From a virus, in the IMG/VR virus record IMGVR_UViG_3300021437_000013, positions 13,825 through 77,824 of that record: a stretch of 64,000 nucleotides of DNA; one strand, written 5' to 3'. The translations under genes and the position numbers were made by a program. Shown here piece after piece: positions 1 to 64,000 of the stretch (position 1 is its first letter; each line of letters begins with the position of its first letter). The notes under the pieces were generated by a model. It saw nothing but the letters and a program-made list of their open reading frames with translations, did not search any database and was not told the DNA's origin.

Positions 1-177
1 TATCATCCTACAGATAAGTTTAATAATCGGATATTTGATGATATAAGACATATACTAAAGAATCTTGCTGAGTATATACCTGATATTATGAGTGATTCAG
101 AACTTATATTTGAGTTTAAAGCAAGACACATCACTCCTAAGAATAGACACAACCCATTTATACCGCTTAACAACTAA
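1..177 (+). CDS. 3' end of a hypothetical protein (truncated by window edge)
   Basis: Frame 1 is open from base 1 (YHPTDKFNNRIF...NPFIPLNN) to TAA at 175-177. Confidence 0.6.
   Translation, partial: YHPTDKFNNRIFDDIRHILKNLAEYIPDIMSDSELIFEFKARHITPKNRHNPFIPLNN
168..176 (+). promoter_or_regulatory. TAACAACTA putative late promoter (upstream of structured non-coding region)
   Basis: Exact copy of the 9-mer found upstream of 11 late genes. Confidence 0.65.
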
Positions 178-181
178 ATGT

Positions 182-905
182 GAAGGAATGATAGTAAGCC
201 ATAAAGATGAGGGGCGATAATACATCTCTTCTAAAGTTAATAGCTCGTAGGTCTGAGATAATGGAAACAAAGGGTAGGACTGAAATGAGTGTGTCCAGAG
301 AGTAAGATGAATAAACTTACCACAGGCATTAAAGGAAGCAATAGCTTCACTGCTTATAACAACCAAGCTTAAGCAGAAGGATATAGAAAGTCTTATCCTT
401 ATTTAACTTTAGACGTTTCAACCTCGGTAAGTTGAATAGTTAATGGAGCATATATCTTACCCATTAACAATAAATAGATACTTCTTAGGAAGAACTATAT
501 CTAAAAGCGACACTGAGCAATACATTTACAATGTCTTAGGCAACTTGGTCATGAGACAAAAGGTTAAGTGAAAGTGTATGTGACTTAGCAGCTACATAAC
601 CAGTCCTCTCTTCTTACCTCTTAAGGTTATCTTAGTATAGCAACCTAACCAGTAGCATAACTGAGTAAAATCAAGGGGTTAGGGGTAGGGTAGGGGGTAA
701 ATAGGTAGCCTGTTGGGGACGTTTAACCGCTCATATTTACAAACTTAAAATTAAAATAGAAACATTACCAGAATAACCCTGACTTGGTAAGTGGTTAAAA
801 TACATCGTATAAAGCTATTAGAGGCTTATAGAGGGGTTAGAATGGTAATGGTAGGGGGTATATAGGGGGAAACCCTTAATCCTCTTAAAATGCCTATTAC
901 AGCAT
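182..905 (+). ncRNA. putative large structured ncRNA (~720 nt)
   Basis: No credible ORF. Many nested stems, several with G-U pairs that work only on +: 230-240/403-413, 350-356/370-376, 377-383/394-400, 417-422/431-436, 439-446/461-468, 603-608/715-720, 614-622/692-700, 644-650/677-683, 722-731/790-799, and a GAAA-capped hairpin ~845-900. Starts 6 nt after TAACAACTA. Confidence 0.6.
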
Positions 906-938
906 TAGGATACTTAGAAACAACCTTGTTCTTGTTAG

Positions 939-947
939 TAACAACTA
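939..947 (+). promoter_or_regulatory. TAACAACTA putative late promoter
   Basis: Exact motif, followed by GAGG RBS and ATG at 963. Confidence 0.7.
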
Positions 948-962
948 TCAGTAGAGGTTGAT

Positions 963-1637
963 ATGATTGATTTAAACATAATAGGTTCATGTGTGTATGC
1001 ATTAATTGATGATAATAATAAAGAGGTTATTGTTATTGGTACCAGTAATGGATATAAGGGATTAGTAGAAGAGATGTATTGTATATCTACTAAAGTTAAA
1101 TATGATGGGTTTACAGTTACTAACGTTGTAGCTTCACCATTACCAGAAGAATCCAGAATCAGATTACAAACAATAGATAAGCTTATTACTGAATACACAA
1201 ATAAACAGTATATAGTTAGAAACAGCACTAGAAAACGTAGTAGTATGACTTATAAGATTATCTGTAAAAGTATGAAACTTGGTGGGATGATAACCAGACA
1301 GAACATCTTCATAGTTATAGAGAAGAGTATTAAGTATAATGGTAAAGTCCGTGGAGTATTTGAGTCTAACGAAGAGGCTAACAACTTCATTGACTACTTA
1401 AAGAGTATGAATGAGGATATGTTACGGCCACTATCTGCATGTAATGCACTTACTAAAGCTTGGACATTAGAAGAAGAAAGACAGAAATCAGAGTATTTAA
1501 TACCCGGTAAGAAGACTGTGACAGTAAGTATGGATGGTCACGGGAAAGAGGCTAGAAGGATATCTTATCCTAGAGCTGTAATACTACATAACATTAAGCA
1601 GATGTTAGCCGGGTTACCTACAATGCCACTTAACTAA
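963..1637 (+). CDS. hypothetical protein (N-terminal VY...VIG weakly GIY-YIG-like)
   Basis: 224-aa ORF with GAGG RBS and upstream motif; function not recognisable. Confidence 0.75.
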   Translation: MIDLNIIGSCVYALIDDNNKEVIVIGTSNGYKGLVEEMYCISTKVKYDGFTVTNVVASPLPEESRIRLQTIDKLITEYTNKQYIVRNSTRKRSSMTYKIICKSMKLGGMITRQNIFIVIEKSIKYNGKVRGVFESNEEANNFIDYLKSMNEDMLRPLSACNALTKAWTLEEERQKSEYLIPGKKTVTVSMDGHGKEARRISYPRAVILHNIKQMLAGLPTMPLN

Positions 1638-2011
1638 TAATTATGCATATGTCGTAGTATTGCAACTTGATCTAAGAAGCTAATATTAAGCTTTTGAAGC
1701 TGTGTACGTTTAGCCTTAGGTACACTAGCCAACTCTAATTGTAACGTGTTTAAATCGAAATTAGGTGCCTTAGATAACGTCTTAAGTAACACCTCTGCTG
1801 ATATCTCTTTAAGATGCTTACGGTTGGCATACTTAACGTTAAATACACATTCTGGATTAAGGATATCTTTCTCATACTCTATTTCTAACCCCATACCATC
1901 ATATACACCAGTTAATACTAATTCTATCTTACTGTGACTAACTACATCAAATGATTCAGATACAATTAAGTAATGCTCAGTCATGTTGTGTTTGTATTTG
2001 TAATATTTCAT
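1634..2011 (-). CDS. hypothetical protein
   Basis: 125-aa ORF with AAGGAG RBS and own sigma70-like promoter. Confidence 0.8.
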   Translation of the reverse strand: MKYYKYKHNMTEHYLIVSESFDVVSHSKIELVLTGVYDGMGLEIEYEKDILNPECVFNVKYANRKHLKEISAEVLLKTLSKAPNFDLNTLQLELASVPKAKRTQLQKLNISFLDQVAILRHMHNY

Positions 2012-2028
2012 ATTTACTCCTTACCTTC

Positions 2029-2056
2029 ACTATATCATAGCTACATATTAAGTCAA
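2029..2056 (-). promoter_or_regulatory. sigma70-like promoter TTGACT-16-TATAGT (TG extension)
   Basis: Directly upstream of RBS of 1634..2011. Confidence 0.65.
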
Positions 2057-2175
2057 CAAGTATCTATAATAATACTAATATTCATTTTAGACAATAGGAG
2101 GGGCAAGGCATCTTTGTCCTAATAATAGCCCCTGGGGGAGGGTTATGCGCCGATAGACTTGCTTGGTAGTGTTGC

Positions 2176-2244
2176 TCAGGATTTGTTTAGTGCTATTAAC
2201 ACCATTAGGAACACAGAGCTGGAGACAAAAAGAAACAGAACCAT
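2176..2244 (-). CDS. putative 22-aa hydrophobic peptide (type I toxin-like) in a structured RNA
   Basis: MVLFLFVSSSVFLMVLIALNKS; downstream of a - strand promoter and enclosed by long-range stems; weak RBS. Confidence 0.3.
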   Translation of the reverse strand: MVLFLFVSSSVFLMVLIALNKS

Positions 2245-2417
2245 TTACACTAATATCCAAGTTACGCTATCTCATGTCGGTGTATCATCTACTTTACTGT
2301 GCCTTGCCTTATCTCTTTTTGCAGCTTAGTAGTGAATTCCAGGTTATCTTTATACTGCTAACTCTCACAGTTGTCTTTTTAGGTTATGTCCAAAAAGGGT
2401 AAATGACGTAGGATGAT

Positions 2418-2446
2418 AGAATAACACAGAAAGGTAGATAAATCAA
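2418..2446 (-). promoter_or_regulatory. sigma70-like promoter TTGATT-17-TATTCT (TG extension)
   Basis: Near-consensus spacing; points into the ORF-poor structured region 2090-2400. Confidence 0.55.
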
Positions 2447-2484
2447 TAATTATTATATTATTTAGTTGACAAATGAATAGAAAC

Positions 2485-2493
2485 TAACAACTA
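2485..2493 (+). promoter_or_regulatory. TAACAACTA putative late promoter
   Basis: Exact motif before AAGGA RBS of 2512; heads the terminase operon. Confidence 0.7.
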
Positions 2494-2511
2494 CTACTAA
2501 AGGATTAAAAC

Positions 2512-2736
2512 ATGGACTTAAGAGAATGTAAAATATGTAATCAGGTTAAGCCAAGACTTACACTTGGATTATTCCCAAATGGCAGAGCGCCTAAGTATGC
2601 AGATGAACATGGTAAGCTTTGGAATGGACTTGTATGCCCATCGTGTACTGTAGATAGAGCTAAAGAAACTATGAAGATTACAAGAAGCAATAGAAAGCTG
2701 GCCGCTAAGATTGAGAAAGATAATGAAATTAGATGA
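2512..2736 (+). CDS. small zinc-ribbon protein
   Basis: CKIC...CPSC motifs, RBS. Confidence 0.75.
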   Translation: MDLRECKICNQVKPRLTLGLFPNGRAPKYADEHGKLWNGLVCPSCTVDRAKETMKITRSNRKLAAKIEKDNEIR

Positions 2737-3085
2737 TATCAAATTGATTAATACTCCTAACCCTAACCAATACTTTGATAAGGATATCTTAGAGGAAGAG
2801 ATTAATCTATTAGCTTTAGCATTATACAAACTTATTATTGCCTTAAACAATAAAGAAGATATGATACATGAAACTGATGATATGCAGCTTAGATACATTA
2901 TCAGTGAAGATTATGCCGCTATTGCTAAAGACTTCCTTAAGCTTGCAGACCAAGTAAAGATACGAATAGACTTATACCATGAAATGTGTGACGAATTAGG
3001 ATTACCAAAGGAAATAGATTATGTTAGACTTTATAAACAACTTGAGAAGTTTCAAATCATTAATCAAGATTTTGACAATTGTTAG
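2723..3085 (+). CDS. hypothetical protein
   Basis: ORF coupled to upstream gene; start at MKLDD chosen. Confidence 0.7.
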   Translation: MKLDDIKLINTPNPNQYFDKDILEEEINLLALALYKLIIALNNKEDMIHETDDMQLRYIISEDYAAIAKDFLKLADQVKIRIDLYHEMCDELGLPKEIDYVRLYKQLEKFQIINQDFDNC

Positions 3086-3293
3086 TGTGGCCGTAGCGGT
3101 TATTAAACCAATTGCAGCAATAATAGCTATTGCATTATTAGGTTATAGTATTGTTATGCGAATATTAGACCATAAAGAGAGTCAAGAAATCAATTCTAAG
3201 GTGGTTAATAGCCTATTAGACGAGATGAAAGAGATTAGGACGCACGTTTCATCAATTAAGTTAAAACTCGGCTTTAAACCGAACAAGGAGTAG
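3021..3293 (+). CDS. small membrane protein
   Basis: Long hydrophobic segment followed by coiled coil; AAGGA upstream. Confidence 0.6.
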   Translation: MLDFINNLRSFKSLIKILTIVSVAVAVIKPIAAIIAIALLGYSIVMRILDHKESQEINSKVVNSLLDEMKEIRTHVSSIKLKLGFKPNKE

Positions 3294-3295
3294 TT

Positions 3296-3682
3296 ATGGA
3301 TATAGATAGTAGCTACATTGAAAAACAGAATGAAGTATTATTAGCACTTAATAATAAAATACTAAAATTAGAGATGGAGAAGAGGGCACTAGAACATAAG
3401 CTTACAGAGATGACTGCTAATGCTCCAACTATTAATAGTCTTGATATATTTGATATCACTGATGAGGAAACAGTATGCCTTACTCAGATAGCTTTATTAA
3501 GAGGTCTTGCCTTACAAAGAGAACTGTCTACAGAAGAAACTAAGAGATTCGAGGTTTATCATAAAGCTATGAATAACTTAAGAGGTAGAAAGAAAGAGGA
3601 AGAGAAAGTAGACCTTAAAGATATTGATAATGACAACCTACTACAAATATTAGATGGCACTATAGTTAAGAAGACCGAATGA
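3296..3682 (+). CDS. hypothetical protein, candidate terminase small subunit
   Basis: AAGGAG RBS; ATGA overlap with terL; assignment by position only. Confidence 0.55.
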   Translation: MDIDSSYIEKQNEVLLALNNKILKLEMEKRALEHKLTEMTANAPTINSLDIFDITDEETVCLTQIALLRGLALQRELSTEETKRFEVYHKAMNNLRGRKKEEEKVDLKDIDNDNLLQILDGTIVKKTE

Positions 3683-6228
3683 GCAAACCAACAGCTAAAC
3701 AATTAACCAGACAAGAGCTTATCCATGAAATGTGGAGAAGGGGAAACTTAGTATATAAGATGCATTCAGTACAAAGAGAGATGTACGAAACTTTAGAATC
3801 TGCAGCTCCCAATTCTGTATTAGTTTGGATGACGTCCAGGCAGCTCGGCAAATGCCTAGAAGAGAATACTTTGGTAGCTACTCCACAAGGTTCAGTAAAG
3901 ATAAAAGATATACAAGAAGGAAGCATTGTATATGGGTATGATGAGAAAGGTAAGATTACTCCTACTGAGGTTATAAAGGTTCATAATCAAGGTAAAAAAG
4001 AAGTAGTGGATTTGATGCACAGAGGGAGAGTAATCGCTACGGCCACAGACGACCATAAATGGTTAGCTTGGGATAGCTACAAGAATAAAGAAGTAGAAAT
4101 AACCGCCAAACAACTTACGGGATATCCTAGATATAAAATTAGAAGAGAGTATTTTGATTATGTTGGAGGTAGTATTCATGAACCGCACGCTTACACTCTC
4201 GGGGCTTTATTGGGTGACGGGTACGGAAAACATAATAAAAGTTCAATGACTCAATTATGTGTATCTTCAAGAGATGATAAAATTCCCGAGGCTATTTCTA
4301 GAGAATTAGGGTGTTTTTACTGGAAAGCAAAAGGTAATAACTTCTCATATATACTAAGTAACACTTTTAAGCCTATGACTAAAGGTAAAACTTATGATTT
4401 AATGACTATAAACTACTATAAAGAGTGGTGTTCTGGTAAAAAAGCACATGAGAAATTTTGTGATTATGAAACAATAAGAACTTGGTCTAGAGAATCTCAA
4501 GTTAGATTTATTGCCGGATTAATTGATACTGATGGTAGTATACATCTCTCAGGAAGAGATAAGACGGAGTTACGATTTTCTTTAGGTATGCAGGCAGAGA
4601 CTGTTATACAATGTGTAAGTAAGTTAATGTTAGATTTATGGCAAGCGGAGACTTGTTATTTATTGGATAATAGACCTAAATATAAAAATGGCCCAGTACA
4701 TACTATATATTTAAATAATAACTTTTTAGTAAAAAGAATACTAAAAGAACTGTCACCTCATATAGTTACGGAACATAAAAAATATAAAGAAGAGTATGAT
4801 AATTTTCCAGAATATAATCATATAAAAGACTATGTTGGTGTAATTGCTGGAAAAAGGTATGAAGTAAATACTTATGACTTAAGTATTGATAATAAAACCC
4901 ACCTATATTGTTTAGCTAATGGATTAATAACCCACAATAGTACAATGCTATGCTTAATCGCAATAATGGCTTGTATAAAGAAGCCTAATAGTATTGTAAA
5001 GATACTAACTGATACTAAGGTTCATGCTCAAATGATTCTTGAACCTAAATTCATAGAGGTTCTAGAAGACTGTCCAGAAGAACTAAAACCTACTTATAAT
5101 GCTTCTCGATATATGTACCACTTCCCTAATGGGAGTCAAATACAAATGGCTGGTACAGATGCAGGCTCCGCCGAGAGGTTGAGGGGTGGTAAGTCTGAGC
5201 TGGTTTTGGTTGATGAAGCTGCGTTTTGTTCAAAGCTTGAGTATAATATCCTATCAGTATTAGTACCAACTACCACCCATACTGGCGGTAAGATTGTATT
5301 AGCATCATCAGCACCAGAAGACCCAGACCATGATTTTATTAAGTTTATGGAAAGGGCAGAAATAGAAGGAACTTTAGTAAGTAAAACCGTATATGATAAC
5401 CCTCTACTTACTACAGAGAAAATTAAGACTATTATAAAGGGGTATGCGGGGGGTATTGATAATCCTAACTTTAGACGAGAGTATTTAAATATCATTGAGA
5501 AGAATGAGAAGACAACCGTATTCCCAGAGGTTAATGAAAATACAATAAAAGAGATTACTTCTAATATTCCTCCCATGCCTGCACATTATGATTGTTTTGT
5601 TGGTATGGACTTAGGATTCAAAGACTTAACGGGCATTGTATTTGCTCATTATGACTTTAGGAATAAGCTATTAGTATTTGATAAAGAGATAGTTAAGAAA
5701 GGGCCTGAGGTTAATCTTAAAGAGTTACCAGATGAAATATTAAAGGTTGAGAAAGAACTCTGGAGTAATAAGCTTACTAATGAAGTTAGAATCCCTACTA
5801 AACGAGTATCTGACATTAACCCACTTGTTACTCAAGAGATTGCCAGAAATAGTAATTATCAAGTCATGTTCTACAATGCAGACAAGGCACAGCGTATGAC
5901 TGCTTTAAATGCCTTTAGAGCCGCTTTTCAATCGGGGCAGATAAAGATTAACCCCCAAGGTTGTCCAGTGCTTATACGGCATTTAAACAATGCTAAATGG
6001 AAGTCTTTGGATGACAAGAGCGACTTTGCTAGAAGTTCAGATGATTCACATTATGACTTAGCAATGGCTGCCTTATACTTATTCAGGGCCGTTAATTTTG
6101 ATAAGAATCCTTATCCGATTGGTAGTCGTGACCCTAACACTAATCACTATGCTGATTGGCATAGTAAGAATCAATCCTCAAACGTAAACAAATACAAAGC
6201 TCTATTAGGAATCAAAAAAAAGAAGTAG
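3679..6228 (+). CDS. terL: terminase large subunit, intein-containing
   Basis: Walker A SRQLGK/ST split by intein, Walker B LVLVDEAAF, motif III LASS, RNase H-type nuclease VGMDLG...HYD. Confidence 0.93.
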   Translation: MSKPTAKQLTRQELIHEMWRRGNLVYKMHSVQREMYETLESAAPNSVLVWMTSRQLGKCLEENTLVATPQGSVKIKDIQEGSIVYGYDEKGKITPTEVIKVHNQGKKEVVDLMHRGRVIATATDDHKWLAWDSYKNKEVEITAKQLTGYPRYKIRREYFDYVGGSIHEPHAYTLGALLGDGYGKHNKSSMTQLCVSSRDDKIPEAISRELGCFYWKAKGNNFSYILSNTFKPMTKGKTYDLMTINYYKEWCSGKKAHEKFCDYETIRTWSRESQVRFIAGLIDTDGSIHLSGRDKTELRFSLGMQAETVIQCVSKLMLDLWQAETCYLLDNRPKYKNGPVHTIYLNNNFLVKRILKELSPHIVTEHKKYKEEYDNFPEYNHIKDYVGVIAGKRYEVNTYDLSIDNKTHLYCLANGLITHNSTMLCLIAIMACIKKPNSIVKILTDTKVHAQMILEPKFIEVLEDCPEELKPTYNASRYMYHFPNGSQIQMAGTDAGSAERLRGGKSELVLVDEAAFCSKLEYNILSVLVPTTTHTGGKIVLASSAPEDPDHDFIKFMERAEIEGTLVSKTVYDNPLLTTEKIKTIIKGYAGGIDNPNFRREYLNIIEKNEKTTVFPEVNENTIKEITSNIPPMPAHYDCFVGMDLGFKDLTGIVFAHYDFRNKLLVFDKEIVKKGPEVNLKELPDEILKVEKELWSNKLTNEVRIPTKRVSDINPLVTQEIARNSNYQVMFYNADKAQRMTALNAFRAAFQSGQIKINPQGCPVLIRHLNNAKWKSLDDKSDFARSSDDSHYDLAMAALYLFRAVNFDKNPYPIGSRDPNTNHYADWHSKNQSSNVNKYKALLGIKKKK
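3853..4938 (+). mobile_element. intein with LAGLIDADG homing endonuclease (362 aa)
   Basis: N-terminal CLEENTLV, C-terminal ANGLITHN followed by Ser; LGALLGDG and FIAGLIDTDG blocks. Confidence 0.93.
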
Positions 6229-6251
6229 TTTCTAATGTTTTCTCGTCATCT

Positions 6252-6260
6252 TAACAACTA
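6252..6260 (+). promoter_or_regulatory. TAACAACTA putative late promoter
   Basis: Exact motif in the terL-protease gap. Confidence 0.72.
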
Positions 6261-6276
6261 ATGGTATGGAGAACAT

Positions 6277-7026
6277 ATGATAAAGAAAACAACCAAGATT
6301 CTAGCTGTATCAGTTGCATCAGCTTTACTAATTGCTGCTGCAGGGGTTCAGTTCTCTGACTTCCATAAGAAATTTATAAGAAACAAGACTGCACCAAACA
6401 CAGTTATGGTACTTAACCTTGAACAGAACTCTGGTGGTACTGGATTCTATCTTAAAGTTCCATCTGGCCGTTCAGTTATTATAACTAATCGTCACGTTTG
6501 TGAATTAGAGAAAGATGGTAATATCTTGATTAAAGAAGAGGGCAGTCGCCTTACAGCTATCCATAGAGTAATCACTATTAGTAAGAATCATGACTTATGT
6601 GTCATTGATGCAAACGGAAAAGATAAGGGATTATCATTAGCTTCTGACATTAGTGTTGGTGATTCAGTATATGTTGTAGGTCATCCTAACTTACGACCGT
6701 TAATTATTACAGAAGGTGATTTAATTGATAAGTCAACTCCAAGTGCAGTTATCCATCACATGATGAAGCCAGAAGATGCACCAGAAACTTGTAATGGGAA
6801 GATAAAAGAAATAGAGCCATTACCGGGTTTTAAGATTCCTGTTTGTGTTCAATATGATATCAGTTATTATATCTCTGCTATTTCATATGGTGGTAACTCT
6901 GGTTCACCAGTAGTTAATAAATATGGTAATGTTATTGGTGTTTTATTTGCAGGTAATCAAAATGTAATTAACGACACTATGATTGTAAGATTAGAAGATT
7001 TAAGAGAATTTATCAAGGATTTATAA
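6277..7026 (+). CDS. trypsin-like (S1/Trypsin_2) serine protease with N-terminal signal or anchor
   Basis: GTGF, TNRHVC (His), HDLC (Asp), GGNSGSP (Ser) catalytic motifs. Confidence 0.9.
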   Translation: MIKKTTKILAVSVASALLIAAAGVQFSDFHKKFIRNKTAPNTVMVLNLEQNSGGTGFYLKVPSGRSVIITNRHVCELEKDGNILIKEEGSRLTAIHRVITISKNHDLCVIDANGKDKGLSLASDISVGDSVYVVGHPNLRPLIITEGDLIDKSTPSAVIHHMMKPEDAPETCNGKIKEIEPLPGFKIPVCVQYDISYYISAISYGGNSGSPVVNKYGNVIGVLFAGNQNVINDTMIVRLEDLREFIKDL

Positions 7027-7027
7027 T

Positions 7028-9031
7028 ATGTCTAATTCAAATACTTATTTTGCGGATTTAGATAGTAAAGAATGTGCGGCATTATGTATGCAACGTTCAG
7101 CTACATTTTATACTACTTTACAGCGTAATGCCTACCTAGAGAAACTACGTTCTATGTGGTTATTCTATCATGGTATTTATGCCAATCTTGGTGCTGATGA
7201 GCATCAAATTTCTTTTGGTGGTGAACAAGGTGAGATAGTAAATATCCCGATAAACCATTTCAGAAATATTGCAGAACATATTATTAATATGATTACTTCT
7301 AACCGTCCAATGATGGAAGCTAGAGCAGTCAATAATGATTACAAGTCTTTATCTCAAGCTAATTTGGCAGGTAGTATATTAGATTACTACATGAGAAACA
7401 AAGGTATAGAAGACAAGATACATGCCTCGGTTGAAAAAGCCGTAGTTATGGGATGTGGATATATTAAGCTTGAGTGGAACGCTACAGCTGGAGCAGTTCA
7501 TGATGTGAACGATGACACTGGTGAATTTATTTATGAAGGTGAAATTGAATGTAGTGGCTTATCTCCGTTTGACGTTGTAATGGACGGTACTAAAGAATCT
7601 TGGGATAATGAATGGCTTATTGCTCGTTCATTTAAAAATAGACATAATTTAGTAGCTAAGTATCCTGAATTTAAAGATGAGATATTAGCACTACAAACAA
7701 AGTCAGATGATAACCGTTATAGTATTTCAATGTTTACAAATGATAGAACTGATGATATTCCAGTTTATGAGTTTTATCATAAAAGAACAGAAGCAAAACC
7801 AGACGGCCGTTACATGCTATATTTATCAGATAACATTATCTTGATGGATACTAAATTAGTTTATAGAGAGATTCCAATATACAGACTTGCTATGTCAGAG
7901 ATTATGGGAACTCCATACGCTTACACTAATATGTTTGACGTTTACCCAATCCAAGAAGCCATTAATGGATTAAACTCTACAATCTTAACTAATCAAAATG
8001 CTACGGGTATTCAAAGTCTTTGGGTTCAAAAAGGTTCTGACTTTAATCTTGAATCTGTTATTGGTGGTATGAACTTAATTGAGTCTGAAACTAAACCAGA
8101 ACCAATACAACTTACAGCTACTGCACCAGAGACGTTTAACTACTTAAAGAAACTTGAGCAAGATATCGAAACTATTTCAGGTATTAATGCGGTCACAAGA
8201 GGTAACCCTGCAAGCTCACTTCGCTCTGGTAACTCTTTAGCATTAGTTCAGGCGATGAGCTTACAGTATATGTCAAAGTTCCAAAAGAACTATGTAACTT
8301 TTATTGAACAAGTTGGTACTTCTTTATTAAACATACTAAAAGATTTTGCCTCTACCCCTAAACTTATGGAAGTAGTGGGAAGAAATAACAGAGCCTTTAC
8401 TAAAGAGTTTACTGGTGATATGATTAAGGATATTAATCGTGTAGTAGTTGACGTTGGTAACCCATTATCAAGAAGTACTGCTGGCCGTGTACAAATGGCA
8501 GAACAGTTATTACAAATGAAGCTTATTAAGAATCCACAACAATACTTTATGGTAATGAATACTGGTAGACTTGATAACATGTATGATTCTGACATGAACC
8601 AGTTATTATTAGTTAAGAAAGAAAATGAAGATATGTTAGATGGTAAAAAGGCAACGGCCGCATTATTAGATGCTCACCGTATGCACATCATCGAACACCA
8701 AGCGGTATCAAGTGATCCAGAGTTAAGACAAAATGCAGAACTTGTTGCTAATCTTTATGAGCACATTCAAGAGCATATTAATTTCTTAAGAACTGCTGAC
8801 CCGGACTTATTACAATTGATTAATGAAACTCCATTGAATCCACCACAACAAGCAGGCAACCCAATACCACCAGAGAATATGCCGCCACAAAGTGCAGTTG
8901 AAAATTCTCCAATGAATAATGTTATGAGTCAACAAGGTGGAGCACAACAAAATGCAGGTTCATTACCCGGACTTCCAAAAGTTGATTCGGCATTATTGCC
9001 AAATTCAGCGCTGAACCCTAACCCGAAATAA
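7028..9031 (+). CDS. portal protein
   Basis: 667 aa after terminase; P22/N4-like portal features (INHFRN, G.G.IK..W, ISGIN...RG), Q/P-rich tail. Confidence 0.85.
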   Translation: MSNSNTYFADLDSKECAALCMQRSATFYTTLQRNAYLEKLRSMWLFYHGIYANLGADEHQISFGGEQGEIVNIPINHFRNIAEHIINMITSNRPMMEARAVNNDYKSLSQANLAGSILDYYMRNKGIEDKIHASVEKAVVMGCGYIKLEWNATAGAVHDVNDDTGEFIYEGEIECSGLSPFDVVMDGTKESWDNEWLIARSFKNRHNLVAKYPEFKDEILALQTKSDDNRYSISMFTNDRTDDIPVYEFYHKRTEAKPDGRYMLYLSDNIILMDTKLVYREIPIYRLAMSEIMGTPYAYTNMFDVYPIQEAINGLNSTILTNQNATGIQSLWVQKGSDFNLESVIGGMNLIESETKPEPIQLTATAPETFNYLKKLEQDIETISGINAVTRGNPASSLRSGNSLALVQAMSLQYMSKFQKNYVTFIEQVGTSLLNILKDFASTPKLMEVVGRNNRAFTKEFTGDMIKDINRVVVDVGNPLSRSTAGRVQMAEQLLQMKLIKNPQQYFMVMNTGRLDNMYDSDMNQLLLVKKENEDMLDGKKATAALLDAHRMHIIEHQAVSSDPELRQNAELVANLYEHIQEHINFLRTADPDLLQLINETPLNPPQQAGNPIPPENMPPQSAVENSPMNNVMSQQGGAQQNAGSLPGLPKVDSALLPNSALNPNPK

Positions 9032-9045
9032 TATAAGGAAATATT

Positions 9046-9918
9046 ATGGATAAATTAAATGCCGCTACAGTCTCAAAGAAGTTTATGGATGAACTTACTT
9101 CGAGAATTAAAAATGGTGAACCTATTGATAGTATGTTATCTCAATATAGCCCCACAGCTATAAGAGACATTCTTGAGGAAGCTCAAGGTGTTGCAGCAGG
9201 TAACAAGAACCCATTAGATTTATTTGAGAAACCAGAACTTATTAAAAGTGTTCCCGTAAATGAAATACCTAATTTAGCAGACCATGGGGAAGCTTACTTT
9301 TATAAGAATGGAGCGCCTGCGAAAATCAATGTAAGAAACTTGGATGATAAAGGAACTCTTATTCATGAATTGCAACACGCTTATGATGCAGCAAGTCAAC
9401 CTAGCATCCGTGTACCTACTGATATTTCAGATAACCCATCATTAAAAGCATTACAACAGTTGAAATCAGAACTTGATATTAACCGTCCAATTAAAAGTGT
9501 GTCAGACTTAAAAGGTCTTGAGGAAACAACTCAATTCTTATCTAACCACTTTAAGCCAGATGTTGTAGAGGGTACGAGCCGTCTTAAGCAGTTAATCAAC
9601 CTTGAAAGGATTATGAAGGGTGAACCCCTTAAGTCTATAGCAGCAATTGCCGCACCAGTAGCTAAAGGATTAGGATTAGCTGGAGCAGGTCTTGCAGCAG
9701 CTTCAATTGGTAATAAAGCAATGGCCGGAGATTACTCAGGCGCAGCCACTGACGCAGTTGATTTAGGTACAGACCTTACACCCGGCGTCTCAGAGGCTAA
9801 AATGGCTTTAATGCCGTCTGATATTGGAAGTGATGAATCTATAGAAGACCCTAGTTCTGATGCGTTTAAACGGCGATTAGATGCCTTAAACAAGCTCCGT
9901 AATCAAGGAAGTAACTAA
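9046..9918 (+). CDS. virion-associated protein with zincin HEXXH motif
   Basis: GTLIHELQHAYD; Gly/Ala-rich amphipathic C-terminal half. Confidence 0.65.
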   Translation: MDKLNAATVSKKFMDELTSRIKNGEPIDSMLSQYSPTAIRDILEEAQGVAAGNKNPLDLFEKPELIKSVPVNEIPNLADHGEAYFYKNGAPAKINVRNLDDKGTLIHELQHAYDAASQPSIRVPTDISDNPSLKALQQLKSELDINRPIKSVSDLKGLEETTQFLSNHFKPDVVEGTSRLKQLINLERIMKGEPLKSIAAIAAPVAKGLGLAGAGLAAASIGNKAMAGDYSGAATDAVDLGTDLTPGVSEAKMALMPSDIGSDESIEDPSSDAFKRRLDALNKLRNQGSN

Positions 9919-10418
9919 TGTCAACATTACCAAGTAAATTAGACCAAGCACAAGTCTTACAACATGTATTCGATGAGGATTTAAAGTCTCTTCGAGTCGC
10001 TTCATCTGCAACAATAGTTCCGGGTTCGTTTGACGTGGCATTAAGTGCCGCAGATGATACTATTGCCATAGCGGATGCCACAAGCGGAGCTAAAGCAGGT
10101 GTAACAAGCTCTAATGAACTCAAAGTGCTTGATATTAATTCAGTATTACCTACCACACCAACTATCTACAATGCAGTAAACTTAACGGCCAATACAGAAT
10201 ATAGCTATAATTACCCAGCAAACACTAAAAAGGTTTATATTAAAGCTCGTAAAGGCATCTTAAAGGTAGCTTATGTTGTTAATGGTACTATCTCAACCAA
10301 TAATATCTTAGTTGCTAAAGGTGCAAGTTATTGTATTGAGGGAATTAAGACCTCTGCTACGGTATATTTCTCATCTTCTTTTACTACTGACACGGTAGAA
10401 ATCGAAACTTGGGCTTAA
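9918..10418 (+). CDS. structural protein (fibre cassette)
   Basis: TAATG coupling; beta-rich C-terminal domain. Confidence 0.7.
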   Translation: MSTLPSKLDQAQVLQHVFDEDLKSLRVASSATIVPGSFDVALSAADDTIAIADATSGAKAGVTSSNELKVLDINSVLPTTPTIYNAVNLTANTEYSYNYPANTKKVYIKARKGILKVAYVVNGTISTNNILVAKGASYCIEGIKTSATVYFSSSFTTDTVEIETWA

Positions 10419-10428
10419 AATCCACCCT

Positions 10429-10437
10429 TAACAACTA
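10429..10437 (+). promoter_or_regulatory. TAACAACTA putative late promoter (leaderless transcript)
   Basis: ATG of 10443 lies 5 nt downstream; no RBS. Confidence 0.72.
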
Positions 10438-10442
10438 ATAGA

Positions 10443-10823
10443 ATGGGAACTTCTAAAGAAAAACTTACATTTGACAATACTGATGCAAGTAATAGTGATA
10501 CCGTTGGGGCAACTATTATTGGTGCTGATGGTAATATCATTACTGACACGGTAGTTGGCCTTAAAAAAGGGTTAGATGTTAATGTTATCAGTGACATAAA
10601 CGTCACAACAAGTGCAACACCAGAAGAATTAAGCTACATTGACCAATATAGTGATACAGTTTTCTACTTTGGTTATGCCGCTATAGGCTCAGTAACCTCT
10701 GGTGCAGTATGGAAAATCACAAGATTAACCATTTCTGGAACTATAGTAAAAACTGAGTATGCCGCCGGAGTCTCGACGTACACCCAAGTATGGGATAATA
10801 GAACAAGTTTAAGTTATTCATAA
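10443..10823 (+). CDS. structural protein (fibre-associated)
   Basis: YFGYA...AVWKI.R...WDNR.SL.Y pattern seen in phage fibre-region proteins. Confidence 0.7.
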   Translation: MGTSKEKLTFDNTDASNSDTVGATIIGADGNIITDTVVGLKKGLDVNVISDINVTTSATPEELSYIDQYSDTVFYFGYAAIGSVTSGAVWKITRLTISGTIVKTEYAAGVSTYTQVWDNRTSLSYS

Positions 10824-10831
10824 GGATAAAT

Positions 10832-13800
10832 ATGTCAGATTTAAAATTAGTTAAGCTATTAAATCCAGCGGTAGTTGTAAACTCTAACGTTAAACCAACC
10901 GGTGCTTATTCTGCCATAGTAAATTATGGTATTGGTGATTCAGTAAGTTATACTAACGGTAATTCTTATATTTGTATTTCCCCAATCTCTGGGGTAGTAC
11001 CAACAAACACAACCTATTGGCAGTTATTAGCTCAACAAGGGGCTACGGGTGCAACTGGTGCTACGGGAGCCACAGGCGCAACTGGTTCTACTGGCGCAAC
11101 TGGTTCAGCTGCTACTATCGCAGTAGGTACAACAACTACAGGTTCACCGGGTACTTCTGCAAGTGTAACTAACTCAGGTTCTTCAAGTGCCGCTACTTTC
11201 AATTTTACCATCCCTAGGGGCGATGTTGGGGCAACGGGAGCAGCCGGAGCGGCCGCCACAGTAGCAGTGGGAACAACAACCACGGGAGCAGCTGGAACAA
11301 GTGCATCAGTTACCAATTCTGGTTCATCTTCCGCAGCTACATTTAACTTTACAATCCCAAGAGGTGACACTGGAGCAACGGGAGCTACTGGAGCAACAGG
11401 AGCAACAGGAACCGCAGCAACAATTGCAGTAGGAACAGTAACAACTGGTGCAGCAGGTTCAAGTGCTAGTATAACTAACTCAGGTTCATCATCAGCGGCA
11501 ACATTTAACTTTACGATTCCTCGTGGTGACCCCGGTTCAAACACTCCAACGGATGCAGTATTTGCCGTTTTAGATGTTACTGACAATACAAAACAAGTAA
11601 AATTTGATGTAGCTGGAACTACAGGAACAACAACTACCATCTTAAGTTCACAAACTACAAATAAAACTATCACTTTACCTGATGCCACTGACACATTAGT
11701 CGGTAAAGCTACAACAGATACATTAACCAATAAAACTTTAACTTCACCAGTTATAAACTCTCCAACTGGAATAACTAAATCCGATGTTGGTCTTAGTAAT
11801 GTTGACAATACTTCTGACGCTACAAAGAACAGTGCTACGGCCACACTCACTAATAAGACTTTAACCTCTCCAATCATAAGTACAATCAGTAACACGGGCA
11901 CTTTAACGCTCCCAACAAGTACGGATACGCTCGTCGGACGTGCAACTACTGATACACTGACAAACAAAACCCTTACTTCTCCTGTAATTAATTCACCTAC
12001 GGGTATTACAAAATCCGACGTAGGACTTTCAAATGTAGACAACACCAGTGACGCAACAAAGAACGCTACAACTGCTACGTTTACAAACAAATCTCTATCC
12101 GATTCTACTACGGCAATCGTTGATGTTACTGATGCAACAAAACAAATCAAGTTTGATGCAGCAGGTACTACCGCAACAGCTACAACTATCCTTTCGTCTC
12201 AAACAGTTAATAGAACTATTACCCTCCCAGATGCTACAGATACACTTGTGGGTAAAGCAACTACGGATACATTAACTAACAAGACTCTAACAAGTCCAGT
12301 AATCAATACTCCAACTGGTATTACTAAGTCAGACGTGGGATTATCTAACGTCGACAACACGTCAGATGCGACAAAGAATGCAGCAACTGCAACATTAACT
12401 AACAAAACACTTGATACAGCAACAAACACAATCACTGGATTAGCCAATACAAACATTAGTACATCTGCCGCTATAGCTCACTCTAAAATGGCAGCATTAA
12501 CCGCTTCAAAAGTGGCAGTTACTGACGCATCAGGCTTTATTACTACAGCTACACCATCAACAACTGAAATAAATTATGTAGCAGGTGTTACAAGTGCAAT
12601 CCAAACACAAATAGATACTAAGGCTCCAATAGCTTCACCAACATTCACAGGTGTTCCAGCAGCTCCAACGGCTACCGCAGGAACAAATACAACACAAATT
12701 GCAACAACGGCATTTGTTACTTCCGCAGTTGCAGGGGCTACAGCTGGAGTTTCATCCTTTAATACAAGAACGGGCGCAGTAACATCGGCTAACGGTGATT
12801 ACACGGCTACACAAATCACAAATACCCCATCAGGTAACATAACATCAACTACGGTTCAAGCGGCAATCAATGAAGCTCAGACGCACATTGATACTCACGT
12901 TGCAGGTACAGCAGTACATGGGGCAACTGGTGCGGTAATGGGTACAACTAATACCCAAACTGTAACAAATAAGACATTCTTAGATACAACTACTATCATT
13001 GCAGATGTAACAGATAATACAAAACAGATTAAATTTGATGCTGCTGGTACTACTGCAACAAGTACAACAATATTATCATCTCAAACTACAAATAAAACTT
13101 TAACTTTACCAGATATTACGGATACTTTAGTTACAAAAACAAGTACGGATACATTAACTAATAAGACGTTGACCACTCCCATCATTTCTTCTATCTCAAA
13201 CACAGGTACATTGACTTTACCAACGTCAACTGATACATTAATAGGTAGGGCAACTACTGATATACTTACTAATAAATCATTAAGTGATACAACTACCGCA
13301 ATAGTGGATGTTACTGATAACACTAAGCAGATTAAATTTGATGCCGCAGGTACAACGGCAACATCAACTACAATCACGGGCTCTCAAACGGCTAATAGAG
13401 TGCTTACATTACCAGATGCAACTGATACATTGGTTGGTAAAGCTACAACGGATACATTAACAAACAAAACCCTTACTTCTCCAGTTATTTCAACTATAGT
13501 TAATACGGGAACTTTAACTTTACCTACAATTACGGATACTTTAGTAGGTAGAACCACTACAGACACGTTAACTAATAAAACATTAACTTCACCAGTCATT
13601 AGTACAATAGTAAATACTGGTACTTTGACACTTCCTACAGCTACAACTACACTAGTTGGTACTACAACTACAGATACACTAACAAATAAAACACTTACGT
13701 CACCAGTAATATCGACAATTGTAAATACTGGTACGCTTACATTACCTACGTCAACAGATACATTAGTAGGTCGTGCTACAACTGATACATTAACGAATAA

Positions 13801-15064
13801 AACTTTAACATCTCCCGTTATTGGAACAATAGTAAACACTGGTACATTAACTTTACCAACGTCAACCGATACACTTGTTGGCCGTGCAACTACTGATACA
13901 CTTACTAACAAGTCTTTATCTGATACTACTACTTCTATAGTAAACGTAACAGATGCTACTAAGAAAATCTTATTCAGTTCGGTTGGTACTACTGCAACTA
14001 CAACAACAATTACAGCTTCACAAACAGCAAACAGAGTTATAACGCTCCCAGATGCCACTACAACGCTTGATGGTATCAATAACGTAGCTACTCTTACTAA
14101 CAAAACTCTTACTGCTCCCGTTATAGCTACAATTGTAAACACAGGTACTTTGACATTACCAACTATTACAGATACATTAGTCGGAAGAACAACAACCGAC
14201 ACACTTACAAACAAAACTTTAACATCACCAGTAATAAGTACCATTGTCAATACGGGAACTTTAACCCTCCCAACATCTACTGATACGTTAATTGGTAGAG
14301 CTACAACGGATACATTAACAAATAAGTCATTTTCAGATACAACTACTGCGGTAGTAGATGTAACTGATCCAACTAAGAAGATATTATTCGATGCTGCAGG
14401 TACTACGGGAACCACTACAACGCTACAAGCGGCTCAAACTGCTAACAGAGTCGTAACCTACCCAGATGCAACGGATACAATCGTAGCAAGAGCCACTACA
14501 GATACGTTAACTAATAAAACTATTTCAGGATTGTCAAATACAATCAATAATATTTCATTAACTACATCCGTTACAGGTGCATTACCTATAGCGAATGGTG
14601 GTACTGGACAAACTACAGCAGCAAATGCCTTTTCTGCACTATCTCCAACTACAAACCCGGGGGATATGATTTATGAAGGTGCCGTTGGTGTTGGTGTTAT
14701 AGCATTACCAATAGGTACTACTGGACAAGTCTTAACTGTAGCAGGTGGTTTTCCAACTTGGGCAACTGCAACTGGTGGCGGCGGTACTGGCACAGCGGTA
14801 TACAAAGTAATCCAATCTGTAGATTTTGGAGCTAATGACAATGATTATGTAACGGCCACAATATCCAATGCTAATGTATTATCCACTCATACCTTTTCGT
14901 TTAGTGTTGAACGTGATCCTTTAGACGGGGATTATGAGGACGCAATACTTGAAACTATCCACGTTTCAAAGGGAGCAGTAGTAAATAATACAAGTTTTGA
15001 TATCCATGTTCATGCACCAGAGATGACTTGGGGTAGATATAATATTCATTGCACGTTTCTATAA
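10832..15064 (+). CDS. long fibre protein 1 (collagen-like and TDTLTNKTLT repeats)
   Basis: N-terminal CBM5/12-like Y..GD.V.Y...SY.C...YW motif, GAT triplet repeats, many Thr-rich shaft repeats. Confidence 0.85.
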   Translation: MSDLKLVKLLNPAVVVNSNVKPTGAYSAIVNYGIGDSVSYTNGNSYICISPISGVVPTNTTYWQLLAQQGATGATGATGATGATGSTGATGSAATIAVGTTTTGSPGTSASVTNSGSSSAATFNFTIPRGDVGATGAAGAAATVAVGTTTTGAAGTSASVTNSGSSSAATFNFTIPRGDTGATGATGATGATGTAATIAVGTVTTGAAGSSASITNSGSSSAATFNFTIPRGDPGSNTPTDAVFAVLDVTDNTKQVKFDVAGTTGTTTTILSSQTTNKTITLPDATDTLVGKATTDTLTNKTLTSPVINSPTGITKSDVGLSNVDNTSDATKNSATATLTNKTLTSPIISTISNTGTLTLPTSTDTLVGRATTDTLTNKTLTSPVINSPTGITKSDVGLSNVDNTSDATKNATTATFTNKSLSDSTTAIVDVTDATKQIKFDAAGTTATATTILSSQTVNRTITLPDATDTLVGKATTDTLTNKTLTSPVINTPTGITKSDVGLSNVDNTSDATKNAATATLTNKTLDTATNTITGLANTNISTSAAIAHSKMAALTASKVAVTDASGFITTATPSTTEINYVAGVTSAIQTQIDTKAPIASPTFTGVPAAPTATAGTNTTQIATTAFVTSAVAGATAGVSSFNTRTGAVTSANGDYTATQITNTPSGNITSTTVQAAINEAQTHIDTHVAGTAVHGATGAVMGTTNTQTVTNKTFLDTTTIIADVTDNTKQIKFDAAGTTATSTTILSSQTTNKTLTLPDITDTLVTKTSTDTLTNKTLTTPIISSISNTGTLTLPTSTDTLIGRATTDILTNKSLSDTTTAIVDVTDNTKQIKFDAAGTTATSTTITGSQTANRVLTLPDATDTLVGKATTDTLTNKTLTSPVISTIVNTGTLTLPTITDTLVGRTTTDTLTNKTLTSPVISTIVNTGTLTLPTATTTLVGTTTTDTLTNKTLTSPVISTIVNTGTLTLPTSTDTLVGRATTDTLTNKTLTSPVIGTIVNTGTLTLPTSTDTLVGRATTDTLTNKSLSDTTTSIVNVTDATKKILFSSVGTTATTTTITASQTANRVITLPDATTTLDGINNVATLTNKTLTAPVIATIVNTGTLTLPTITDTLVGRTTTDTLTNKTLTSPVISTIVNTGTLTLPTSTDTLIGRATTDTLTNKSFSDTTTAVVDVTDPTKKILFDAAGTTGTTTTLQAAQTANRVVTYPDATDTIVARATTDTLTNKTISGLSNTINNISLTTSVTGALPIANGGTGQTTAANAFSALSPTTNPGDMIYEGAVGVGVIALPIGTTGQVLTVAGGFPTWATATGGGGTGTAVYKVIQSVDFGANDNDYVTATISNANVLSTHTFSFSVERDPLDGDYEDAILETIHVSKGAVVNNTSFDIHVHAPEMTWGRYNIHCTFL

Positions 15065-15065
15065 A

Positions 15066-15074
15066 TAACAACTA
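15066..15074 (+). promoter_or_regulatory. TAACAACTA putative late promoter
   Basis: Exact motif before AAGGAG RBS of 15100. Confidence 0.72.
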
Positions 15075-15099
15075 AGAGTATAAATAAGGAGATAATAAT

Positions 15100-16530
15100 A
15101 TGTCAATTAAAATTAAAGGTACAGCGAATACCGCAGAAGTAGACTCGTTTAGTCAGTTACAAGTAAATCTTCCCCTAACAGAAGCTAATGAGGGGTATGT
15201 ATCATGCTCAGTTACCAATGATGATGGTACTATTACTGGTGCAAGATATGTAAAATCAATGGAAGTATCTGATGACTTTAGATTACAAGTTGGTTCATCG
15301 TCAATGATATTCGATTCTAACTTTCCCGGTTCAGCAATCAATACTACTATTTGGCAAACTTCACTTACTACAATGACTAACACTGTAACTAATGGTTTTT
15401 CAGTATTAAATGCCGGTGCTTCGGTTGCATCTGGTGCTATCGCTTTACAACGTACTTATAGACACTTTCCAGTATTTAAACAGGCAACAATGCGTGTTGA
15501 AATGGAATGTCAATTTGCTCAGTTACCACAAGCAAACAACGTAACGGAATGGGGTATGGGAATTGCCGCCGCCGCCGCCGCCGCCCCAACCGATGGAGCA
15601 TTTTTCAGATTAACTTCTGCAGCCACTTTTGTTTGTGTTCTTAACTATAATGGTACGGAAACAGTTTCATCTACTTTTAACTTTTCAACTCTAGTAGGTA
15701 CTAACATATCTCGTTCATTTTTAATTTATATTAACGCAGAGGCCGTAAGTTTTTGGATTGAAAACGTCTTAATTGCAGAAATCAATATTCCAGCAGGTCA
15801 GGCAGCTCCAACATCATCACAAAACTTACCATTATTTTTCCGTACATATAACTCTGCAGCTACAACATTAGCACAGATTATTAAAGTTGGTAACTGTTCA
15901 ATTCAGAAATCAGACTTTGATACAAATAAACCGTGGGGATATACAATTTCAGGTATTAGCGGTCATGCTACTCAAGGACAAACTGGCGGTACTCTAGGTT
16001 CTACTGCAATTTATACTAACGCCGCCGCAGCAGCCGCCGCAGCTTTAACAAACACAACTGCAGCAGCAGCAAATACCGGTTTAGGTGGTATTATTAACGT
16101 AATTCCATCTTTGGCAGTAGGTACTGACGGTATTTTATGTTCTTACCAAGTACCCTTGGGTACTGCTACACTTCCGGGTAAATCTTTATATATTACTGGG
16201 GTATCAATAGACGGCGCAGTAACTGCTGCTTTAACTGGAGGACCCGGCCCAATTGCACATTCTATAGCATATGGACATACTGCAGTATCTCTTGCTACAA
16301 CTGAATCAGCAACAACAAAAGCACCAAGACGTGTACCAATAGGTATGCAAACTTTCCCGGTTACTGCTGCAATAGGTACTTTAGGAGTTAGATTACAAGA
16401 TGACTATACATCAGCTCCAATATACGTTCAACCGGGTGAATTTATACAAATAACATGGAGACAGTTAGGAACTGCGTTTACAGCTGGAACGATTACCTAT
16501 GTAGTAACTTTAACTGGGTTTTGGGAATAA
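15100..16530 (+). CDS. structural / receptor-binding-like beta-sandwich protein
   Basis: 476 aa, Thr/Ala/Gly-rich with lectin-like beta pattern; strong RBS. Confidence 0.7.
   Translation: MSIKIKGTANTAEVDSFSQLQVNLPLTEANEGYVSCSVTNDDGTITGARYVKSMEVSDDFRLQVGSSSMIFDSNFPGSAINTTIWQTSLTTMTNTVTNGFSVLNAGASVASGAIALQRTYRHFPVFKQATMRVEMECQFAQLPQANNVTEWGMGIAAAAAAAPTDGAFFRLTSAATFVCVLNYNGTETVSSTFNFSTLVGTNISRSFLIYINAEAVSFWIENVLIAEINIPAGQAAPTSSQNLPLFFRTYNSAATTLAQIIKVGNCSIQKSDFDTNKPWGYTISGISGHATQGQTGGTLGSTAIYTNAAAAAAAALTNTTAAAANTGLGGIINVIPSLAVGTDGILCSYQVPLGTATLPGKSLYITGVSIDGAVTAALTGGPGPIAHSIAYGHTAVSLATTESATTKAPRRVPIGMQTFPVTAAIGTLGVRLQDDYTSAPIYVQPGEFIQITWRQLGTAFTAGTITYVVTLTGFWE
15565..15585 (+). repeat. (GCC)7 microsatellite encoding poly-Ala
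   Basis: Perfect 21-bp triplet run. Confidence 0.9.
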
Positions 16531-16535
16531 AATAT

Positions 16536-17147
16536 ATGTCAGTAGTAAACACTTCTTTTAGTAACATAAAGAACTTAATAACTCAAAAAAATTTATTAGT
16601 TCAGTATGTTCAAAATTTAGACCAATATCATGTTCGTATATTTGATGGATTATTCATCCTTTCTTGTGATATAGCGATAAGTGCAGATAACCCAGAATGT
16701 GTTGATTTTGAAACTAACTACAAGGCTTCTGCTAATAAGTCATTATACCAATTAGGACAACAACCATTTGCATCTAAGCAGATTGGTAGCAAGAAACTTT
16801 ATAAGCGTGTCCATGGGGTTAAAAATGACCTTATACAAGGTGATAATGTGATAGTGTTTACTATCCCCTACGCATGGGCTAAAATAAATGGAATAGAGCT
16901 TGTCGGAGGTGAAAACCTTGATGCGGTATCTCTGGCCGTATTAGATTCAGCTACAGGAGCATACTCTACAATACCAAACTTACAGTTAAATCAATTTGGA
17001 TTCCAGATTAACGTTAGTAAAGATTACTATCAGTTTAAAAGTGAATTTGATGCTGATTTATATCTTGGTATGCAGGTTAAGATTACATATACGTCCTTAA
17101 GTGCTAAGAATATCGGTATAAACTTTATACTAAATGAGTTAAAATGA
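16536..17147 (+). CDS. structural protein (fibre cassette)
   Basis: Start re-assigned to MSVVN after the stop of the previous gene. Confidence 0.7.
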   Translation: MSVVNTSFSNIKNLITQKNLLVQYVQNLDQYHVRIFDGLFILSCDIAISADNPECVDFETNYKASANKSLYQLGQQPFASKQIGSKKLYKRVHGVKNDLIQGDNVIVFTIPYAWAKINGIELVGGENLDAVSLAVLDSATGAYSTIPNLQLNQFGFQINVSKDYYQFKSEFDADLYLGMQVKITYTSLSAKNIGINFILNELK

Positions 17148-17572
17148 TTATTGCAACATCAAAACCTAACAAATTTAAGATTGGTGCTTGGCTTATAACT
17201 GTCTATCAAAAGACGACATATAGCCATGTTCTAATTATAGACAAAGATTTAGTATTCCAAGCAAGTCATGGGATGGTAAATTGTATGTATATAGATAATT
17301 TCTTAGCAGATAATACCATCATTGATAAGTTTGAGGTTCCTGACAGTGCTGTTGATATGGAATTTGTTAAGAAGAAACTTGGTATAGGATACAGCTACAA
17401 AGAAATATTCGCTCTGGCCGTGAAGTTTGTAACAGGTATTAAACTGTTTAGTAATCATTCAGACCCTAAGTTTATATGCTCAGAGTTTGTCGGAGATGCT
17501 TTGCATATCGGTTGGTGTAATGACTACACGACACCAAAAGAAATAGCTACATATTTAAGGAGTTTAAAATGA
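17144..17572 (+). CDS. permuted papain-like (NlpC/P60, YiiX/YebB-type) enzyme
   Basis: N-terminal YSHV (His) and C-terminal FICSE (Cys), central G.Y motif. Confidence 0.75.
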   Translation: MIIATSKPNKFKIGAWLITVYQKTTYSHVLIIDKDLVFQASHGMVNCMYIDNFLADNTIIDKFEVPDSAVDMEFVKKKLGIGYSYKEIFALAVKFVTGIKLFSNHSDPKFICSEFVGDALHIGWCNDYTTPKEIATYLRSLK

Positions 17573-17868
17573 ATAATTTAATTGCTTGGTTTAAAAATAA
17601 GATGCAGGAGTATAATCAATCTGGTATTCCTATTATATTAATCAAAGATAATGCTACTGGTAAAGGTTCAGTATCTTTAACGCTATTATTTATCTCTTCT
17701 ATATACGTTCAAGTAAGCTTATTAAACAAGTATACTGGTACAGGTAAAGGGGTAGACCCTGCCAATGCTTTTGAATGGTTTTTAGCAACGAGTGGATTAT
17801 ATTTTGGAAGAAGTTTGTCAAAAAAGGTTCAAAGTATCCCAGAACAGAACAAACCAGAGGATAAGTAA
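17569..17868 (+). CDS. small membrane protein, holin-like
   Basis: Two hydrophobic segments, GLYFGR, charged C-terminus. Confidence 0.6.
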   Translation: MNNLIAWFKNKMQEYNQSGIPIILIKDNATGKGSVSLTLLFISSIYVQVSLLNKYTGTGKGVDPANAFEWFLATSGLYFGRSLSKKVQSIPEQNKPEDK

Positions 17869-18026
17869 TGGCTCGTTTTATTGCAAAACTACCAAATACC
17901 CCTAAAGATGTGGCTAGAAAGCAAGCAATTCACACCACAAAACACTTAAAACGCTTCAAAATAGCGTTTATAATCAGTATTTTACTTAATATTGGGTTAC
18001 TTAGCAAGATTTTTAAGGTTTTTTAA
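17868..18026 (+). CDS. 52-aa membrane-anchored protein (not in ORF track)
   Basis: TAATG coupling, GAGG RBS; MARFIAKLP...IAFIISILLNIGLLSKIFKVF. Confidence 0.6.
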   Translation: MARFIAKLPNTPKDVARKQAIHTTKHLKRFKIAFIISILLNIGLLSKIFKVF

Positions 18027-18032
18027 CAACTA
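18024..18032 (+). promoter_or_regulatory. TAACAACTA putative late promoter for scaffold/capsid
   Basis: Exact motif 85 nt before scaffold ATG. Confidence 0.72.
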
Positions 18033-18116
18033 GAACCGTACCATTGTGTGCATACTCTACCTTTTGGCGAGTAAATGAAACGCTATCCTTAACAGGACGC
18101 AAAAAGAAGGTTTTAA

Positions 18117-19046
18117 ATGGAAAATAGTAATGAAAGTTCTGCCCCAGTAGCAGAAGTAAGTGAGAATGTTGAATCTCCAGTTGATTCTAGCATAGAAAAT
18201 GCAGAGAGTCAACCAGAAGCAGCAAAAGAAGCTGTAATTGAAGCTAAAAAGAGAATTAAGCAATTGAAGCTTAAATTTAATGGTAAGGAATCAGTAGAGG
18301 ATTTACCGTTTGAGATAGATGATGACCCTAAAGCTATTGAATATATGACTAAGCAATTGCAAATGGCAAAGCTTGGACAGTCAAAAGCTCAAGAGTTTAG
18401 TAAGTTGGAATCAGATGTATCTGCTTTCTTAAAAGAGTTAAAGAGTAACCCAAGAAAAGCATTATCTAATCCGGCCATTGGTGTTGATGTTAAGAAATTT
18501 GCAGCTGAGATACTTGAGGAAGAGATTAGACAATCTCAAAAGACTCCAGAGCAGATTAAATTAGAAGAATACGAAGCTGAATTAAAAGCTTTAAAAGAAG
18601 AAAAAGAAAATAACGAGAAGACAGCAAAGCAAAAAGAATATGACAATTTAGTACAACAAGAATATGCAAGACTTGATACACAAATTGCCGCTGCTATTGA
18701 GAAGACAGACCTACCAAGAAGCCCATATGTCGTAAGTAAGATTACTGACTATATGATTATGGCTTTACAAAGTGGTAAGGATGTTCCAGTAGAAAGCATC
18801 GTATCTTTAGCAAAAGAAGAGATACTTGATGATATTAAGCAGATGTTTGGTGCTATGCCCGCAGAAACTATTGAGGCTATTTTAGGTAAAGAAACATTAA
18901 CTAAAGTAAGAAAGAATAAGATAGCGGCCGCAAAGAACCCACCACAACCGCTTAATTCAGCAATTAAAGAAGTTGCTGGTGCAAGCAGAGCGGCTTCAAG
19001 TAAGGCAGAAGAGAAAGTAAGTTTTAGGGATTTCTTTAAGTTATAA
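18117..19046 (+). CDS. capsid scaffolding protein
   Basis: Acidic N-terminus, LKFNG.E motif, coiled coil, immediately before major capsid gene. Confidence 0.8.
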   Translation: MENSNESSAPVAEVSENVESPVDSSIENAESQPEAAKEAVIEAKKRIKQLKLKFNGKESVEDLPFEIDDDPKAIEYMTKQLQMAKLGQSKAQEFSKLESDVSAFLKELKSNPRKALSNPAIGVDVKKFAAEILEEEIRQSQKTPEQIKLEEYEAELKALKEEKENNEKTAKQKEYDNLVQQEYARLDTQIAAAIEKTDLPRSPYVVSKITDYMIMALQSGKDVPVESIVSLAKEEILDDIKQMFGAMPAETIEAILGKETLTKVRKNKIAAAKNPPQPLNSAIKEVAGASRAASSKAEEKVSFRDFFKL

Positions 19047-19237
19047 GTTTTCGATTGTTTTAAGGGTGTTTCGGAGTAGTTTAATGACGTTGCCTATCCA
19101 ATTGGACGGCAAACTATCAAAGAAAGAAAAAGAAATGCAGTATAAAAAACATGAGAGAGTAACAAAGTCCATGCTTAGTGTGGATTAAATAAAAAAATTA
19201 TAGTGTGACTCACTCAAAACGTCAATAGGAGATATTT
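19047..19237 (+). promoter_or_regulatory. structured 5' leader of major capsid gene
   Basis: Hairpin GCCTATCCAATTGGACGGC (19092-19110); TGACGTT 19085-19091 complements AACGTCA 19218-19224 beside the RBS. Confidence 0.5.
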
Positions 19238-20503
19238 ATGGCAGCAGCAGCAGGAAGTAACCAATTTGGTGATTTACAAAACACGGTTGGTAACTTAAAC
19301 GGTTTTTTCAAAGATTTATATGCGGATAAACTACACACAGTTATTCCAGAAGGGTTTTATTTATTAAAAAACCTTAACTTTTCTGAAAAAGAAAGACTAG
19401 GGAACATGTTTAACTGTCCAGTTATTACTGGATTGGAAAACGGGTTAACTTATGCTTCATCTATTGAAGATGCTTTTGCTCTTAACGGTGCATCAGCTGG
19501 TAAAACTCAAAACGCACAAGTAAAAGGTGCTCCAATTGTTATTCAAGGTACTCTTGGATATTTGGCAGCAGCTCGTGCCGCTAACGGTAAATCTGCATTT
19601 ATGGACGCAACTAAATACTTAGTAGCTTCTTTAATGAAGTCTTTATCAAAAGCAATCGAATTAACAATTCTTTACGGACAATCAGGATTAGCAACTATTG
19701 GTTCAGTATCTGGTGCAGTAATAACTGTATCTGCAGCTTCATGGGCTACTGGTATTTGGATTGGTTGTGAAGGTATGAAACTTGATATCTATTCAAGTGC
19801 AGGTGTTTTAAGAAACGGTGCTTCTACTCCAGTTACAATCGTATCTGTAGATTTAGATGCTCACACTATCACAACTGATACCACTCTTTCTTCAATCAGT
19901 GCAGTAGCTACTGATATTGTATTCCCATACCACGCTAAAACTAAACAAGCTCAAGGTATCGTATCAATCCTTTCTCAAACTTCTGGTTCATTATTTGGTA
20001 TTGATCAAACAGCTAACTCAATCTTCAAAGGTTCTTCTTATGATGCTGGTGGAGCTGCTTTATCTTTCAATAAGATAGTATCTGCTGCCGCTGTAGTAGC
20101 TGCTAAAGGTAAAGAAGGGAAATTAACAGTTCTTCTTTCTCCAAAAACTTGGGCTAACATTAACTCTGATCAAGCTGCTTTAAGAAAGTATGATGCTTCT
20201 TATTCAGAATCAGAAGCTAAAAATGGTGTTAAGGCTATTAAATTTTACTCTCAAACTGGGGAAATTGAATTAATTCCTTATATCTATATGAAAGAAGGTA
20301 TGGCTCTTATGTTGTCTCTTGAAGATTTCTCAAGAGTAGGTTCTACAGATATTACTTTTAACCGTCCGGGTATGGGTAATCAACAATTTTTCCGTGATTT
20401 AGATCAATCAGCAGGATATGAATTAAGAGCGCTTTCGGATCAAGCGGTGTTTACGACTTCGCCAGCTCACTCTTTAATCATCTCTAATATCGTAAACAGC
20501 TAA
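19238..20503 (+). CDS. major capsid protein
   Basis: 421 aa after scaffold, strong AGGAG RBS, biased codon usage, followed by terminator. Confidence 0.88.
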   Translation: MAAAAGSNQFGDLQNTVGNLNGFFKDLYADKLHTVIPEGFYLLKNLNFSEKERLGNMFNCPVITGLENGLTYASSIEDAFALNGASAGKTQNAQVKGAPIVIQGTLGYLAAARAANGKSAFMDATKYLVASLMKSLSKAIELTILYGQSGLATIGSVSGAVITVSAASWATGIWIGCEGMKLDIYSSAGVLRNGASTPVTIVSVDLDAHTITTDTTLSSISAVATDIVFPYHAKTKQAQGIVSILSQTSGSLFGIDQTANSIFKGSSYDAGGAALSFNKIVSAAAVVAAKGKEGKLTVLLSPKTWANINSDQAALRKYDASYSESEAKNGVKAIKFYSQTGEIELIPYIYMKEGMALMLSLEDFSRVGSTDITFNRPGMGNQQFFRDLDQSAGYELRALSDQAVFTTSPAHSLIISNIVNS

Positions 20504-20527
20504 TTTTACTAACTTTTCTCTTATCAG

Positions 20528-20551
20528 GGGAGCTATTCAGCTCCCTTTTTT
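20528..20551 (+). terminator. rho-independent terminator
   Basis: GGGAGCT-ATTC-AGCTCCC followed by T6. Confidence 0.9.
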
Positions 20552-20576
20552 ATTTTAATCAAATTACATTTAATCA

Positions 20577-20605
20577 TTGCTTAGTCACACAACCCATGTT
20601 ATATT
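20577..20605 (+). promoter_or_regulatory. sigma70-like promoter TTGCTT-17-TATATT (TG extension)
   Basis: -10 ends 6 nt before ATG of 20612 (likely leaderless). Confidence 0.55.
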
Positions 20606-20611
20606 ACTTGT

Positions 20612-22042
20612 ATGGGAAAGAATAAATCAATGATATGGTACACAATTGAAATGCTCGACGAGGTTGCAAAGTCTCGTGGTGGCCGTTGCTTATCTACTGA
20701 ATATACTACATGCTTCTTTAAGTACCTGTGGCAAGATCATTTAGGTAATCAGTGGAGAGCTTCATGGACCGCAGTTAGACGTGGCACATGGTCACCTTTC
20801 TTAGTTAAAGAAAAACAGCGTAACTTCAATCTTAAATATACTATAGAAGATTTGCATAAATATGCAGAGTCAAAGGGTGGTAAATGTTTATCTACAGTTT
20901 ATACTAAGACTAAAGACTATTACGAATGGGTAGATAGTAAAGGTAGATATTTTAAAAAAACGTGGGAAGAAATAATCACAGCTAAACAATGGTCACCACA
21001 TGAGAAAAGAGAAACCTTAAGTAAACTAAAGACTATTTACAAAGAAGAATTTTTTATCTCTTTCCTATCTAAGACTGATATACCTTTTGCATTTCTGGGT
21101 ATAGAAGAGGGCTCTTATCAGAGGTCAAGACGTGGCATATATAAAAATACTATTACTGGTAAAATTCACAAAATCACCCCCTCTAGATTACTTAATTTCG
21201 GACTTCCTTCCAAATTCAACAAGATGCAACATGAAATATACAAGTTCATCTGCTCTCTCGGCCTTGAAGCTCATGAGGATAATCGAACTATAATAGCACC
21301 CTTTGAACTTGATATAGTAATCCCCTCTCTTAATGTAGCTATAGAACTTGACGGCCTTAGATGGCATAACAAAGAGAAAGACTACCATCTAAACAAGACA
21401 ATTAATGCTAAAAAAGCAGGTTATGACTTAATCCACATATACGACTTAGAATGGAAACACCATAAAAAGCAAGTAAAATCATTCCTTACTACTAAACTTG
21501 GTAAAAGTAAGCGTAAAGTATATGCCAGAAAATGTGAGATTAGGACAGTTCCAAAAGACATAACTAAAGATTTCCTTAATTCCTATCACATTCAAGGTAA
21601 CGTAGGTCACATAGAAGCATTTGGACTATACTATCAAGACGAATTATTATCCCTAATTACTATTGGTAAGCATCACAGAGACTCTACTAAACTCGTTTTA
21701 AGCCGTTTTGTTGGTAAAGAAGGTGTATCTGTACTTGGTGGACTTTCAAAGCTCTCTAAAGCCGCTTTTAAGCGTTATGGGAGCTTTATAACATGGGTAG
21801 ATAGACGAATATCTAACGGTGAGAACTGGATTAAAGCAGGTTGGACGGTAACTAATGTTGCACGACCAGATTATTTCTACTTTGATTCAAATACCCGTAA
21901 AATCATAAGTAAACAATCCAGAAAAAAGAGCTTAGTAAACACTCCCGAGGGCATGACAGAAGTCGAACATGCTAAAATTGATGGTTTAAGACGAATATAT
22001 GACTGCGGTAAGATTACTTTAGAGTATAAACTACCCTCTTAA
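20612..22042 (+). CDS. Hef-like free-standing homing endonuclease
   Basis: Two N-terminal A..RGG.CLS..Y repeats, Vsr/DUF559-like ELDI...AIELDG..WH, C-terminal ARKC...FL..YHIQG...RF domain. Confidence 0.8.
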   Translation: MGKNKSMIWYTIEMLDEVAKSRGGRCLSTEYTTCFFKYLWQDHLGNQWRASWTAVRRGTWSPFLVKEKQRNFNLKYTIEDLHKYAESKGGKCLSTVYTKTKDYYEWVDSKGRYFKKTWEEIITAKQWSPHEKRETLSKLKTIYKEEFFISFLSKTDIPFAFLGIEEGSYQRSRRGIYKNTITGKIHKITPSRLLNFGLPSKFNKMQHEIYKFICSLGLEAHEDNRTIIAPFELDIVIPSLNVAIELDGLRWHNKEKDYHLNKTINAKKAGYDLIHIYDLEWKHHKKQVKSFLTTKLGKSKRKVYARKCEIRTVPKDITKDFLNSYHIQGNVGHIEAFGLYYQDELLSLITIGKHHRDSTKLVLSRFVGKEGVSVLGGLSKLSKAAFKRYGSFITWVDRRISNGENWIKAGWTVTNVARPDYFYFDSNTRKIISKQSRKKSLVNTPEGMTEVEHAKIDGLRRIYDCGKITLEYKLPS

Positions 22043-22048
22043 CAACTA
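22040..22048 (+). promoter_or_regulatory. TAACAACTA putative late promoter
   Basis: Exact motif overlapping stop of the endonuclease gene. Confidence 0.72.
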
Positions 22049-22082
22049 ATATAATGTAGTCATATCATTATTAGGAGTCTTC

Positions 22083-22586
22083 ATGTCAGTTAGGATTGTA
22101 ATTAAAAATACCCCAATAGACATTCCAGAACAAGGTGAATCCCAACCATGGGGGCCAGCAATTACAGAGGCTCTACAAGCCCTTGCAGATGCCGTAAACG
22201 TGTCTACTGGTTCATATGACGTACCCCCTCAAGTATTACACATAGATTCATTCAATAGTGCTACAGATGTAACTGTAGATAACCTTTATTTCCCACCTAC
22301 CGATGTTATTTCAGCATTTATCTTTTATTCAGTCATTAGACAAACTCAAGATTCTGGAGCAGGGGATGCAAAGAACGTATCAGAAGAGGGAACAATGGAA
22401 GTAATCTATAATTCACTTAATCCAGTAGGAAATAAGTGGGAGTTAGTAAGAAGTTCTACTAATGATGCTAGTATTTCTTTCAGTATTACAGATTTAGGAC
22501 AAGTAACATTCTCAACTACAGCCTTAAGTGGTATAAATCACGTTGGAAGCATATCGTATAGAGCACTTTCTATTAACAAACTTTAA
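22083..22586 (+). CDS. structural protein
   Basis: AGGAG RBS; P..GE..PWG N-terminal motif. Confidence 0.75.
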   Translation: MSVRIVIKNTPIDIPEQGESQPWGPAITEALQALADAVNVSTGSYDVPPQVLHIDSFNSATDVTVDNLYFPPTDVISAFIFYSVIRQTQDSGAGDAKNVSEEGTMEVIYNSLNPVGNKWELVRSSTNDASISFSITDLGQVTFSTTALSGINHVGSISYRALSINKL

Positions 22587-22609
22587 TTATTTTATTATAA
22601 GGGAAAACC

Positions 22610-25600
22610 ATGTTAAACATTAAAAAATTCTTTGTTGGTATCGCAGTTAAAGCAAAGTCAATATTAGCATCTGATACTAAAGGTGAATTAGAAGTATTAG
22701 ACAGTGATGGTAGCTTAAATTACCATAACGGTTCAAGTCGTGCTAAAGTACTAACTGATTCTCACACGGCCACAATAACAAACAAAACAATCAATGCACC
22801 TGATAACACTATCACTAATATTGCTAATGCTAATATTAACGCTTCGGCGGCAATTGATGCTTCTAAAATCGCAAATGGTGTTGTCTCTAATGCCGAGTTT
22901 CAATACCTTGATGGTGTTACCTCTGCAATACAAACACAAATAAACACTAAAGAGAATAGCGCAAATAAAGGGGTAGCCAATGGATATGCACCTCTTGACT
23001 CAACTGCTAAAATATCCTCTACTTACCTCCCATCTTATGTTGATGATGTTTTAGAATATGCCAATCTTGCATCGTTCCCCGTAACTGGTGAAACAGGTAA
23101 GATTTATGTTGCTTTAAACAACAATAAAACTTATAGATGGAGCGGTTCAGCTTATATTGAAGTATCCCCATCAGAAGTAAACTCTGTAAATGGTTATACT
23201 GGCGTTGTAGTATTAACTAAGTCTGATGTTGGACTAAGTAACGTAGATAATACATCTGATGCGACAAAGAACGCTGCAACTGCGACATTAACTAATAAAA
23301 CTATTAATGCCCCAGACAATACAATTACTAACATTGCAAATACTAACATATCTGCAACTGCTAATATTGATGCCTCTAAGATTGGTACTGGTATCGTATC
23401 TAATACAGAATTTAACTACTTAGATGGTGTTACAAGTGCGATTCAAACTCAATTAAATGCTACAGCTTCAAGTTCAGCTTTATCAGCTCATACGGGAGCC
23501 TCTACGGGTGTTCATGGTGTAACTGGTGCGGTAGTTGGTACTACAGATACACAAACACTAACAAATAAAACAATTGATGTATTAAGTAATACAGTTTCAA
23601 ACATTGCAAACGCTAATATTAGTGCATCTGCTGCAATTGTTGATACTAAACTTGCTACAATATCTACAGCAGGTAAAGTAAATAACTCAGCTACTACGGC
23701 AACAAACTTAAATACAGCATCAGCAATCGTTGCTCGTGATGCTTCTGGTAACTTCACAGCAGGAACAATTACAGCTAACTTAAACGGTAACGCTACAACT
23801 GCCACATCAGCAACATCTGCTACTACTGCTGGAACAGTAACAACAAATGCAAACCTTACTGGCCCTATCACTTCAATTGGTAACACTACATCGGTAGCAT
23901 CTCAAACTGGTACAGGTTCAACTTTTGTAATGAATACTTCACCAACATTAGTTACCCCGAATCTTGGAACTCCATCAGCTTTAGTTGGTACTAATATCAC
24001 AGGTACAGCGGCAAGTTTAACAGCAGGTACAGTTACTACTAATGCTAATTTAACTGGCCCTATTACATCAGTAGGTAATGCAACCTCTATAGCTTCACAA
24101 ACTGGTACGGGCACTACATTTGTAATGTCAAATAGTCCGACAATAACTACACCAGTAATATCTTCTATCACTAATACCGGAACTTTAACACTTCCAACAA
24201 CAACTACAACTTTAGTAGGTAGAGTAACTACAGATACATTAACAAACAAATCTTTATCAGATAGTACAACTGCGATAGTTGATGTTACCGATGCCACTAA
24301 ACAAATTAAATTTGATGCGGCCGGAACAACTGCTACAGCTACAACTATTACAAGTTCACAAACTGCTAATAGAACTATTACTTTACCAGATGCCACTACT
24401 ACTTTAGATGGTATTGATAATACAGCCACACTTTCTAATAAAACTATTTCAGGATTGTCAAACACAATCAACAACATATCACTTACTACTGCGGTTACTG
24501 GAACTCTTCCAATAGCCAACGGTGGTACAAATGCAACTTCACAATCAGCACCAGTAAACTCGATAAGTCCGTTAGTATATTTTGATGGTACTAAAATGAC
24601 TACTGATGCTACACCTGCACACTTGGGGTATAATGCTACTACTGATACAGTTTATACAAGCTCGGTTTCATTATCAGCAGCATCCACTAACTCTTTACAG
24701 ATGACAAATACCCAAACTGGTTCATCAAGTGCTGGTGCTGGTATCTCTGGCTTTTCTGACCCCGGAGCGGCAATGGCTTCTGGTAACAGATTAGGATTCA
24801 TGACTTTTGGTGGTGCTAAAGATGCGGCACACACTACAGCAAATACTACGGCCATAACTGGTTTTGCTACAGAAGCTTGGAGCAGTACGGCTACAGGTTC
24901 AAAGATTCAACTTGAAACAACTCCAAATACAACTACTACAAGAACAGTAGCAATGACTATCGACCAATCTGGTAATGTTGGTATTGGTTCTGCTATTACT
25001 TCACCTTCTAACAAACTTCAAGTTGCAGGTACAATTGAATCTACAACTGGTGGATTTAAATTCCCAGATGGTACTACACAAACTACAGCAGGCGGCGGCG
25101 GTACAGGTTCATTAAACACTATATTCCAATTAAAAGCTGATGAAAGTATTGGTACTTGGTCATCAGGTAACAATGCTACTTTCCTAGGTGGTGGTACTTT
25201 ATCAGGTACTTTCTCAATAAATAATACAACTCCGTTACAAGGTGCTAACAGTTACAATTATGTAACATCTGGTGTTGGTTCTGCTAACGATTATATTGTA
25301 TCCGCTAACCAAGCGGTTGATATAAGATTCAGAGGACAACAAGCATACTTTACTTTCCCATATAGCTTTTCTGGTAACTCTACAGATATGAAGATTGTGG
25401 TATATGATGCCACTAACTCAGCTATCATTTCATCTACTACCGATTATGTTACTCCTACTATAGCACTTGGCGGTTCTGGTACTACTATGAATACCGCAGT
25501 AGTTGGGGTTATCATCCCTGCTACTTGTGCAAACATAAGAGTAGGATTTCAATTCATGACTGCAGGTGGTGTTACAAGAACATTCCAATTCGACTCTCTC

Positions 25601-27049
25601 CAACTCTCTCTCGACATAGGAGCCATTACTAACGTAGCTAACCTTACAGACTGGACAAGTTATACTCCTACATTCACTGGTTTTGGCACTGCTGCATCTA
25701 TAGAGTTTTTCTACAGAAGAGTGGGTAATAACTGTGAGATTAAAGGTAGATTCACTGTAGGTACTGCAACAGCCACAGAAGCAAGAGTATCACTACCTAC
25801 TGGATTAACTTCACAAGGTACTTCTGTTATACCAAGTTTAGTAATATGTGGATATGGTTCTGCTGCAGGTGCTAACACTACTGATTTTGGTGGAAAAACT
25901 GTACTTATTGAACCGTCAGTATCATATGTAACATTCGGAGAGATAAGCGCAACTACTAACAGTAGTACAACTAAACAAAATGCTAACGCAATTACAGTTT
26001 CATCTGTTATGTTCCAATTCAATGCGTCAGTGCCTATTCTCGGTTGGGATAGTTACAACTCCAACGTCATTGTACCTGTCAACCAAGTATCATCTGACAC
26101 TATGAACTTTGTATTTCAATCTACAGCATTAACTGGGAATGAGGCAGTTGGTACATTTAATACATACACATTAGCAGCAAACTCAAATACAGCAACTATA
26201 TCAGCATCTGCACCAACACAAACAACATCTTCAATGTCAACTAATGGCGTGCAAGTATTTGCTAGAGCATATAATGCAGCATCAACAACCGCCTCGCCTG
26301 CAGTAGTAGACATAGTAGTAGGTAAGGGATTAAAGAACGTATCGGCATACGCTTATAGTGCCACAGGAAAGACTAATTCAATATCATATGACTTGGCAGT
26401 AGCATCTTCCACAGACGAACGTGGAGCATTAGTAAACTATAATGAAACTACTGGTATATTAAGAATAGAAGCTGGGTTTTGCTGTTTGGCTACTAATACT
26501 ACAAGATTAATTGATGCTCACGTTGGTAATGCTTCTGCATACTTCGTAATTAACGCTGCAAAAACCCCATCTGCTGCTGCATTACCAGTATTGCTTCCTA
26601 AAATTGCTTATTTGAGTGAACAACAAGCAAATGGTACAGCTGGAGGTACATCAGTAGCAGCAACTTGGACGAATAGAACATTAAATACTATAGTAGATTC
26701 ATTTGGTATTGTTACCTCATTAGCATCAAACCAATTTACATTACCGGCAGGTACTTATAGAATCAGTGGATATACTACATTATTAATGGGGGATGCTCAA
26801 AAGTGTAGATTAAGAAACATAACAGATTCAACTACATTATTAGTCGGGGCAAGTACATACTCAGGTAGTACGGCCGGGTATGCTTCTTATAACTCAACTT
26901 TAGACGGTGAAGTAACTATTACAGCACCAAAAACTTTCGCATTGCAATATTATGTTGGTACAGCAAAGGCGACGAACGGATTGGGTAACCCTACTACATC
27001 AACAGAATTTGAAATTTATTCAGCAATTCAAATAATGAAAATTAAATAA
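22610..27049 (+). CDS. long tail fibre protein 2
   Basis: 1479 aa; KG.ANGYA.LD...LPSYVDDVLEY, YLDGVTSAIQTQ and TLTNKT repeats; modules shared with fibre 1. Confidence 0.88.
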   Translation: MLNIKKFFVGIAVKAKSILASDTKGELEVLDSDGSLNYHNGSSRAKVLTDSHTATITNKTINAPDNTITNIANANINASAAIDASKIANGVVSNAEFQYLDGVTSAIQTQINTKENSANKGVANGYAPLDSTAKISSTYLPSYVDDVLEYANLASFPVTGETGKIYVALNNNKTYRWSGSAYIEVSPSEVNSVNGYTGVVVLTKSDVGLSNVDNTSDATKNAATATLTNKTINAPDNTITNIANTNISATANIDASKIGTGIVSNTEFNYLDGVTSAIQTQLNATASSSALSAHTGASTGVHGVTGAVVGTTDTQTLTNKTIDVLSNTVSNIANANISASAAIVDTKLATISTAGKVNNSATTATNLNTASAIVARDASGNFTAGTITANLNGNATTATSATSATTAGTVTTNANLTGPITSIGNTTSVASQTGTGSTFVMNTSPTLVTPNLGTPSALVGTNITGTAASLTAGTVTTNANLTGPITSVGNATSIASQTGTGTTFVMSNSPTITTPVISSITNTGTLTLPTTTTTLVGRVTTDTLTNKSLSDSTTAIVDVTDATKQIKFDAAGTTATATTITSSQTANRTITLPDATTTLDGIDNTATLSNKTISGLSNTINNISLTTAVTGTLPIANGGTNATSQSAPVNSISPLVYFDGTKMTTDATPAHLGYNATTDTVYTSSVSLSAASTNSLQMTNTQTGSSSAGAGISGFSDPGAAMASGNRLGFMTFGGAKDAAHTTANTTAITGFATEAWSSTATGSKIQLETTPNTTTTRTVAMTIDQSGNVGIGSAITSPSNKLQVAGTIESTTGGFKFPDGTTQTTAGGGGTGSLNTIFQLKADESIGTWSSGNNATFLGGGTLSGTFSINNTTPLQGANSYNYVTSGVGSANDYIVSANQAVDIRFRGQQAYFTFPYSFSGNSTDMKIVVYDATNSAIISSTTDYVTPTIALGGSGTTMNTAVVGVIIPATCANIRVGFQFMTAGGVTRTFQFDSLQLSLDIGAITNVANLTDWTSYTPTFTGFGTAASIEFFYRRVGNNCEIKGRFTVGTATATEARVSLPTGLTSQGTSVIPSLVICGYGSAAGANTTDFGGKTVLIEPSVSYVTFGEISATTNSSTTKQNANAITVSSVMFQFNASVPILGWDSYNSNVIVPVNQVSSDTMNFVFQSTALTGNEAVGTFNTYTLAANSNTATISASAPTQTTSSMSTNGVQVFARAYNAASTTASPAVVDIVVGKGLKNVSAYAYSATGKTNSISYDLAVASSTDERGALVNYNETTGILRIEAGFCCLATNTTRLIDAHVGNASAYFVINAAKTPSAAALPVLLPKIAYLSEQQANGTAGGTSVAATWTNRTLNTIVDSFGIVTSLASNQFTLPAGTYRISGYTTLLMGDAQKCRLRNITDSTTLLVGASTYSGSTAGYASYNSTLDGEVTITAPKTFALQYYVGTAKATNGLGNPTTSTEFEIYSAIQIMKIK

Positions 27050-27378
27050 TGGAGATTAAAATGGATATAGCATTAAAAATAAGTAAATATTTAGAGAAGC
27101 ATAAAGATAAAAGAGATGAAAATGACTCTCTTAATCTTGTAGAAGGTAGCATTGTAGGGTGGGATTTTGTAAATGTTCCAATGCCTACAGAACAAGACCT
27201 AGCAGATGCAGAAGCAGAGATGGTAGCATTAGAGGCTCGTAATAGCCTTTTAAAGGCGATTGAAGCACTAGAGGCTAGCATTACCCCTAGACATATGAGA
27301 GAAGCACTTATAAGTGGTAATATGACCTTTATAGAGGGTATAGAAGCTAAGATTGTAGAGTTAAGGAAAGGATTGTAG
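27049..27378 (+). CDS. fibre-associated chaperone-like protein
   Basis: Coupled to fibre stop; W...P.PT..L and I..LE....PR..RE pattern. Confidence 0.65.
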   Translation: MEIKMDIALKISKYLEKHKDKRDENDSLNLVEGSIVGWDFVNVPMPTEQDLADAEAEMVALEARNSLLKAIEALEASITPRHMREALISGNMTFIEGIEAKIVELRKGL

Positions 27379-27379
27379 T

Positions 27380-27559
27380 ATGTTCAAATCAGACAATCAA
27401 AGGAAGCTCTTTTACGCAGTAGCTAACAGTAAGAAAGTAGCTAATAAAGTCAATATGAAGCAAGATATGGCCAGAAAGTTCATAGAAGATGCTAATAACG
27501 ATAAGCCTAAGAAGCCTAAATTTAATAAATTAGAATCAATGTTCAATAAAAAGGTTTAG
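27380..27559 (+). CDS. 59-aa basic protein (not in ORF track)
   Basis: MFKSDNQRKLFYAVAN...MARKF; AAGGA upstream; fills the gap. Confidence 0.6.
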   Translation: MFKSDNQRKLFYAVANSKKVANKVNMKQDMARKFIEDANNDKPKKPKFNKLESMFNKKV

Positions 27560-27587
27560 GATGATGTTTAAGGCTAGGATGGCCTCT

Positions 27588-27596
27588 TAACAACTA
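27588..27596 (+). promoter_or_regulatory. TAACAACTA putative late promoter
   Basis: Exact motif before GAGG RBS of 27613. Confidence 0.72.
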
Positions 27597-27612
27597 AGAG
27601 GATGAGGGATAT

Positions 27613-28092
27613 ATGGTAGATGTAACAATGTCAGATAGAGATAGTTCACAGATTAATCGTTATGAACACGACGATGATTTATTCGCTAAACGTGTTATGA
27701 TTGTCGGTGGGGAAGTAAATCTATCCGTAGATTCTTCCGCTATAGCAGATGCTGTTAAGGATAGCTTAAGCAATCTTAAGATAGAATCAAGTTCACCTGT
27801 ATGTAACTGTAAGCCAGAAATACAGATAGTTGAAAAGCAAGTCTTTATCCCCTCTGAACCACAAGTCATTCACATTAAAGAGTCAATACCCGTAATTTCT
27901 TCGGTAGTTCAAACTGTGGAAGTACCTGTAATTGTTAAAGAAATAGAAATCAAGATAGTGGAAGTTCCAGTAATAGTTAAAGAAACTGTACTATTAGAAT
28001 CTCCGGCCGTAGAGAAAAAATCAGAATTGATAAGTAAATTAATATTAATTGCACAGATAGTAATTAGCGTAGTATTATTAACAAGAAAGTAG
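27613..28092 (+). CDS. hypothetical protein with EVPVIVKE repeats and C-terminal TM
   Basis: ORF with RBS; repeats visible in translation. Confidence 0.7.
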   Translation: MVDVTMSDRDSSQINRYEHDDDLFAKRVMIVGGEVNLSVDSSAIADAVKDSLSNLKIESSSPVCNCKPEIQIVEKQVFIPSEPQVIHIKESIPVISSVVQTVEVPVIVKEIEIKIVEVPVIVKETVLLESPAVEKKSELISKLILIAQIVISVVLLTRK

Positions 28093-28100
28093 GAGTAGTC

Positions 28101-28478
28101 ATGAAAGGATTAGAAGCATTAATTGGTAAAAAAGGTAAATCATTAGACGAAAATTCAGCTAAAGCACAAATGGAAGTTTTAAAAGACTTAAAAGCTAGAG
28201 CAATGGAAGCAATGGGTAACAAACTTGACGGAGCTAAGAAAGTAGAAGTATCTGCTAACTCTTCTGAGGGTTTAAAATCTGGTCTTGACAAAGCTAAAGA
28301 ACTTCTAGGACAAGATTTATCTCCACAAGATGAAACTGATAATCATGACGAAGAAAGCGAAGATGAGTCACCAGAAGAAGAATCTAATGAAAGTGATGAA
28401 GTAGAAAGCTTAGAAGACATCGAAGCTAAAATCCATGAATTACTTGCTAAAAAACAATCTTTAATTGGTAAAAAATAA
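28101..28478 (+). CDS. hypothetical acidic protein
   Basis: AGGAG RBS; D/E-rich tract. Confidence 0.75.
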   Translation: MKGLEALIGKKGKSLDENSAKAQMEVLKDLKARAMEAMGNKLDGAKKVEVSANSSEGLKSGLDKAKELLGQDLSPQDETDNHDEESEDESPEEESNESDEVESLEDIEAKIHELLAKKQSLIGKK

Positions 28479-28490
28479 TTAGAGGTGCTT

Positions 28491-29687
28491 ATGGCTCTCA
28501 CTACTCCATGGCTTACTTCTAATGACTTAATTGACATAGTAAAGAAGCGCATAGCGTTTCCTATATCTCAAAATACTTTATCAGAAGAAGACATACTAAA
28601 ATTCGCATCTTATGAATTATTTGATTCACAAGTACCATCCATCATGGAATTTCATGATGAATATTTCGTATTTCGTCAATCAGTATTAATTGAAAATGAT
28701 AAACTAAGATATCAAATACCAGACCGTGCAATCGGTATGAAGCTTAGAGATTTATTACTTGAAATGCCTGATAACAGCGTAAGAGAAATGACTCGTATTA
28801 CTCCCGAGTCTGTAGCTTACTTTCAACAAGTTGGTAGTAACACTACTGACATATATCGTTTTTATGTAGAAGGTGATGAGATAGTTCTTGCCTCTAATCA
28901 AGTTGCGGCAACTGGTCAATCCTTAAGATTTACATACTATTTACGTCCTAACTCTTTAGTAAAGAATGATAGAGCGGCAACAGCTCAATACTTCACTAAA
29001 AACCTTGCTATTGATAATACTACACTTACTAACGGTGATAGCTTCAAAGTAGGTTCATTAACTTTCACGGCCGGAATAGATTTTGCTATCGGTGCAAATA
29101 CTAATATTACAGTATCTAATATCCATGTGGCATTATCAGCTTTAGGAATATCTAACGATGTTAACGGCCAATCAATAATGTTAAGAAATAAGAATGCTAA
29201 AACTGTTTATAGTTCAACTAATCCAGTAGCATTGAGTTTACAAAATGGTCTTGGTATTGAGTTTGACTTAGTACCTTCAATCATCACTAACGGTTCAGTA
29301 ATTGATTTCTTACAAACTAAAGGCGGTCATAGAACTTACTCAATTGATGTTGAAATAGGAGCTTCGGCAATCTCTGGTAATGTAATCAATTTTGACTTAG
29401 GCGTAATCCCACCAAGTTTCGTAGTAGGTGATTATATTTGTCTTGCAAATGAATCAATCATACCTCAAATCCCATCTGACGTACACAGCTTACTTGCTGA
29501 AAGAACTTGTGAACGTATGCTTATGTCAATTGGTGATGTTCAAGGTAGTCAGATATCAGCACAAAAAGTGGCACAACTTGAGAAACAACAGTCTGCAATG
29601 GTTGACAACCGTGTAGAAGGTGCCCCACTTAAAATCGTTAATCGTTTCTCTCCATTAAGATTAAACAAAAGATGGCGCAGACGCTAA
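28491..29687 (+). CDS. head-tail adaptor (tail tubular A-like)
   Basis: GAGG RBS; Y.IP.RAIG..LR and P.IP...H.LL features; precedes nozzle. Confidence 0.65.
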   Translation: MALTTPWLTSNDLIDIVKKRIAFPISQNTLSEEDILKFASYELFDSQVPSIMEFHDEYFVFRQSVLIENDKLRYQIPDRAIGMKLRDLLLEMPDNSVREMTRITPESVAYFQQVGSNTTDIYRFYVEGDEIVLASNQVAATGQSLRFTYYLRPNSLVKNDRAATAQYFTKNLAIDNTTLTNGDSFKVGSLTFTAGIDFAIGANTNITVSNIHVALSALGISNDVNGQSIMLRNKNAKTVYSSTNPVALSLQNGLGIEFDLVPSIITNGSVIDFLQTKGGHRTYSIDVEIGASAISGNVINFDLGVIPPSFVVGDYICLANESIIPQIPSDVHSLLAERTCERMLMSIGDVQGSQISAQKVAQLEKQQSAMVDNRVEGAPLKIVNRFSPLRLNKRWRRR

Positions 29688-29696
29688 AGGGAACAT

Positions 29697-32600
29697 ATGT
29701 CAAATCTATTTGTACTTCGTGCTAAAGGCTTAAATACGTCTCCTAATGAACTAAATAGAGAAGAAGGCTCTTTAATAGAAGCTACAAACGTCACCATACG
29801 TCGTGACGGAGTCATAGAGCCTGTTCGTGGGTTCAGCCTGTGGGGTAGTAGCCTCCCCATCTCTAATCAGCGTATAAACCAATTAATAAGCTATAGAGGC
29901 CGTATATTCAGACAATACTCAAGTAAAATGAGTTATGATAACTCTGGTAATGGTGACTTTGTTGATTGTGTTGATTCTTTATCAGAAACACAAGATGGAT
30001 TACGAGTTAAGTCTATTGAAGCTAATGGGAACCTTTATATTACCTCATCATCTGGTATCAAGAAGATATCAGCTAAAAGTACAGATGACTTTAAGACTAC
30101 AGCTGGATTTATAACAAACTCTGGTGGTATTAAAGCCGCTGACTTCTCTCCTACTCTTCAAGTAACCCAAGGAGATACAACAAGTTTCTTTCTTGGTGAT
30201 TCAACTATAGCTTACCGCATTGTATGGGGTACTAAAGATAAGAATAATAACTTAGTGCTTGGTTCACCATCTCAAAGGGAAGTAGTATATAATCCACTGT
30301 TAGGTATGATTTCAAATGACTTTGTTACATTACTTAATACTTTGGATAGCTTAAATAGTGCAACTCCGACTACAGCAATGATTAGGGATGCTAACTACCT
30401 ATCTACTTTAAAAGTTACTTTATCTGATTCTGCGAATACTGTTCTTGCTAATATGATTGCATTATGTACTAAACTTGATAATGATATATTCTTAGCAAGT
30501 CAATCCTCATCACAACCGTTAGTAATATCTACAACTACAATTGCCTCTGGTCTTTGTACTATAAACTTTTCAACTGGTAACCCATCAACATATTTAAGTG
30601 TTGGTAAGAAGGTTAATTTAGCTGGGTTCAGTCCTACCACTGGAACTTTAAATGGTGTTCAAGCTTTAACGGCCGTAACATCAACCTCTATTACATTTGC
30701 TACAACTGCAACTGGTGCGGTTACTTTATCAACTGCACAAATTCACTATGCTCAATATCAATCAATTACACAACCTGCTACACCATCAATAATAGCTACT
30801 ACACAAGAGCTCACTAATATTCAAACATATTTACAAGATATTTTAACTAAACTACAAAATGAACCATTAACTATTATATCATCAACTGATGCAGTATTAT
30901 TATCCAGTATAATTATAACATCGTCAGCTAAAGTAAAGCTTACTATTACTATCCCAGAGGAAGTAACAAGTAACTATTTCTTTCAAGTTTATCGTTCATC
31001 TTTAACTACTTCACAAGGTGTATTCACATTAGACTCTTTAACTCCTGATGACGAGTTACAACTTGTTTATGAAGCTTACCCAACAAGTACAGAATTAGCT
31101 GCACATTCGGTTACTATAGTAGATGATACACCAGATGAATTTAGAGGTGCTAACTTATACACTAACGCATCAACTGGTGAAGGTATTTTACAAGCTAACG
31201 AACTACCACCATTCGCTAAAGATATTAATCGTTTTAAAGGTTCTATCTTCTATGCCAATACGAGAACAAGACATAGTATGTCGCCATCTCTATTAGGGGT
31301 AGTAAAGATGCGTACTGACTTTGAAGCTGGTAATATCCCATCAATAACCACTTCTGATAGTACCAACATATTTCACACTTATGACTTTGTTGAGGGTATT
31401 AAACAACAAGTAGCCATAACTTGTGTTGCCGATGTGTCTAATAGCTTAAATGGTAAATACTTCTTACTTGATACATCAACAGTATCATTATGTGTTTACT
31501 TTGAAACTACCACAGCAACTGACCCAGCTATATCAGGAAGAACAAGCGTAAAAGTTAGTATTTCAACTGGCGATAGTGCGTCAACAGTTGCCACTAAACT
31601 TGCTAATAAACTATCTACAAGATTATTTGACTTTAATAACGTAGCAGTATCTACAGCTACAGTTACAACTACTGACATTAATTATGTTGAGGTTGTAGCA
31701 TCTACAGCAGGTAATTCAGGCTTTAGTATATCTAATACACTTGGCCGCGGTGAAAAGATTGCTCGTAACGTGACAAGCATTACTTGCCCTGCCGCATCTG
31801 CATTTGTATCAACTGCAACAACTGCGGACTACTTCACATTAAACTCTACAGGTGATTATAATAATTACTATATTTGGTTTAAAGTTGGTTCTTCAATAAG
31901 TCCAGCATTAGCAAATAAACAAGGGATTATGATAACCCTTACTGGTGCTGAAACTAACGTACAAGTAGCAGCTGCAATATTAGCGGCTATCCCATCAGAC
32001 TTTACAGTAACGGCATTATCTAACGTATTAACTATTACTAATATCAGATATGGAAAGTGTACGGCCGCTACAGAAGTAGTTGCATCAAGTAGCTTTATCC
32101 TATCTACTACCGTAACAGGTGGTATAAATGTATTATTATCTGCTGAAATATCTCCGGCATTAGCAACTGACCAAACTGCAAGAAGTTTAGTAAGGATTAT
32201 CAATAAGAATGAAGATGATATCATATCCGCTTATTATATGTCATCCGCAACAGATGTTCCGGGTAAACTATTATTTCAAGATAGAAGTTTAACTGAAAAT
32301 GCTTTTTATATCACAGCTAACAATACTAATACTGGTGGTAGCTTTAATCCTGACATATCCCCAACAGTTAATATTGCAAGCACTACCGCAGTTGGTGACA
32401 AAACATTAATCACTACTGCCACAGCTCACGGCCTTACAAGTACAGATAGTGTTATCATTGGGTATACTAACTCTGTACCAGTTCTACATGGTATTTATGC
32501 CGTAGAATATAATAATGCCACAAGCTTTTATATAGCTCAAAAGACAATTACAAATGCTACATCAGGTGGTTATACTCCATTAAAAGATGCAGTAACTTCT

Positions 32601-34334
32601 GAGAATGAAGCTAAACCAAATAGAATCTATTATAGTAAGTATCAACAACCAGAGGCAGTACCTTTAACCAATTATTTCGATGTTGGGGCAGAAGGTAAAG
32701 AGATACTAAGAATATTCCCATTAAGAGATTCATTGTTCGTATTTAAACAAGATGGATTATATCGTATTTCTGGTGAGGTTATTCCGTTCAGCTTAACCTT
32801 ATTCGATTCATCTTTAACATTACTTGCCCCAGACTCTTTAACGGTTCTTGATAACTTAATTTATTGTTGGACTGATAGAGGGGTTCAAGCTGCATCTGAA
32901 TCGGGTGTACAAGTTGTTTCAAGAGCAATCGACAATATAGTATTACCTCTTTCATCTGCTAATTATGCTAACTTTAAAACCGCTACATGGGCAGTAGGTT
33001 ATAAATCAGATAACTCAGTTACAATGTGGACGGTGTTAGATAAAGCTGATACACATGCTCGTATCGGGTATAGATTCAATACTTTAACTGGTAGTTGGAC
33101 TACAATCAATAAAGAAACTACTTGTGGCATAATTAATGAAGTAGATGACAAAATGTATCTTGGTTGTGGTGACGTATCTTATATTGAAAAAGAAAGAAAG
33201 AGTTTTGACAGAACAGACTTTGCAGGTAGAGAATACACTGTACTATTATCAGCAGGTAAGTTTTTTGGCACTACAATGAAACTTCCAGTAGTATCTAACT
33301 TATCAGTTGGGGATGCCTTAGTACAAGCTCAACTTGTATCTTTATTTGAATTTAATATGCTACTATCTAAACTTGACTTAGATTCAGTCATTGCAGCTAC
33401 AGACTTTAGAAGTACATTAGCTATAGTGGCAGGCGATAACATGCGTTCTAAACTTGAGTCTTTAGCATTAAAGCTTGATAATGATCCGAGTGTTCAGCAG
33501 GTTAATTACTATCCAAGTATAGCCGCTAAAACTGGAACAGTAACAAACATCACGGCCGGAACAAACTCAGTGATTACAGCTACAGAACACGGACTAATCA
33601 GTGGTAGAAGAGTTAGGATAACATCATCTAATTCTACTCCGTCAATTGATGGTGATTATACTATCACGGTTATTGATGCTAATACTTTCTCAATCCCATT
33701 CGTAGTAAATATTGCAGGTACATCAGCAAACTTTGCAACTATCATTCAAGACCAGATAGACGTTAAAACGTGTTATAACAAGATTATAACCCTTTTAAAT
33801 AACGATGGCGGCGTTGGGTATAATAACTATTCACAAGCTAATGGGATAACCACCCAAGAGGCTATTATCACTAAAATCAATATAGTAACTAAAGAGGTTA
33901 CTGTAAATAAAGCTATGGATTTCGTAGTAGGTGATATTGTAGCATTTAAGTCAATTCAAGCAAGTGTTACTTACTCCCCTAATACTTTCGGTGACCCTCT
34001 TAACTTTAAGCATATGAGACAGGCTACAGTAATGTTTGATTCAAGAGCCTTAACAAGTGCTACCTTATCATTTAGAAGCGATTTAAAGCCTGTTTTTAGC
34101 CCCGTAGAGGTGGCTTTAGATGGTAGTGGTACGTTTGGTAGTGATGCCTTTGGTGATAGCTTCTTTGGTGGTAGTTCTAACTCTGCACCGATAAGAACAT
34201 TAATACCAAGAGATTGTATGCGTTGTAGATACTTAATAGTGAAATTTGCACACAATATAGCAAGAGAACACTTTGCGATGAATGGTATCACTTTAACTGC
34301 TAATATGCCGTTAGGTGAAAAGGCTTACAGGTAA
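29697..34334 (+). CDS. tail nozzle / tubular protein B-like with inserted domains
   Basis: 1545 aa; N-terminal GL...N...G....A.NV...DG...RG, NRIYYSK...PEAVP, LFVFK.DG propeller motifs. Confidence 0.75.
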   Translation: MSNLFVLRAKGLNTSPNELNREEGSLIEATNVTIRRDGVIEPVRGFSLWGSSLPISNQRINQLISYRGRIFRQYSSKMSYDNSGNGDFVDCVDSLSETQDGLRVKSIEANGNLYITSSSGIKKISAKSTDDFKTTAGFITNSGGIKAADFSPTLQVTQGDTTSFFLGDSTIAYRIVWGTKDKNNNLVLGSPSQREVVYNPLLGMISNDFVTLLNTLDSLNSATPTTAMIRDANYLSTLKVTLSDSANTVLANMIALCTKLDNDIFLASQSSSQPLVISTTTIASGLCTINFSTGNPSTYLSVGKKVNLAGFSPTTGTLNGVQALTAVTSTSITFATTATGAVTLSTAQIHYAQYQSITQPATPSIIATTQELTNIQTYLQDILTKLQNEPLTIISSTDAVLLSSIIITSSAKVKLTITIPEEVTSNYFFQVYRSSLTTSQGVFTLDSLTPDDELQLVYEAYPTSTELAAHSVTIVDDTPDEFRGANLYTNASTGEGILQANELPPFAKDINRFKGSIFYANTRTRHSMSPSLLGVVKMRTDFEAGNIPSITTSDSTNIFHTYDFVEGIKQQVAITCVADVSNSLNGKYFLLDTSTVSLCVYFETTTATDPAISGRTSVKVSISTGDSASTVATKLANKLSTRLFDFNNVAVSTATVTTTDINYVEVVASTAGNSGFSISNTLGRGEKIARNVTSITCPAASAFVSTATTADYFTLNSTGDYNNYYIWFKVGSSISPALANKQGIMITLTGAETNVQVAAAILAAIPSDFTVTALSNVLTITNIRYGKCTAATEVVASSSFILSTTVTGGINVLLSAEISPALATDQTARSLVRIINKNEDDIISAYYMSSATDVPGKLLFQDRSLTENAFYITANNTNTGGSFNPDISPTVNIASTTAVGDKTLITTATAHGLTSTDSVIIGYTNSVPVLHGIYAVEYNNATSFYIAQKTITNATSGGYTPLKDAVTSENEAKPNRIYYSKYQQPEAVPLTNYFDVGAEGKEILRIFPLRDSLFVFKQDGLYRISGEVIPFSLTLFDSSLTLLAPDSLTVLDNLIYCWTDRGVQAASESGVQVVSRAIDNIVLPLSSANYANFKTATWAVGYKSDNSVTMWTVLDKADTHARIGYRFNTLTGSWTTINKETTCGIINEVDDKMYLGCGDVSYIEKERKSFDRTDFAGREYTVLLSAGKFFGTTMKLPVVSNLSVGDALVQAQLVSLFEFNMLLSKLDLDSVIAATDFRSTLAIVAGDNMRSKLESLALKLDNDPSVQQVNYYPSIAAKTGTVTNITAGTNSVITATEHGLISGRRVRITSSNSTPSIDGDYTITVIDANTFSIPFVVNIAGTSANFATIIQDQIDVKTCYNKIITLLNNDGGVGYNNYSQANGITTQEAIITKINIVTKEVTVNKAMDFVVGDIVAFKSIQASVTYSPNTFGDPLNFKHMRQATVMFDSRALTSATLSFRSDLKPVFSPVEVALDGSGTFGSDAFGDSFFGGSSNSAPIRTLIPRDCMRCRYLIVKFAHNIAREHFAMNGITLTANMPLGEKAYR

Positions 34335-34338
34335 TCAT

Positions 34339-34752
34339 ATGAAAATGCCATCATTTAAAAGGATATTCGATACTGACTTTGATGAAACATATAAAGCTAT
34401 GATTCAAACTCTGGCCGTGACAATTAATAACGGTTTTGAAGTTATTTATGAAGCGTTAAATAAGAAGATATCTATTAGTGAAAATATCCAATGTACGCTT
34501 AAAGATGTTACTTTTAAGGTTGATGCCTCTGGTAATCCAACTACAAGAGTAAGCTTTATCAGTGACATACCGAATATGAGGGTAATTGGTACTCAGGTTA
34601 TAAAAGTAGTAAATAACACAAATTCAAGTGTTTACCCGACTAGTGGAGTATTTATTAGCTTTACAGAGACTAACAACGGCATTGAGATAAATAATGTAAC
34701 AGGTTTAACTATAGGAAATACTTACACTTTACGCATTGTAGCATACCATTAA
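34339..34752 (+). CDS. tail protein
   Basis: Follows nozzle; start re-assigned to MKMPSF. Confidence 0.65.
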   Translation: MKMPSFKRIFDTDFDETYKAMIQTLAVTINNGFEVIYEALNKKISISENIQCTLKDVTFKVDASGNPTTRVSFISDIPNMRVIGTQVIKVVNNTNSSVYPTSGVFISFTETNNGIEINNVTGLTIGNTYTLRIVAYH

Positions 34753-34758
34753 CAACTA
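34750..34758 (+). promoter_or_regulatory. TAACAACTA putative late promoter
   Basis: Exact motif overlapping stop codon, before AAGGA RBS. Confidence 0.72.
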
Positions 34759-34786
34759 AAAGGGTAAACTTATATAAGGAATTAAT

Positions 34787-36136
34787 ATGGCCGCACAAAC
34801 TGGTACAGGTTTTACAAATTTAAGTAAGATTTTAGGAGCCAATCAAGGTAATCAACTTGGTCAAACAGTTGCGTCAAATATCCAAAATGCAGGTCAACAA
34901 GTACAATCAGGTATTAACCAAGCTTCAAATCAATTCAAGACTGATGCAGATAAGAATAGATTAGATACTGCAGAAAATAAGCAGTTTGTAACGGATACCG
35001 TTGGTGGGATAGTACAAGCTGACCCAAGTAATACAGCGGCACAAACAGCTACACCAGACCAATTATCAAGAATGTCAAAGATTATGGGCGGTACTTATCA
35101 AGGCCCTACAGACTTAAACAATACACAACAATTAAATGCTAGTGCACAAAATGCACAAGATTTAGGTAACCTATCTACTTCGGGAAGTGGTAGACAAGAG
35201 TTATTAAGACGTACAGTTGGTAACACTGGTTATAATGCAGGTGCGAGAAAGGTAGATAGTGCTTTACTTGGTCAATCTGGACAAGACTTATCAAGAGCAA
35301 GACAAACCACACAAGGATTAGTACAGAATGTAAATGATGCTTCACAACAAGCACAATTGACTGGTCAACAATATCAAGGTCAAGCTAAACAATTTGCAAC
35401 TGATACAAAAGATACAATCAATAAGAATTTAGGTACTATGGATGAAAAGACTGCAGCAGATTTTAAAGCCGCACAAGATGCGGAAGCAGCAAGAACCGCA
35501 AAGATTGCGGCCATAAGTCAATTTGCTAACAATCAAAAACCAGTATTAAATCCAGATGGTTCTCAGAAATTAGATATGAATGGTAATCCAGTAATGGAAG
35601 CTGTAACTAATAAAACAGGAGCCGATACATTAACGGATTTCCAAAAATTATTAGAGTCAAAAGGTGTTTTAAATGCCGACCAATTAAAAACTTTATTTGG
35701 TCAAGGTAACTTAAGCGAAGCTAATGCAGCAAGATTAGCAATTGTAAATCCAAATATAGCAAATCGAAACATAGCAACGAGAAATTACATGCATGATATG
35801 GCAGAGGATAATTATGTTAGAAATATACTTTCACAGCCTTATAATACAACAATTAATAATGCAAATAATGCTTTTACTAATGTTGGGGGCATTGCCGCAC
35901 AAAAAGCATTACAAGGCGACTCTGCTATCTCTAGTTTGTATGCCAACTTAGCTAAACAATTACAAAACTCTACAGGTGCACAAAACCTTACACAACAAGG
36001 TGTTGCATCTCAAGACTTAAGAAATAAATATACAGCTTTACAACAATTATTAGGTAAACAAGGAACTGACTTAACTTACAATAATGCTCCAGTATATCAA
36101 GCTGGTCAATTAGGAATAGATACCAGTAAATTATAA
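34787..36136 (+). CDS. putative ejection / internal virion protein
   Basis: Q/N/A-rich helical protein in post-tail position. Confidence 0.65.
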   Translation: MAAQTGTGFTNLSKILGANQGNQLGQTVASNIQNAGQQVQSGINQASNQFKTDADKNRLDTAENKQFVTDTVGGIVQADPSNTAAQTATPDQLSRMSKIMGGTYQGPTDLNNTQQLNASAQNAQDLGNLSTSGSGRQELLRRTVGNTGYNAGARKVDSALLGQSGQDLSRARQTTQGLVQNVNDASQQAQLTGQQYQGQAKQFATDTKDTINKNLGTMDEKTAADFKAAQDAEAARTAKIAAISQFANNQKPVLNPDGSQKLDMNGNPVMEAVTNKTGADTLTDFQKLLESKGVLNADQLKTLFGQGNLSEANAARLAIVNPNIANRNIATRNYMHDMAEDNYVRNILSQPYNTTINNANNAFTNVGGIAAQKALQGDSAISSLYANLAKQLQNSTGAQNLTQQGVASQDLRNKYTALQQLLGKQGTDLTYNNAPVYQAGQLGIDTSKL

Positions 36137-36142
36137 CAACTA
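36134..36142 (+). promoter_or_regulatory. TAACAACTA putative late promoter (leaderless transcript)
   Basis: ATG of 36148 lies 5 nt downstream; no RBS. Confidence 0.72.
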
Positions 36143-36147
36143 TAGAA

Positions 36148-36543
36148 ATGGAACTTAAAGAAGCAATAACCAAATTTTATAGTAGTGATAATGATTTAAT
36201 AGAGAAGTTTCATATTATAGCTGGTAGTGGGTTAGAAGCTTGTGTAAATAGAACGGTAGATGATTTAGATAAGGTTGACATAACTTATATCTATGATAAA
36301 GAGGAACTAATAGGATACTTTGCAACAGATACACAGCCTTATATTACCTATTTAATAGGGTTTTTTATAATGCCGGAGTATCGGAAAGATAAGAAGTATT
36401 GGAATGAAATAATAGATACTTTGCCAGTTGGTACAATAAGTGGCCTTTATAATAAGAATATAAGAGCCCAGAAGTTTTACAGTAAGCAAGGTTATAAGAT
36501 ATTAAGTAAAACGGTAGATGGACGCATTTATCGAATTAAATAG
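36148..36543 (+). CDS. GNAT-fold acetyltransferase-like protein
   Basis: FFIMPEYR and N.RAQKFY.K.GY motifs. Confidence 0.75.
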   Translation: MELKEAITKFYSSDNDLIEKFHIIAGSGLEACVNRTVDDLDKVDITYIYDKEELIGYFATDTQPYITYLIGFFIMPEYRKDKKYWNEIIDTLPVGTISGLYNKNIRAQKFYSKQGYKILSKTVDGRIYRIK

Positions 36544-36551
36544 GAGTAAGT

Positions 36552-37610
36552 ATGCCAATGATATCAGCCGCCGCTATAGTAGCCGCCCCAGCAATAGGTG
36601 GGATAGTCGGTAACATTTTAGGTGCAAGCGATAGAGACGCAGCAAGAGCTAATATGGCTCAAGCTTTAAATGAAATCATGTCAACAGGTACACCACCTGA
36701 TATGGCTAAAGCTTTATTACTCGATAAATTCAAATCAGCAGGTGTGTTAACTCCAGCATTAGAAGCTGACTTAGGGGATGTATCATCTAATCTATCTCAA
36801 TATAAAGAAGATGCCAATCTTAAAAATTCACAAATGGACGCCCTTAACGCTTTAGCACAACAAGCTAAAACGGGATTATCAGCAACTGACCAAGTAGCTT
36901 TAAATCAGATTCGTAATAAAGCTATGACTGATGCAGAGGCTCAACGTCAATCGGTTATGCAACAAATGCAATCCCGTGGTATGGGGGGTTCAGGTGCAGA
37001 ACTTATATCTCAATTATCAGCAGGACAAAATGCCTCTAATCAAGAAGCTAATCAAGGAATGTCAGTGGCTGCACAAGCTCAACAAGCAGCTTTAAATGCC
37101 CTTATGAACCGTGGACAATTAGCAGGTAATATGAGAGGTCAAGACCTTAATACTGCACAGGCTACAATGGGAGCCGCTGATGCTATGGCTAAATTTAATA
37201 TGCAAAATAGTATGGGTAGACAAGCAGCAAACGTTGGTATTGCTAACCAAGCCCAAGCATCTAACTTAGCAAATGCACAACAATTATCTAACATGAACGT
37301 AAATCAACAAAATGCAGAAGCACAAAGACAAGCTAATGCAGAACATCAAAAATGGGTTGATTCACTTAATCTTAATACCGCTAAAGCTAATGCCCTTAAC
37401 GGTCAAGCTTCACAATTACAAAACCAAGCTAATGCCACTGGTGCTTTATGGAGCGGTGTTGGTAGTGCAGTTGGTGCAGGTGCTAATGCTTATAATAATT
37501 ACTCACAGAATCAAGCAGCAAAGGCGGCATCAGCAGGTAGTTCGTATACTCCATCAGCATCACAAACTATGAGTGACTACTGGAAGAATAATCCATATAG
37601 TAACAACTAA
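36552..37610 (+). CDS. DNA transfer / ejection protein
   Basis: Gly/Ala N-terminus, RGMGGSG motif, Q/A/N-rich helices. Confidence 0.72.
   Translation: MPMISAAAIVAAPAIGGIVGNILGASDRDAARANMAQALNEIMSTGTPPDMAKALLLDKFKSAGVLTPALEADLGDVSSNLSQYKEDANLKNSQMDALNALAQQAKTGLSATDQVALNQIRNKAMTDAEAQRQSVMQQMQSRGMGGSGAELISQLSAGQNASNQEANQGMSVAAQAQQAALNALMNRGQLAGNMRGQDLNTAQATMGAADAMAKFNMQNSMGRQAANVGIANQAQASNLANAQQLSNMNVNQQNAEAQRQANAEHQKWVDSLNLNTAKANALNGQASQLQNQANATGALWSGVGSAVGAGANAYNNYSQNQAAKAASAGSSYTPSASQTMSDYWKNNPYSNN
37601..37609 (+). promoter_or_regulatory. TAACAACTA putative late promoter
   Basis: Exact motif overlapping end of upstream gene. Confidence 0.68.
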
Positions 37611-37625
37611 TAATTAAGGAATCAT

Positions 37626-39161
37626 ATGAATATACAAGAACTATTAGGATTGATTAAGAAACCACAAGACGATGATAATATACCAAGTAGTATTGCTCGT
37701 CCAAGTGACGAAAATATGCTTGTATCTAATCCTGAGGCAGCTAAGAAGTTTATTCAGATGTATGGTGGAACTGTAGATAAGAACGGTGTGGTAGTATCTC
37801 CTACACAACAAAACGTTACAGCATTACCAAATAAGAACGCAGACCTACCATCTTTCGCTGATGTTGAATCTCAAGCTAAAGAAGACATTGGTAATAACGT
37901 AGAAGACTTAAAGGATGTTTCAACAGAAGAGTCAGACAGTCAACCAGATGTTGAAAACATTAAATCACAATACCCATCAATTGATTCATCAGAAGTATGG
38001 AACCGCAATAAAGATAAGACTTTAAACCCAGAAATGGAAACAGCTGATAAAGCCCCAGAACAATCAAGTCAACAATCTTTAGTTGATGCTTACTTAAAAA
38101 CTCAACAAGCACCATCACAAAACCCACAAGACTTATTAGCAATGCTAAAACAAGCTCAAGATATTGAGAATCAAAAACAATTATCACATGGCCTATTACA
38201 AGCCTCTACTATGTTAGGTCAGGCGTTAACTCACCAAAAATTAGATACTTCTAATGTTGATAAAATTGGTACTGGTGAGAATCAAGTTACAGCGTTACAA
38301 AAACAAATTTCAATGGGCCAAGAGCAATCTAATATTGACATGGCTCAGAAACAACGTGACCCTAATAGTGCTATCTCTGTTCAAGGCAGAGAGCTATTAA
38401 AGAAGGTTGGTATTAATGTTCCTGATACTTTCTCAGCTGCAGATGCAGAGAAGTTAGGACTTAACTATTCTAACTTATTAACTCAGAAAAATTCACAAGA
38501 TTTAAAACGTGAAATGATGAATGAGACTTTAGGAAGTAAAGAAGCTATCGCAGAGTTAAGAGGTTCTTCTAAAGGTAATGATGCTCAAAATAAAGCTTAT
38601 GAAAAGGCAGTTCAACAAGCGGAAGCTGTAAGAGGCGATAAAGCAGTTCAACAAGCTAAAGCAGATATGTATGCAATTAAGAAAGTTAATTCATTAGTTA
38701 ATCTAAACGGTGACCCTAATAATCTTGACCAACAACAAGTAGAATTACTTGCCTCGGAAATTGGTAAAATTGCAACTGGTGGAGTTCCAACTATCCACGA
38801 ACTTCAAACCCTTAACCCATCGTCTATTAGTAAATCTTTAAGAGAAGCAGCAACGGCCGTTTCAAATCAACCAACTCCAGCTAACCGTGGCGAGTTTGTT
38901 AATGCTATGAAAAAGTATGCAGATAGCATCAATCATGATGCACAATCTACTATCAAAGAAAAGTATCAAAGAGCATTAAGTGCATTTGAATCTAAAATGG
39001 GTTCTGATAATGTAGCTAATTTTAAAAAAGCATACATGGGTGAGGATAATCCGGTACAAGCAATGTCACCGCAAGATGCGCAAAAGATGACTAAGCCACA
39101 AACGGTTATACAGAACGGCCACACGTATACACTTAATCCATTGACGGGGGCTTACGAATAG
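37626..39161 (+). CDS. putative ejection protein
   Basis: 511-aa helical low-complexity protein in ejection cluster. Confidence 0.65.
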   Translation: MNIQELLGLIKKPQDDDNIPSSIARPSDENMLVSNPEAAKKFIQMYGGTVDKNGVVVSPTQQNVTALPNKNADLPSFADVESQAKEDIGNNVEDLKDVSTEESDSQPDVENIKSQYPSIDSSEVWNRNKDKTLNPEMETADKAPEQSSQQSLVDAYLKTQQAPSQNPQDLLAMLKQAQDIENQKQLSHGLLQASTMLGQALTHQKLDTSNVDKIGTGENQVTALQKQISMGQEQSNIDMAQKQRDPNSAISVQGRELLKKVGINVPDTFSAADAEKLGLNYSNLLTQKNSQDLKREMMNETLGSKEAIAELRGSSKGNDAQNKAYEKAVQQAEAVRGDKAVQQAKADMYAIKKVNSLVNLNGDPNNLDQQQVELLASEIGKIATGGVPTIHELQTLNPSSISKSLREAATAVSNQPTPANRGEFVNAMKKYADSINHDAQSTIKEKYQRALSAFESKMGSDNVANFKKAYMGEDNPVQAMSPQDAQKMTKPQTVIQNGHTYTLNPLTGAYE

Positions 39162-39162
39162 T

Positions 39163-40761
39163 ATGGAAAAGCCAAAGTTTAACCCCAATGCTCCATTCCA
39201 AGCTGCTGAGAAACCTAAGTTTGACCCGTCTCAACCGCATGAGATAGTTCCCTCTAATCCTCAACAAGAGGAACCTAATTATATTGAATCATTAGGAAGA
39301 GGGTTACTACAAGGTGGAACACTAGGATTTTCAGATGAAGCAACTGGCGGGGTTCAAGCTTTAGTAGATGCTATAAAGAAAGGCAGTATGTCAGACATTA
39401 GCGATGACTATACTAAACATACGGAAGAGTCAAGACAAGCTAATGCAGCAGCACAAAAAGCTAACCCTATAACTTACAAGAGCGGTGACATTATCGGTAT
39501 GTTAGCCCCGTTCTTAATGTCAGGTGGTGCGGCAGCAGGTGTTAAAGGTGCAGCGGCCGTTGGTGGCGGTGTATCAGCTTTAAACGCATTAGGTACATCA
39601 GAGAATCAATCAGCGGAAGATGCTACAAAGAATGCTTTATTAGCAGGTGCAATTGGAGCAGGTACTGGAGCAGCGGCAGAAGCAGTGGCACCAGAACTAT
39701 CATCTTTAGTAAGTAAATATTTAAGGGGTGGAGCAGAGAATCTAGCAGTTAAAGCAACTGGAGCTACAGCATCACAAGCTAAGAAGTTTGCACCAGAAGC
39801 CGGAGCAGAGTTATTAGATAAAGGATTCATTCAACCATTATCAACACCATCCGGACTTGTTGACCGTTTAACTAAAGCAGCTCAAGAATCGGGTGACACA
39901 CTAAACAGCACTTTAGCAGATTTATCAGCTCAAGGCGGTAAGGTAAATAAATCAGACATTATTAAATCATTAGAGGATAAAATAGCTGAACTTGGTAGTA
40001 ATCCCGGTGAAGCTGATGTTGTTAAAAAACTATCTTCAATGAAAGAGGATATAATAGCATCTCCGGGGGATTCAGTATCTTTAACAGATGCAGAAGCCAT
40101 TAAACGTTCATTTGGTAAGAATATCAGTAATTGGATGGACCCAGAGAAAGCATCTGCAGCTAAGACTGTTTATGGTGCATATAAAAATGCAGTAGAAGAT
40201 TCTGCTACGGCCATGAATCCCGATGTAGCTAATCAATTCTTACAAGCTAAAAAAGACTACGGATTAATAGCTCCACTTAAAGAAGCTACAGAAAATACAG
40301 CTTTAAAAGCTCAACAATCGGCATTTGGTGGATTAGGTGATACAACTGACTTAGTGGCAGCATCTGCCCTTGGTGGAGGTCATGGAATGGCCACAGCAGG
40401 GGTTTTAGCAGCAAAGAAGGCTATCCTACCAATGGCATCTCAAACCCTCGCCTATGGGGCTAATACAGCGTCTAAAGCGGTGTCTGCAATGGGTGACTTA
40501 GTAGCTCCAGCGGCTTCAATGGCTGCAGCTCAAGTAAAACCTGCTGACCAATCAAAACATTTATATAGTATGAACAATATGCAGTTAAACACTGTAGCGA
40601 ATCAATTAGCGACTAACCCATCTACCAAAATCTATGCAGATTCTTTACAAGATGCAATAGCTAAAGGCGATGAACAACGCAAGAACGCTACGTTATTTTC
40701 CATGCTACAAAACCCTGCGGCCAGAGATGCCGTAAGTGGAATTACAACACCTCAGGAGTAA
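39163..40761 (+). CDS. putative ejection protein
   Basis: KPKFNP repeats, RG..QG.TLGFSDE motif, Gly/Ala-rich. Confidence 0.68.
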   Translation: MEKPKFNPNAPFQAAEKPKFDPSQPHEIVPSNPQQEEPNYIESLGRGLLQGGTLGFSDEATGGVQALVDAIKKGSMSDISDDYTKHTEESRQANAAAQKANPITYKSGDIIGMLAPFLMSGGAAAGVKGAAAVGGGVSALNALGTSENQSAEDATKNALLAGAIGAGTGAAAEAVAPELSSLVSKYLRGGAENLAVKATGATASQAKKFAPEAGAELLDKGFIQPLSTPSGLVDRLTKAAQESGDTLNSTLADLSAQGGKVNKSDIIKSLEDKIAELGSNPGEADVVKKLSSMKEDIIASPGDSVSLTDAEAIKRSFGKNISNWMDPEKASAAKTVYGAYKNAVEDSATAMNPDVANQFLQAKKDYGLIAPLKEATENTALKAQQSAFGGLGDTTDLVAASALGGGHGMATAGVLAAKKAILPMASQTLAYGANTASKAVSAMGDLVAPAASMAAAQVKPADQSKHLYSMNNMQLNTVANQLATNPSTKIYADSLQDAIAKGDEQRKNATLFSMLQNPAARDAVSGITTPQE

Positions 40762-40763
40762 GT

Positions 40764-41054
40764 ATGGGAAATCTAATTAATGACAAAGATTTATTTGAAA
40801 GAGTGCTAGACCGTTTGGATAGTATTGATGAAAGACTTAACAATGTTGATAAGACATTAGTAAAGCAAGAAATGAATCTTGATGAGCATATGAAGCGTTC
40901 TGACTCTCTTGAAACTATGATCAATCACGTTAAGATGGACTTAGAGCCAGTAGAATCTCATGTGAAGAATGTTAATTTAATCTTAAAGATAATTGGTATA
41001 TTAGGTTCAAGTATATGTGCCATTTATTACGCTATAGAGATTTACAAGCATTAA
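40764..41054 (+). CDS. coiled-coil protein with C-terminal TM (holin-like)
   Basis: AGGAG RBS; last gene of the + block. Confidence 0.7.
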   Translation: MGNLINDKDLFERVLDRLDSIDERLNNVDKTLVKQEMNLDEHMKRSDSLETMINHVKMDLEPVESHVKNVNLILKIIGILGSSICAIYYAIEIYKH

Positions 41055-41485
41055 TCAATATCATAACTATTGTCTGGATATAAAGTATCAAACTCTTTAT
41101 TGTCCAAGTCTTCAATAGATAGCATCTTTCTTTGTACTACGGCCCTAGAATAAATATCACGGTTCCTATCGTTATTCTTGTCAAAGCAAGCTTTCTTCCA
41201 TTCAACAGTATCCATCATATTCTTAGTTACATCACCTTTAGCACCTGCGTTGATGTATTCCCCGACAAACTTATTAAGCCAAGCTTTTTCCTCATCGTTA
41301 AGTTTATTAGCGTAAGAAGCTATATCCATAATCTCTTCTCGTCTTGAATGAAGATTGTAAGCTGGGTCAAGATTGGGATACTTTACGTTTCGTCTACCCT
41401 TCTTCTTCGAACTCTTGTTCAGTAGAGCTTTCTCCTGTGCTTTCTTTCCCATCTTTGATGCGTTTTTGTCTTTGTTCTTTAACAT
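41051..41485 (-). CDS. hypothetical protein
   Basis: Y..KL..EEK.WL.KF..EY pattern; start uncertain (41500, 41485 or 41452). Confidence 0.7.
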   Translation of the reverse strand: MLKNKDKNASKMGKKAQEKALLNKSSKKKGRRNVKYPNLDPAYNLHSRREEIMDIASYANKLNDEEKAWLNKFVGEYINAGAKGDVTKNMMDTVEWKKACFDKNNDRNRDIYSRAVVQRKMLSIEDLDNKEFDTLYPDNSYDID

Positions 41486-42092
41486 ACTTACGACCTTCAT
41501 TTATTATATATGTGTATACTTCTTTAGGAAATATATCGAATAGCTTCATATCAAGCAGAGTAACCATCAAATCATCTTTACCAATTCTTCTACAGCTTAT
41601 TATTGACCTAAATGTATTCTCAAAAGAGTTATACCCAATAAGAGGGTGGTTATCTAACTCACAGAATAAAAGATATTTGTAGTATAAAACATCAACTGGT
41701 ATAGGATTCAATCCTTTCTTAAGTTTATAACGAGAAATAAACTTTTGAACTATATTATAGCTACTAAGTCTTATTGGCTTATGTAATTTAAGCTCTTGTT
41801 TCTTAATAAAGAACTCAATTGGCTTATCAATCTTAACTCTTTTAGCATCAAGACATTCAAATCTACTTAATAGAATACTAATAAAGAACTCTCTCTTTAC
41901 TTTACGCTTAGTATACCAACAATAGAACTGGTAAATGTTTGAAATGGGAACTACATTATCGCCGGGATTAATGTCATATCTTTGTAAGAACTCAGGAACA
42001 TTAGTTACAATTGAATAATCTTCATCAACAAGATTCTCGCCTGATTCTAATGCCGCTAATAACTCTTCATCTGATATTTTGTGCTTTACCAC
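41394..42092 (-). CDS. hypothetical protein, possibly tandem winged-helix
   Basis: Two similar segments F..RY....G.N..P...IY..Y.. Confidence 0.65.
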   Translation of the reverse strand: MVKHKISDEELLAALESGENLVDEDYSIVTNVPEFLQRYDINPGDNVVPISNIYQFYCWYTKRKVKREFFISILLSRFECLDAKRVKIDKPIEFFIKKQELKLHKPIRLSSYNIVQKFISRYKLKKGLNPIPVDVLYYKYLLFCELDNHPLIGYNSFENTFRSIISCRRIGKDDLMVTLLDMKLFDIFPKEVYTYIINEGRKYVKEQRQKRIKDGKESTGESSTEQEFEEEG

Positions 42093-42621
42093 GTTTTGCC
42101 TTCTTATTTTTAGCTTTTTCTATCATGTCGTTTAAATAGATAGTGTATTCTACCTCAAGAGTGGCAATAAGTAAAGGGGAAAGTTCTGTAAATGTATTAT
42201 TAATCTTCATTTCTTTGATTCTTTTGCGCATAAATCGTTCAGTATTACTTTTTAATGTATGGCAAGATGGGATATTGTTATTCTCACTAAGTTTAGTGGA
42301 GCATAACACTTGTAGATTAGAGGCATCACATACAATACCCTTTACAATTTCATCATAACTCATTTCTTCCTCAGATGAATCAATGGGGATACAAGGGATA
42401 ATATGGTCTACGGCCACATTCTTTTGAGGGAATAGTTCACCACATATAGCACACTTAAACCGTACTTGTTTCTTTTTACCAGTAGAACCATCTTTAAGCT
42501 TAAGAGGCGGTAGTTCAACTCTAGCCTTTTGAAGTACAGACTTATGACTTTCGGTCCTGCGAAAAGCCCTGCGAATTCCTGCTTTGACAAGTCTTTTCAT
42601 TTCAATGCTATTCCACTTCAT
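42067..42621 (-). CDS. HNH endonuclease
   Basis: CAIC...VDHIIP...NLQVLC...CH motifs. Confidence 0.85.
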   Translation of the reverse strand: MKWNSIEMKRLVKAGIRRAFRRTESHKSVLQKARVELPPLKLKDGSTGKKKQVRFKCAICGELFPQKNVAVDHIIPCIPIDSSEEEMSYDEIVKGIVCDASNLQVLCSTKLSENNNIPSCHTLKSNTERFMRKRIKEMKINNTFTELSPLLIATLEVEYTIYLNDMIEKAKNKKAKRGKAQNIR

Positions 42622-43015
42622 TCATTACCTCTTCATGCCCAGCACTATCATATACTACTTCTCTTTTTTTACATACTTCACAGAAGTAAATAGTCCTCAC
42701 CATTGAAGTAGCAAGAATCTTGTACGGCCGTTGACAATCTTTACACTTATCTTCGTGTACTTCTTTAGCTTCTTTATCAATCTTCTTTAATTTGTTTTCT
42801 TGTTTTAAGGCTTTAATAACCTTTTCGACTGGAACACCATCAAGTTTGTTATCAATAAAGCTGCGAGTTTTATCAAATGCTTCTTGTAATGTTTTAAGTT
42901 CAGATATTAACTTCTGTTTATCAGACGCTAATCGTCTTATTTTTGATTTCAGTTCTTTTACTTCACCAGACTTACCATCTTCTTTTGAAAATGATTTATG
43001 TTTACGACCCATCAT
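42608..43015 (-). CDS. coiled-coil zinc-ribbon protein
   Basis: CKDC...CEVC. Confidence 0.7.
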   Translation of the reverse strand: MMGRKHKSFSKEDGKSGEVKELKSKIRRLASDKQKLISELKTLQEAFDKTRSFIDNKLDGVPVEKVIKALKQENKLKKIDKEAKEVHEDKCKDCQRPYKILATSMVRTIYFCEVCKKREVVYDSAGHEEVMNEVE

Positions 43016-43025
43016 ATGGCCTTTG

Positions 43026-43307
43026 TTAAATGTTTTTCAATCCTTCTCTAATCTTCTGAATCTCAAGCATCATAATAGTGTATAATGGCTTAATTTCAGG
43101 TCTGTTTAAGTAAAGATTAACGGGAAGGTAATTATTAACATTATCAAGGTTAAGTGCTGTATAATCAGCCATTTCACTTGAATTTTGTACTAATAATACT
43201 CCATTCTCATTAATTTCTACTTGACACACATCATTAGTTGTTAGATTAACCACCCTAAAAGCAGATAAATATAAATCACTTAAGAAAGTTTCTGGATATT
43301 GGTACAT
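43026..43307 (-). CDS. hypothetical protein
   Basis: AGGAGG RBS. Confidence 0.75.
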   Translation of the reverse strand: MYQYPETFLSDLYLSAFRVVNLTTNDVCQVEINENGVLLVQNSSEMADYTALNLDNVNNYLPVNLYLNRPEIKPLYTIMMLEIQKIREGLKNI

Positions 43308-43327
43308 AAAATCCTCCTAAAAGTGTA

Positions 43328-43525
43328 TTAAACTGGGCCAAAATCAATTCTGGTCTTAGGAAGCTGTACTGGTTCACCTTGGTCAAATTGAGGTGCCTCT
43401 TCATCTTGGTATTCAGATATAAGAATTTCAATCTTCTTTTGTTGCTCATTCCATGCCAATTCGGCAAGGTCATAAGCTTGAATAGAACAATCAGGGAATT
43501 GTGAAATAAAGTCTTTAAAAGTCAT
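43328..43525 (-). CDS. hypothetical protein
   Basis: AAGGAGG RBS. Confidence 0.75.
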   Translation of the reverse strand: MTFKDFISQFPDCSIQAYDLAELAWNEQQKKIEILISEYQDEEAPQFDQGEPVQLPKTRIDFGPV

Positions 43526-43534
43526 AAATCCTCC

Positions 43535-44182
43535 TTAAATATACTGCTTACGGCAAGAATACCACATTTGAAGGTCACTTTCAAGAGCAATTTTAGTAGT
43601 ATCATTAATAACTACTAAATCATATCTATCATTCAATTGCTCAAGCTCTGATTGATGCGCTAATTCCCGTTTAAACGCATTTGAAATGACTGGCCTATCC
43701 AAATACATCAATATAGCTCCAAGAGCCTTTAAAGCGGCTCTTTCGCTGTTAAAACGTGCATCTGTAACAATGACATGCCCATCAATGCTCTTAATCTTAT
43801 TTAAAGTGATATCAATCCAAATATTAGCATCAACAAGATTTCTGCATAAGTCAGTACCAATAAAGGTTAAAGCGTGTCTTGGTGAGGTAATAGTAGTATT
43901 CTCATACTCAATGAATCTTGAGGGAGTAACCTCAATACCAAACTCGTTAAGCTCAAATGCCAAGTTGGCCGCTAAGTCTTTATTGAATAAGAAGGGGATA
44001 TCAAAATCTTTATCTTTCAAGGTAGTTTCATGGAAGTAGGTAATGGGAAGTTGCAACACTTTACTACAGACTTCTTTAAGGGTATCCGCAAATGCTACTC
44101 TGGTAAAACCAAGCTTATTAACGAACATACTTCCCACTACGTCTTTTCCACTTCCGGCCAAGGCTGATACTGATATAATCAT
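43535..44182 (-). CDS. deoxynucleoside monophosphate kinase
   Basis: AGSGKD P-loop, FAD.LK, PR..L..IGT...R, TDARF..E, H.SE. Confidence 0.9.
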   Translation of the reverse strand: MIISVSALAGSGKDVVGSMFVNKLGFTRVAFADTLKEVCSKVLQLPITYFHETTLKDKDFDIPFLFNKDLAANLAFELNEFGIEVTPSRFIEYENTTITSPRHALTFIGTDLCRNLVDANIWIDITLNKIKSIDGHVIVTDARFNSERAALKALGAILMYLDRPVISNAFKRELAHQSELEQLNDRYDLVVINDTTKIALESDLQMWYSCRKQYI

Positions 44183-44184
44183 GT

Positions 44185-45078
44185 TTACTCCAATTTCATT
44201 TCTTTTAGTATATGACAAATAACGTCAACTGTCCATCCATCCCCTAATAAATCTTGCGCTTGTGGATAAGATACACATTTTGTATATCCCACAGGAACAG
44301 TTTGAGCTTGTTCTAATTCTTCTCTGGTTAAGTATCTGCAAAAATCCTCAAATTGAACTAACCCAGAATTAGGAGAGCGGTCTTGTTTTCTTGTTAGACA
44401 TTGAACTTTATCAGCATAAGTAACATTAGCACAACCAGAAAGTGCGCCATTTCGTCCTTTCCCTTCTCTCCACATTTTAACTCTTGATGGAGTATTTTTT
44501 ACTTTATACAAAGATTCAATCTTGGTATTTTTTTCTTTAAAATCTTGAAAAGAGATATTCTTATCTTTTGGGATAGTGATATTTGGTATATTACTCCAAT
44601 ATACTCTTGGTCTACTTTGAAAAGAAACTAAGTTGCTATTTATTGCAATTCCAGTTACTCCTAAATACTCATCTAATTGTGATTTACTTTCTTTTTTCAT
44701 AATAACATTTTCTAATAAAAAGTAAGTAGGATTTATTTCTTTTAGTAATCTCAAATATTCATAAAACAACTTAGACTTGTCGCCGCTTAATCCCTTACCA
44801 TTAACTTTTAGTAAAGAAAAGTCTTGACATGGTGAACCACCAATTAACAAATCAATCTTTCCAACATTAAATACTCCATTTTCAGTAGTCAATATACCAT
44901 CTTTATAAGATACTTTTGTTACGTCACCGATGTGTATAGTTTTTGGGTAATTAGATAATGTTACTTTTATAGCTAACTTTTTTATTTCGGAAGCGTAGTA
45001 ATTATCATAATGAATACCTAACCTATTTAATGCGATTTGTCCACATGACATACCATCAAATAAGCTCAGTACGTTCAT
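44185..45078 (-). CDS. DNA cytosine-C5 methyltransferase
   Basis: LSLFDG, GGSPCQ, LLENV, Q.R.R motifs. Confidence 0.92.
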   Translation of the reverse strand: MNVLSLFDGMSCGQIALNRLGIHYDNYYASEIKKLAIKVTLSNYPKTIHIGDVTKVSYKDGILTTENGVFNVGKIDLLIGGSPCQDFSLLKVNGKGLSGDKSKLFYEYLRLLKEINPTYFLLENVIMKKESKSQLDEYLGVTGIAINSNLVSFQSRPRVYWSNIPNITIPKDKNISFQDFKEKNTKIESLYKVKNTPSRVKMWREGKGRNGALSGCANVTYADKVQCLTRKQDRSPNSGLVQFEDFCRYLTREELEQAQTVPVGYTKCVSYPQAQDLLGDGWTVDVICHILKEMKLE

Positions 45079-45428
45079 TATAACCACCCATCAAGTAAAT
45101 GAATCTCACCAGATGGTACATCATTAGAAGTAGATGGGCCGTGGTGTAAATCATGTAATCCTGCAGCTAACTTTAAACTATGTTCATTAGCAAATGAAAG
45201 ATTCTTTTTACAATACTTAACCAACAAATCTTCTCTAACTACTTTGTAGTCATTATCGTTAAGCTTAATTTTAGTAATGTTTAAAGCTTGTGTATTAGAT
45301 AAGAACTCAACTTCTAAACCAGTTTCAAGTATAATATACTCGTAAAAGGATAAAAGAGGGTCTTGGTGCTTGTTTGTACTTAAGAAGATGTTCTTAATGT
45401 CTTTTGGGTTAAATTTTAGTATTTTCAT
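45078..45428 (-). CDS. hypothetical protein
   Basis: Coupled ORF with AAGGAG RBS. Confidence 0.7.
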   Translation of the reverse strand: MKILKFNPKDIKNIFLSTNKHQDPLLSFYEYIILETGLEVEFLSNTQALNITKIKLNDNDYKVVREDLLVKYCKKNLSFANEHSLKLAAGLHDLHHGPSTSNDVPSGEIHLLDGWL

Positions 45429-45769
45429 TCATGCTCCTTTAATAGAAAAAACGTTTGCATATCTATAGCACATTTAATAATACTGTGCCATTCTCTTGAA
45501 AATAATGTAGCTGTAATCTCTTCTAACTGTTCAGCGGTAATATTAGCAGAGTCAATATTACATTGTGCTAAGAATCCGTGCCAAAGCTCATGAAGTGCCG
45601 TGTCTAATAGAATCTCATCAGCTCTAAAGTGGATTTCTTTATATGCAGGGATAGTAATACCGCCACAATTACCATACTTCAATTTAAAGGTTTTTGCTGC
45701 GTGACAACGTGCAGTCCAATCAGCCCCGAGTATTTTAAAATGATAAATGTTATTTTTTCGTTTAGCCAT
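45425..45769 (-). CDS. small zincin-like metallopeptidase
   Basis: TALHELWH...EE motif. Confidence 0.7.
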   Translation of the reverse strand: MAKRKNNIYHFKILGADWTARCHAAKTFKLKYGNCGGITIPAYKEIHFRADEILLDTALHELWHGFLAQCNIDSANITAEQLEEITATLFSREWHSIIKCAIDMQTFFLLKEHE

Positions 45770-45787
45770 AATATCCTCAGAGTAACA

Positions 45788-46177
45788 TTATTTCTTATCG
45801 TTGTCAATAATAGCAACAATCTTTTTAGTCATCATTCTCCAACCTTCAAGTTGTGCTTCGATAGTGGCATCAGAGAAGTATTTTTGAATCTTCTGTAGCT
45901 TCATTAATGACCAAGCTCCCTCGTCAAGTAGCACTCTTGAGACAGCACTATCAATCTTGTCAAGGTCTAATGAGCGTGAGTTACATTCGTCAAGGAACTC
46001 AGTATGACTATCAGTCTCGTAGACAGGTACGAATTTAGCATTAGGGAAACCGTGTTCAGGTTTAAGGATACTATACTTATTGTTCTTCTTATGAATCATT
46101 TCATCTTTACCAGAGTATATATTTCTGATAGGTTCATAGAAGTATTCAACATCTTTAAGTTTAGCTAATAGGCTCAT
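45788..46177 (-). CDS. hypothetical protein
   Basis: AGGAG RBS before MSLLAK. Confidence 0.7.
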   Translation of the reverse strand: MSLLAKLKDVEYFYEPIRNIYSGKDEMIHKKNNKYSILKPEHGFPNAKFVPVYETDSHTEFLDECNSRSLDLDKIDSAVSRVLLDEGAWSLMKLQKIQKYFSDATIEAQLEGWRMMTKKIVAIIDNDKK

Positions 46178-46185
46178 AGTGTCTC

Positions 46186-46914
46186 CTATAGTTTTCCTAT
46201 CCATCGTCCAGAAGTATCAAGCACCATAGGTATTAAAATTGGTTTAGAGTCGATAATAACAGAAGTTCCAATAACTGGTCGGCTTAAGTTAAGCTTATCA
46301 TATGCAAATGCCAAAGATTTCTTATCAATTAAACAACCTGACTGTAAAGAGAATAATAGATTCTTCGGATTACCTACATAATCAATTCTAAAGTCTTGGT
46401 GGAAGTGAAATTGAACTGTATTGATTCCTCTTTGTGTAGCAAGCTTTATACCATTCTTGACCATACCATGACAAAAATAACATTCTTGGCCGTTAGGTAA
46501 TATTACAGTTAGGTCATTAACCCATTGCCATTTATCGCTTACACCGTACACTTGTTGTTGTGTAGCTAAGAATTTCATAGGGATACCGTTTATCTTAAAC
46601 TTACGAGTAATCATACTTCCATGATTAGAATCTAATAAAATCATCTCAGGAAATAACTTCTCTAACTTTTTAATCTTCTCTAAGCCAAGTTTTAACTCAT
46701 CTCCGGCAGAAGGTAAATCCAAATCGGACGGGTGGAAAGAGGCGTTGTGGAAATCCAACTCATCACCCCCATTAACTACCAATGTAGGATTGTATTTTTT
46801 CTTTATAGCTGCTAAAAACTTGAACATATCTGGATGTTCATAAGGCATGTGTTGGTCAGAAATACAAAGTATTCTTCTTGTGTCTAAATCTTTCATTTTA
46901 GTTGTCTTCGCCAT
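46186..46914 (-). CDS. calcineurin-like metallophosphoesterase
   Basis: SDQH, GGDELD, SNH, HG, FHFH motifs. Confidence 0.88.
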   Translation of the reverse strand: MAKTTKMKDLDTRRILCISDQHMPYEHPDMFKFLAAIKKKYNPTLVVNGGDELDFHNASFHPSDLDLPSAGDELKLGLEKIKKLEKLFPEMILLDSNHGSMITRKFKINGIPMKFLATQQQVYGVSDKWQWVNDLTVILPNGQECYFCHGMVKNGIKLATQRGINTVQFHFHQDFRIDYVGNPKNLLFSLQSGCLIDKKSLAFAYDKLNLSRPVIGTSVIIDSKPILIPMVLDTSGRWIGKL

Positions 46915-47152
46915 GTTCCATTTCTCCTTTAACTTCTTTTAATTTATCTCTTGCTTTCTTATATAATCCAAAATACATTCTATGAGCTTCATCCAAGTCT
47001 AACAGTATAAACTTCAATGAACGGTAATCTTTATAAACCTGTAATGCTTTCTTAGCTGTAGATATAGCTTTAAGAATATCTGTAATCTCTGTTACAGCCT
47101 TTTCAAGCTTCTTAATCTTATGCTTAGAACCTATCTCAAGTAAATTTGTCAT
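46898..47152 (-). CDS. hypothetical protein
   Basis: Coupled ORF. Confidence 0.65.
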   Translation of the reverse strand: MTNLLEIGSKHKIKKLEKAVTEITDILKAISTAKKALQVYKDYRSLKFILLDLDEAHRMYFGLYKKARDKLKEVKGEMEHGEDN

Positions 47153-47589
47153 TTAAGCATACCAACAATATGTTTATTCAACTCTATTAAATCATTCTGG
47201 TCAAAATTATAACATATAGTAGTAATGTTTGCAAGTCTAAATATCTCTGCTGATAGACTATTTTCTCTATGCTTTAAGTAAAAGATAAACTTAATACCTG
47301 AATAGGCTATGAGTCTTGCACATTCCGGACAAGGGTAAAGGGTGGTATATAATATACTGTTCCATAAGTTTTCTTTAGCATTAACTATGGCCGCTTGTTC
47401 TGCATGAATAACATAGTTATGCTTCTCGTCAGAATCCCACTTAGTAGTAGGTATGTCTTTTGTGAATTGATTGTAACCAGTAGATATGATTTTATCATTG
47501 TTTTTGGAGACAATTACCGCACCAACTTTAGTTTTTGGATCAGGTGACTGTTGAGCTTCTATTAAAGCAAGTAACATCATTGACTTCAT
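47149..47589 (-). CDS. dCMP deaminase
   Basis: S.DP.TKVGAVI, GYN, HAE, PCPEC. Confidence 0.92.
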   Translation of the reverse strand: MKSMMLLALIEAQQSPDPKTKVGAVIVSKNNDKIISTGYNQFTKDIPTTKWDSDEKHNYVIHAEQAAIVNAKENLWNSILYTTLYPCPECARLIAYSGIKFIFYLKHRENSLSAEIFRLANITTICYNFDQNDLIELNKHIVGMLK

Positions 47590-47759
47590 AGATACCCCAA
47601 TAGGATAGCATCTTCAAATAATATAAAGTTCTTTAAGAAGTTATTATTATAATATTCATCTATATTACCAAGAGTAACATGAAAATAATCCTCTTCTGCC
47701 AGTTTGATAAACATAAACAAGTCTTTACGAGGTACATAATATACCGCTTCTAATATCAT
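47586..47759 (-). CDS. 57-aa hypothetical protein (not in ORF track)
   Basis: MILEAVYYVP...; ATGA overlaps at both ends; AAGGA RBS. Confidence 0.6.
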   Translation of the reverse strand: MILEAVYYVPRKDLFMFIKLAEEDYFHVTLGNIDEYYNNNFLKNFILFEDAILLGYL

Positions 47760-47938
47760 TTTGACTTCCTTTTACAATCAACAAGCTCGGTTGATATCTG
47801 CTTAATTTCATTAGATGCAAAAATAAGCATCTTATCTTGGTTCCTCTTCATACCTGCTATCTCGATGTATTGCAGCTTAATGACGTAGTATTGAGTTAAG
47901 CAAACAGCGGATAGGATAGCAATGATTAGTAGTTTCAT
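47756..47938 (-). CDS. small protein with N-terminal hydrophobic segment
   Basis: GAGG RBS; own promoter. Confidence 0.65.
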   Translation of the reverse strand: MKLLIIAILSAVCLTQYYVIKLQYIEIAGMKRNQDKMLIFASNEIKQISTELVDCKRKSK

Positions 47939-47955
47939 AAATACCTCTTATGTCA

Positions 47956-47984
47956 ACTTTAGCATAGTAAGAATTAGGAGTCAA
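47956..47984 (-). promoter_or_regulatory. sigma70-like promoter TTGACT-17-TAAAGT (TG extension)
   Basis: Consensus spacing upstream of 47938. Confidence 0.6.
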
Positions 47985-48657
47985 CTTTATTTGTGATGGC
48001 TTGTATCCTGTTTTCCGCTATTTTAAAGTATGCCTCATCTTTTTCTATACCTATGAATTTACGATTAAGATTTTTACAGGCTAAGCCTGTAGTTCCAGAA
48101 CCCATAAATGGGTCTAATACTATTTGATTTTCATTACTGTGAATCTTAACCAAATCTTCCATCAATTTAAGGCTTTTCTGTGTGGGGTGTAATCCTTTAT
48201 CTATTGAATGTACAAATTTAGGCCTTTGGTATTTATCATCTTGTCTATTAAATACCCACTTAGCACCTTTTTTTGTAAACCAGATAGCACATTCATAGTC
48301 TGTAATATATCGCCTATCTCTATTTCTAGGCATGGGGTTAGATTTTTCAAGTCTAATCATATCTTTAGTGTCGAATCCATTTGCTTCCGCAAACTTAGAT
48401 ATATCTCCTAAGTTCTTCCAATCATTGAAGCATATAAAACTACCGTTCTTGTTTAAAATTCTATTCACTTCAACAATATAAGATAAAATATCAGCATCTT
48501 TATCCCATTCACCGAAATCTATCCCTGCCCTACCCATAGTATTAAAATTATTATCTCTAGCTATATTGTATGGAGGGTCTGTTAAAACCAGATCAACGCT
48601 CCCTGTTTTTATGCTTTTCAAAAGGTCTAAACAATCGCCATTCAATAAATTAATCAT
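47974..48657 (-). CDS. DNA N4/N6 methyltransferase (beta class)
   Basis: TDPPY precedes HPTQK and DPFMGSGTT. Confidence 0.93.
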   Translation of the reverse strand: MINLLNGDCLDLLKSIKTGSVDLVLTDPPYNIARDNNFNTMGRAGIDFGEWDKDADILSYIVEVNRILNKNGSFICFNDWKNLGDISKFAEANGFDTKDMIRLEKSNPMPRNRDRRYITDYECAIWFTKKGAKWVFNRQDDKYQRPKFVHSIDKGLHPTQKSLKLMEDLVKIHSNENQIVLDPFMGSGTTGLACKNLNRKFIGIEKDEAYFKIAENRIQAITNKVDS

Positions 48658-51146
48658 AAATCCTCCAATAAGTGTTTATTCTTAACTAAAGAATAATCTA
48701 TAAATGGATTTTCGTCAAGGATATTATCTAAAATACTTACCGTATCATATACCCTATTTATGAGCTTTTCAACATTAACATCATTATTATAATCTTCAAT
48801 ACACCTTAATCCAGTAATCTTTGTTTCTTTAACTTTTACTTTACCATTCTTTAATTGAGTTTCTTCTTTCAAAGAAGATATAACACATGGAAATAAATAA
48901 ATCTTATCCCCTTCTTGTACTTCCTTTTTAGCTATAGCATCCCATATATCACGTTCATTCTTTCTTGCTTCGGGATTCTTAGCACAATCTAAAACTGGCT
49001 TTGTTACTGTTTTCTTTTGACACCATCTTAGTATGTCAGTGACATTCATAGCTTCTCTTAAATAGCTATGATAGATTTCTTTAAGATTACGGCCGTTATT
49101 TTCTAAGGAATCTCTAATTAAATCATCTAATAGCTCTTTTAAAGCCGGTTCAAGCTTACTACTCTTTAATGCGCTACCTTTCTTAGTATATTTACTGCCA
49201 GTCTTTAATACATAATTCTTAGCTTTTAATGCTAAACAAGAATCGTAATATCCGTCATTTTCCCATTCAATCATATCGGGAGATAAATCATTAATCTCTT
49301 TTGTTAAAGTTTCAATCTCTTCACTACTAAACTTGCTCATATCAGCTTTACAAAATGAAATTGAATCTGTATCACTTGGGCCAATAATAAAGTCATGTTG
49401 AATAGTAGCAGGGAGTTTTCCATCTAATGATAAATATTTCTGTTTATCAGCTTTAACTTGCATTTTAGCATAAAACTTATCAATCCAATAATGATAATTA
49501 TTCCCACTGGCCCAACGTAATGCCAAATCAATTACTTCTCTGGTTTCTTTAGTAATAATCTGTGCAATATGTGCATCATTAAAATTAAGGCCAGAAGTAT
49601 TAGTTACACCGTAGGAAGAATTGATAATTATCTTATTTACTGAATCTAAATCTTTCCAGTATTGTTCACCAGTTTCTTTAGCCAGTTTTTTATATTCAAA
49701 GCGTTTATTAGCAAAGTAATTAACCATATTATAAAAATTAGCTCTTGGGTCTTTAGTTTTATTATAAAGCTTTAATCTTAATATTTGTGATGGATATGCC
49801 GACTTTATATCAACTTTAAATAAGTTATTATAAATACCAGGAATACCAAAACTAATACCGCCCTCCACTTTCTCTTCCGATATATCATCAGCTAATGGGA
49901 TACTTTCACCTATTTGTAGATATGACCTAACTAAAAATGAGTTTATTTGTCCACCAGTAGCAGTTTCCATCATCATTTGGAAACTCTTTGGGATATGTTG
50001 AGTAAAATAAAAAAAAGGAGATGCAAACGTATCAAATAGCTTTAAAGAGTCTTCTGCGTCCTCTTCTGCATATTGAATAACTTTAAGCTTCATTTCTGGA
50101 CTTTTCCAGTATTCAGCTATCTTACTGGCATCAATATATGTTCTATCCGCTTTATCTTGTCCTATAGCTTTAATAAGCACCTTTAAAGCGTATGATTCAA
50201 ATTTACGCTGTGAATCAGCAGTCAACATTAAAAAGAAGGTATCAATAACTTCTCGACCAAATACAGTAACTCTTTTGTATGAATAAGACTGACTACCATC
50301 TTTGCGCTTCTGTCTAACTCTATCCTCAAATTCTAAAGCAGAGTTATCTCTTCCTAATAGTAATTCTCCAGCTCTTGTTTCAAGATAAGGTAAATCGAAT
50401 ATTAGTATGTTGTGTCCGAGTAAAAGACTTGGATTGATTTCTCTAACCCATTTACACCAATCATTAATCATTTCAACATCAGATGAATAATTATCAATAT
50501 TAAAGGTTTTATTAACGGCCATACCATTAGCATTTCTATAATAATTAGTAATAAGAAATACTTTAGCGTTTTTTGCTAAAGGGTCAATCCCTGATGTTTC
50601 AATATCAAAAGATAAAACACTAACTTCATTAATTTTCATTTGTTTAAAATAAGTAAAACCATGAAGCGTCATAAATGCTTCTGGAAAGTTATTTATATTA
50701 AATAATCTATATTTCCAAATATTCTGTTTATGTTCATTATATTCAGCTTCATCTTTATATTCCCTAATATACTTATAATGAGTCTTACCCTTTAATGGTT
50801 TAGTGTTTGAGTTTGATACATTACTTAATACCCAATGTTTATATGGGAATATGCTTTCTTGTATACCAGAGGAAGATTCTCTAAATATATGAATGTTATT
50901 ATTTTTATAAGATGCATTTACAATTCTATCTAATGGATTCTTACCATAAATTAATGTATCTGTTTCACTAAGTGGGTATTCAATAGATAATAAGAACTCT
51001 GGGGATATATCAATTAAAGCTTTATCTTCACCATAATTAATCAATAAATTATTACCTCTATTTTCAATGATAGATATACTACCATCTTTTAAACAGCTAT
51101 TAAATTCATCCACAGATGATTTACTATCTAATAAAAGATTCAACAT
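48654..51146 (-). CDS. DNA polymerase family B with 3'-5' exonuclease
   Basis: FDIET, HN...FD, Y...D exonuclease motifs; DIKSAYPS, K...NSSYG, DTDS polymerase motifs. Confidence 0.93.
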   Translation of the reverse strand: MLNLLLDSKSSVDEFNSCLKDGSISIIENRGNNLLINYGEDKALIDISPEFLLSIEYPLSETDTLIYGKNPLDRIVNASYKNNNIHIFRESSSGIQESIFPYKHWVLSNVSNSNTKPLKGKTHYKYIREYKDEAEYNEHKQNIWKYRLFNINNFPEAFMTLHGFTYFKQMKINEVSVLSFDIETSGIDPLAKNAKVFLITNYYRNANGMAVNKTFNIDNYSSDVEMINDWCKWVREINPSLLLGHNILIFDLPYLETRAGELLLGRDNSALEFEDRVRQKRKDGSQSYSYKRVTVFGREVIDTFFLMLTADSQRKFESYALKVLIKAIGQDKADRTYIDASKIAEYWKSPEMKLKVIQYAEEDAEDSLKLFDTFASPFFYFTQHIPKSFQMMMETATGGQINSFLVRSYLQIGESIPLADDISEEKVEGGISFGIPGIYNNLFKVDIKSAYPSQILRLKLYNKTKDPRANFYNMVNYFANKRFEYKKLAKETGEQYWKDLDSVNKIIINSSYGVTNTSGLNFNDAHIAQIITKETREVIDLALRWASGNNYHYWIDKFYAKMQVKADKQKYLSLDGKLPATIQHDFIIGPSDTDSISFCKADMSKFSSEEIETLTKEINDLSPDMIEWENDGYYDSCLALKAKNYVLKTGSKYTKKGSALKSSKLEPALKELLDDLIRDSLENNGRNLKEIYHSYLREAMNVTDILRWCQKKTVTKPVLDCAKNPEARKNERDIWDAIAKKEVQEGDKIYLFPCVISSLKEETQLKNGKVKVKETKITGLRCIEDYNNDVNVEKLINRVYDTVSILDNILDENPFIDYSLVKNKHLLEDL

Positions 51147-51147
51147 A

Positions 51148-51600
51148 CTAATCACCCTTCATTAGTCGGTATTTGCTCCCACTTAAAGTATAAAAGTCGG
51201 TAATATACTCATCTATAATCTCTATGGCCGTTACAATATTAGTGCGATACCATTCACCTTTAAATGTTTGTATCTTAAAGGCAATACCTTCTTGTAACAA
51301 TTCACCATACCCGTGTCTTAGTATCATCGTATAACTGCCAATATCAAATGGCTTTCCATTCATTGTAGCATTATAATTTGCACTTCTATTAAACTTAAAA
51401 AGGTTATATTCTCCCTTACCTTCAATATCAATAGCTATATCATATATACTACCAATCACGGTTATTCTATTTAACCATTCAGGCTGTACGACAAAGCAAT
51501 CATGCATATCTCTAATAAAGTAGTCCTTATCTTTAGTGATAAACTCTACTACCTCAAAGGTTCCATCTTCATGCTCAAAGGTTGCTATTTCTATTTTCAT
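51148..51600 (-). CDS. hypothetical protein
   Basis: AGGAG RBS before MKIEIA. Confidence 0.7.
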   Translation of the reverse strand: MKIEIATFEHEDGTFEVVEFITKDKDYFIRDMHDCFVVQPEWLNRITVIGSIYDIAIDIEGKGEYNLFKFNRSANYNATMNGKPFDIGSYTMILRHGYGELLQEGIAFKIQTFKGEWYRTNIVTAIEIIDEYITDFYTLSGSKYRLMKGD

Positions 51601-51601
51601 T

Positions 51602-51967
51602 TTAAAAACTCCTACTAAATGTAATATTAGCACTATATGAACTATTTGTAAAGTCATATGTGGCATGTAGTCCAATGTCATTATACCTCAACGGGTATAT
51701 TTTGTCAGTATTTAGTATTTTTATACCCAATAGGGTATAGACTCCAGCGGCAAGTGCAAGCTCCCTATCATTAAGAGGAAGCTTTGCATAAAAGGCTTTT
51801 TCTAATTCTTTGTACTTCTTAGTATGAAGTAAGGCATCTTTAATCTTAGCTTGTGCAGTGTCATAATCATTCGCCAATAACTGTGTGGTCATCATAACCA
51901 TTAATATTATTGCTGACACTAAATAACTCATCAAAATATTCATCCATTCTTCCCGTATAAGTTTCAT
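51602..51967 (-). CDS. putative secreted / outer-membrane-type protein
   Basis: Signal-like N-terminus; ends in beta-strand + Phe (ANITFSRSF); start uncertain. Confidence 0.55.
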   Translation of the reverse strand: MKLIREEWMNILMSYLVSAIILMVMMTTQLLANDYDTAQAKIKDALLHTKKYKELEKAFYAKLPLNDRELALAAGVYTLLGIKILNTDKIYPLRYNDIGLHATYDFTNSSYSANITFSRSF

Positions 51968-52397
51968 CTGCTTGTAGCTGTGAAATCATAATACTTTTTG
52001 CAATCCCTCTCACCTTTCTATTATCGTGTTTACGATGCAATAAAGAATGACCGATTTCATGAGCCATTAAAGCTAACATTTGAGTATTAGTATAATTGTA
52101 TAATGAATCTGGGGAAATGTAAATATATCTTTCTGGTTCAAAGAACTCTGTGGATAATCCGGCATATCCCCTTTTAATTCTTCCTACTCTAACAATAAGT
52201 CTTTGAAACTCATCAACCTTAATACGTCTCTTATTAATCTCATCAACTACACGCTGAACGTATGGACAAAGTTCAACATCACAGATAATCTTAGGTTTAA
52301 AGGTTCTGGCCGTAGATGAACAAGCAAGAACCATTAAAACTGTTATTAAGGATATTACTAAGGTAAGTCTAATTGTCATTCTTGTTAGTGTTTCCAT
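51867..52397 (-). CDS. lipoprotein zinc metallopeptidase (matrixin-like)
   Basis: Lipobox VLAC; HEIGHSLLHRKH; Met-turn SIM. Confidence 0.8.
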   Translation of the reverse strand: METLTRMTIRLTLVISLITVLMVLACSSTARTFKPKIICDVELCPYVQRVVDEINKRRIKVDEFQRLIVRVGRIKRGYAGLSTEFFEPERYIYISPDSLYNYTNTQMLALMAHEIGHSLLHRKHDNRKVRGIAKSIMISQLQADETYTGRMDEYFDELFSVSNNINGYDDHTVIGE

Positions 52398-53181
52398 TTT
52401 TAGTTCCCTTTTTATTCTCTGTTTCTTTATTAGTCTTTGTTACTGGTGGGGTAACAGGTGGTGTTACGGGTGGAGTAACTGGAGGGATTACAACCGAAGG
52501 AGTCGGAGGAATAACTGGCGGCGTAGGTGGTGTAACTGGTGGTTCAACAACAGGAGGTGTTACAGGTGGAGTAGTTGGAGGTGTTACACATGATGGGTCA
52601 TTTGGTGCAATGGTACAATCTACTGGTGCATTTGGTGCAATCTGGCATATAGCTTGTGTAGGGTCAATAGTACAGTCTACAATTGGAGTTACACATAAAC
52701 TATCAAGTGGAGTAGCTGTGCAATCCACTGTTGGGGGTGGTGTGGGGTTTAAATCCAATCCTAAGAGGTTTAAAAGGATGGTGCTTGGGGTAGTAGCTCC
52801 CTCTGCGTTCATAGCGGTCAATTCGGCTATTATAGCGTTTAAAATTGATGTATCAGTTATAGTATTGATAGAATTAACCAATAAAGTAGTATTTAAGCTC
52901 GCATTAAGCATTACTAATTGGTCTGCTTGAAACTGCAAATCTACTACAGTTGGTGTTGTAACTGGTGATGTAGGGTCAACCGGTGTAGTTGGGTCAACTG
53001 GAGTAGTTGAAACCTCTATTGTAGGTGGTGTAACCTCTTTAGTAGGTGGAGTGGGGTTGCTCACTGCCCCATTGTCAATTGTTGGTGCTACAGTTTGTAT
53101 GTCGTTAACCGAGTCTGTTTTGTGGTTACAAGATACAGCTATAAGCGTAGCTGATGCAAGTGTAATTACTAATTTCTTCAT
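52369..53181 (-). CDS. Pro/Thr-rich lipoprotein with DC...P..C repeats
   Basis: AAGGAG RBS, MKK signal, lipobox AVSC, VTPP repeats. Confidence 0.8.
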   Translation of the reverse strand: MKKLVITLASATLIAVSCNHKTDSVNDIQTVAPTIDNGAVSNPTPPTKEVTPPTIEVSTTPVDPTTPVDPTSPVTTPTVVDLQFQADQLVMLNASLNTTLLVNSINTITDTSILNAIIAELTAMNAEGATTPSTILLNLLGLDLNPTPPPTVDCTATPLDSLCVTPIVDCTIDPTQAICQIAPNAPVDCTIAPNDPSCVTPPTTPPVTPPVVEPPVTPPTPPVIPPTPSVVIPPVTPPVTPPVTPPVTKTNKETENKKGTKNGNTNKNDN

Positions 53182-53207
53182 GAATATTTCTCCTTTAGTG
53201 TGTGTCA

Positions 53208-53396
53208 TTATTCGTCAAAGCTTTCGCCCGTTTGTACGGCCGTAAGTTCCTTCTTTAATATTAAGCTTAGCATGTTGGATATTTCTCTTCTTGATGGTAG
53301 ATTAGCTTCGTCAATGTACCCTTCCTCATCTACATAGAATACCGCTACTACGTCTTGTAAATCTGTGCTTCTAATTTCGTATTGGTAGAATTTCAT
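53208..53396 (-). CDS. hypothetical protein
   Basis: AAGGAG RBS; promoter upstream. Confidence 0.7.
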   Translation of the reverse strand: MKFYQYEIRSTDLQDVVAVFYVDEEGYIDEANLPSRREISNMLSLILKKELTAVQTGESFDE

Positions 53397-53414
53397 ATAA
53401 GTCTCCTTTTTTCA

Positions 53415-53443
53415 AGGATAGCAGAGTTTTATAACTCTGTCAA
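53415..53443 (-). promoter_or_regulatory. sigma70-like promoter TTGACA-17-TATCCT with overlapping inverted repeat
   Basis: CAGAGTT-TTAT-AACTCTG palindrome (53422-53439) in the spacer. Confidence 0.62.
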
Positions 53444-53770
53444 CTTATGGCCGTAACTTTTACTAAAATAAGTTAGGTAGTCATCTTCAAGGATAGGTTC
53501 ATCTTCTTCATTTAAAGCTGGCAGTTCTGGCATACCATCGTCAGATGCTTTGTCTTCTGTCTCTTCTTTCTTCTCTTGTTCCTCTTCTGCACGTTTACGC
53601 ATCTTCTCAATAAGGGAAGAATAATCTGCTCTTGTTTCTTCGGATATCTTAACATCAAAGGATTTACAGCAAGTAGGGCAGAATACACGGCCATTATCTC
53701 TCGCCCATTCTAAAGGTGTAGAAAATGTTTCTTCACAATATTTGCAGGTAATGCTGATAAGTTTATCCAT
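53429..53770 (-). CDS. zinc-ribbon protein with acidic tail
   Basis: CKYC...CPTC. Confidence 0.72.
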   Translation of the reverse strand: MDKLISITCKYCEETFSTPLEWARDNGRVFCPTCCKSFDVKISEETRADYSSLIEKMRKRAEEEQEKKEETEDKASDDGMPELPALNEEDEPILEDDYLTYFSKSYGHKLTEL

Positions 53771-53774
53771 AAGC

Positions 53775-54350
53775 TTAATCCCAAAAGTAGTTAATTTTCT
53801 TCATCTTATCACAAAACTTTTCAAGAAGCAATTTCTTAAACTCTTGTTCTTTCATGAAGATTTCACTGAACTCTTCTTTAGCTTGCTTGTCCTCTTCATC
53901 GGTTTTAGCATTAGCGTATTTACTATGATGCGTGAATAAGTCTCTATTTTCATATGGAGTAAACCAAGTCTTAAGTTCCCCCCACTTCTTTACATGCTCA
54001 TCATACAAAGCTTCCATCTCTGGATGCTCATGTAATAGAACCTTGTTAGATAGGTCTAATAGCTCATTAAAGGCGATATAATTCTCATCCTCTGGGTTAG
54101 TATGCCATTCTAAGCTGCCACGCTCTTTAATGTACTTATTGAAGCGTTTAAGTTGATGGTTGATTAAAATGAGGGAATCATCGGCAGTATAGTCTTTAAT
54201 ACTATAGCCAACTTTAGCCCAGTATAAAGTTCTACATAATGCAGAATATTTACCGCTAAAGAAGTAGTATATATCTAATACCTTATCTGCAATCTTACCG
54301 ATTATGTCTTCTCTAACACTAAGGTCTATTAACTTGTCTTCAAGTTTCAT
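53775..54350 (-). CDS. hypothetical protein
   Basis: GGAG RBS before MKLED; ends in FWD. Confidence 0.72.
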   Translation of the reverse strand: MKLEDKLIDLSVREDIIGKIADKVLDIYYFFSGKYSALCRTLYWAKVGYSIKDYTADDSLILINHQLKRFNKYIKERGSLEWHTNPEDENYIAFNELLDLSNKVLLHEHPEMEALYDEHVKKWGELKTWFTPYENRDLFTHHSKYANAKTDEEDKQAKEEFSEIFMKEQEFKKLLLEKFCDKMKKINYFWD

Positions 54351-54606
54351 TTTCAATGCTCCAGTCGTTGATTCTATCATCGTTAAGCGTTAATGAACAA
54401 GGTCCTGCACATATAGTCCAGTTTACAGCGTTAATAATCAACTCATCATTTTTAAGCTTCCAACTTCTTACTTGGAATCTGTGAGTTTTGTTATTGTGTA
54501 CTGTGGTGATAATGCAGTGAGTAGTACGGCCGCTATCTTCTGGATGCTCATTAACTACTTCTTTACATCTACTATCTAATATCGCTTTAAACTCTTGTAT
54601 GTTCAT
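54340..54606 (-). CDS. hypothetical protein
   Basis: Coupled ORF. Confidence 0.65.
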   Translation of the reverse strand: MNIQEFKAILDSRCKEVVNEHPEDSGRTTHCIITTVHNNKTHRFQVRSWKLKNDELIINAVNWTICAGPCSLTLNDDRINDWSIENET

Positions 54607-54950
54607 TGCTCTTGACCAAAGTTTGTATTTTCTAAAGCTGCTTGTGCCATTGCCTTTTCTCTCATTTTACTTATGGATTGTAACCTCTCAAAATTATCTA
54701 TAACCTTTCTATCATGAACAATAACCTCTTTACGAGTCATTACATGCGACGATGTTCTTAAGCAGTAACTCATTATTAAATAATCTACGAAATTTGGTAA
54801 GCTTTCATGTTGCTCTAATTTTATATCCATAAAGTTAGGATAAGATTTACTGTCATCAAACTGTAGAATAAATATCCCCCTAATAGGCATTATCTTTTGA
54901 TTTCGTAGTTCGTCTATTGCTCTTTGTGCTATTAAATCATAAGCTTTCAT
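54603..54950 (-). CDS. hypothetical protein
   Basis: GGAGG RBS. Confidence 0.7.
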   Translation of the reverse strand: MKAYDLIAQRAIDELRNQKIMPIRGIFILQFDDSKSYPNFMDIKLEQHESLPNFVDYLIMSYCLRTSSHVMTRKEVIVHDRKVIDNFERLQSISKMREKAMAQAALENTNFGQEQ

Positions 54951-55155
54951 CTATCCTCCACCTTTCATCATATATCTCTTCATCAGATAAGTCAACAATA
55001 CCAGAACATAATAAGCCACCGCCTCCAAGGATAACGTAGTGATAGAAGCCGGGAGGGTCATAAGCATTACCCTCTTTGTATTTAAGAAATTCTTCTTTAT
55101 CCATATGAGGATGAGTTATTCTAACTGTAGTGTCTGTAAAGTCTTTAAGGTTCAT
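54937..55155 (-). CDS. hypothetical protein
   Basis: GGAG RBS before MNLKD. Confidence 0.65.
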   Translation of the reverse strand: MNLKDFTDTTVRITHPHMDKEEFLKYKEGNAYDPPGFYHYVILGGGGLLCSGIVDLSDEEIYDERWRIDESL

Positions 55156-55496
55156 TTTATATGCTCCGAACATCTTGTTACATGCCAACCGGTTGAATAC
55201 AGCTTACCAGGTTCACCACACACTTCACAAGTCTGACCTGATAACTTTTCAATTGTTTCAATCAATACTTCCATCGTTTCAGGTTCTTCGGTAAGGTATA
55301 TGCGTAGTGTACCATACTTCTCTTTAATTTGCACCGGGTAACATCTGTTTTCTTCGTCTTGCTCTTTATTGAATCTTGCTAATTCGGATATTACAATGCG
55401 CAGTAGTTGATACCAACCATCTTGACATTCAAAGTAGAATGGGCCGTTAAAGGCTTCTGGGAACTCTTCAACTAAGCTGTCATTTGTTCTTTTCAT
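55152..55496 (-). CDS. conserved phage protein with C-terminal zinc ribbon
   Basis: C.DGW..L, QIKEKYG.LR.Y, CEVCG.PG, W..T.C. Confidence 0.78.
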   Translation of the reverse strand: MKRTNDSLVEEFPEAFNGPFYFECQDGWYQLLRIVISELARFNKEQDEENRCYPVQIKEKYGTLRIYLTEEPETMEVLIETIEKLSGQTCEVCGEPGKLYSTGWHVTRCSEHIK

Positions 55497-55497
55497 A

Positions 55498-56307
55498 TTA
55501 TTCCTCACACTTTTTAGTATATACTTTGTAAAAAGAATCCACTAACCTTTTTAAGTCATTAAGTTGCTCTTGTAGTTCTAAGTCCTGACTTATCAGTTTA
55601 GCTTTATCTTCTTGTAACGCTTTAACTTGTTTTTGTAATGCTTCTCTATCTAATTGCAATTCTGCGCTTAAGTTATCTATAGCTTTTTTATTATATAAAG
55701 GTTCAATATTGGCATTTTGTAAGTTACATAGACTAAAATCAACACGGTGAAATGAAGCTGCTGTAAAATCAGTATTATTTAAGATTGAGCGTTCAAAGAA
55801 TACATCCCTTATGTCTGCGCCTGATAGATAAGCACGAGTAAAGTCGGTTCCATCTAAATCGGCATTATCTAATATAGTTCCTACCATATCAGTATCAGAT
55901 AAACGCACACTTGAGAAATCAACTTTATTTAAAAATGAACCACTTAAATTCGCACCTCTTAAATTAGCACCTTTTAAAATTGCATCTTTTAAATCAGCAC
56001 GGATTAAATTAGCATAGTATAAATCAGCCCCACTTAAATTAGCACCCCTTAAATTAGCACAGTATAAATCAGCCCCACTTAAATTAGCACCACTTAAATT
56101 AGCATAGCTTAAATTAGCATTACTTAAATCAGTATTGTCTAAATTAGCATTACTTAACTCAGCGTAGCTTAAATCAACATCATTTAAATCAAAACCTCTT
56201 AAATCAGTACGGCTTAAAACTGCACGTTTACCTTTACTTTCATCTTCTAACCAAGCCTTATGTTCTTGTAAGATAGTATTAAATTCTTCTTGTGTTATTT
56301 TTTTCAT
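55498..56307 (-). CDS. pentapeptide repeat protein
   Basis: H..WL....G.RA.L N-terminus followed by many A(N/D)L.. pentapeptides; coiled-coil tail. Confidence 0.92.
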   Translation of the reverse strand: MKKITQEEFNTILQEHKAWLEDESKGKRAVLSRTDLRGFDLNDVDLSYAELSNANLDNTDLSNANLSYANLSGANLSGADLYCANLRGANLSGADLYYANLIRADLKDAILKGANLRGANLSGSFLNKVDFSSVRLSDTDMVGTILDNADLDGTDFTRAYLSGADIRDVFFERSILNNTDFTAASFHRVDFSLCNLQNANIEPLYNKKAIDNLSAELQLDREALQKQVKALQEDKAKLISQDLELQEQLNDLKRLVDSFYKVYTKKCEE

Positions 56308-56310
56308 ATA

Positions 56311-56838
56311 TTATTCCTTTCCATCAACTATAGCATCAAAATCTTCTTTAAGCAATACTTTTTCACAACTACCACCCGATACAGGTAATAAGAAGAAACA
56401 CTGCTCTAACAAGTTAAGCTTCCTTTGAAGTTCAGCTTCCCTTTTATTGCAGATTGCATACATACCTGCAAGTTCCTTTTGTGTGAAGCTTTCTAATGTG
56501 GCCTTGTGTATTACGTCATCCTTTATGTCGTTAAGCTCAAGTGTAAGGATGCTGAAATCAGATTCATTAAACTCACTAAAATAAGCCTTAAGGATGCTGA
56601 AATCAGATTCATTAAACTCACTAAAATAAGACTTTGGGTATTTCTCATAATACTCTTCTACAGCTGTAGTAAAATCTTTATCGGTAGCATTAAAAGACTC
56701 AACCCTTAAAACCTCATATGCATCTTCTAATTCTTGTTTATAAGCTTTAGCATTAGCAAGAGAGGCAAATGAACCTTCGACAAGTTGAGTTGAATTTTCA
56801 TAGTCAAAAACGTTGTTGATTACTTGGTATATTTTCAT
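56311..56838 (-). CDS. hypothetical protein, paralog copy 1
   Basis: AAGGAGAAACAA-ATG at MKIYQV; in frame with upstream segment starting at 57039. Confidence 0.7.
   Translation of the reverse strand: MKIYQVINNVFDYENSTQLVEGSFASLANAKAYKQELEDAYEVLRVESFNATDKDFTTAVEEYYEKYPKSYFSEFNESDFSILKAYFSEFNESDFSILTLELNDIKDDVIHKATLESFTQKELAGMYAICNKREAELQRKLNLLEQCFFLLPVSGGSCEKVLLKEDFDAIVDGKE
56544..56630. repeat. 42-bp tandem duplication (45-bp period)
   Basis: TAAGGATGCTGAAATCAGATTCATTAAACTCACTAAAATAAG at 56544 and 56589. Confidence 0.92.
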
Positions 56839-57039
56839 TTGTTTCTCCTTTTTATACATACTAAACGTGTAAACTATTTCGCCATCTTCTTTAACTTGTT
56901 TTCCATCTAATTCAATCTTATATCCGGTATCCAAACCATAAAACATTGCATAACTCATAGCACTATCAAACGCAATTTCTGCTATCTCTTTTGAGGATAA
57001 GTTAGCATCTTCTATGGTAAAAGTATGCAATTTTTCCAT
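56839..57039 (-). CDS. hypothetical domain fused in frame to paralog copy 1
   Basis: GGAG RBS before MEKLHTF; no stop before MKIYQV. Confidence 0.55.
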
Positions 57040-57040
57040 A

Positions 57041-57289
57041 TTACTCCAATAGATATTTAACGTATTTTTCTTTAGCAAAGTTTAAAGCTGCTTCGGTAGA
57101 TTCTACCAGCATAGTATGATGCACTACTTCATAATTATTTAAATGAAACTTGCCTCGCATTTCTTCTAACACTTTTCTACGTTCATTTAACTTCTCTTCT
57201 AATGTAGAAATTATAATTTCATGAAGATTCGTTTTAGTGAATGTTTTTAAACAAATCAAATTAATACTCGGCTCTTCTATTCTTTTCAT
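57041..57289 (-). CDS. hypothetical protein
   Basis: AAGGA RBS. Confidence 0.7.
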   Translation of the reverse strand: MKRIEEPSINLICLKTFTKTNLHEIIISTLEEKLNERRKVLEEMRGKFHLNNYEVVHHTMLVESTEAALNFAKEKYVKYLLE

Positions 57290-57292
57290 ATA

Positions 57293-57796
57293 TTATTCCT
57301 TTCCATCAACTATAGCATCAAAATCTTCTTTAAGCAACACTTTTTCACAGCTGCCACCTGACACCGGTAATAAGAAGAAACATTGTGCTAACAAGTTAAT
57401 CTTCCTTTGAAGTTCACTTTCTCTTTTATTGCAGATTGCATACATACCTGAAAGTTCTTCTTGTGTGAAGCTTTCTAATGTGGCCTTGTGTATTACATCA
57501 TCCTTTATGTCGTTAAGCTCAAGTGTAAGGATGCTGAAATCAGATTCATTAAACTCACTAAAATAAGACTTTGGGTATTTCTCATAATACTCTTCTACGG
57601 CCGCAGTAAAAATCTCAGTATTAACGTCTAAAGTCTCATCAGATATGTTTTTTAACATCAACCTTAGAACAGATTGCGCATCTTCTAATTCCTGTTTATA
57701 AACTTTGGCATTAGCAAGGGAGGCAAATGAACCTTCGACAAGTTGAGTTGAATTCTCGTAGTCGGAAATGTTGTTGATTACTTGGTATATTTTCAT
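57293..57796 (-). CDS. hypothetical protein, paralog copy 2
   Basis: AAGGAG RBS; near-identical to 56311..56838. Confidence 0.8.
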   Translation of the reverse strand: MKIYQVINNISDYENSTQLVEGSFASLANAKVYKQELEDAQSVLRLMLKNISDETLDVNTEIFTAAVEEYYEKYPKSYFSEFNESDFSILTLELNDIKDDVIHKATLESFTQEELSGMYAICNKRESELQRKINLLAQCFFLLPVSGGSCEKVLLKEDFDAIVDGKE

Positions 57797-57821
57797 TTGA
57801 TTCTCCTTGGTGTACTCTTTC

Positions 57822-58172
57822 TTATTCAGTTAATTTACAGACGATGTGTATCATTTCAGCTTTTACTCCACTATATAGGTTGACCATATAATAATATTCT
57901 TTAGCATAGTTGTAAAAATCCCCATTACCTAAAGTAAAAGCTTCTTTGTTTCCGTTAGTCGAGCATGCTATAAAAGAATAATACCTGTTTCCATAGGAAG
58001 TAGATTCTTTATTTTGTGTAAATTTACATTTCCAATTTAACTTTAAATTAGGAAGTATAATATTATCCTTTAATAAAAAAGTTTTTACTTCCCTGTCAGG
58101 AAATGTTATTTCTGCCGTACAAGTTTGAGTAGCTTTTACATTAAACATCAATAAAAAGATTAATAGTTTCAT
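57822..58172 (-). CDS. putative secreted protein
   Basis: Short signal peptide, four Cys. Confidence 0.7.
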   Translation of the reverse strand: MKLLIFLLMFNVKATQTCTAEITFPDREVKTFLLKDNIILPNLKLNWKCKFTQNKESTSYGNRYYSFIACSTNGNKEAFTLGNGDFYNYAKEYYYMVNLYSGVKAEMIHIVCKLTE

Positions 58173-58357
58173 TTGATTCGCTCCTTTAAGATATCAATAA
58201 CAGCAAATACATACCAAATTAAGATACTTCCTACTAATAGACCAAGACTTATTTCTCGTGGTAAATATTGGATTATGATTGATATAAGTATTAGAATTAA
58301 ACTTATAGTAATCCCGACAACCGCGAGAAGCTTCATTGATATTGGTTCTGGTTTCAT
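58169..58357 (-). CDS. small two-TM membrane protein
   Basis: AAGGAG RBS; promoter upstream. Confidence 0.7.
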   Translation of the reverse strand: MKPEPISMKLLAVVGITISLILILISIIIQYLPREISLGLLVGSILIWYVFAVIDILKERIK

Positions 58358-58387
58358 TTGTTTCTCCTTTTAAGTGACGCTTGATAT

Positions 58388-58415
58388 AGTATATCATACC
58401 AAGCATCAGAGTCAA
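58388..58415 (-). promoter_or_regulatory. sigma70-like promoter TTGACT-16-TATACT (TG extension)
   Basis: Same TTGACT...TATGATATA layout as 2029-2056. Confidence 0.65.
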
Positions 58416-58421
58416 GAGAAA

Positions 58422-58811
58422 TCATTCTGCAATAAACATCAATACATCACGCATACTCATTTTGCAGTAGTTACAAATGAAAGTAAGGGCTAACTGTTGA
58501 CTTTCCTCTAAAGCTTGAATACTCTTTACCTCTTTAAGGTCTTCTCTAAGTCTTTTAATAGCGGAAATTACATAATGCCTTACGTCACCTGCTTGCTCTT
58601 CATTATCTAAATCAACAGTTTTAACTACACCAGTTACATATGGAAGGTAACCAACCTCAAAGCCTGTCAAGTCACCGAATCTTACTACTTCTAAACCTGA
58701 ACTTTCCAGATTCAATGCTCCGTAGAACTCGATAAGATAACCTGCTTTGTCAGACAAGTCTCTCGCTTTTACTTCGTAAAAAAATGCACTACCGTACCGT
58801 TTTAAAATCAT
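58422..58811 (-). CDS. hypothetical protein
   Basis: AGGAG RBS before MILKRY. Confidence 0.7.
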   Translation of the reverse strand: MILKRYGSAFFYEVKARDLSDKAGYLIEFYGALNLESSGLEVVRFGDLTGFEVGYLPYVTGVVKTVDLDNEEQAGDVRHYVISAIKRLREDLKEVKSIQALEESQQLALTFICNYCKMSMRDVLMFIAE

Positions 58812-58837
58812 TTTAACTCCTATTAGGCTTAAATTGC

Positions 58838-60784
58838 CTACCAATCATTACTTCGCTCTTCTTTTTTCTTTTCTTTTTGTTCTTGTCTAAATTGCTCAAG
58901 TTTCATCTTCTCAACTGGCGTCATACTACGAACCGTTCCAGTGACTCCGTTCCACGATAAATCAGTAGAGAAGAGGCCCCCATGCCTATTTTTCATACAC
59001 TCTATCGTGTAATATTTATCATTTTCAAAAGTGGAAGCAGATGCCCCCGGCCTATAAATCCATAAGATAGCGTTAGCCAATTCCTGAACTGCTGATGAAC
59101 CTTGAATACCACCATATCCACTTAGTGGCTCATTTATTCGTTGATTAGCTTTATTAGGTTGGTTTAAGCTTATAACACATTTTCGTAAATCATTAGCTAT
59201 ACTTTTTAACCCTTGTATTACCGCTTTAGAATGTTCGTTAGAGTCGGCTTTATCTGACCTTGCTAAAGTCATATAATCAACGGCTACAACCTTAATTTCA
59301 CCAAACTGTTTTTCAGCTTGTATAATCCTATCTCTCATATTCTCAACTGTCATACCTGATGAATTAACGAAAATTATCTGGCCGTACTTCTCTGAAATAA
59401 CTCTTGCAAACTCTTCTCTTCTTTCTTCGATTGCATATTGTTCATAAACTTGTTTAGCGGTTAAATTAAACTCTCTTTGAATAATCTTTTGGTAACAGTC
59501 TTGTACTGGCATATCAAAAGTAAAAAAGATTGACCGCATAAACTGCTTACAAAGGTTTTCAAATATCTGAAATAAAAGTGAGCTTTTACCTGAACCGGGC
59601 GAACCAGCTAAAATATACACTCTACCGATTAACATATCTAAAGAATCATCTAACTCTTTAATACCAACCTTTATTCTATTTTTTTCGATATTAGATGCAA
59701 ACTCATGAAACAGTTTATTAACCTCTTGTATGGTAATAATATCTCGTCTCGCCATTGCATATGATGATTCATCTGGTATTAGAGCTTTCATCTTTACTAA
59801 AACTGGTTCAGTGTTATCATCAAAAGTTCCACCCGTCCAAGTAGGACTAAAAACTTGTTTAATAATATTCCACAGTTCTTGTTTTGATTTTCTTTCTTGC
59901 CCCGTACGTCTTGCTTGTTTATCCGCAGAAGCTTTTAGTTTGTAGTATGTATCAGTTTCATCCATCCCTAAAGCTTTGCATCTGGCTGCATAAATTAATA
60001 AAGCTCTGGTTCTTTCCCCGGCATCATACATGCCTTCTTGGAATAGAAAGTTAGTATGTAACATATGGTCAGGCTTTTTAGTCCAATCCACTACAAGATT
60101 AGACATTGTCGCAACCACTTCTGCTTTCAAAACTGGTGTCTTACTCTTCAACTCTTTAAGCTTCTCTGGTAGTTCTGTCACTTTCCATGCTCCTTTTATA
60201 TCTTTATATTCTAAAGAATCCTTAGATGCTTCTTTAATATCATCCATAGTCATAGTATTTAAATCATTAAAAGTAAGAGGGAACTTATACAGTCCACTCT
60301 TCTGATGTTTAGTTAAAGGAATCCTAACAATACGACTTGCATTGTATATCTGCTTATCTAATGTTGGTAATCCTTCACCAATATTCAACACTATATTTTT
60401 CATTTCACTTGGTGTTAATGTCTCTTTTAATTCTACCGCTACATGAAAACCTTTGTTGCCGCTTGTAAAGCATTGAATACTATCCTCAGTGAATCCAGCT
60501 TTAAGTAACCGCTTACTATACTCCCTTGCGTCTTCTAATGCTAAACTAACATCATCCGCACTATCAAAGTCTGCGAACAATAAAGGACTTGTTACATTAA
60601 CTATACCTGTGATAGAGCCAGTTTCTTCAAACTTAGCTTTAGCAGTTTCATCATAATGAAACAGAGACATATAGGAGTCAGTATTTTTATTGAGCTTAAG
60701 TAAAGTGTCATCTAACTGCGTCATAGATATAAGTTTGCCTTTATCATTAAGGCCGTTACAAATTCTTAAAAACTTATTACTCAT
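58838..60784 (-). CDS. primase-helicase (AEP/PrimPol-type primase + DnaB/SF4 helicase)
   Basis: ADFD, TSGNKGFH, R.VRIP primase motifs; GSPGSGKS, VAVDYM, NQ, KNRHG helicase motifs. Confidence 0.9.
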   Translation of the reverse strand: MSNKFLRICNGLNDKGKLISMTQLDDTLLKLNKNTDSYMSLFHYDETAKAKFEETGSITGIVNVTSPLLFADFDSADDVSLALEDAREYSKRLLKAGFTEDSIQCFTSGNKGFHVAVELKETLTPSEMKNIVLNIGEGLPTLDKQIYNASRIVRIPLTKHQKSGLYKFPLTFNDLNTMTMDDIKEASKDSLEYKDIKGAWKVTELPEKLKELKSKTPVLKAEVVATMSNLVVDWTKKPDHMLHTNFLFQEGMYDAGERTRALLIYAARCKALGMDETDTYYKLKASADKQARRTGQERKSKQELWNIIKQVFSPTWTGGTFDDNTEPVLVKMKALIPDESSYAMARRDIITIQEVNKLFHEFASNIEKNRIKVGIKELDDSLDMLIGRVYILAGSPGSGKSSLLFQIFENLCKQFMRSIFFTFDMPVQDCYQKIIQREFNLTAKQVYEQYAIEERREEFARVISEKYGQIIFVNSSGMTVENMRDRIIQAEKQFGEIKVVAVDYMTLARSDKADSNEHSKAVIQGLKSIANDLRKCVISLNQPNKANQRINEPLSGYGGIQGSSAVQELANAILWIYRPGASASTFENDKYYTIECMKNRHGGLFSTDLSWNGVTGTVRSMTPVEKMKLEQFRQEQKEKKKEERSNDW

Positions 60785-60944
60785 TCTCTTTTCTCCCATT
60801 TTCATCTCCCACTAACACAAGATGAGGCTTACCCTTAGTCAAACCTCTATCTTCTAATTCACTTTGTATATATCTGATTTCTTCTAACATCTCTTCTAAC
60901 TGTTTAAACAAAATCCGAGTCTTTCCATGCGATAATAAAGTCAT
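60777..60944 (-). CDS. hypothetical protein
   Basis: GGGAG RBS before MTLLSH. Confidence 0.5.
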   Translation of the reverse strand: MTLLSHGKTRILFKQLEEMLEEIRYIQSELEDRGLTKGKPHLVLVGDENGRKENE

Positions 60945-61239
60945 GTTTATCTCCCCACATATCCTCTTCATCTAAACTTTTATCAGTAATAAAGTCAATT
61001 ACTCCAATATTACTATACAGCTCATTTGAACTGCAATATACCAACATGATAGCATACCATTCGGTATCAAATACTATATTAATCATTGAAGCACTTCTAT
61101 TCTTAACTTCCTTGTTAATCCTATCAACCAAGTCTAATACTTCCGCTTTAGACCGTTTAACTTCAATCTTAATGACGGTATTGCTACCGCCAATAAAATT
61201 TGAATTATCTAACTCTTTGTCATACCATGCTGTAATCAT
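60904..61239 (-). CDS. hypothetical protein
   Basis: GGAG RBS. Confidence 0.65.
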   Translation of the reverse strand: MITAWYDKELDNSNFIGGSNTVIKIEVKRSKAEVLDLVDRINKEVKNRSASMINIVFDTEWYAIMLVYCSSNELYSNIGVIDFITDKSLDEEDMWGDKHDFIIAWKDSDFV

Positions 61240-61241
61240 AT

Positions 61242-61553
61242 CTACTCCGCTGGTAATACTTCTGCCTCTGGGATATGAGCGTTCTTCTCTTGTGCTTCTA
61301 CAGCTTGCATTTGTGCAATCATAATCATTGCATATTTAGCTTCAAGTATTTGCATACCAAGATTACATGCCGTAACTTCTGCTTCACTCTTAAGGTTCAT
61401 TGGCTTCTCAAGTAAAGGGTGTTGCATAATAGTATTGATTACTCTTACTTTAGCTTTAGCACCAAGGCCATTGATAATATTACTAAACTGTGGCACTAAT
61501 GTTTTAAATGTATAAGCAAATACGTCTTCTGGTTTATTTTCTATATTTTCCAT
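61242..61553 (-). CDS. hypothetical protein
   Basis: GAGGAG RBS. Confidence 0.75.
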   Translation of the reverse strand: MENIENKPEDVFAYTFKTLVPQFSNIINGLGAKAKVRVINTIMQHPLLEKPMNLKSEAEVTACNLGMQILEAKYAMIMIAQMQAVEAQEKNAHIPEAEVLPAE

Positions 61554-61555
61554 AA

Positions 61556-61807
61556 TTACTCCTCAATTACTGCATTTACATATGAGATTACAAAGTCAGG
61601 AATCTTATTACGCTTTTCTTCCGCTTGAGATTCTGTAATGACTCCACGAGATACTAATCCGGCTAAATCCTGATCTATCGTCTTCATAAATAATCTAGCA
61701 CCTTTTGGTAATGTGATATCTTTATCAATCTTGATATAGTTACCTTTATCCCCTTTTATTACCTGTCCAATGTAGTTTAAATACTTCTTTTTCTTTGCAT
61801 TTGTCAT
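61556..61807 (-). CDS. hypothetical protein (downstream of ERF)
   Basis: AGGAG RBS. Confidence 0.75.
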   Translation of the reverse strand: MTNAKKKKYLNYIGQVIKGDKGNYIKIDKDITLPKGARLFMKTIDQDLAGLVSRGVITESQAEEKRNKIPDFVISYVNAVIEE

Positions 61808-61849
61808 AAATACTCCTGTTTGTTTATTTGTAAGTAGTAAAACTACTTA

Positions 61850-62353
61850 TTAGATTCCTGTTGATACTGGACGTTTAAAGCTTGCTGTGACAGGTTTTGA
61901 TTCTGCTTTTGGTGCTTCTTGTTTAGCTTGTACAAAAGATTTAGGTTCTTCTTTCTTAAACCCTTCACTTGAAGCGTCATTATCTTCTGTTGGTAAACCT
62001 GTGAGAGCTTGTAATTGGTATCTTTTTAAATAACTTTGCGCTGCGCCTGCTCTTTGTGCAAGATTACAACTCTTCATTTCTGGTATCTCTGTTGAACCTG
62101 TGGAACCTAAGAACTGACCAGATGAATGTAAAAGTAAAGTAGTAACCTTAACCGAGTTAGGTTCACTTTCTTCAATAAGCTGCATAAAAGACAATCCATT
62201 ATTATTTAGTGGTTCTTTCACTGCGTCAATAACCGCTTCAAGGTTGGCGTAATTGTAACCAAAAGCTTTACTTGCTTTCTTTACTCCACTAATTTCAATC
62301 TGTGCTTTCACTAAAGCGGCCGCCAATTCGTTTAATTGTTCTGATTTAATCAT
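61850..62353 (-). CDS. erf: ERF-family single-strand annealing protein
   Basis: Y.YA.L, L...GLSF.Q, T.L.HSSGQ, Q..GAA.SY.KRY.L....GL..ED.DA. Confidence 0.9.
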   Translation of the reverse strand: MIKSEQLNELAAALVKAQIEISGVKKASKAFGYNYANLEAVIDAVKEPLNNNGLSFMQLIEESEPNSVKVTTLLLHSSGQFLGSTGSTEIPEMKSCNLAQRAGAAQSYLKRYQLQALTGLPTEDNDASSEGFKKEEPKSFVQAKQEAPKAESKPVTASFKRPVSTGI

Positions 62354-62525
62354 TTTTCTCTCCTTCTTTTAACTCATTCTTTTTACTCTGAAACAGAGTA
62401 TATTCTAACATTATTAACCCGATGTATATCTTTTGTGCATCAACCAATGGTTCCTTCTGAACCCACAACATAGCTGAAAAACTAATAGCTATTACAATGC
62501 TAAACCAATTAAATAGTTTTTTCAT
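62346..62525 (-). CDS. 59-aa membrane protein (not in ORF track)
   Basis: GAGG RBS; MKKLFNWFSIVIAISFSAMLW...; fills the gap. Confidence 0.55.
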   Translation of the reverse strand: MKKLFNWFSIVIAISFSAMLWVQKEPLVDAQKIYIGLIMLEYTLFQSKKNELKEGEKND

Positions 62526-63429
62526 TTTTAACCTCTACTTTAATGCTATCACGCTCTTCTTTAGTAGTCAAGCCTTTCATATCATCTTTCCAACATAAGC
62601 TGTAGTAATCGCATAACTTGCCGAATGCATAACACTTGTTACGTTCATTCTTCTCAAACTTCTCATCTTTAATATCTTGCACCACTTCGATAAACTCAGA
62701 TATAACTTTATCTTGTAAGTCTTCTGGCACTATATCAACTATAACTTGAGTCTTGAAGTTCTTCTTATTCATTGTTAAAAAACCTGCATGTTTGATACCA
62801 GTGGCATAAGTATACAAGGCCGTTTGATGCTTGGTAAGAACACTATTCTTAGCATATGGACTGCTCGTTGACTTGTTATCCAATATAGCGTGAACAACAC
62901 TACCATCAGCTAATTCAATCTTAGCCTCTAAATCTATTATACCGATAATCTCATCCTCAGTCTCATTACCATCTTCACAGCTTCCTTTTATACTAATATT
63001 CTTTTGAATACTAATAACTTCCTGAATCCTTGGAAGTATTTCAGCATGGTAAACAGTTAGTAGCTTATTGCCTTTCGCTTTTAAAGATAGCCAATTGGCT
63101 CTGTGAGCTTTCTTAGCACCTTCTGGCATACTATCTAAGGCTTCACAATCAGAAGGGCTTAAAAGGCTTATATCAAGGTCTGATGCGAAGTAATCAATAT
63201 TCTCGGCATGTTCATACTTACTCCATCCAGAATCAAATATGTCACACACTGAAAATAATACACCACTTTCTTTATGATGTTCTAATAAATAGTTGAGGGC
63301 ATTATCTAATGCCGAGCCAAAAATTAACGCCGATGACTGTCTAATTGGACGAATCTTGTCAACATAATGAAGCTTGTAACTTCTCTTACACTGACAATAC
63401 TTATCCTTTGCCGATATTGATATCTTCAC
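62509..63429 (-). CDS. PD-(D/E)XK (RecB/Cas4-like) nuclease
   Basis: S.S...Y..C, FGSALD, GIIDL, ILDNKS, Q..LY, C-terminal Cys cluster. Confidence 0.85.
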   Translation of the reverse strand: MKISISAKDKYCQCKRSYKLHYVDKIRPIRQSSALIFGSALDNALNYLLEHHKESGVLFSVCDIFDSGWSKYEHAENIDYFASDLDISLLSPSDCEALDSMPEGAKKAHRANWLSLKAKGNKLLTVYHAEILPRIQEVISIQKNISIKGSCEDGNETEDEIIGIIDLEAKIELADGSVVHAILDNKSTSSPYAKNSVLTKHQTALYTYATGIKHAGFLTMNKKNFKTQVIVDIVPEDLQDKVISEFIEVVQDIKDEKFEKNERNKCYAFGKLCDYYSLCWKDDMKGLTTKEERDSIKVEVKNEKTI

Positions 63430-63656
63430 TAATCTTTATCCATTTCATCAAATACAAGTTCAGCTGCATGAATCTTAAACCCGTCTACAGCGTCAAACTT
63501 ATCATCATAAACTTTATGTAATGTAGCTTTAGCATCTCCATTAGCATTAAATTCAATCTTGTGTAGTTCAAACTTATTACCTTTACGGATTACTCCAATA
63601 GTGGAATGGGTAAACACAACTTCGCTTGAGTCTTCTTTCTTTTCAATCTTTTTCAT
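63429..63656 (-). CDS. hypothetical protein
   Basis: AGGAG RBS. Confidence 0.7.
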   Translation of the reverse strand: MKKIEKKEDSSEVVFTHSTIGVIRKGNKFELHKIEFNANGDAKATLHKVYDDKFDAVDGFKIHAAELVFDEMDKD

Positions 63657-63841
63657 TTCAGTCTCCTAGAGTTAATCATTGCAACTATTGCAAATAAACC
63701 CGATATTATAATATTAATTAATACTTGAACATTTCTATCCCCATCTTTACTATCTACTACCGACATTAAAAAGAATAGTAGCGAGAAGAATAATAGGATT
63801 GATGTTACTCTGTTGACATTGCGTTCTTTATTATATTTCAT
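63653..63841 (-). CDS. small two-TM membrane protein
   Basis: GGAG RBS; ATGA coupling. Confidence 0.65.
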   Translation of the reverse strand: MKYNKERNVNRVTSILLFFSLLFFLMSVVDSKDGDRNVQVLINIIISGLFAIVAMINSRRLK

Positions 63842-63981
63842 TTTCTTCTCCCGAATTTCTTAGCGGCTCTAATAGATAGTACAATCAATGCACCAAACCC
63901 ACAACCTGCTAAAAATAAGAAAGTAAAGAATAAGTAATCATCAAATAGTATATGTAACGCTACTTGTGCAACTGATATCAT
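63838..63981 (-). CDS. 47-aa membrane protein (not in ORF track)
   Basis: AGGAGG RBS; MISVAQVALHILF... Confidence 0.6.
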   Translation of the reverse strand: MISVAQVALHILFDDYLFFTFLFLAGCGFGALIVLSIRAAKKFGRRK

Positions 63982-64000
63982 ATAACCTCCTAAAACTCTA

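Follow-up and report, generated by a model that had tools for sequence, protein, structure and literature searches.

With about even confidence, we read the gene-free stretch at positions 178–962 as a composite non-coding control region with which the late (+) gene block of a phage begins, rather than as one large RNA gene. The 3ʹ third of this region (about 675–947) would work as DNA: its module would be a promoter or operator specific to the phage, equipped with a G-rich element upstream, and would control the first late gene. The 5ʹ part (about 230–505) is specific to the lineage, with seven short, perfect hairpins clustered inside a closing helix of 11 bp. A late transcript started at 166–177 would carry these hairpins as a leader that runs on into the module and the gene, and such a leader may serve RNA stability, processing or regulation. 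Unless they are given as record coordinates (G000), positions are those of the window, the whole 64,000-nt stretch of DNA that was analysed, and the features discussed below are collected in Table 1.

Table 1. Features in and around the gene-free stretch (window positions)
Feature	Position	Strand	Remark
201-aa orphan gene, 3ʹ end	1–177 (start at G000 13396)	+	Stop codon inside late motif copy 1
Late motif copy 1, CTTAACAACTAA	166–177 (9-mer core 168–176)	+	Full 12-mer consensus
Hairpin cluster	230–505		11-bp closing helix 230–240/403–413 around hairpins 302–320, 335–348, 350–376 and 377–400; then 417–436, 439–468 and 475–503
Pyrimidine-rich tract	603–650	+	Can pair with G tract 1; "nested domain" of the earlier note
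G tract 1	675–722	+	675–697 is the sole canonical G-quadruplex motif (predicted) in the 77.8-kb genome
ATAGAAACA box 1	756–764	+	At -207 from the downstream gene start
G tract 2	833–869	+	Tandem copy of G tract 1
TAGAAACA box 2	915–922	+	45 nt past G tract 2
Late motif copy 2, TAACAACTA	939–947	+	Followed by GAGG (954–957) and ATG (963)
224-aa gene, clade-conserved family	963–1637	+	N-terminal domain with predicted GIY-YIG fold

Setting of the gene-free stretch and its late-gene motif

The window comprises bases 13825–77824 of a 77.8-kb IMG/VR virus record with a completeness estimate of 91%. This record encodes a P22/SU10-like portal and capsid protein, a T4-type large terminase, a family B DNA polymerase (PolB), a DnaB-like helicase and methylases. 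Its source is an uncultured ~78-kb podophage, for which no cultured relative was found, the terminase being at most ~27% identical to that of any phage record. A terminase search returned hundreds of relatives, of which the closer ones P0002–P0010 (TerL identities of 60–79%) are known as proteins only; the related loci compared here are 77 from IMG/VR, taken with as much as 10 kb of flanking sequence and all with a TerL identity of 56% or less. The large terminase gene of the phage (3679–6228, +) encodes 849 aa, as against 480–490 aa in most relatives. Its insertion (about residues 57–424) gave a weak LAGLIDADG match, and its tblastn matches were to helicase, RNA-ligase and terminase genes in unrelated phages, a pattern expected of an intein; it was also present in one relative, P0005 (841 aa).

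Genes of the record lie on the - strand up to G000 12858 and on the + strand from G000 13396 onward, which places the stretch ~0.6 kb inside the late (+) block, just past the early/late divergence. The stretch spans 785 bases, and the rest of the genome is tightly packed. No ORF longer than 89 aa was found in it in any frame, and none with a plausible ribosome-binding site, confirming the earlier note's description of an ORF-free stretch in a gene-dense phage. Two small ORFs (207–305 and 443–571) were dropped, as both are without a ribosome-binding site. Right behind the first late motif, an A is followed by ATG TGA (177–183), that is, a start codon with an immediate stop, again without a ribosome-binding site. 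The 201-aa orphan in front of the stretch matched no PHROG family and had no homolog in the 77 related loci. No tRNA or tmRNA was detected in the 64 kb with ARAGORN, and no terminator was predicted in positions 1–2600.

Repeats were also observed around the early/late divergence. The divergent intergenic region (G000 12877–13178) holds a 63-nt direct repeat with 75% identity (G000 12877–12939 and 13118–13178, window -947 to -646) and three TTTGTAACA iterons, and these repeats are a better origin or operator candidate than the 178–962 stretch. A 50-nt direct repeat with 86% identity (E = 6e-10), located at G000 12766–12815 (window -1058 to -1009) and at 2377–2426, joins two ORF-poor elements that flank the island, with a folding window at -1175 of z -3.4 on the - strand.

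The 9-mer TAACAACTA occurs in 13 exact copies versus 1.97 expected; 12 of these are on the + strand, and most of the + copies precede a start codon by no more than about 100 nt. One-mismatch variants were present at chance level only, and the core TTAACAACT was found again in many related phage loci. By this enrichment, position and recurrence, the 9-mer acts as a late-gene signal, which upholds both the late-promoter motif recognized in the earlier note and its observation that two copies bracket the stretch. The first copy overlaps the stop codon of the orphan gene, and copies elsewhere likewise overlap stop codons. Because this copy has the full 12-mer consensus, + strand transcription from 166–177 into the gap is plausible, and since no terminator is predicted in this part of the window, such a transcript would run on into the downstream gene.

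The literature held nothing relevant on the 9-mer. PF00940, the profile used for single-subunit RNA polymerases, matched neither the record nor the control genomes, and no polymerase or sigma factor for the late motif was found among the genome's genes; large proteins without a Pfam family remain in the record. A further repeated sequence, TAATGTATC, with 13 copies on the - strand (11725–14317), was considered as a second promoter class and rejected, as the copies are antisense of protein repeats inside the ORF at 10832–15064; 10 of them are antisense to the peptide repeat of this 1410-aa virion or tail-fibre-like ORF.

The G-run and box module and the downstream gene

The 3ʹ part of the stretch is marked by its G-runs. 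Under the canonical criterion of four runs of at least 3 G with loops of 1–7 nt, the predicted G-quadruplex motif at 675–697 is unique on either strand of the genome, and such a motif arose in 12 of 2000 shuffles of the region. Of the 74 runs of at least 4 G that the + strand of the genome contains, seven fall in 675–869. The tract is also repeated in tandem, with 83% identity over 35 nt (674–705 and 832–866) and 94% over 17 nt (689–705 and 850–866), and the module (about 675–947) accordingly exists in two copies, the first composed of 675–700 and box 1, the second of G tract 2 and box 2.

The order of the module, that is, a G-run, ~40–60 nt, the ATAGAAACA box (ATAGAAAC-type), the late 9-mer (TAACAACT motif) and the start of the gene with the GIY-YIG fold, is kept in at least nine related genomes, and the spacing in most of them. 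The distance from G-run to box was 57–63 nt in seven relatives, and relative to the start codon the box lies between -166 and -208 in the phage itself and in L002, L015, L016, L028, L040 and L054. Two arrangements could be seen within this range. The box of the relatives, which is (AC)TATAGAAAC-like, lies at -166 to -171 in six relatives; in L015, L016, L028, L040 and L054 it is found there, with G-runs at -242 to -213. L002 carries a box identical to box 1 of the window, at -208, and its G-run is at -276; in the phage itself the box is at -207 and the G-runs are at -288 to -266, a distance of G tract 1 to the downstream gene that relatives share. Across the clade, canonical G-quadruplex motifs number 9 in 1.1 Mb counting both strands, and 5 of them are on the + strand, 240–1014 nt upstream of the GIY-YIG-fold gene. 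Among the 20 loci that carry this gene, 9 have their strongest G-run window, taken over the full locus, on the + strand at 240–530 nt upstream of the gene. As the module keeps its order, and mostly its spacing, across the clade, it points to regulatory DNA. By their position, the motif, the box and the G-run are candidate promoter elements.

In one subclade (L008, L025 and L033), the strongest such run is a C-run on the + strand at about -200, so the orientation of the G-run is not fixed. Should this C-run be an inverted form of the G-run element, a role at the level of DNA is again suggested; the variable orientation fits such a role but complicates a simple upstream-element model.

The conserved module coincides with structures that the earlier note had taken as RNA. 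Its RNA domains, pseudoknot and GAAA hairpin at 600–905 turned out to be the two DNA-module copies: G tract 1 is part of the nested domain, and G tract 2 contains the pseudoknot arm 833–839 together with the 5ʹ side of the GAAA hairpin. When the non-coding DNA upstream of the gene was compared among five relatives, linear promoter-like blocks were conserved and the consensus structure reached -2.3 kcal/mol, indicating essentially no conserved RNA structure, and a pairing partner for the G tract was absent from the relatives' aligned upstream sequence.

Several further observations were made near the homologous gene in relatives. Position 1 of L021 and of L022, two near-complete contigs (75 and 87 kb) from different samples, falls in a G-rich tract upstream of this gene, where both contigs end, which could stem from a dropout in assembly or sequencing at G-runs or from a physical feature. 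These ends raised the idea that the genome has its terminus or packaging site at the G tract, which was not supported, because two closely related terminal-repeat records break at quite different places and so look circular. Downstream of the gene in L016 there is a large palindrome of TAGATGTAC iterons (6222–6705, z about -7 to -10 on the - strand), which looks like a protein-binding array or an origin, and in L054 iterons lie upstream of the gene. With these arrays, the neighborhood is a hot spot for regulatory DNA in general.

The family of the 224-aa gene was found in 19 related loci with jackhmmer. Past the divergent early/late junction, most relatives have it as their first late gene or with one or two short ORFs ahead of it, and in most it is flanked by 250–1200 nt of non-coding DNA. 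The structure model of the 224-aa protein (mean pLDDT 72.9) gave no match with Foldseek; it matched the I-TevI catalytic domain with a Z of 9.2 (rmsd 2.3 Å over 78 residues) and the UvrC N-domain with a Z of 8.1. The catalytic Tyr, Arg and Glu of GIY-YIG nucleases are not conserved in the 19-sequence family alignment, in which the only invariant or near-invariant columns, G131, F133, A139 and T164, are all in the C-terminal domain. By its model, the protein is of a GIY-YIG fold in degenerate form, and it may be the reader of the adjoining G-run module.

Hairpin cluster, folding statistics and alternative readings

A first estimate with 20 shuffles had given z -3.83 (+) and -1.83 (-) for 178–962, but with 70 shuffles the values for 182–938 were -2.19 (+) and -0.89 (-), one shuffle beating the native + strand. 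Six 757-nt coding controls from the same genome, folded on the sense strand, gave z values of -2.74, -1.07, +0.81, -1.87, -2.46 and -1.62, a range that includes -2.19, indicating that the stretch folds no better than ordinary mRNA. For the segment 511–800 the z was -0.41, a chance value, and 63 of 200 shuffles folded equally well. The segment 700–962 showed a modest, strand-specific effect, with z -2.37 (+) and +0.37 (-) over 200 shuffles, and the better folding of the + strand may reflect some RNA structure there.

When the stretch was scanned in 150-nt windows, the sole outlier was at about 250–550, with z -3.5 and -4.6 on the + strand and -5.7 on the - strand. In the genome-wide background of 180 windows (mean -0.26, sd 1.13), two windows were below -3.5 and none was below -4.5. 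The hairpin cluster is thereby a real, unexplained local feature; since its stems are perfect Watson–Crick pairs, it carries no strand signal, and 222–510 gave z -2.80 (+) and -2.50 (-) with 200 shuffles.

The helices of the earlier note were all complementary at the coordinates given there, among them 230–240/403–413 (a perfect 11-mer), 603–608/715–720, 614–622/692–700, 644–650/677–683, 722–731/790–799 and 774–780/833–839, and five of the listed helices were confirmed in a second check. Its hairpins between 302 and 503 were likewise present, the second of them fitting best as 335–339/344–348. The description of the stretch as tiled with stems held beyond chance at 250–505 only, the whole region and 511–800 being ordinary, and the proposed G-U asymmetry between the strands held for the G-rich 3ʹ part but not for the hairpin cluster, which folds equally on both.

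Perfect inverted repeats of 12–15 nt were equally frequent in shuffled and real genomes, at about one 15-mer per shuffled genome, so the shorter 11-bp helix is not significant when taken alone. Two such repeats, 219–233/1066–1080 (15 nt) and 400–412/1090–1102 (13 nt), connect the hairpin domain to a 37-nt stretch in the downstream gene. Both are at chance genome-wide, and their shared 37-nt target is a coincidence without explanation; an invertible segment or a long-range RNA pairing through them was dropped given the frequency of 15-mers in shuffled genomes.

The search for known RNA families was negative. Rfam cmscan of the whole window at the gathering score returned no match, bases 1–1200 at E values up to 10 returned four noise hits, none of them GOLLD or ROOL, and six related loci had no match. 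Covariance models of group I and group II introns, phi29 pRNA and 6S RNA found nothing in the window. Within the reach of covariance models, this excludes GOLLD, ROOL, group I/II introns and pRNA and leaves the earlier note's assignment to GOLLD/ROOL or an intron class without a match.

Homologs of the stretch itself were equally absent from the collections searched. Neither blastn of the region against 50,697 phage records nor a scan of viral contigs with the two flanking proteins returned anything, and blastn and nhmmer of 178–962 against the 77 related loci detected no DNA similarity. In the reverse direction, an nhmmer profile of the relatives' upstream region found nothing in the phage's own genome. 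A covariance model of 226–417, run over 41 related loci plus the window, found no homolog, the best foreign match being a partial one of 18 bits inside coding DNA. Among the upstream non-coding regions of eight relatives, local folding was mostly ordinary, with isolated windows at z of about -3 to -4, and most other cases in relatives of a motif followed by a long gap were open frames. One analogous case was found. In L073 (3996–4470), a full motif copy closes the homologous gene, ~467 nt without ORFs come next, and then another motif copy; this spacer (4005–4462), which is not similar in sequence to the window, folds with z -4.06 (+) and -3.36 (-).

Given this motif-bracketed, structured spacer in L073, there may be a genuine late non-coding RNA. 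Such an RNA would be smaller, ~330–450 nt (182 to ~510–650), started from the motif at 166–177 and acting as a decoy, regulator or scaffold, with the G-rich module a separate element; we regard it as possible but unlikely. The full 12-mer stands right in front of the candidate, with no start codon and ribosome-binding site behind it, the hairpin cluster is an outlier in local folding, and the hairpin loops on the + strand are enriched in A (45% versus 38% for the segment). On the other hand, folding of the cluster is as good on the - strand as on the + strand, or better, the z of 222–510 is just -2.8, no terminator or defined 3ʹ end was found, no homolog was detected by blastn, nhmmer or covariance model, L073 included, and a sporadic distribution equally fits an accessory or decaying cassette. 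In a composite control region, the hairpin cluster would probably be transcribed late as the structured 5ʹ part of a long leader, as it is located directly behind the full late motif with no terminator predicted.

A bolder proposal joins both parts of the stretch. The G-run and the ATAGAAACA box would form a G-quadruplex-dependent switch, for promoter control or as an R-loop origin, at the early/late junction of this clade of ~80-kb podophages, and the motif-bracketed hairpin units (182 to ~600 here and 4005–4462 in L073) would represent a new, fast-evolving class of late non-coding RNA. We consider the two together rather unlikely.

Transcription-primed origins are known from ColE1 RNA II, mitochondrial CSB II and T4 R-loop origins, and a comparable origin here, for which we see a low probability, would have a promoter drive a G-rich transcript that stays on the C-rich template as a persistent R-loop or hybrid G-quadruplex and serves as primer for the family B polymerase. 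It would agree with the G-run following a promoter-like motif on the non-template (+) strand in most relatives, with its occurrence at one site per genome, with the iteron or palindrome arrays beside the same gene in L054 and L016, and with the phage's own PolB and DnaB-like helicase. G-quadruplexes are also reported to promote lytic replication at KSHV oriLyt (PMC10714766). However, a promoter of the late type would be a strange choice for driving an origin, the iteron-like repeats 800 nt upstream make a better candidate, the orientation flips in one subclade, and the fixed distance of the G-run to the box and the gene start suits a promoter better.

That the stretch is a non-functional spacer, a decayed gene cassette between two late promoters, is similarly improbable. 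Its 5ʹ part has no homolog in any relative searched, motif-bracketed units resemble cassettes and the global fold is ordinary; against this, genes elsewhere in the genome are tightly packed, the hairpin cluster ranks among the top ~1% of windows and the 3ʹ part is clearly conserved. No protein remnant was detected in the stretch with tblastn, and the reading as a pseudogene remnant was dropped on the same result.

The single ornate RNA of ~720 nt (182–905) proposed in the earlier note, a GOLLD/ROOL member or analogue with a role in packaging or assembly, is very improbable: its size class and phage context are like those of GOLLD and ROOL (PMC12286853), its first whole-region z was low and the G-U pairs of its 3ʹ part exist on the + strand only, but it has no Rfam match, its global z fell to within the coding background with more shuffles, its middle section (511–800) is at chance, its 3ʹ domains coincide with a duplicated DNA module conserved by sequence and spacing rather than by pairing, with no partner for the G tract in the aligned upstream sequence of relatives, and none of the findings pertains to a packaging role. 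Two of the outcomes that the note itself had named as unfavorable thus weaken it.

If the stretch is indeed a composite control region, a candidate large ornate RNA is mostly phage regulatory DNA, which would caution that G-rich tracts paired with pyrimidine tracts can mimic RNA domains when a sequence is read without other information. A phage clade with no cultured member has a strict late-gene 9-mer in common, as well as a unique element capable of forming a G-quadruplex, whose distance to a promoter-like box and to a degenerate GIY-YIG gene is fixed. This module would offer a testable handle on the late-expression switch or the start of replication in the clade.

Comparison with known systems

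GOLLD and ROOL RNAs often lie near tRNA genes in phage or prophage DNA. The stretch is like them in its length of several hundred nucleotides, its phage context and its many predicted stems within a gene-free region. It is unlike them in having no covariance match at E values up to 10, no tRNA neighbors in the 64 kb and a global fold no better than that of coding sequence, and in that one third of it is a conserved DNA module. Both GOLLD (RF01998) and ROOL (RF03087) are large ornate RNAs with cryo-EM structures (PMC12286853).

With structured 5ʹ leaders of phage and bacterial mRNAs, the stretch shares stem-loops between a promoter, here a putative one, and the first gene, with no terminator between. 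Unlike the usual leaders, it would be unusually long at ~760 nt, and the gene is directly preceded by a motif copy and a ribosome-binding site of its own.

The T4 late promoter is TATAAATA, and T7/SP6-type promoters have ACTATAG in their start-site region. The motif studied here is similar in being short, strict and directly upstream of late genes, at times 5–6 nt before the ATG. In relatives, TTAACAACT is followed after a few nucleotides by TATAGAAACA, or the sequence is TCAACTATAGAAAC, which can be likened to T4 late and T7/SP6-type promoters, and the relatives' (AC)TATAGAAAC box resembles the initiation region of the T7/SP6 type. Unlike in these promoters, a G-run lies ~60 nt upstream, an element without counterpart there.

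G-quadruplexes have been surveyed in herpesviruses (PMC5117502), and those at KSHV oriLyt are described in a further report (PMC10714766). Like the G-quadruplex and R-loop origins of ColE1 RNA II, CSB II and KSHV oriLyt, the module has a single cluster of G-runs on the non-template strand past a promoter-like motif, in an AT-rich genome. It differs from them in that its G-quadruplex is a sequence prediction and in its fixed spacing to a promoter-like box, a spacing that suggests transcriptional control rather than an origin.

Follow-up and report, generated by a model that had tools for sequence, protein, structure and literature searches.

The abundance of ACGGCC/GGCCGT in this phage raised the question of whether the word is a by-product of coding or a signal in the DNA itself, and of what might read such a signal. 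The phage genome is a single contig of 77,824 bp, and the window, the whole stretch of 64,000 nt analyzed here, comprised its bases 13825-77824. Exact counting in the window gave 29 ACGGCC, 28 GGCCGT (hereafter half-sites), and six full palindromes ACGGCCGT, identical to the numbers and the six positions of the sequence-only reading. GGCC occurred 92 times, 51 of them (55%) in the ACGGCC/GGCCGT context, where ~90 and over half had been claimed. A first-order Markov model predicted 5.3 half-sites versus 57 observed, an excess of ~11-fold that agreed with the earlier estimate (~10-fold, ~5 expected); the GC content, put at ~33%, was measured at 35.5%. The sites were distributed as follows.

1424..62823, no strand assigned: dispersed set of ACGGCC/GGCCGT, 51 places in the window, 62 genome-wide
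ACGGCC on the + strand: 1424, 4039, 7803, 8654, 10185, 11837, 14852, 21351, 22766, 24848, 26870, 29067, 29164, 30669, 32061, 32428, 33552, 38853, 39115, 40207, 41139, 42410, 42724, 49089, 50515, 53236, 53687, 54526, 57597
GGCCGT on the + strand: 3089, 6087, 6466, 7805, 8483, 13880, 15741, 16934, 17416, 20681, 28005, 29898, 30671, 34413, 38855, 39555, 42726, 45137, 46488, 49091, 51226, 52308, 53238, 53449, 55442, 59380, 60751, 62818
7803..7810, no strand assigned: full palindrome ACGGCCGT, inside the portal gene
30669..30676, no strand assigned: full palindrome ACGGCCGT, exact count
38853..38860, no strand assigned: full palindrome ACGGCCGT, exact count
42724..42731, no strand assigned: full palindrome ACGGCCGT, exact count
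49089..49096, no strand assigned: full palindrome ACGGCCGT, inside the family B DNA polymerase gene
53236..53243, no strand assigned: full palindrome ACGGCCGT, exact count

Across the whole 77.8-kb genome, 69 half-sites (34 + 35) lay at 62 places, with seven full palindromes and 111 GGCC in total. ACGGCC was the top over-represented hexamer in the genome (z=18.7, codon-aware null). With both strands counted, ACGGCCGT occurred 14 times versus 0.21 expected at first order, and a shuffle preserving codon-junction dinucleotides predicted 0.7 palindromes versus the seven observed. Synonymous-codon shuffles within genes yielded 9.7±2.9 half-sites (maximum 18 in 1000) versus the 69 observed (z=20), and a stricter shuffle, in which codon-junction dinucleotides were also kept, yielded 15.7±3.5 (maximum 31). 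The enrichment thus persisted in the amino-acid- and codon-preserving comparison set beforehand as the refuting test. Synonymous opportunities were filled at 39 of 233 positions for ACGGCC and 30 of 170 for GGCCGT (~17% overall); same-composition control words mostly filled 1% or less, the highest (3-6%) being AGCCGC and the neighbour words GCGGCC, GGCCGC, CCGGCC, and GGCCGG. The fill fraction was alike across frames, with all six frame classes at 10-34% and four of them heavily used (ACG-GCC 20, xAC-GGC-Cxx 16, GGC-CGT 11, xxG-GCC-GTx 18). Sites stood in either orientation relative to genes, were filled similarly in core and non-core genes, and occurred in both early and late genes; as had been claimed, both gene blocks and differing reading frames contain them. 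The word is therefore a DNA-level signal, as had been proposed, and not a coding by-product.

The shape of the target was apparent from its imperfect copies. One-off variants of ACGGCCGT were enriched solely at positions 1/8 (22-fold) and 2/7 (7-fold), with none enriched in the inner four letters GGCC, the flanking C and then the A being progressively less strict. Because variation is confined to the outer letters and the inner GGCC is invariant, the full target is ACGGCCGT, and ACGGCC/GGCCGT is a half-site of this 8-bp palindrome. The second half was completed ~6 times more often than base composition predicts, and only 20% of the phage half-sites were within full palindromes. Judged from the sequence, the combination of an obligatory GGCC, graded flanks, and palindrome completion is characteristic of a symmetric (dimeric) protein that reads or modifies DNA. 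Half-site orientation was 34:35 and random in order, and no per-strand order or extra per-strand regularity was seen among the 69 half-sites of the genome. C-to-T neighbour words of the GGCC core reached 0.45-0.78 of the number expected from shuffles, only a mild deficit, and ATGGCC was not low, so a mutational footprint was not clear from these words.

The sites were also spaced more evenly than chance. Mean spacing over the 62 places of the whole genome was 1,251 bp, within the ~1-1.5 kb claimed, and its CV was 0.72 versus 0.98±0.12 for uniform placement (P=0.004) and 1.10±0.14 when places were drawn at random from the 378 able to hold the word, none of 5000 draws being as even. The variance-to-mean ratio of site counts was 0.5-0.7 in intervals of 1.25-5 kb; short gaps and empty stretches were both rarer than chance, at a density of ~1 site per 1.25 kb. 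Such spacing fits any function that requires coverage, repair being one. Gain or loss of a site was visible in a duplicated gene (80% identity over 579 bp).

57594..57606, no strand assigned: TCTACGGCCGCAG, word present in one copy
56657..56669, no strand assigned: TCTACAGCTGTAG, word absent at the matching place of the other copy

The two copies differed there by three clustered transitions, which included both outer C/G letters of GGCC. Two fell at third codon positions and one changed Thr to Ala, which bears out the statement that the word is gained or lost largely at third positions.

Related phages and candidate hosts were searched for the word, a check suggested earlier. The phage belongs to a polymerase-B phage family, and the nearest contigs of that family to have been binned are from Bacteroidia/Flavobacteriaceae MAGs; among its close relatives is a 78.8-kb contig with an 81% identical polymerase. 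ACGGCC is lineage-specific and was shared by none of 80 related loci; 15 of the 80 were without any GGCC, the nearest complete relative had 0 GGCC in 81 kb, and one relative carried ACCGGT instead (40 versus 5.4 expected, one per 960 bp) with no C5 or N6/N4 methylase detected. No low-GC genome carrying the word was found among the sampled 401 Bacteroidota and 401 Chloroflexota genomes. The one confirmed carrier was the Chloroflexota genome G664, with 5,706 copies of ACGGCCGT, 119 of them within the 73.7 kb that were read, versus 169 copies of the control word. Since G664 has a GC content of 50% and 83% of its half-sites inside full palindromes (20% in the phage), the phage does not simply count among those of G664; this MAG, of unknown completeness, had no PF00145 or Vsr match. 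ACGGCCGT was also hyper-iterated in unrelated IMG/VR contigs, including loci L203, L218, L268, and L282, and neither these nor G664 had genes in common with the phage. In Nostoc phage A1 (36% GC), 14 copies of GCGATCGC were counted in 30 kb versus 0.1 expected (140 times). This word is the HIP1 of the phage's host group (PMC4390886), and phages can therefore carry the HIP word of their host group.

The best reading of these results is that the word is a HIP-type (highly iterated palindrome-type) dsDNA signal, regardless of strand, reading frame, and gene class; the comparison with HIPs drawn earlier was upheld by the density of ~1/kb, the palindrome deviations at outer letters only, and the even spacing. 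By analogy with Nostoc phage A1, which does so with HIP1, and other viral contigs, which do so with ACGGCCGT, the phage most likely mirrors a genome-wide iterated word of its host. We give about even chances to an orientation-free HIP-type word that has a symmetric protein as its reader and that the host carries as well, and, granted that, cytosine methylation is as apt to be the mark as not. A spacing-limited process, as proposed for HIPs, most likely keeps the word in the phage. In it, cytosines of the GGCC/CGGCCG core would be methylated by a host enzyme and/or by one of two phage orphan methylases, and this mark would be recognized by a repair or self-recognition pathway with a reach of ~1 kb, so that new sites would become fixed chiefly at a distance from marked ones. 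This may come about through Elhai's methyl-directed mismatch-repair ratchet or simply through selection that keeps every point within reach of a mark; Elhai's model has sites accumulating to about one per 1000 nt and new sites near existing ones being lost (PMC4390886). The two phage enzymes are listed below.

44185..45087, - strand: orphan C5 cytosine DNA methylase, 300 aa (PF00145 E 2e-28; TIGR00675)
47974..48657, - strand: second orphan DNA methylase, 227 aa, N6/N4 beta class, CcrM-like (PF01555 E 1.6e-45)

The C5 methylase retained motifs PCQ and ENV in the alignment and is a candidate writer of the mark. Its best solved relatives were the DNMT3A/B catalytic domains (E 8e-27), and M.HaeIII matched its N-terminal part only. 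For the second enzyme the nearest NCBIfam model was CcrM, scored below the CcrM cut-off, and GANTC was at expectation (242 versus 253); this enzyme may be an alternative writer, of N4-cytosine or N6-adenine marks. A phage-intrinsic system, in which the C5 methylase recognizes ACGGCC/CGGCCG, the phage alone selects or generates sites (which might, for instance, protect the DNA or label it as self), and the host genome may be without the word, is unlikely, although it deserves some weight. The enzyme is intact and rare among relatives (among 83 related loci searched, only L039 and the short contig L083 had a homologue, and tblastn of three sequenced relatives found none), the GGCC contained in the word is a classic m5C target, and 111 GGCC are tolerated here and purged in many relatives; the HIP1-rich Nostoc phage A1 has an annotated adenine methylase too. 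However, L039, with a 45% identical methylase, was without a GGCC excess, no ACGGCC-rich locus was seen among the 41 viral loci that carry the nearest C5 methylase homologues (36-52% identity), and GGCC was avoided (8 versus 92 expected) in Bacteroides phage BU2-2, whose methylase is 50% identical. Beyond the catalytic core, moreover, the sequence is closer to that of DNMT3, which acts on CpG and has a short recognition domain, than to that of M.HaeIII. The link to the C5 methylase, suggested from the sequence as one example, was thus reduced to co-occurrence in a single genome, and was weakened further by the ACCGGT-rich relative and G664, both without a detected C5 methylase.

Quite unlikely is a reader unrelated to methylation, a DNA-binding protein of the phage or the host that acts, for example, in nucleoid structure, condensation, or packaging, or as a dimeric regulator loading at regular intervals. 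The palindromic hierarchy of the target, the even spacing, and the irrelevance of orientation would suit such a protein, and many phage genes have no assignable function, but no candidate was identified, and the short GC-rich palindromes purged in close relatives are typical of restriction-modification targets, which points to restriction-modification and not architecture.

A Chi-like recombination or anti-degradation signal, read by host RecBCD/AddAB or by the ERF + PD-(D/E)XK pair that the phage encodes, was suggested earlier and is now disfavoured as very unlikely. Its density is comparable with that of Chi-rich phages (LLS, ~1 per 1.9 kb, PMC12315714), and both are host-type short words at ~1 per 1-2 kb (PMC12315714; PMC3784561). 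Chi, however, is polar, and the published Chi-rich phages (E. coli phage LLS and Pseudomonas phage MD8) have it almost one-oriented (20:3 or 32:0), clustered near one end, and are without recombination genes or a Rec module of their own (PMC12315714). The phage word is orientation-free (34:35), evenly spread with no clustering near an end, and palindrome-tending, which is at odds with a polar signal, in a phage that has ERF plus the nuclease.

The even kilobase-scale spacing on both strands would suit primase (Okazaki-start) recognition sites for the phage's primase-helicase, and the gene at 58838-60805 encodes a DnaB-like helicase whose N-terminus weakly resembles a primase-polymerase. Known primase sites are ~3 nt and strand-specific, whereas the target here is palindromic and without per-strand regularity, and G005, whose primase-helicase is 56% identical, is without any GGCC, making this role highly improbable. 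The chance that amino-acid, codon, or codon-pair usage or a repeated protein motif produced the excess is negligible and this reading was rejected: some sites lie within repetitive tail-fibre genes and ACGGCCACA was found several times, but z = 15-20 under codon- and junction-preserving shuffles, and the sites are spread over four frame classes and stand in both coding orientations.

Among known systems, the ACGGCCGT-saturated Chloroflexota genomes and viral contigs share the identical full palindrome with the phage and include viruses among the carriers. They differ in GC content (46-62% versus 35%), in having one site per ~600 bp with >80% of half-sites palindromic, and in having no gene in common with this polymerase-B family phage. 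In E. coli, Dcm/Vsr leaves CCWGG over-represented and CTWGG depleted, a modest effect. The phage word would resemble this footprint as a methylase target over-represented via biased T:G repair, but its excess is far larger, the expected T-variant neighbour words are only mildly low, and no Vsr gene was above the family cut-off. The closest comparison is with HIP1 (GCGATCGC) and the alternate cyanobacterial HIPs GGCGCC, rCCGGy, and GCsGC (PMC4390886; PMC5861425). Both HIP1 and the phage word are short GC-rich palindromes far over codon-aware expectation, lie in genes in all frames at ~1/kb, and deviate by one letter at outer positions only, a bias described for HIP1 (Elhai 2015, PMC4390886). 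Both have a core that is a typical methylase target, a cytosine methylase gene present, and a word that differs between related lineages. Unlike HIP1, the phage word lies in a virus that has no evident tie to cyanobacteria, and half-sites dominate. Its excess (7-fold for the hexamer, ~60-fold for the octamer) is weaker than the 15- to 300-fold reported for HIP1, and its short-range even spacing differs from the reported 10-90 kb periodicity of HIP1 (Elhai 2015, PMC4390886; Xu, Lawrence & Durand 2018, PMC5861425), for which conservation between genomes has been the key argument for selection (PMC4390886; PMC5861425). Overall, the phage word appears to be a viral equivalent of the as yet unexplained cyanobacterial "highly iterated palindromes".

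Recounting the half-sites ACGGCC and GGCCGT within the window (bases 13825-77824 of a single-contig phage genome of 77,824 bp) reproduced the numbers of the sequence-only reading: 29 ACGGCC, 28 GGCCGT, and six copies of the full 8-bp palindrome ACGGCCGT, all at the same positions, with the approximately 90 GGCC sites amounting to 92. Fifty-one of these 92 stood in ACGGCC or GGCCGT context, in agreement with the earlier statement that over half did so. The claimed excess of about 10-fold was borne out at approximately 11-fold against a first-order Markov expectation of 5.3, but the GC content of the window was 35.5% instead of about 33%. The whole genome held 34 + 35 half-sites, which merged into 62 places where overlapping ones were joined, seven being full palindromes. 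The contig ends (bases 2-127 and 77699-77824, the latter being window positions 63875-64000) were 126 bp long and 100% identical, indicating a complete genome that is either circularly closed or bounded by a short terminal repeat; the record is classed as linear.

The 118 ORFs called covered 96.5% of the genome, and a reading frame was assigned to each site. All 69 half-sites were located inside ORF calls, and a non-coding island of about 2.3 kb had none. Read in coding orientation, there were 39 ACGGCC and 30 GGCCGT. Four frame classes were heavily used (Thr-Ala, [NHDY]-Gly-[PLHQR], Gly-Arg, and x-Ala-Val), and the remaining two, which require Arg-CGG or Pro-CCG codons, were rare. Synonymous codons were then shuffled within each gene with proteins and codon usage kept (n=1000). 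The excess persisted, with 69 half-sites observed versus 9.7±2.9 in the shuffles (maximum 18 among 1000, z=20). A stricter shuffle, in which the codon-junction dinucleotide was also preserved, gave 15.7±3.5 half-sites (maximum 31) and 0.7 palindromes, the latter compared to 7 observed. Under the codon-aware null, ACGGCC was the most over-represented hexamer genome-wide (z=18.7), with the overlapping CGGCCA and CGGCCG next in rank. The phage filled about 17% of its synonymous opportunities (39 of 233 for ACGGCC, 30 of 170 for GGCCGT), versus mostly 0-1% for words of the same composition and 3-6% for the top controls. Across the six frame classes, the fill ranged over 10-34%. Since the excess survived codon-preserving shuffling, the ACGGCC/GGCCGT excess is a signal in the DNA, beyond coding.

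We further dissected which letters of the word carried this signal. The base preceding the GGCC core was C in 105 of 222 flanks, the base before CGGCC was A in 69 cases, G in 23, C in 11, and T in 2, and ACGGCC was followed by a purine at 47 of the 57 window sites. One-letter variants of ACGGCCGT were raised 22-fold when the change was at positions 1/8 and 7-fold at positions 2/7, compared to 0-1.3-fold at positions 3-6. The full octamer occurred 14 times versus 0.21 expected when both strands were counted (about 60-fold), so that 14 of the 69 half-sites, in 7 places, were part of a full ACGGCCGT. After ACGGCC the palindrome was completed in 20% of cases versus about 3% expected, approximately six times the prediction from base composition. 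The restriction of variants to the outer letters, together with the completion of the palindrome, indicated that the target is ACGGCCGT, with GGCC obligatory and the flanks progressively looser. A symmetric, dimeric reader would produce such a variant pattern.

The genes identified in the phage are given below; both methylases are orphans predicted from sequence, and coordinates refer to the window unless a locus is named.

Features of the phage genome
Terminase, portal, and capsid: structural genes
Family B polymerase, DnaB-like primase-helicase, and pentapeptide-repeat protein
20612-22042 (+): 476-aa ORF immediately following the capsid gene
43535-44218 and 47149-47589, with 571-1035, 5001-5621, and 7990-9852 of fetched locus L001: dNMP kinase, dCMP deaminase, dUTPase, ThyX, and class II ribonucleotide reductase
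44185-45087 (-): predicted C5 methylase
47974-48657 (-): predicted N6/N4-class methylase
56296-56850 and 57278-57808 (-): tandem pair of small early paralogues
61850-62353: ERF, recombination gene
62509-63429: PD-(D/E)XK nuclease, recombination gene

The nucleotide-metabolism set was full, and no hypermodified-base gene was recognised among the identified phage genes. The predicted C5 methylase had 300 aa with intact catalytic motifs; its best solved relatives were the catalytic domains of DNMT3A/B, and M.HaeIII aligned at the N-terminal core only. The second orphan methylase was short, of the N6/N4 class, and CcrM-like.

No clear footprint of very-short-patch (VSP) repair, that is, of a methylase acting together with a Vsr endonuclease, was seen at the word. 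The 476-aa ORF combined DUF723/treble-clef N-terminal repeats with a Vsr/DUF559-like PD-(D/E)XK core. No Vsr gene passed the family threshold: the best match to PF03852 reached 13.7 bits, below the required 27, and lay inside this same homing-endonuclease-like ORF. PHROGs labelled the ORF as a homing endonuclease. It was not found in five relatives nor in any locus fetched up to that point, and thus probably represents a mobile gene for an endonuclease. The weak Vsr/MTES_1575 match was dropped as an explanation, as it sat in an ORF absent from those loci. Words one C-to-T change away from the half-site stood, on small counts, at 0.45 (ACAGCC), 0.59 (ACGACC), 0.76 (ACGGTC), and 0.78 (ACGGCT) of expectation for the four changes within the GGCC core, and at 1.31 for ATGGCC. 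The paralogues were 80% identical, and two segments set them apart, one of 21 nt and one of 45 nt that resembles a duplication within the gene. When the pair was compared without an outgroup, the copy lacking the word differed by three clustered transitions, which included both outer C/G letters of GGCC.

The spacing and orientation of the sites were then analyzed. The gaps among the 62 places in 77.8 kb had a mean of 1,251 bp and a CV of 0.72, lower than under uniform random placement (0.98±0.12, P=0.004). When 62 places were drawn at random from the 378 synonymously possible positions, the CV was 1.10±0.14 and the observed value was reached in none of 5000 draws. Only 5 gaps were shorter than 250 bp versus 13.7 expected, and the variance-to-mean ratio was 0.5-0.7 in windows of 1.25-5 kb. 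The long tail-fibre genes, each with 36-50 possible places, held 3-6 sites each, or about 1 per 0.8-1.5 kb, and no difference in fill was found between genes shared with relatives (core) and genes unique to the phage. Orientation was balanced at 34:35, with 29 runs versus 28.4 expected (runs test P=0.48). Taken separately, neither strand's subset exceeded a randomly thinned full set in regularity, indicating that the regularity is a property of the orientation-free set. The word was orientation-free, frame-free, palindrome-centred, present about once per 1.25 kb, and under-dispersed.

The sequence-only reading had raised a Chi-like site serving the ERF and PD-(D/E)XK pair, and a Chi-type recombination hotspot was disfavoured on each count examined. 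Phages rich in Chi carry it in nearly one orientation (20:3, 32:0), clustered at one end, and are without recombination genes of their own (PMC12315714). In contrast, the present phage had no strong orientation bias, its sites were evenly spread with no clustering at one end, and it encodes both recombination genes. A DNA uptake sequence (DUS/USS) was rejected, as these are 9-12-nt words, often inverted pairs in intergenic terminators, and the present word is 6-8 nt and intragenic.

Relatives were collected by an alignment of polymerase homologues, which yielded 80 IMG/VR loci (up to 55% identity) and some GTDB contigs; the closest GTDB contigs were binned in Bacteroidia and Flavobacteriaceae MAGs. 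No match was obtained with the polymerase as a single-protein query of IMG/VR, by Megablast of 24 kb of the phage against GenBank phages, or in a metagenome scan with protein P0123, and a metagenome scan with alignment A3 recovered relatives at 42-49% only. An ACGGCC excess was found in none of the 80 related IMG/VR loci, and 15 of them lacked GGCC altogether. The nearest complete genome (G005, loci L189-L193; polymerase 55% identical) had no GGCC in 81 kb versus about 88 expected, and AGCGCT and GAGCTC were also absent. A primase recognition site, expected to be short and strand-specific, was another candidate for the word; however, G005 retains a 56%-identical primase-helicase and yet has no GGCC. 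None of 29 comparable places was shared with orthologues in the nearest relatives retrieved, whose polymerase was 42-55% identical, and amino-acid identity at the sites was not above the level predicted from overall divergence. More similar polymerases are represented by P0001 (90%) and P0002 (81%, encoded on a contig of 78,769 bp).

A different word was enriched in another relative (G001, 38.6 kb; loci L364 and L365), where ACCGGT occurred 40 times versus 5.4 expected (about 7-fold), or once per 960 bp, and neither a C5 nor an N6/N4 methylase was detected. Within the polymerase family, dense GC palindromes flanked by A thus occur repeatedly, as different words, and the presence of such a word is independent of a phage methylase of the C5 or N6/N4 families. 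Enrichment of ACCGGT was also seen in two unrelated contigs carrying C5 methylase homologues; the loci noted for this word besides L364 and L365 were L044, L045, L053, L330, and L339.

A homologue of the C5 methylase was present in one of the 80 IMG/VR loci (L039), which showed no GGCC excess, and in a short GTDB contig (L083). We also examined the three GenBank phages with the nearest C5 methylase homologues. GGCC was avoided in Bacteroides phage BU2-2 (8 versus 92 expected), ACGGCC was in about 3-fold excess in Croceibacter phage P2559Y, and no ACGGCC excess was found in Pelagibacter phage HTVC134P. None of 41 IMG/VR loci with C5 methylase homologues (36-52% identity) was enriched in ACGGCC, and no closer homologue was found in the collections searched. 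The putative link between word and methylase rests on their co-occurrence in one genome.

Other words were strongly depleted in the phage. The window contained 17 GATC versus about 250 expected, 2 CGCG versus 75, and 5 CCWGG, and CTGAAG/CTTCAG was absent versus 51 under the synonymous shuffle. A dozen 6-bp palindromes stood at 0-3 copies (e.g. TACGTA, TTCGAA, ATCGAT, AGATCT, AGTACT, ACATGT, and GAATTC), and amid this extreme avoidance of restriction sites CGGCCG occurred at 9 times expectation. The avoidance pattern looks like a fingerprint of host restriction enzymes. The A-tracts AAAAAA and AAAATT were at about half of expectation in the window. AAGCTT was raised (82 versus 27 by composition, 78 versus 42 under the synonymous shuffle), as were the overlapping TAAGCT and TAAAGC; because several relatives were alike (L012, L015, L026, and L033), this excess may be a family-wide codon-pair habit. 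GACGCT was enriched with biased orientation in two unrelated phages (14:6 in L077 and 19:4 in L165, Pelagibacter phage HTVC134P) and may be a polar host-type word. Two further candidates were rejected. The CACTTG/CAAGTG excess in L048 reflected a repeat unit in one orientation (ATTCCnCACTTGATTCC, 46:0) instead of a dispersed word, and in relatives G006 and G007 an excess of CTGGTG/GCTGGT had looked Chi-like, but the full octamer was rare and the hexamer was raised in the present phage too, probably for coding reasons.

We next asked where else the same palindrome occurs. ACGGCCGT was tallied in samples of 401 Chloroflexota and 401 Bacteroidota genomes; the Chloroflexota sample included six unpublished genomes (G587, G686, G758, G452, G559, and G641), which were used in the tally only. 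One of the 401 Chloroflexota genomes (G664, 4.1 Mb) held 5,706 copies versus 169 of the reversed control word. In 73.7 kb of it (50% GC) there were 119 copies, and 83% of half-sites were in full palindromes. No match to PF00145, Vsr, or the phage methylase was found in G664, a MAG that may be incomplete. In a pattern scan of IMG/VR the octamer saturated numerous viral contigs (e.g. 49 in 13 kb, 46-62% GC), and no genes common to these and the present phage were found. The word was lineage-specific, and identical to one that saturates unrelated genomes and viruses. Among the 401 Bacteroidota and 401 Chloroflexota genomes sampled, there was no low-GC carrier. The Bacteroidota outliers (G012, G028, G102, G406, G013, and G018) were set aside because their counts followed from a base composition of 64-69% GC; another Bacteroidota genome, G381 (45% GC), was enriched 2.7-fold only. 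Five Chloroflexota genomes found via polymerase matches were not enriched, the Silvanigrella phage with the best cultured portal match (28%) was raised only about 2-fold, and the window contained no tRNAs.

Phages are known to purge short palindromes. The present phage purges many of them to zero, yet one word was enriched 7- to 60-fold and evenly spaced; this is the opposite of purging, which argues that something reads the word. It is probably, we infer, a mark of the highly iterated palindrome (HIP) type shared with the host. Such a word would be kept by a process that reaches about 1 kb. In one route, a methyl-directed repair ratchet of the kind proposed by Elhai would give both the density and the scarcity of close sites. 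In another, selection would keep every point close enough to a mark, with the same prediction as the ratchet. The mark may be cytosine methylation, and the phage's own enzyme is a candidate writer. A more specific proposal is that the phage carries a self-contained epigenetic ruler, in which ACGGCC(GT) sites, kept by evolution at a distance of about 1.25 kb, would be marked by the DNMT3-like orphan methylase. The mark would be read over about 1 kb by a pathway of repair or of self/non-self recognition, and the reader would be shared across phyla, given the same palindrome in Chloroflexota. We regard this proposal as unlikely; if true, it would make phages a small, recodable model for HIP function. 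To our knowledge, the purpose of HIPs has gone unexplained for some 30 years, and work on them has been limited to cyanobacterial genomes of several megabases. The present phage, at 78 kb with 62 sites, two candidate methylases, and relatives in which the word is purged or swapped, would offer a small system for direct tests. Its even spacing gives a quantitative target, consistent with models where the mark has a reach of about 1 kb (e.g. the Elhai ratchet).

The likeness to HIP-type words drawn by the sequence-only reading was upheld for the codon-aware excess in all frames, the outer-letter deviations, and the density of about 1 per kb, but not for the full palindrome as the abundant unit. 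HIP1 (GCGATCGC) shows the same outer-letter bias of one-letter deviations as the present word (PMC4390886). However, the abundant unit of a HIP is the full palindrome, which accounted for 14 of 69 half-sites here versus 83% in G664. The Elhai ratchet predicts site density together with the loss of new sites near existing ones (PMC4390886). HIPs in print are confined to cyanobacteria (PMC4390886, PMC5861425), and our literature search found no published account of HIP-type words in phages. The cultured Nostoc phage A1 (36% GC; L366, KU234533.1 20000-50000) held 14 GCGATCGC in 30 kb versus 0.1 expected, with the full palindrome in 14 of 17-21 HIP1 half-sites, and encodes an annotated N6-adenine methylase. 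As it belongs with a HIP1-bearing host group, it indicates that a low-GC phage can carry the iterated palindrome of its host at about 1 per 2 kb. For regarding the present word as a signature linked to the host, Nostoc phage A1 is the best precedent available.
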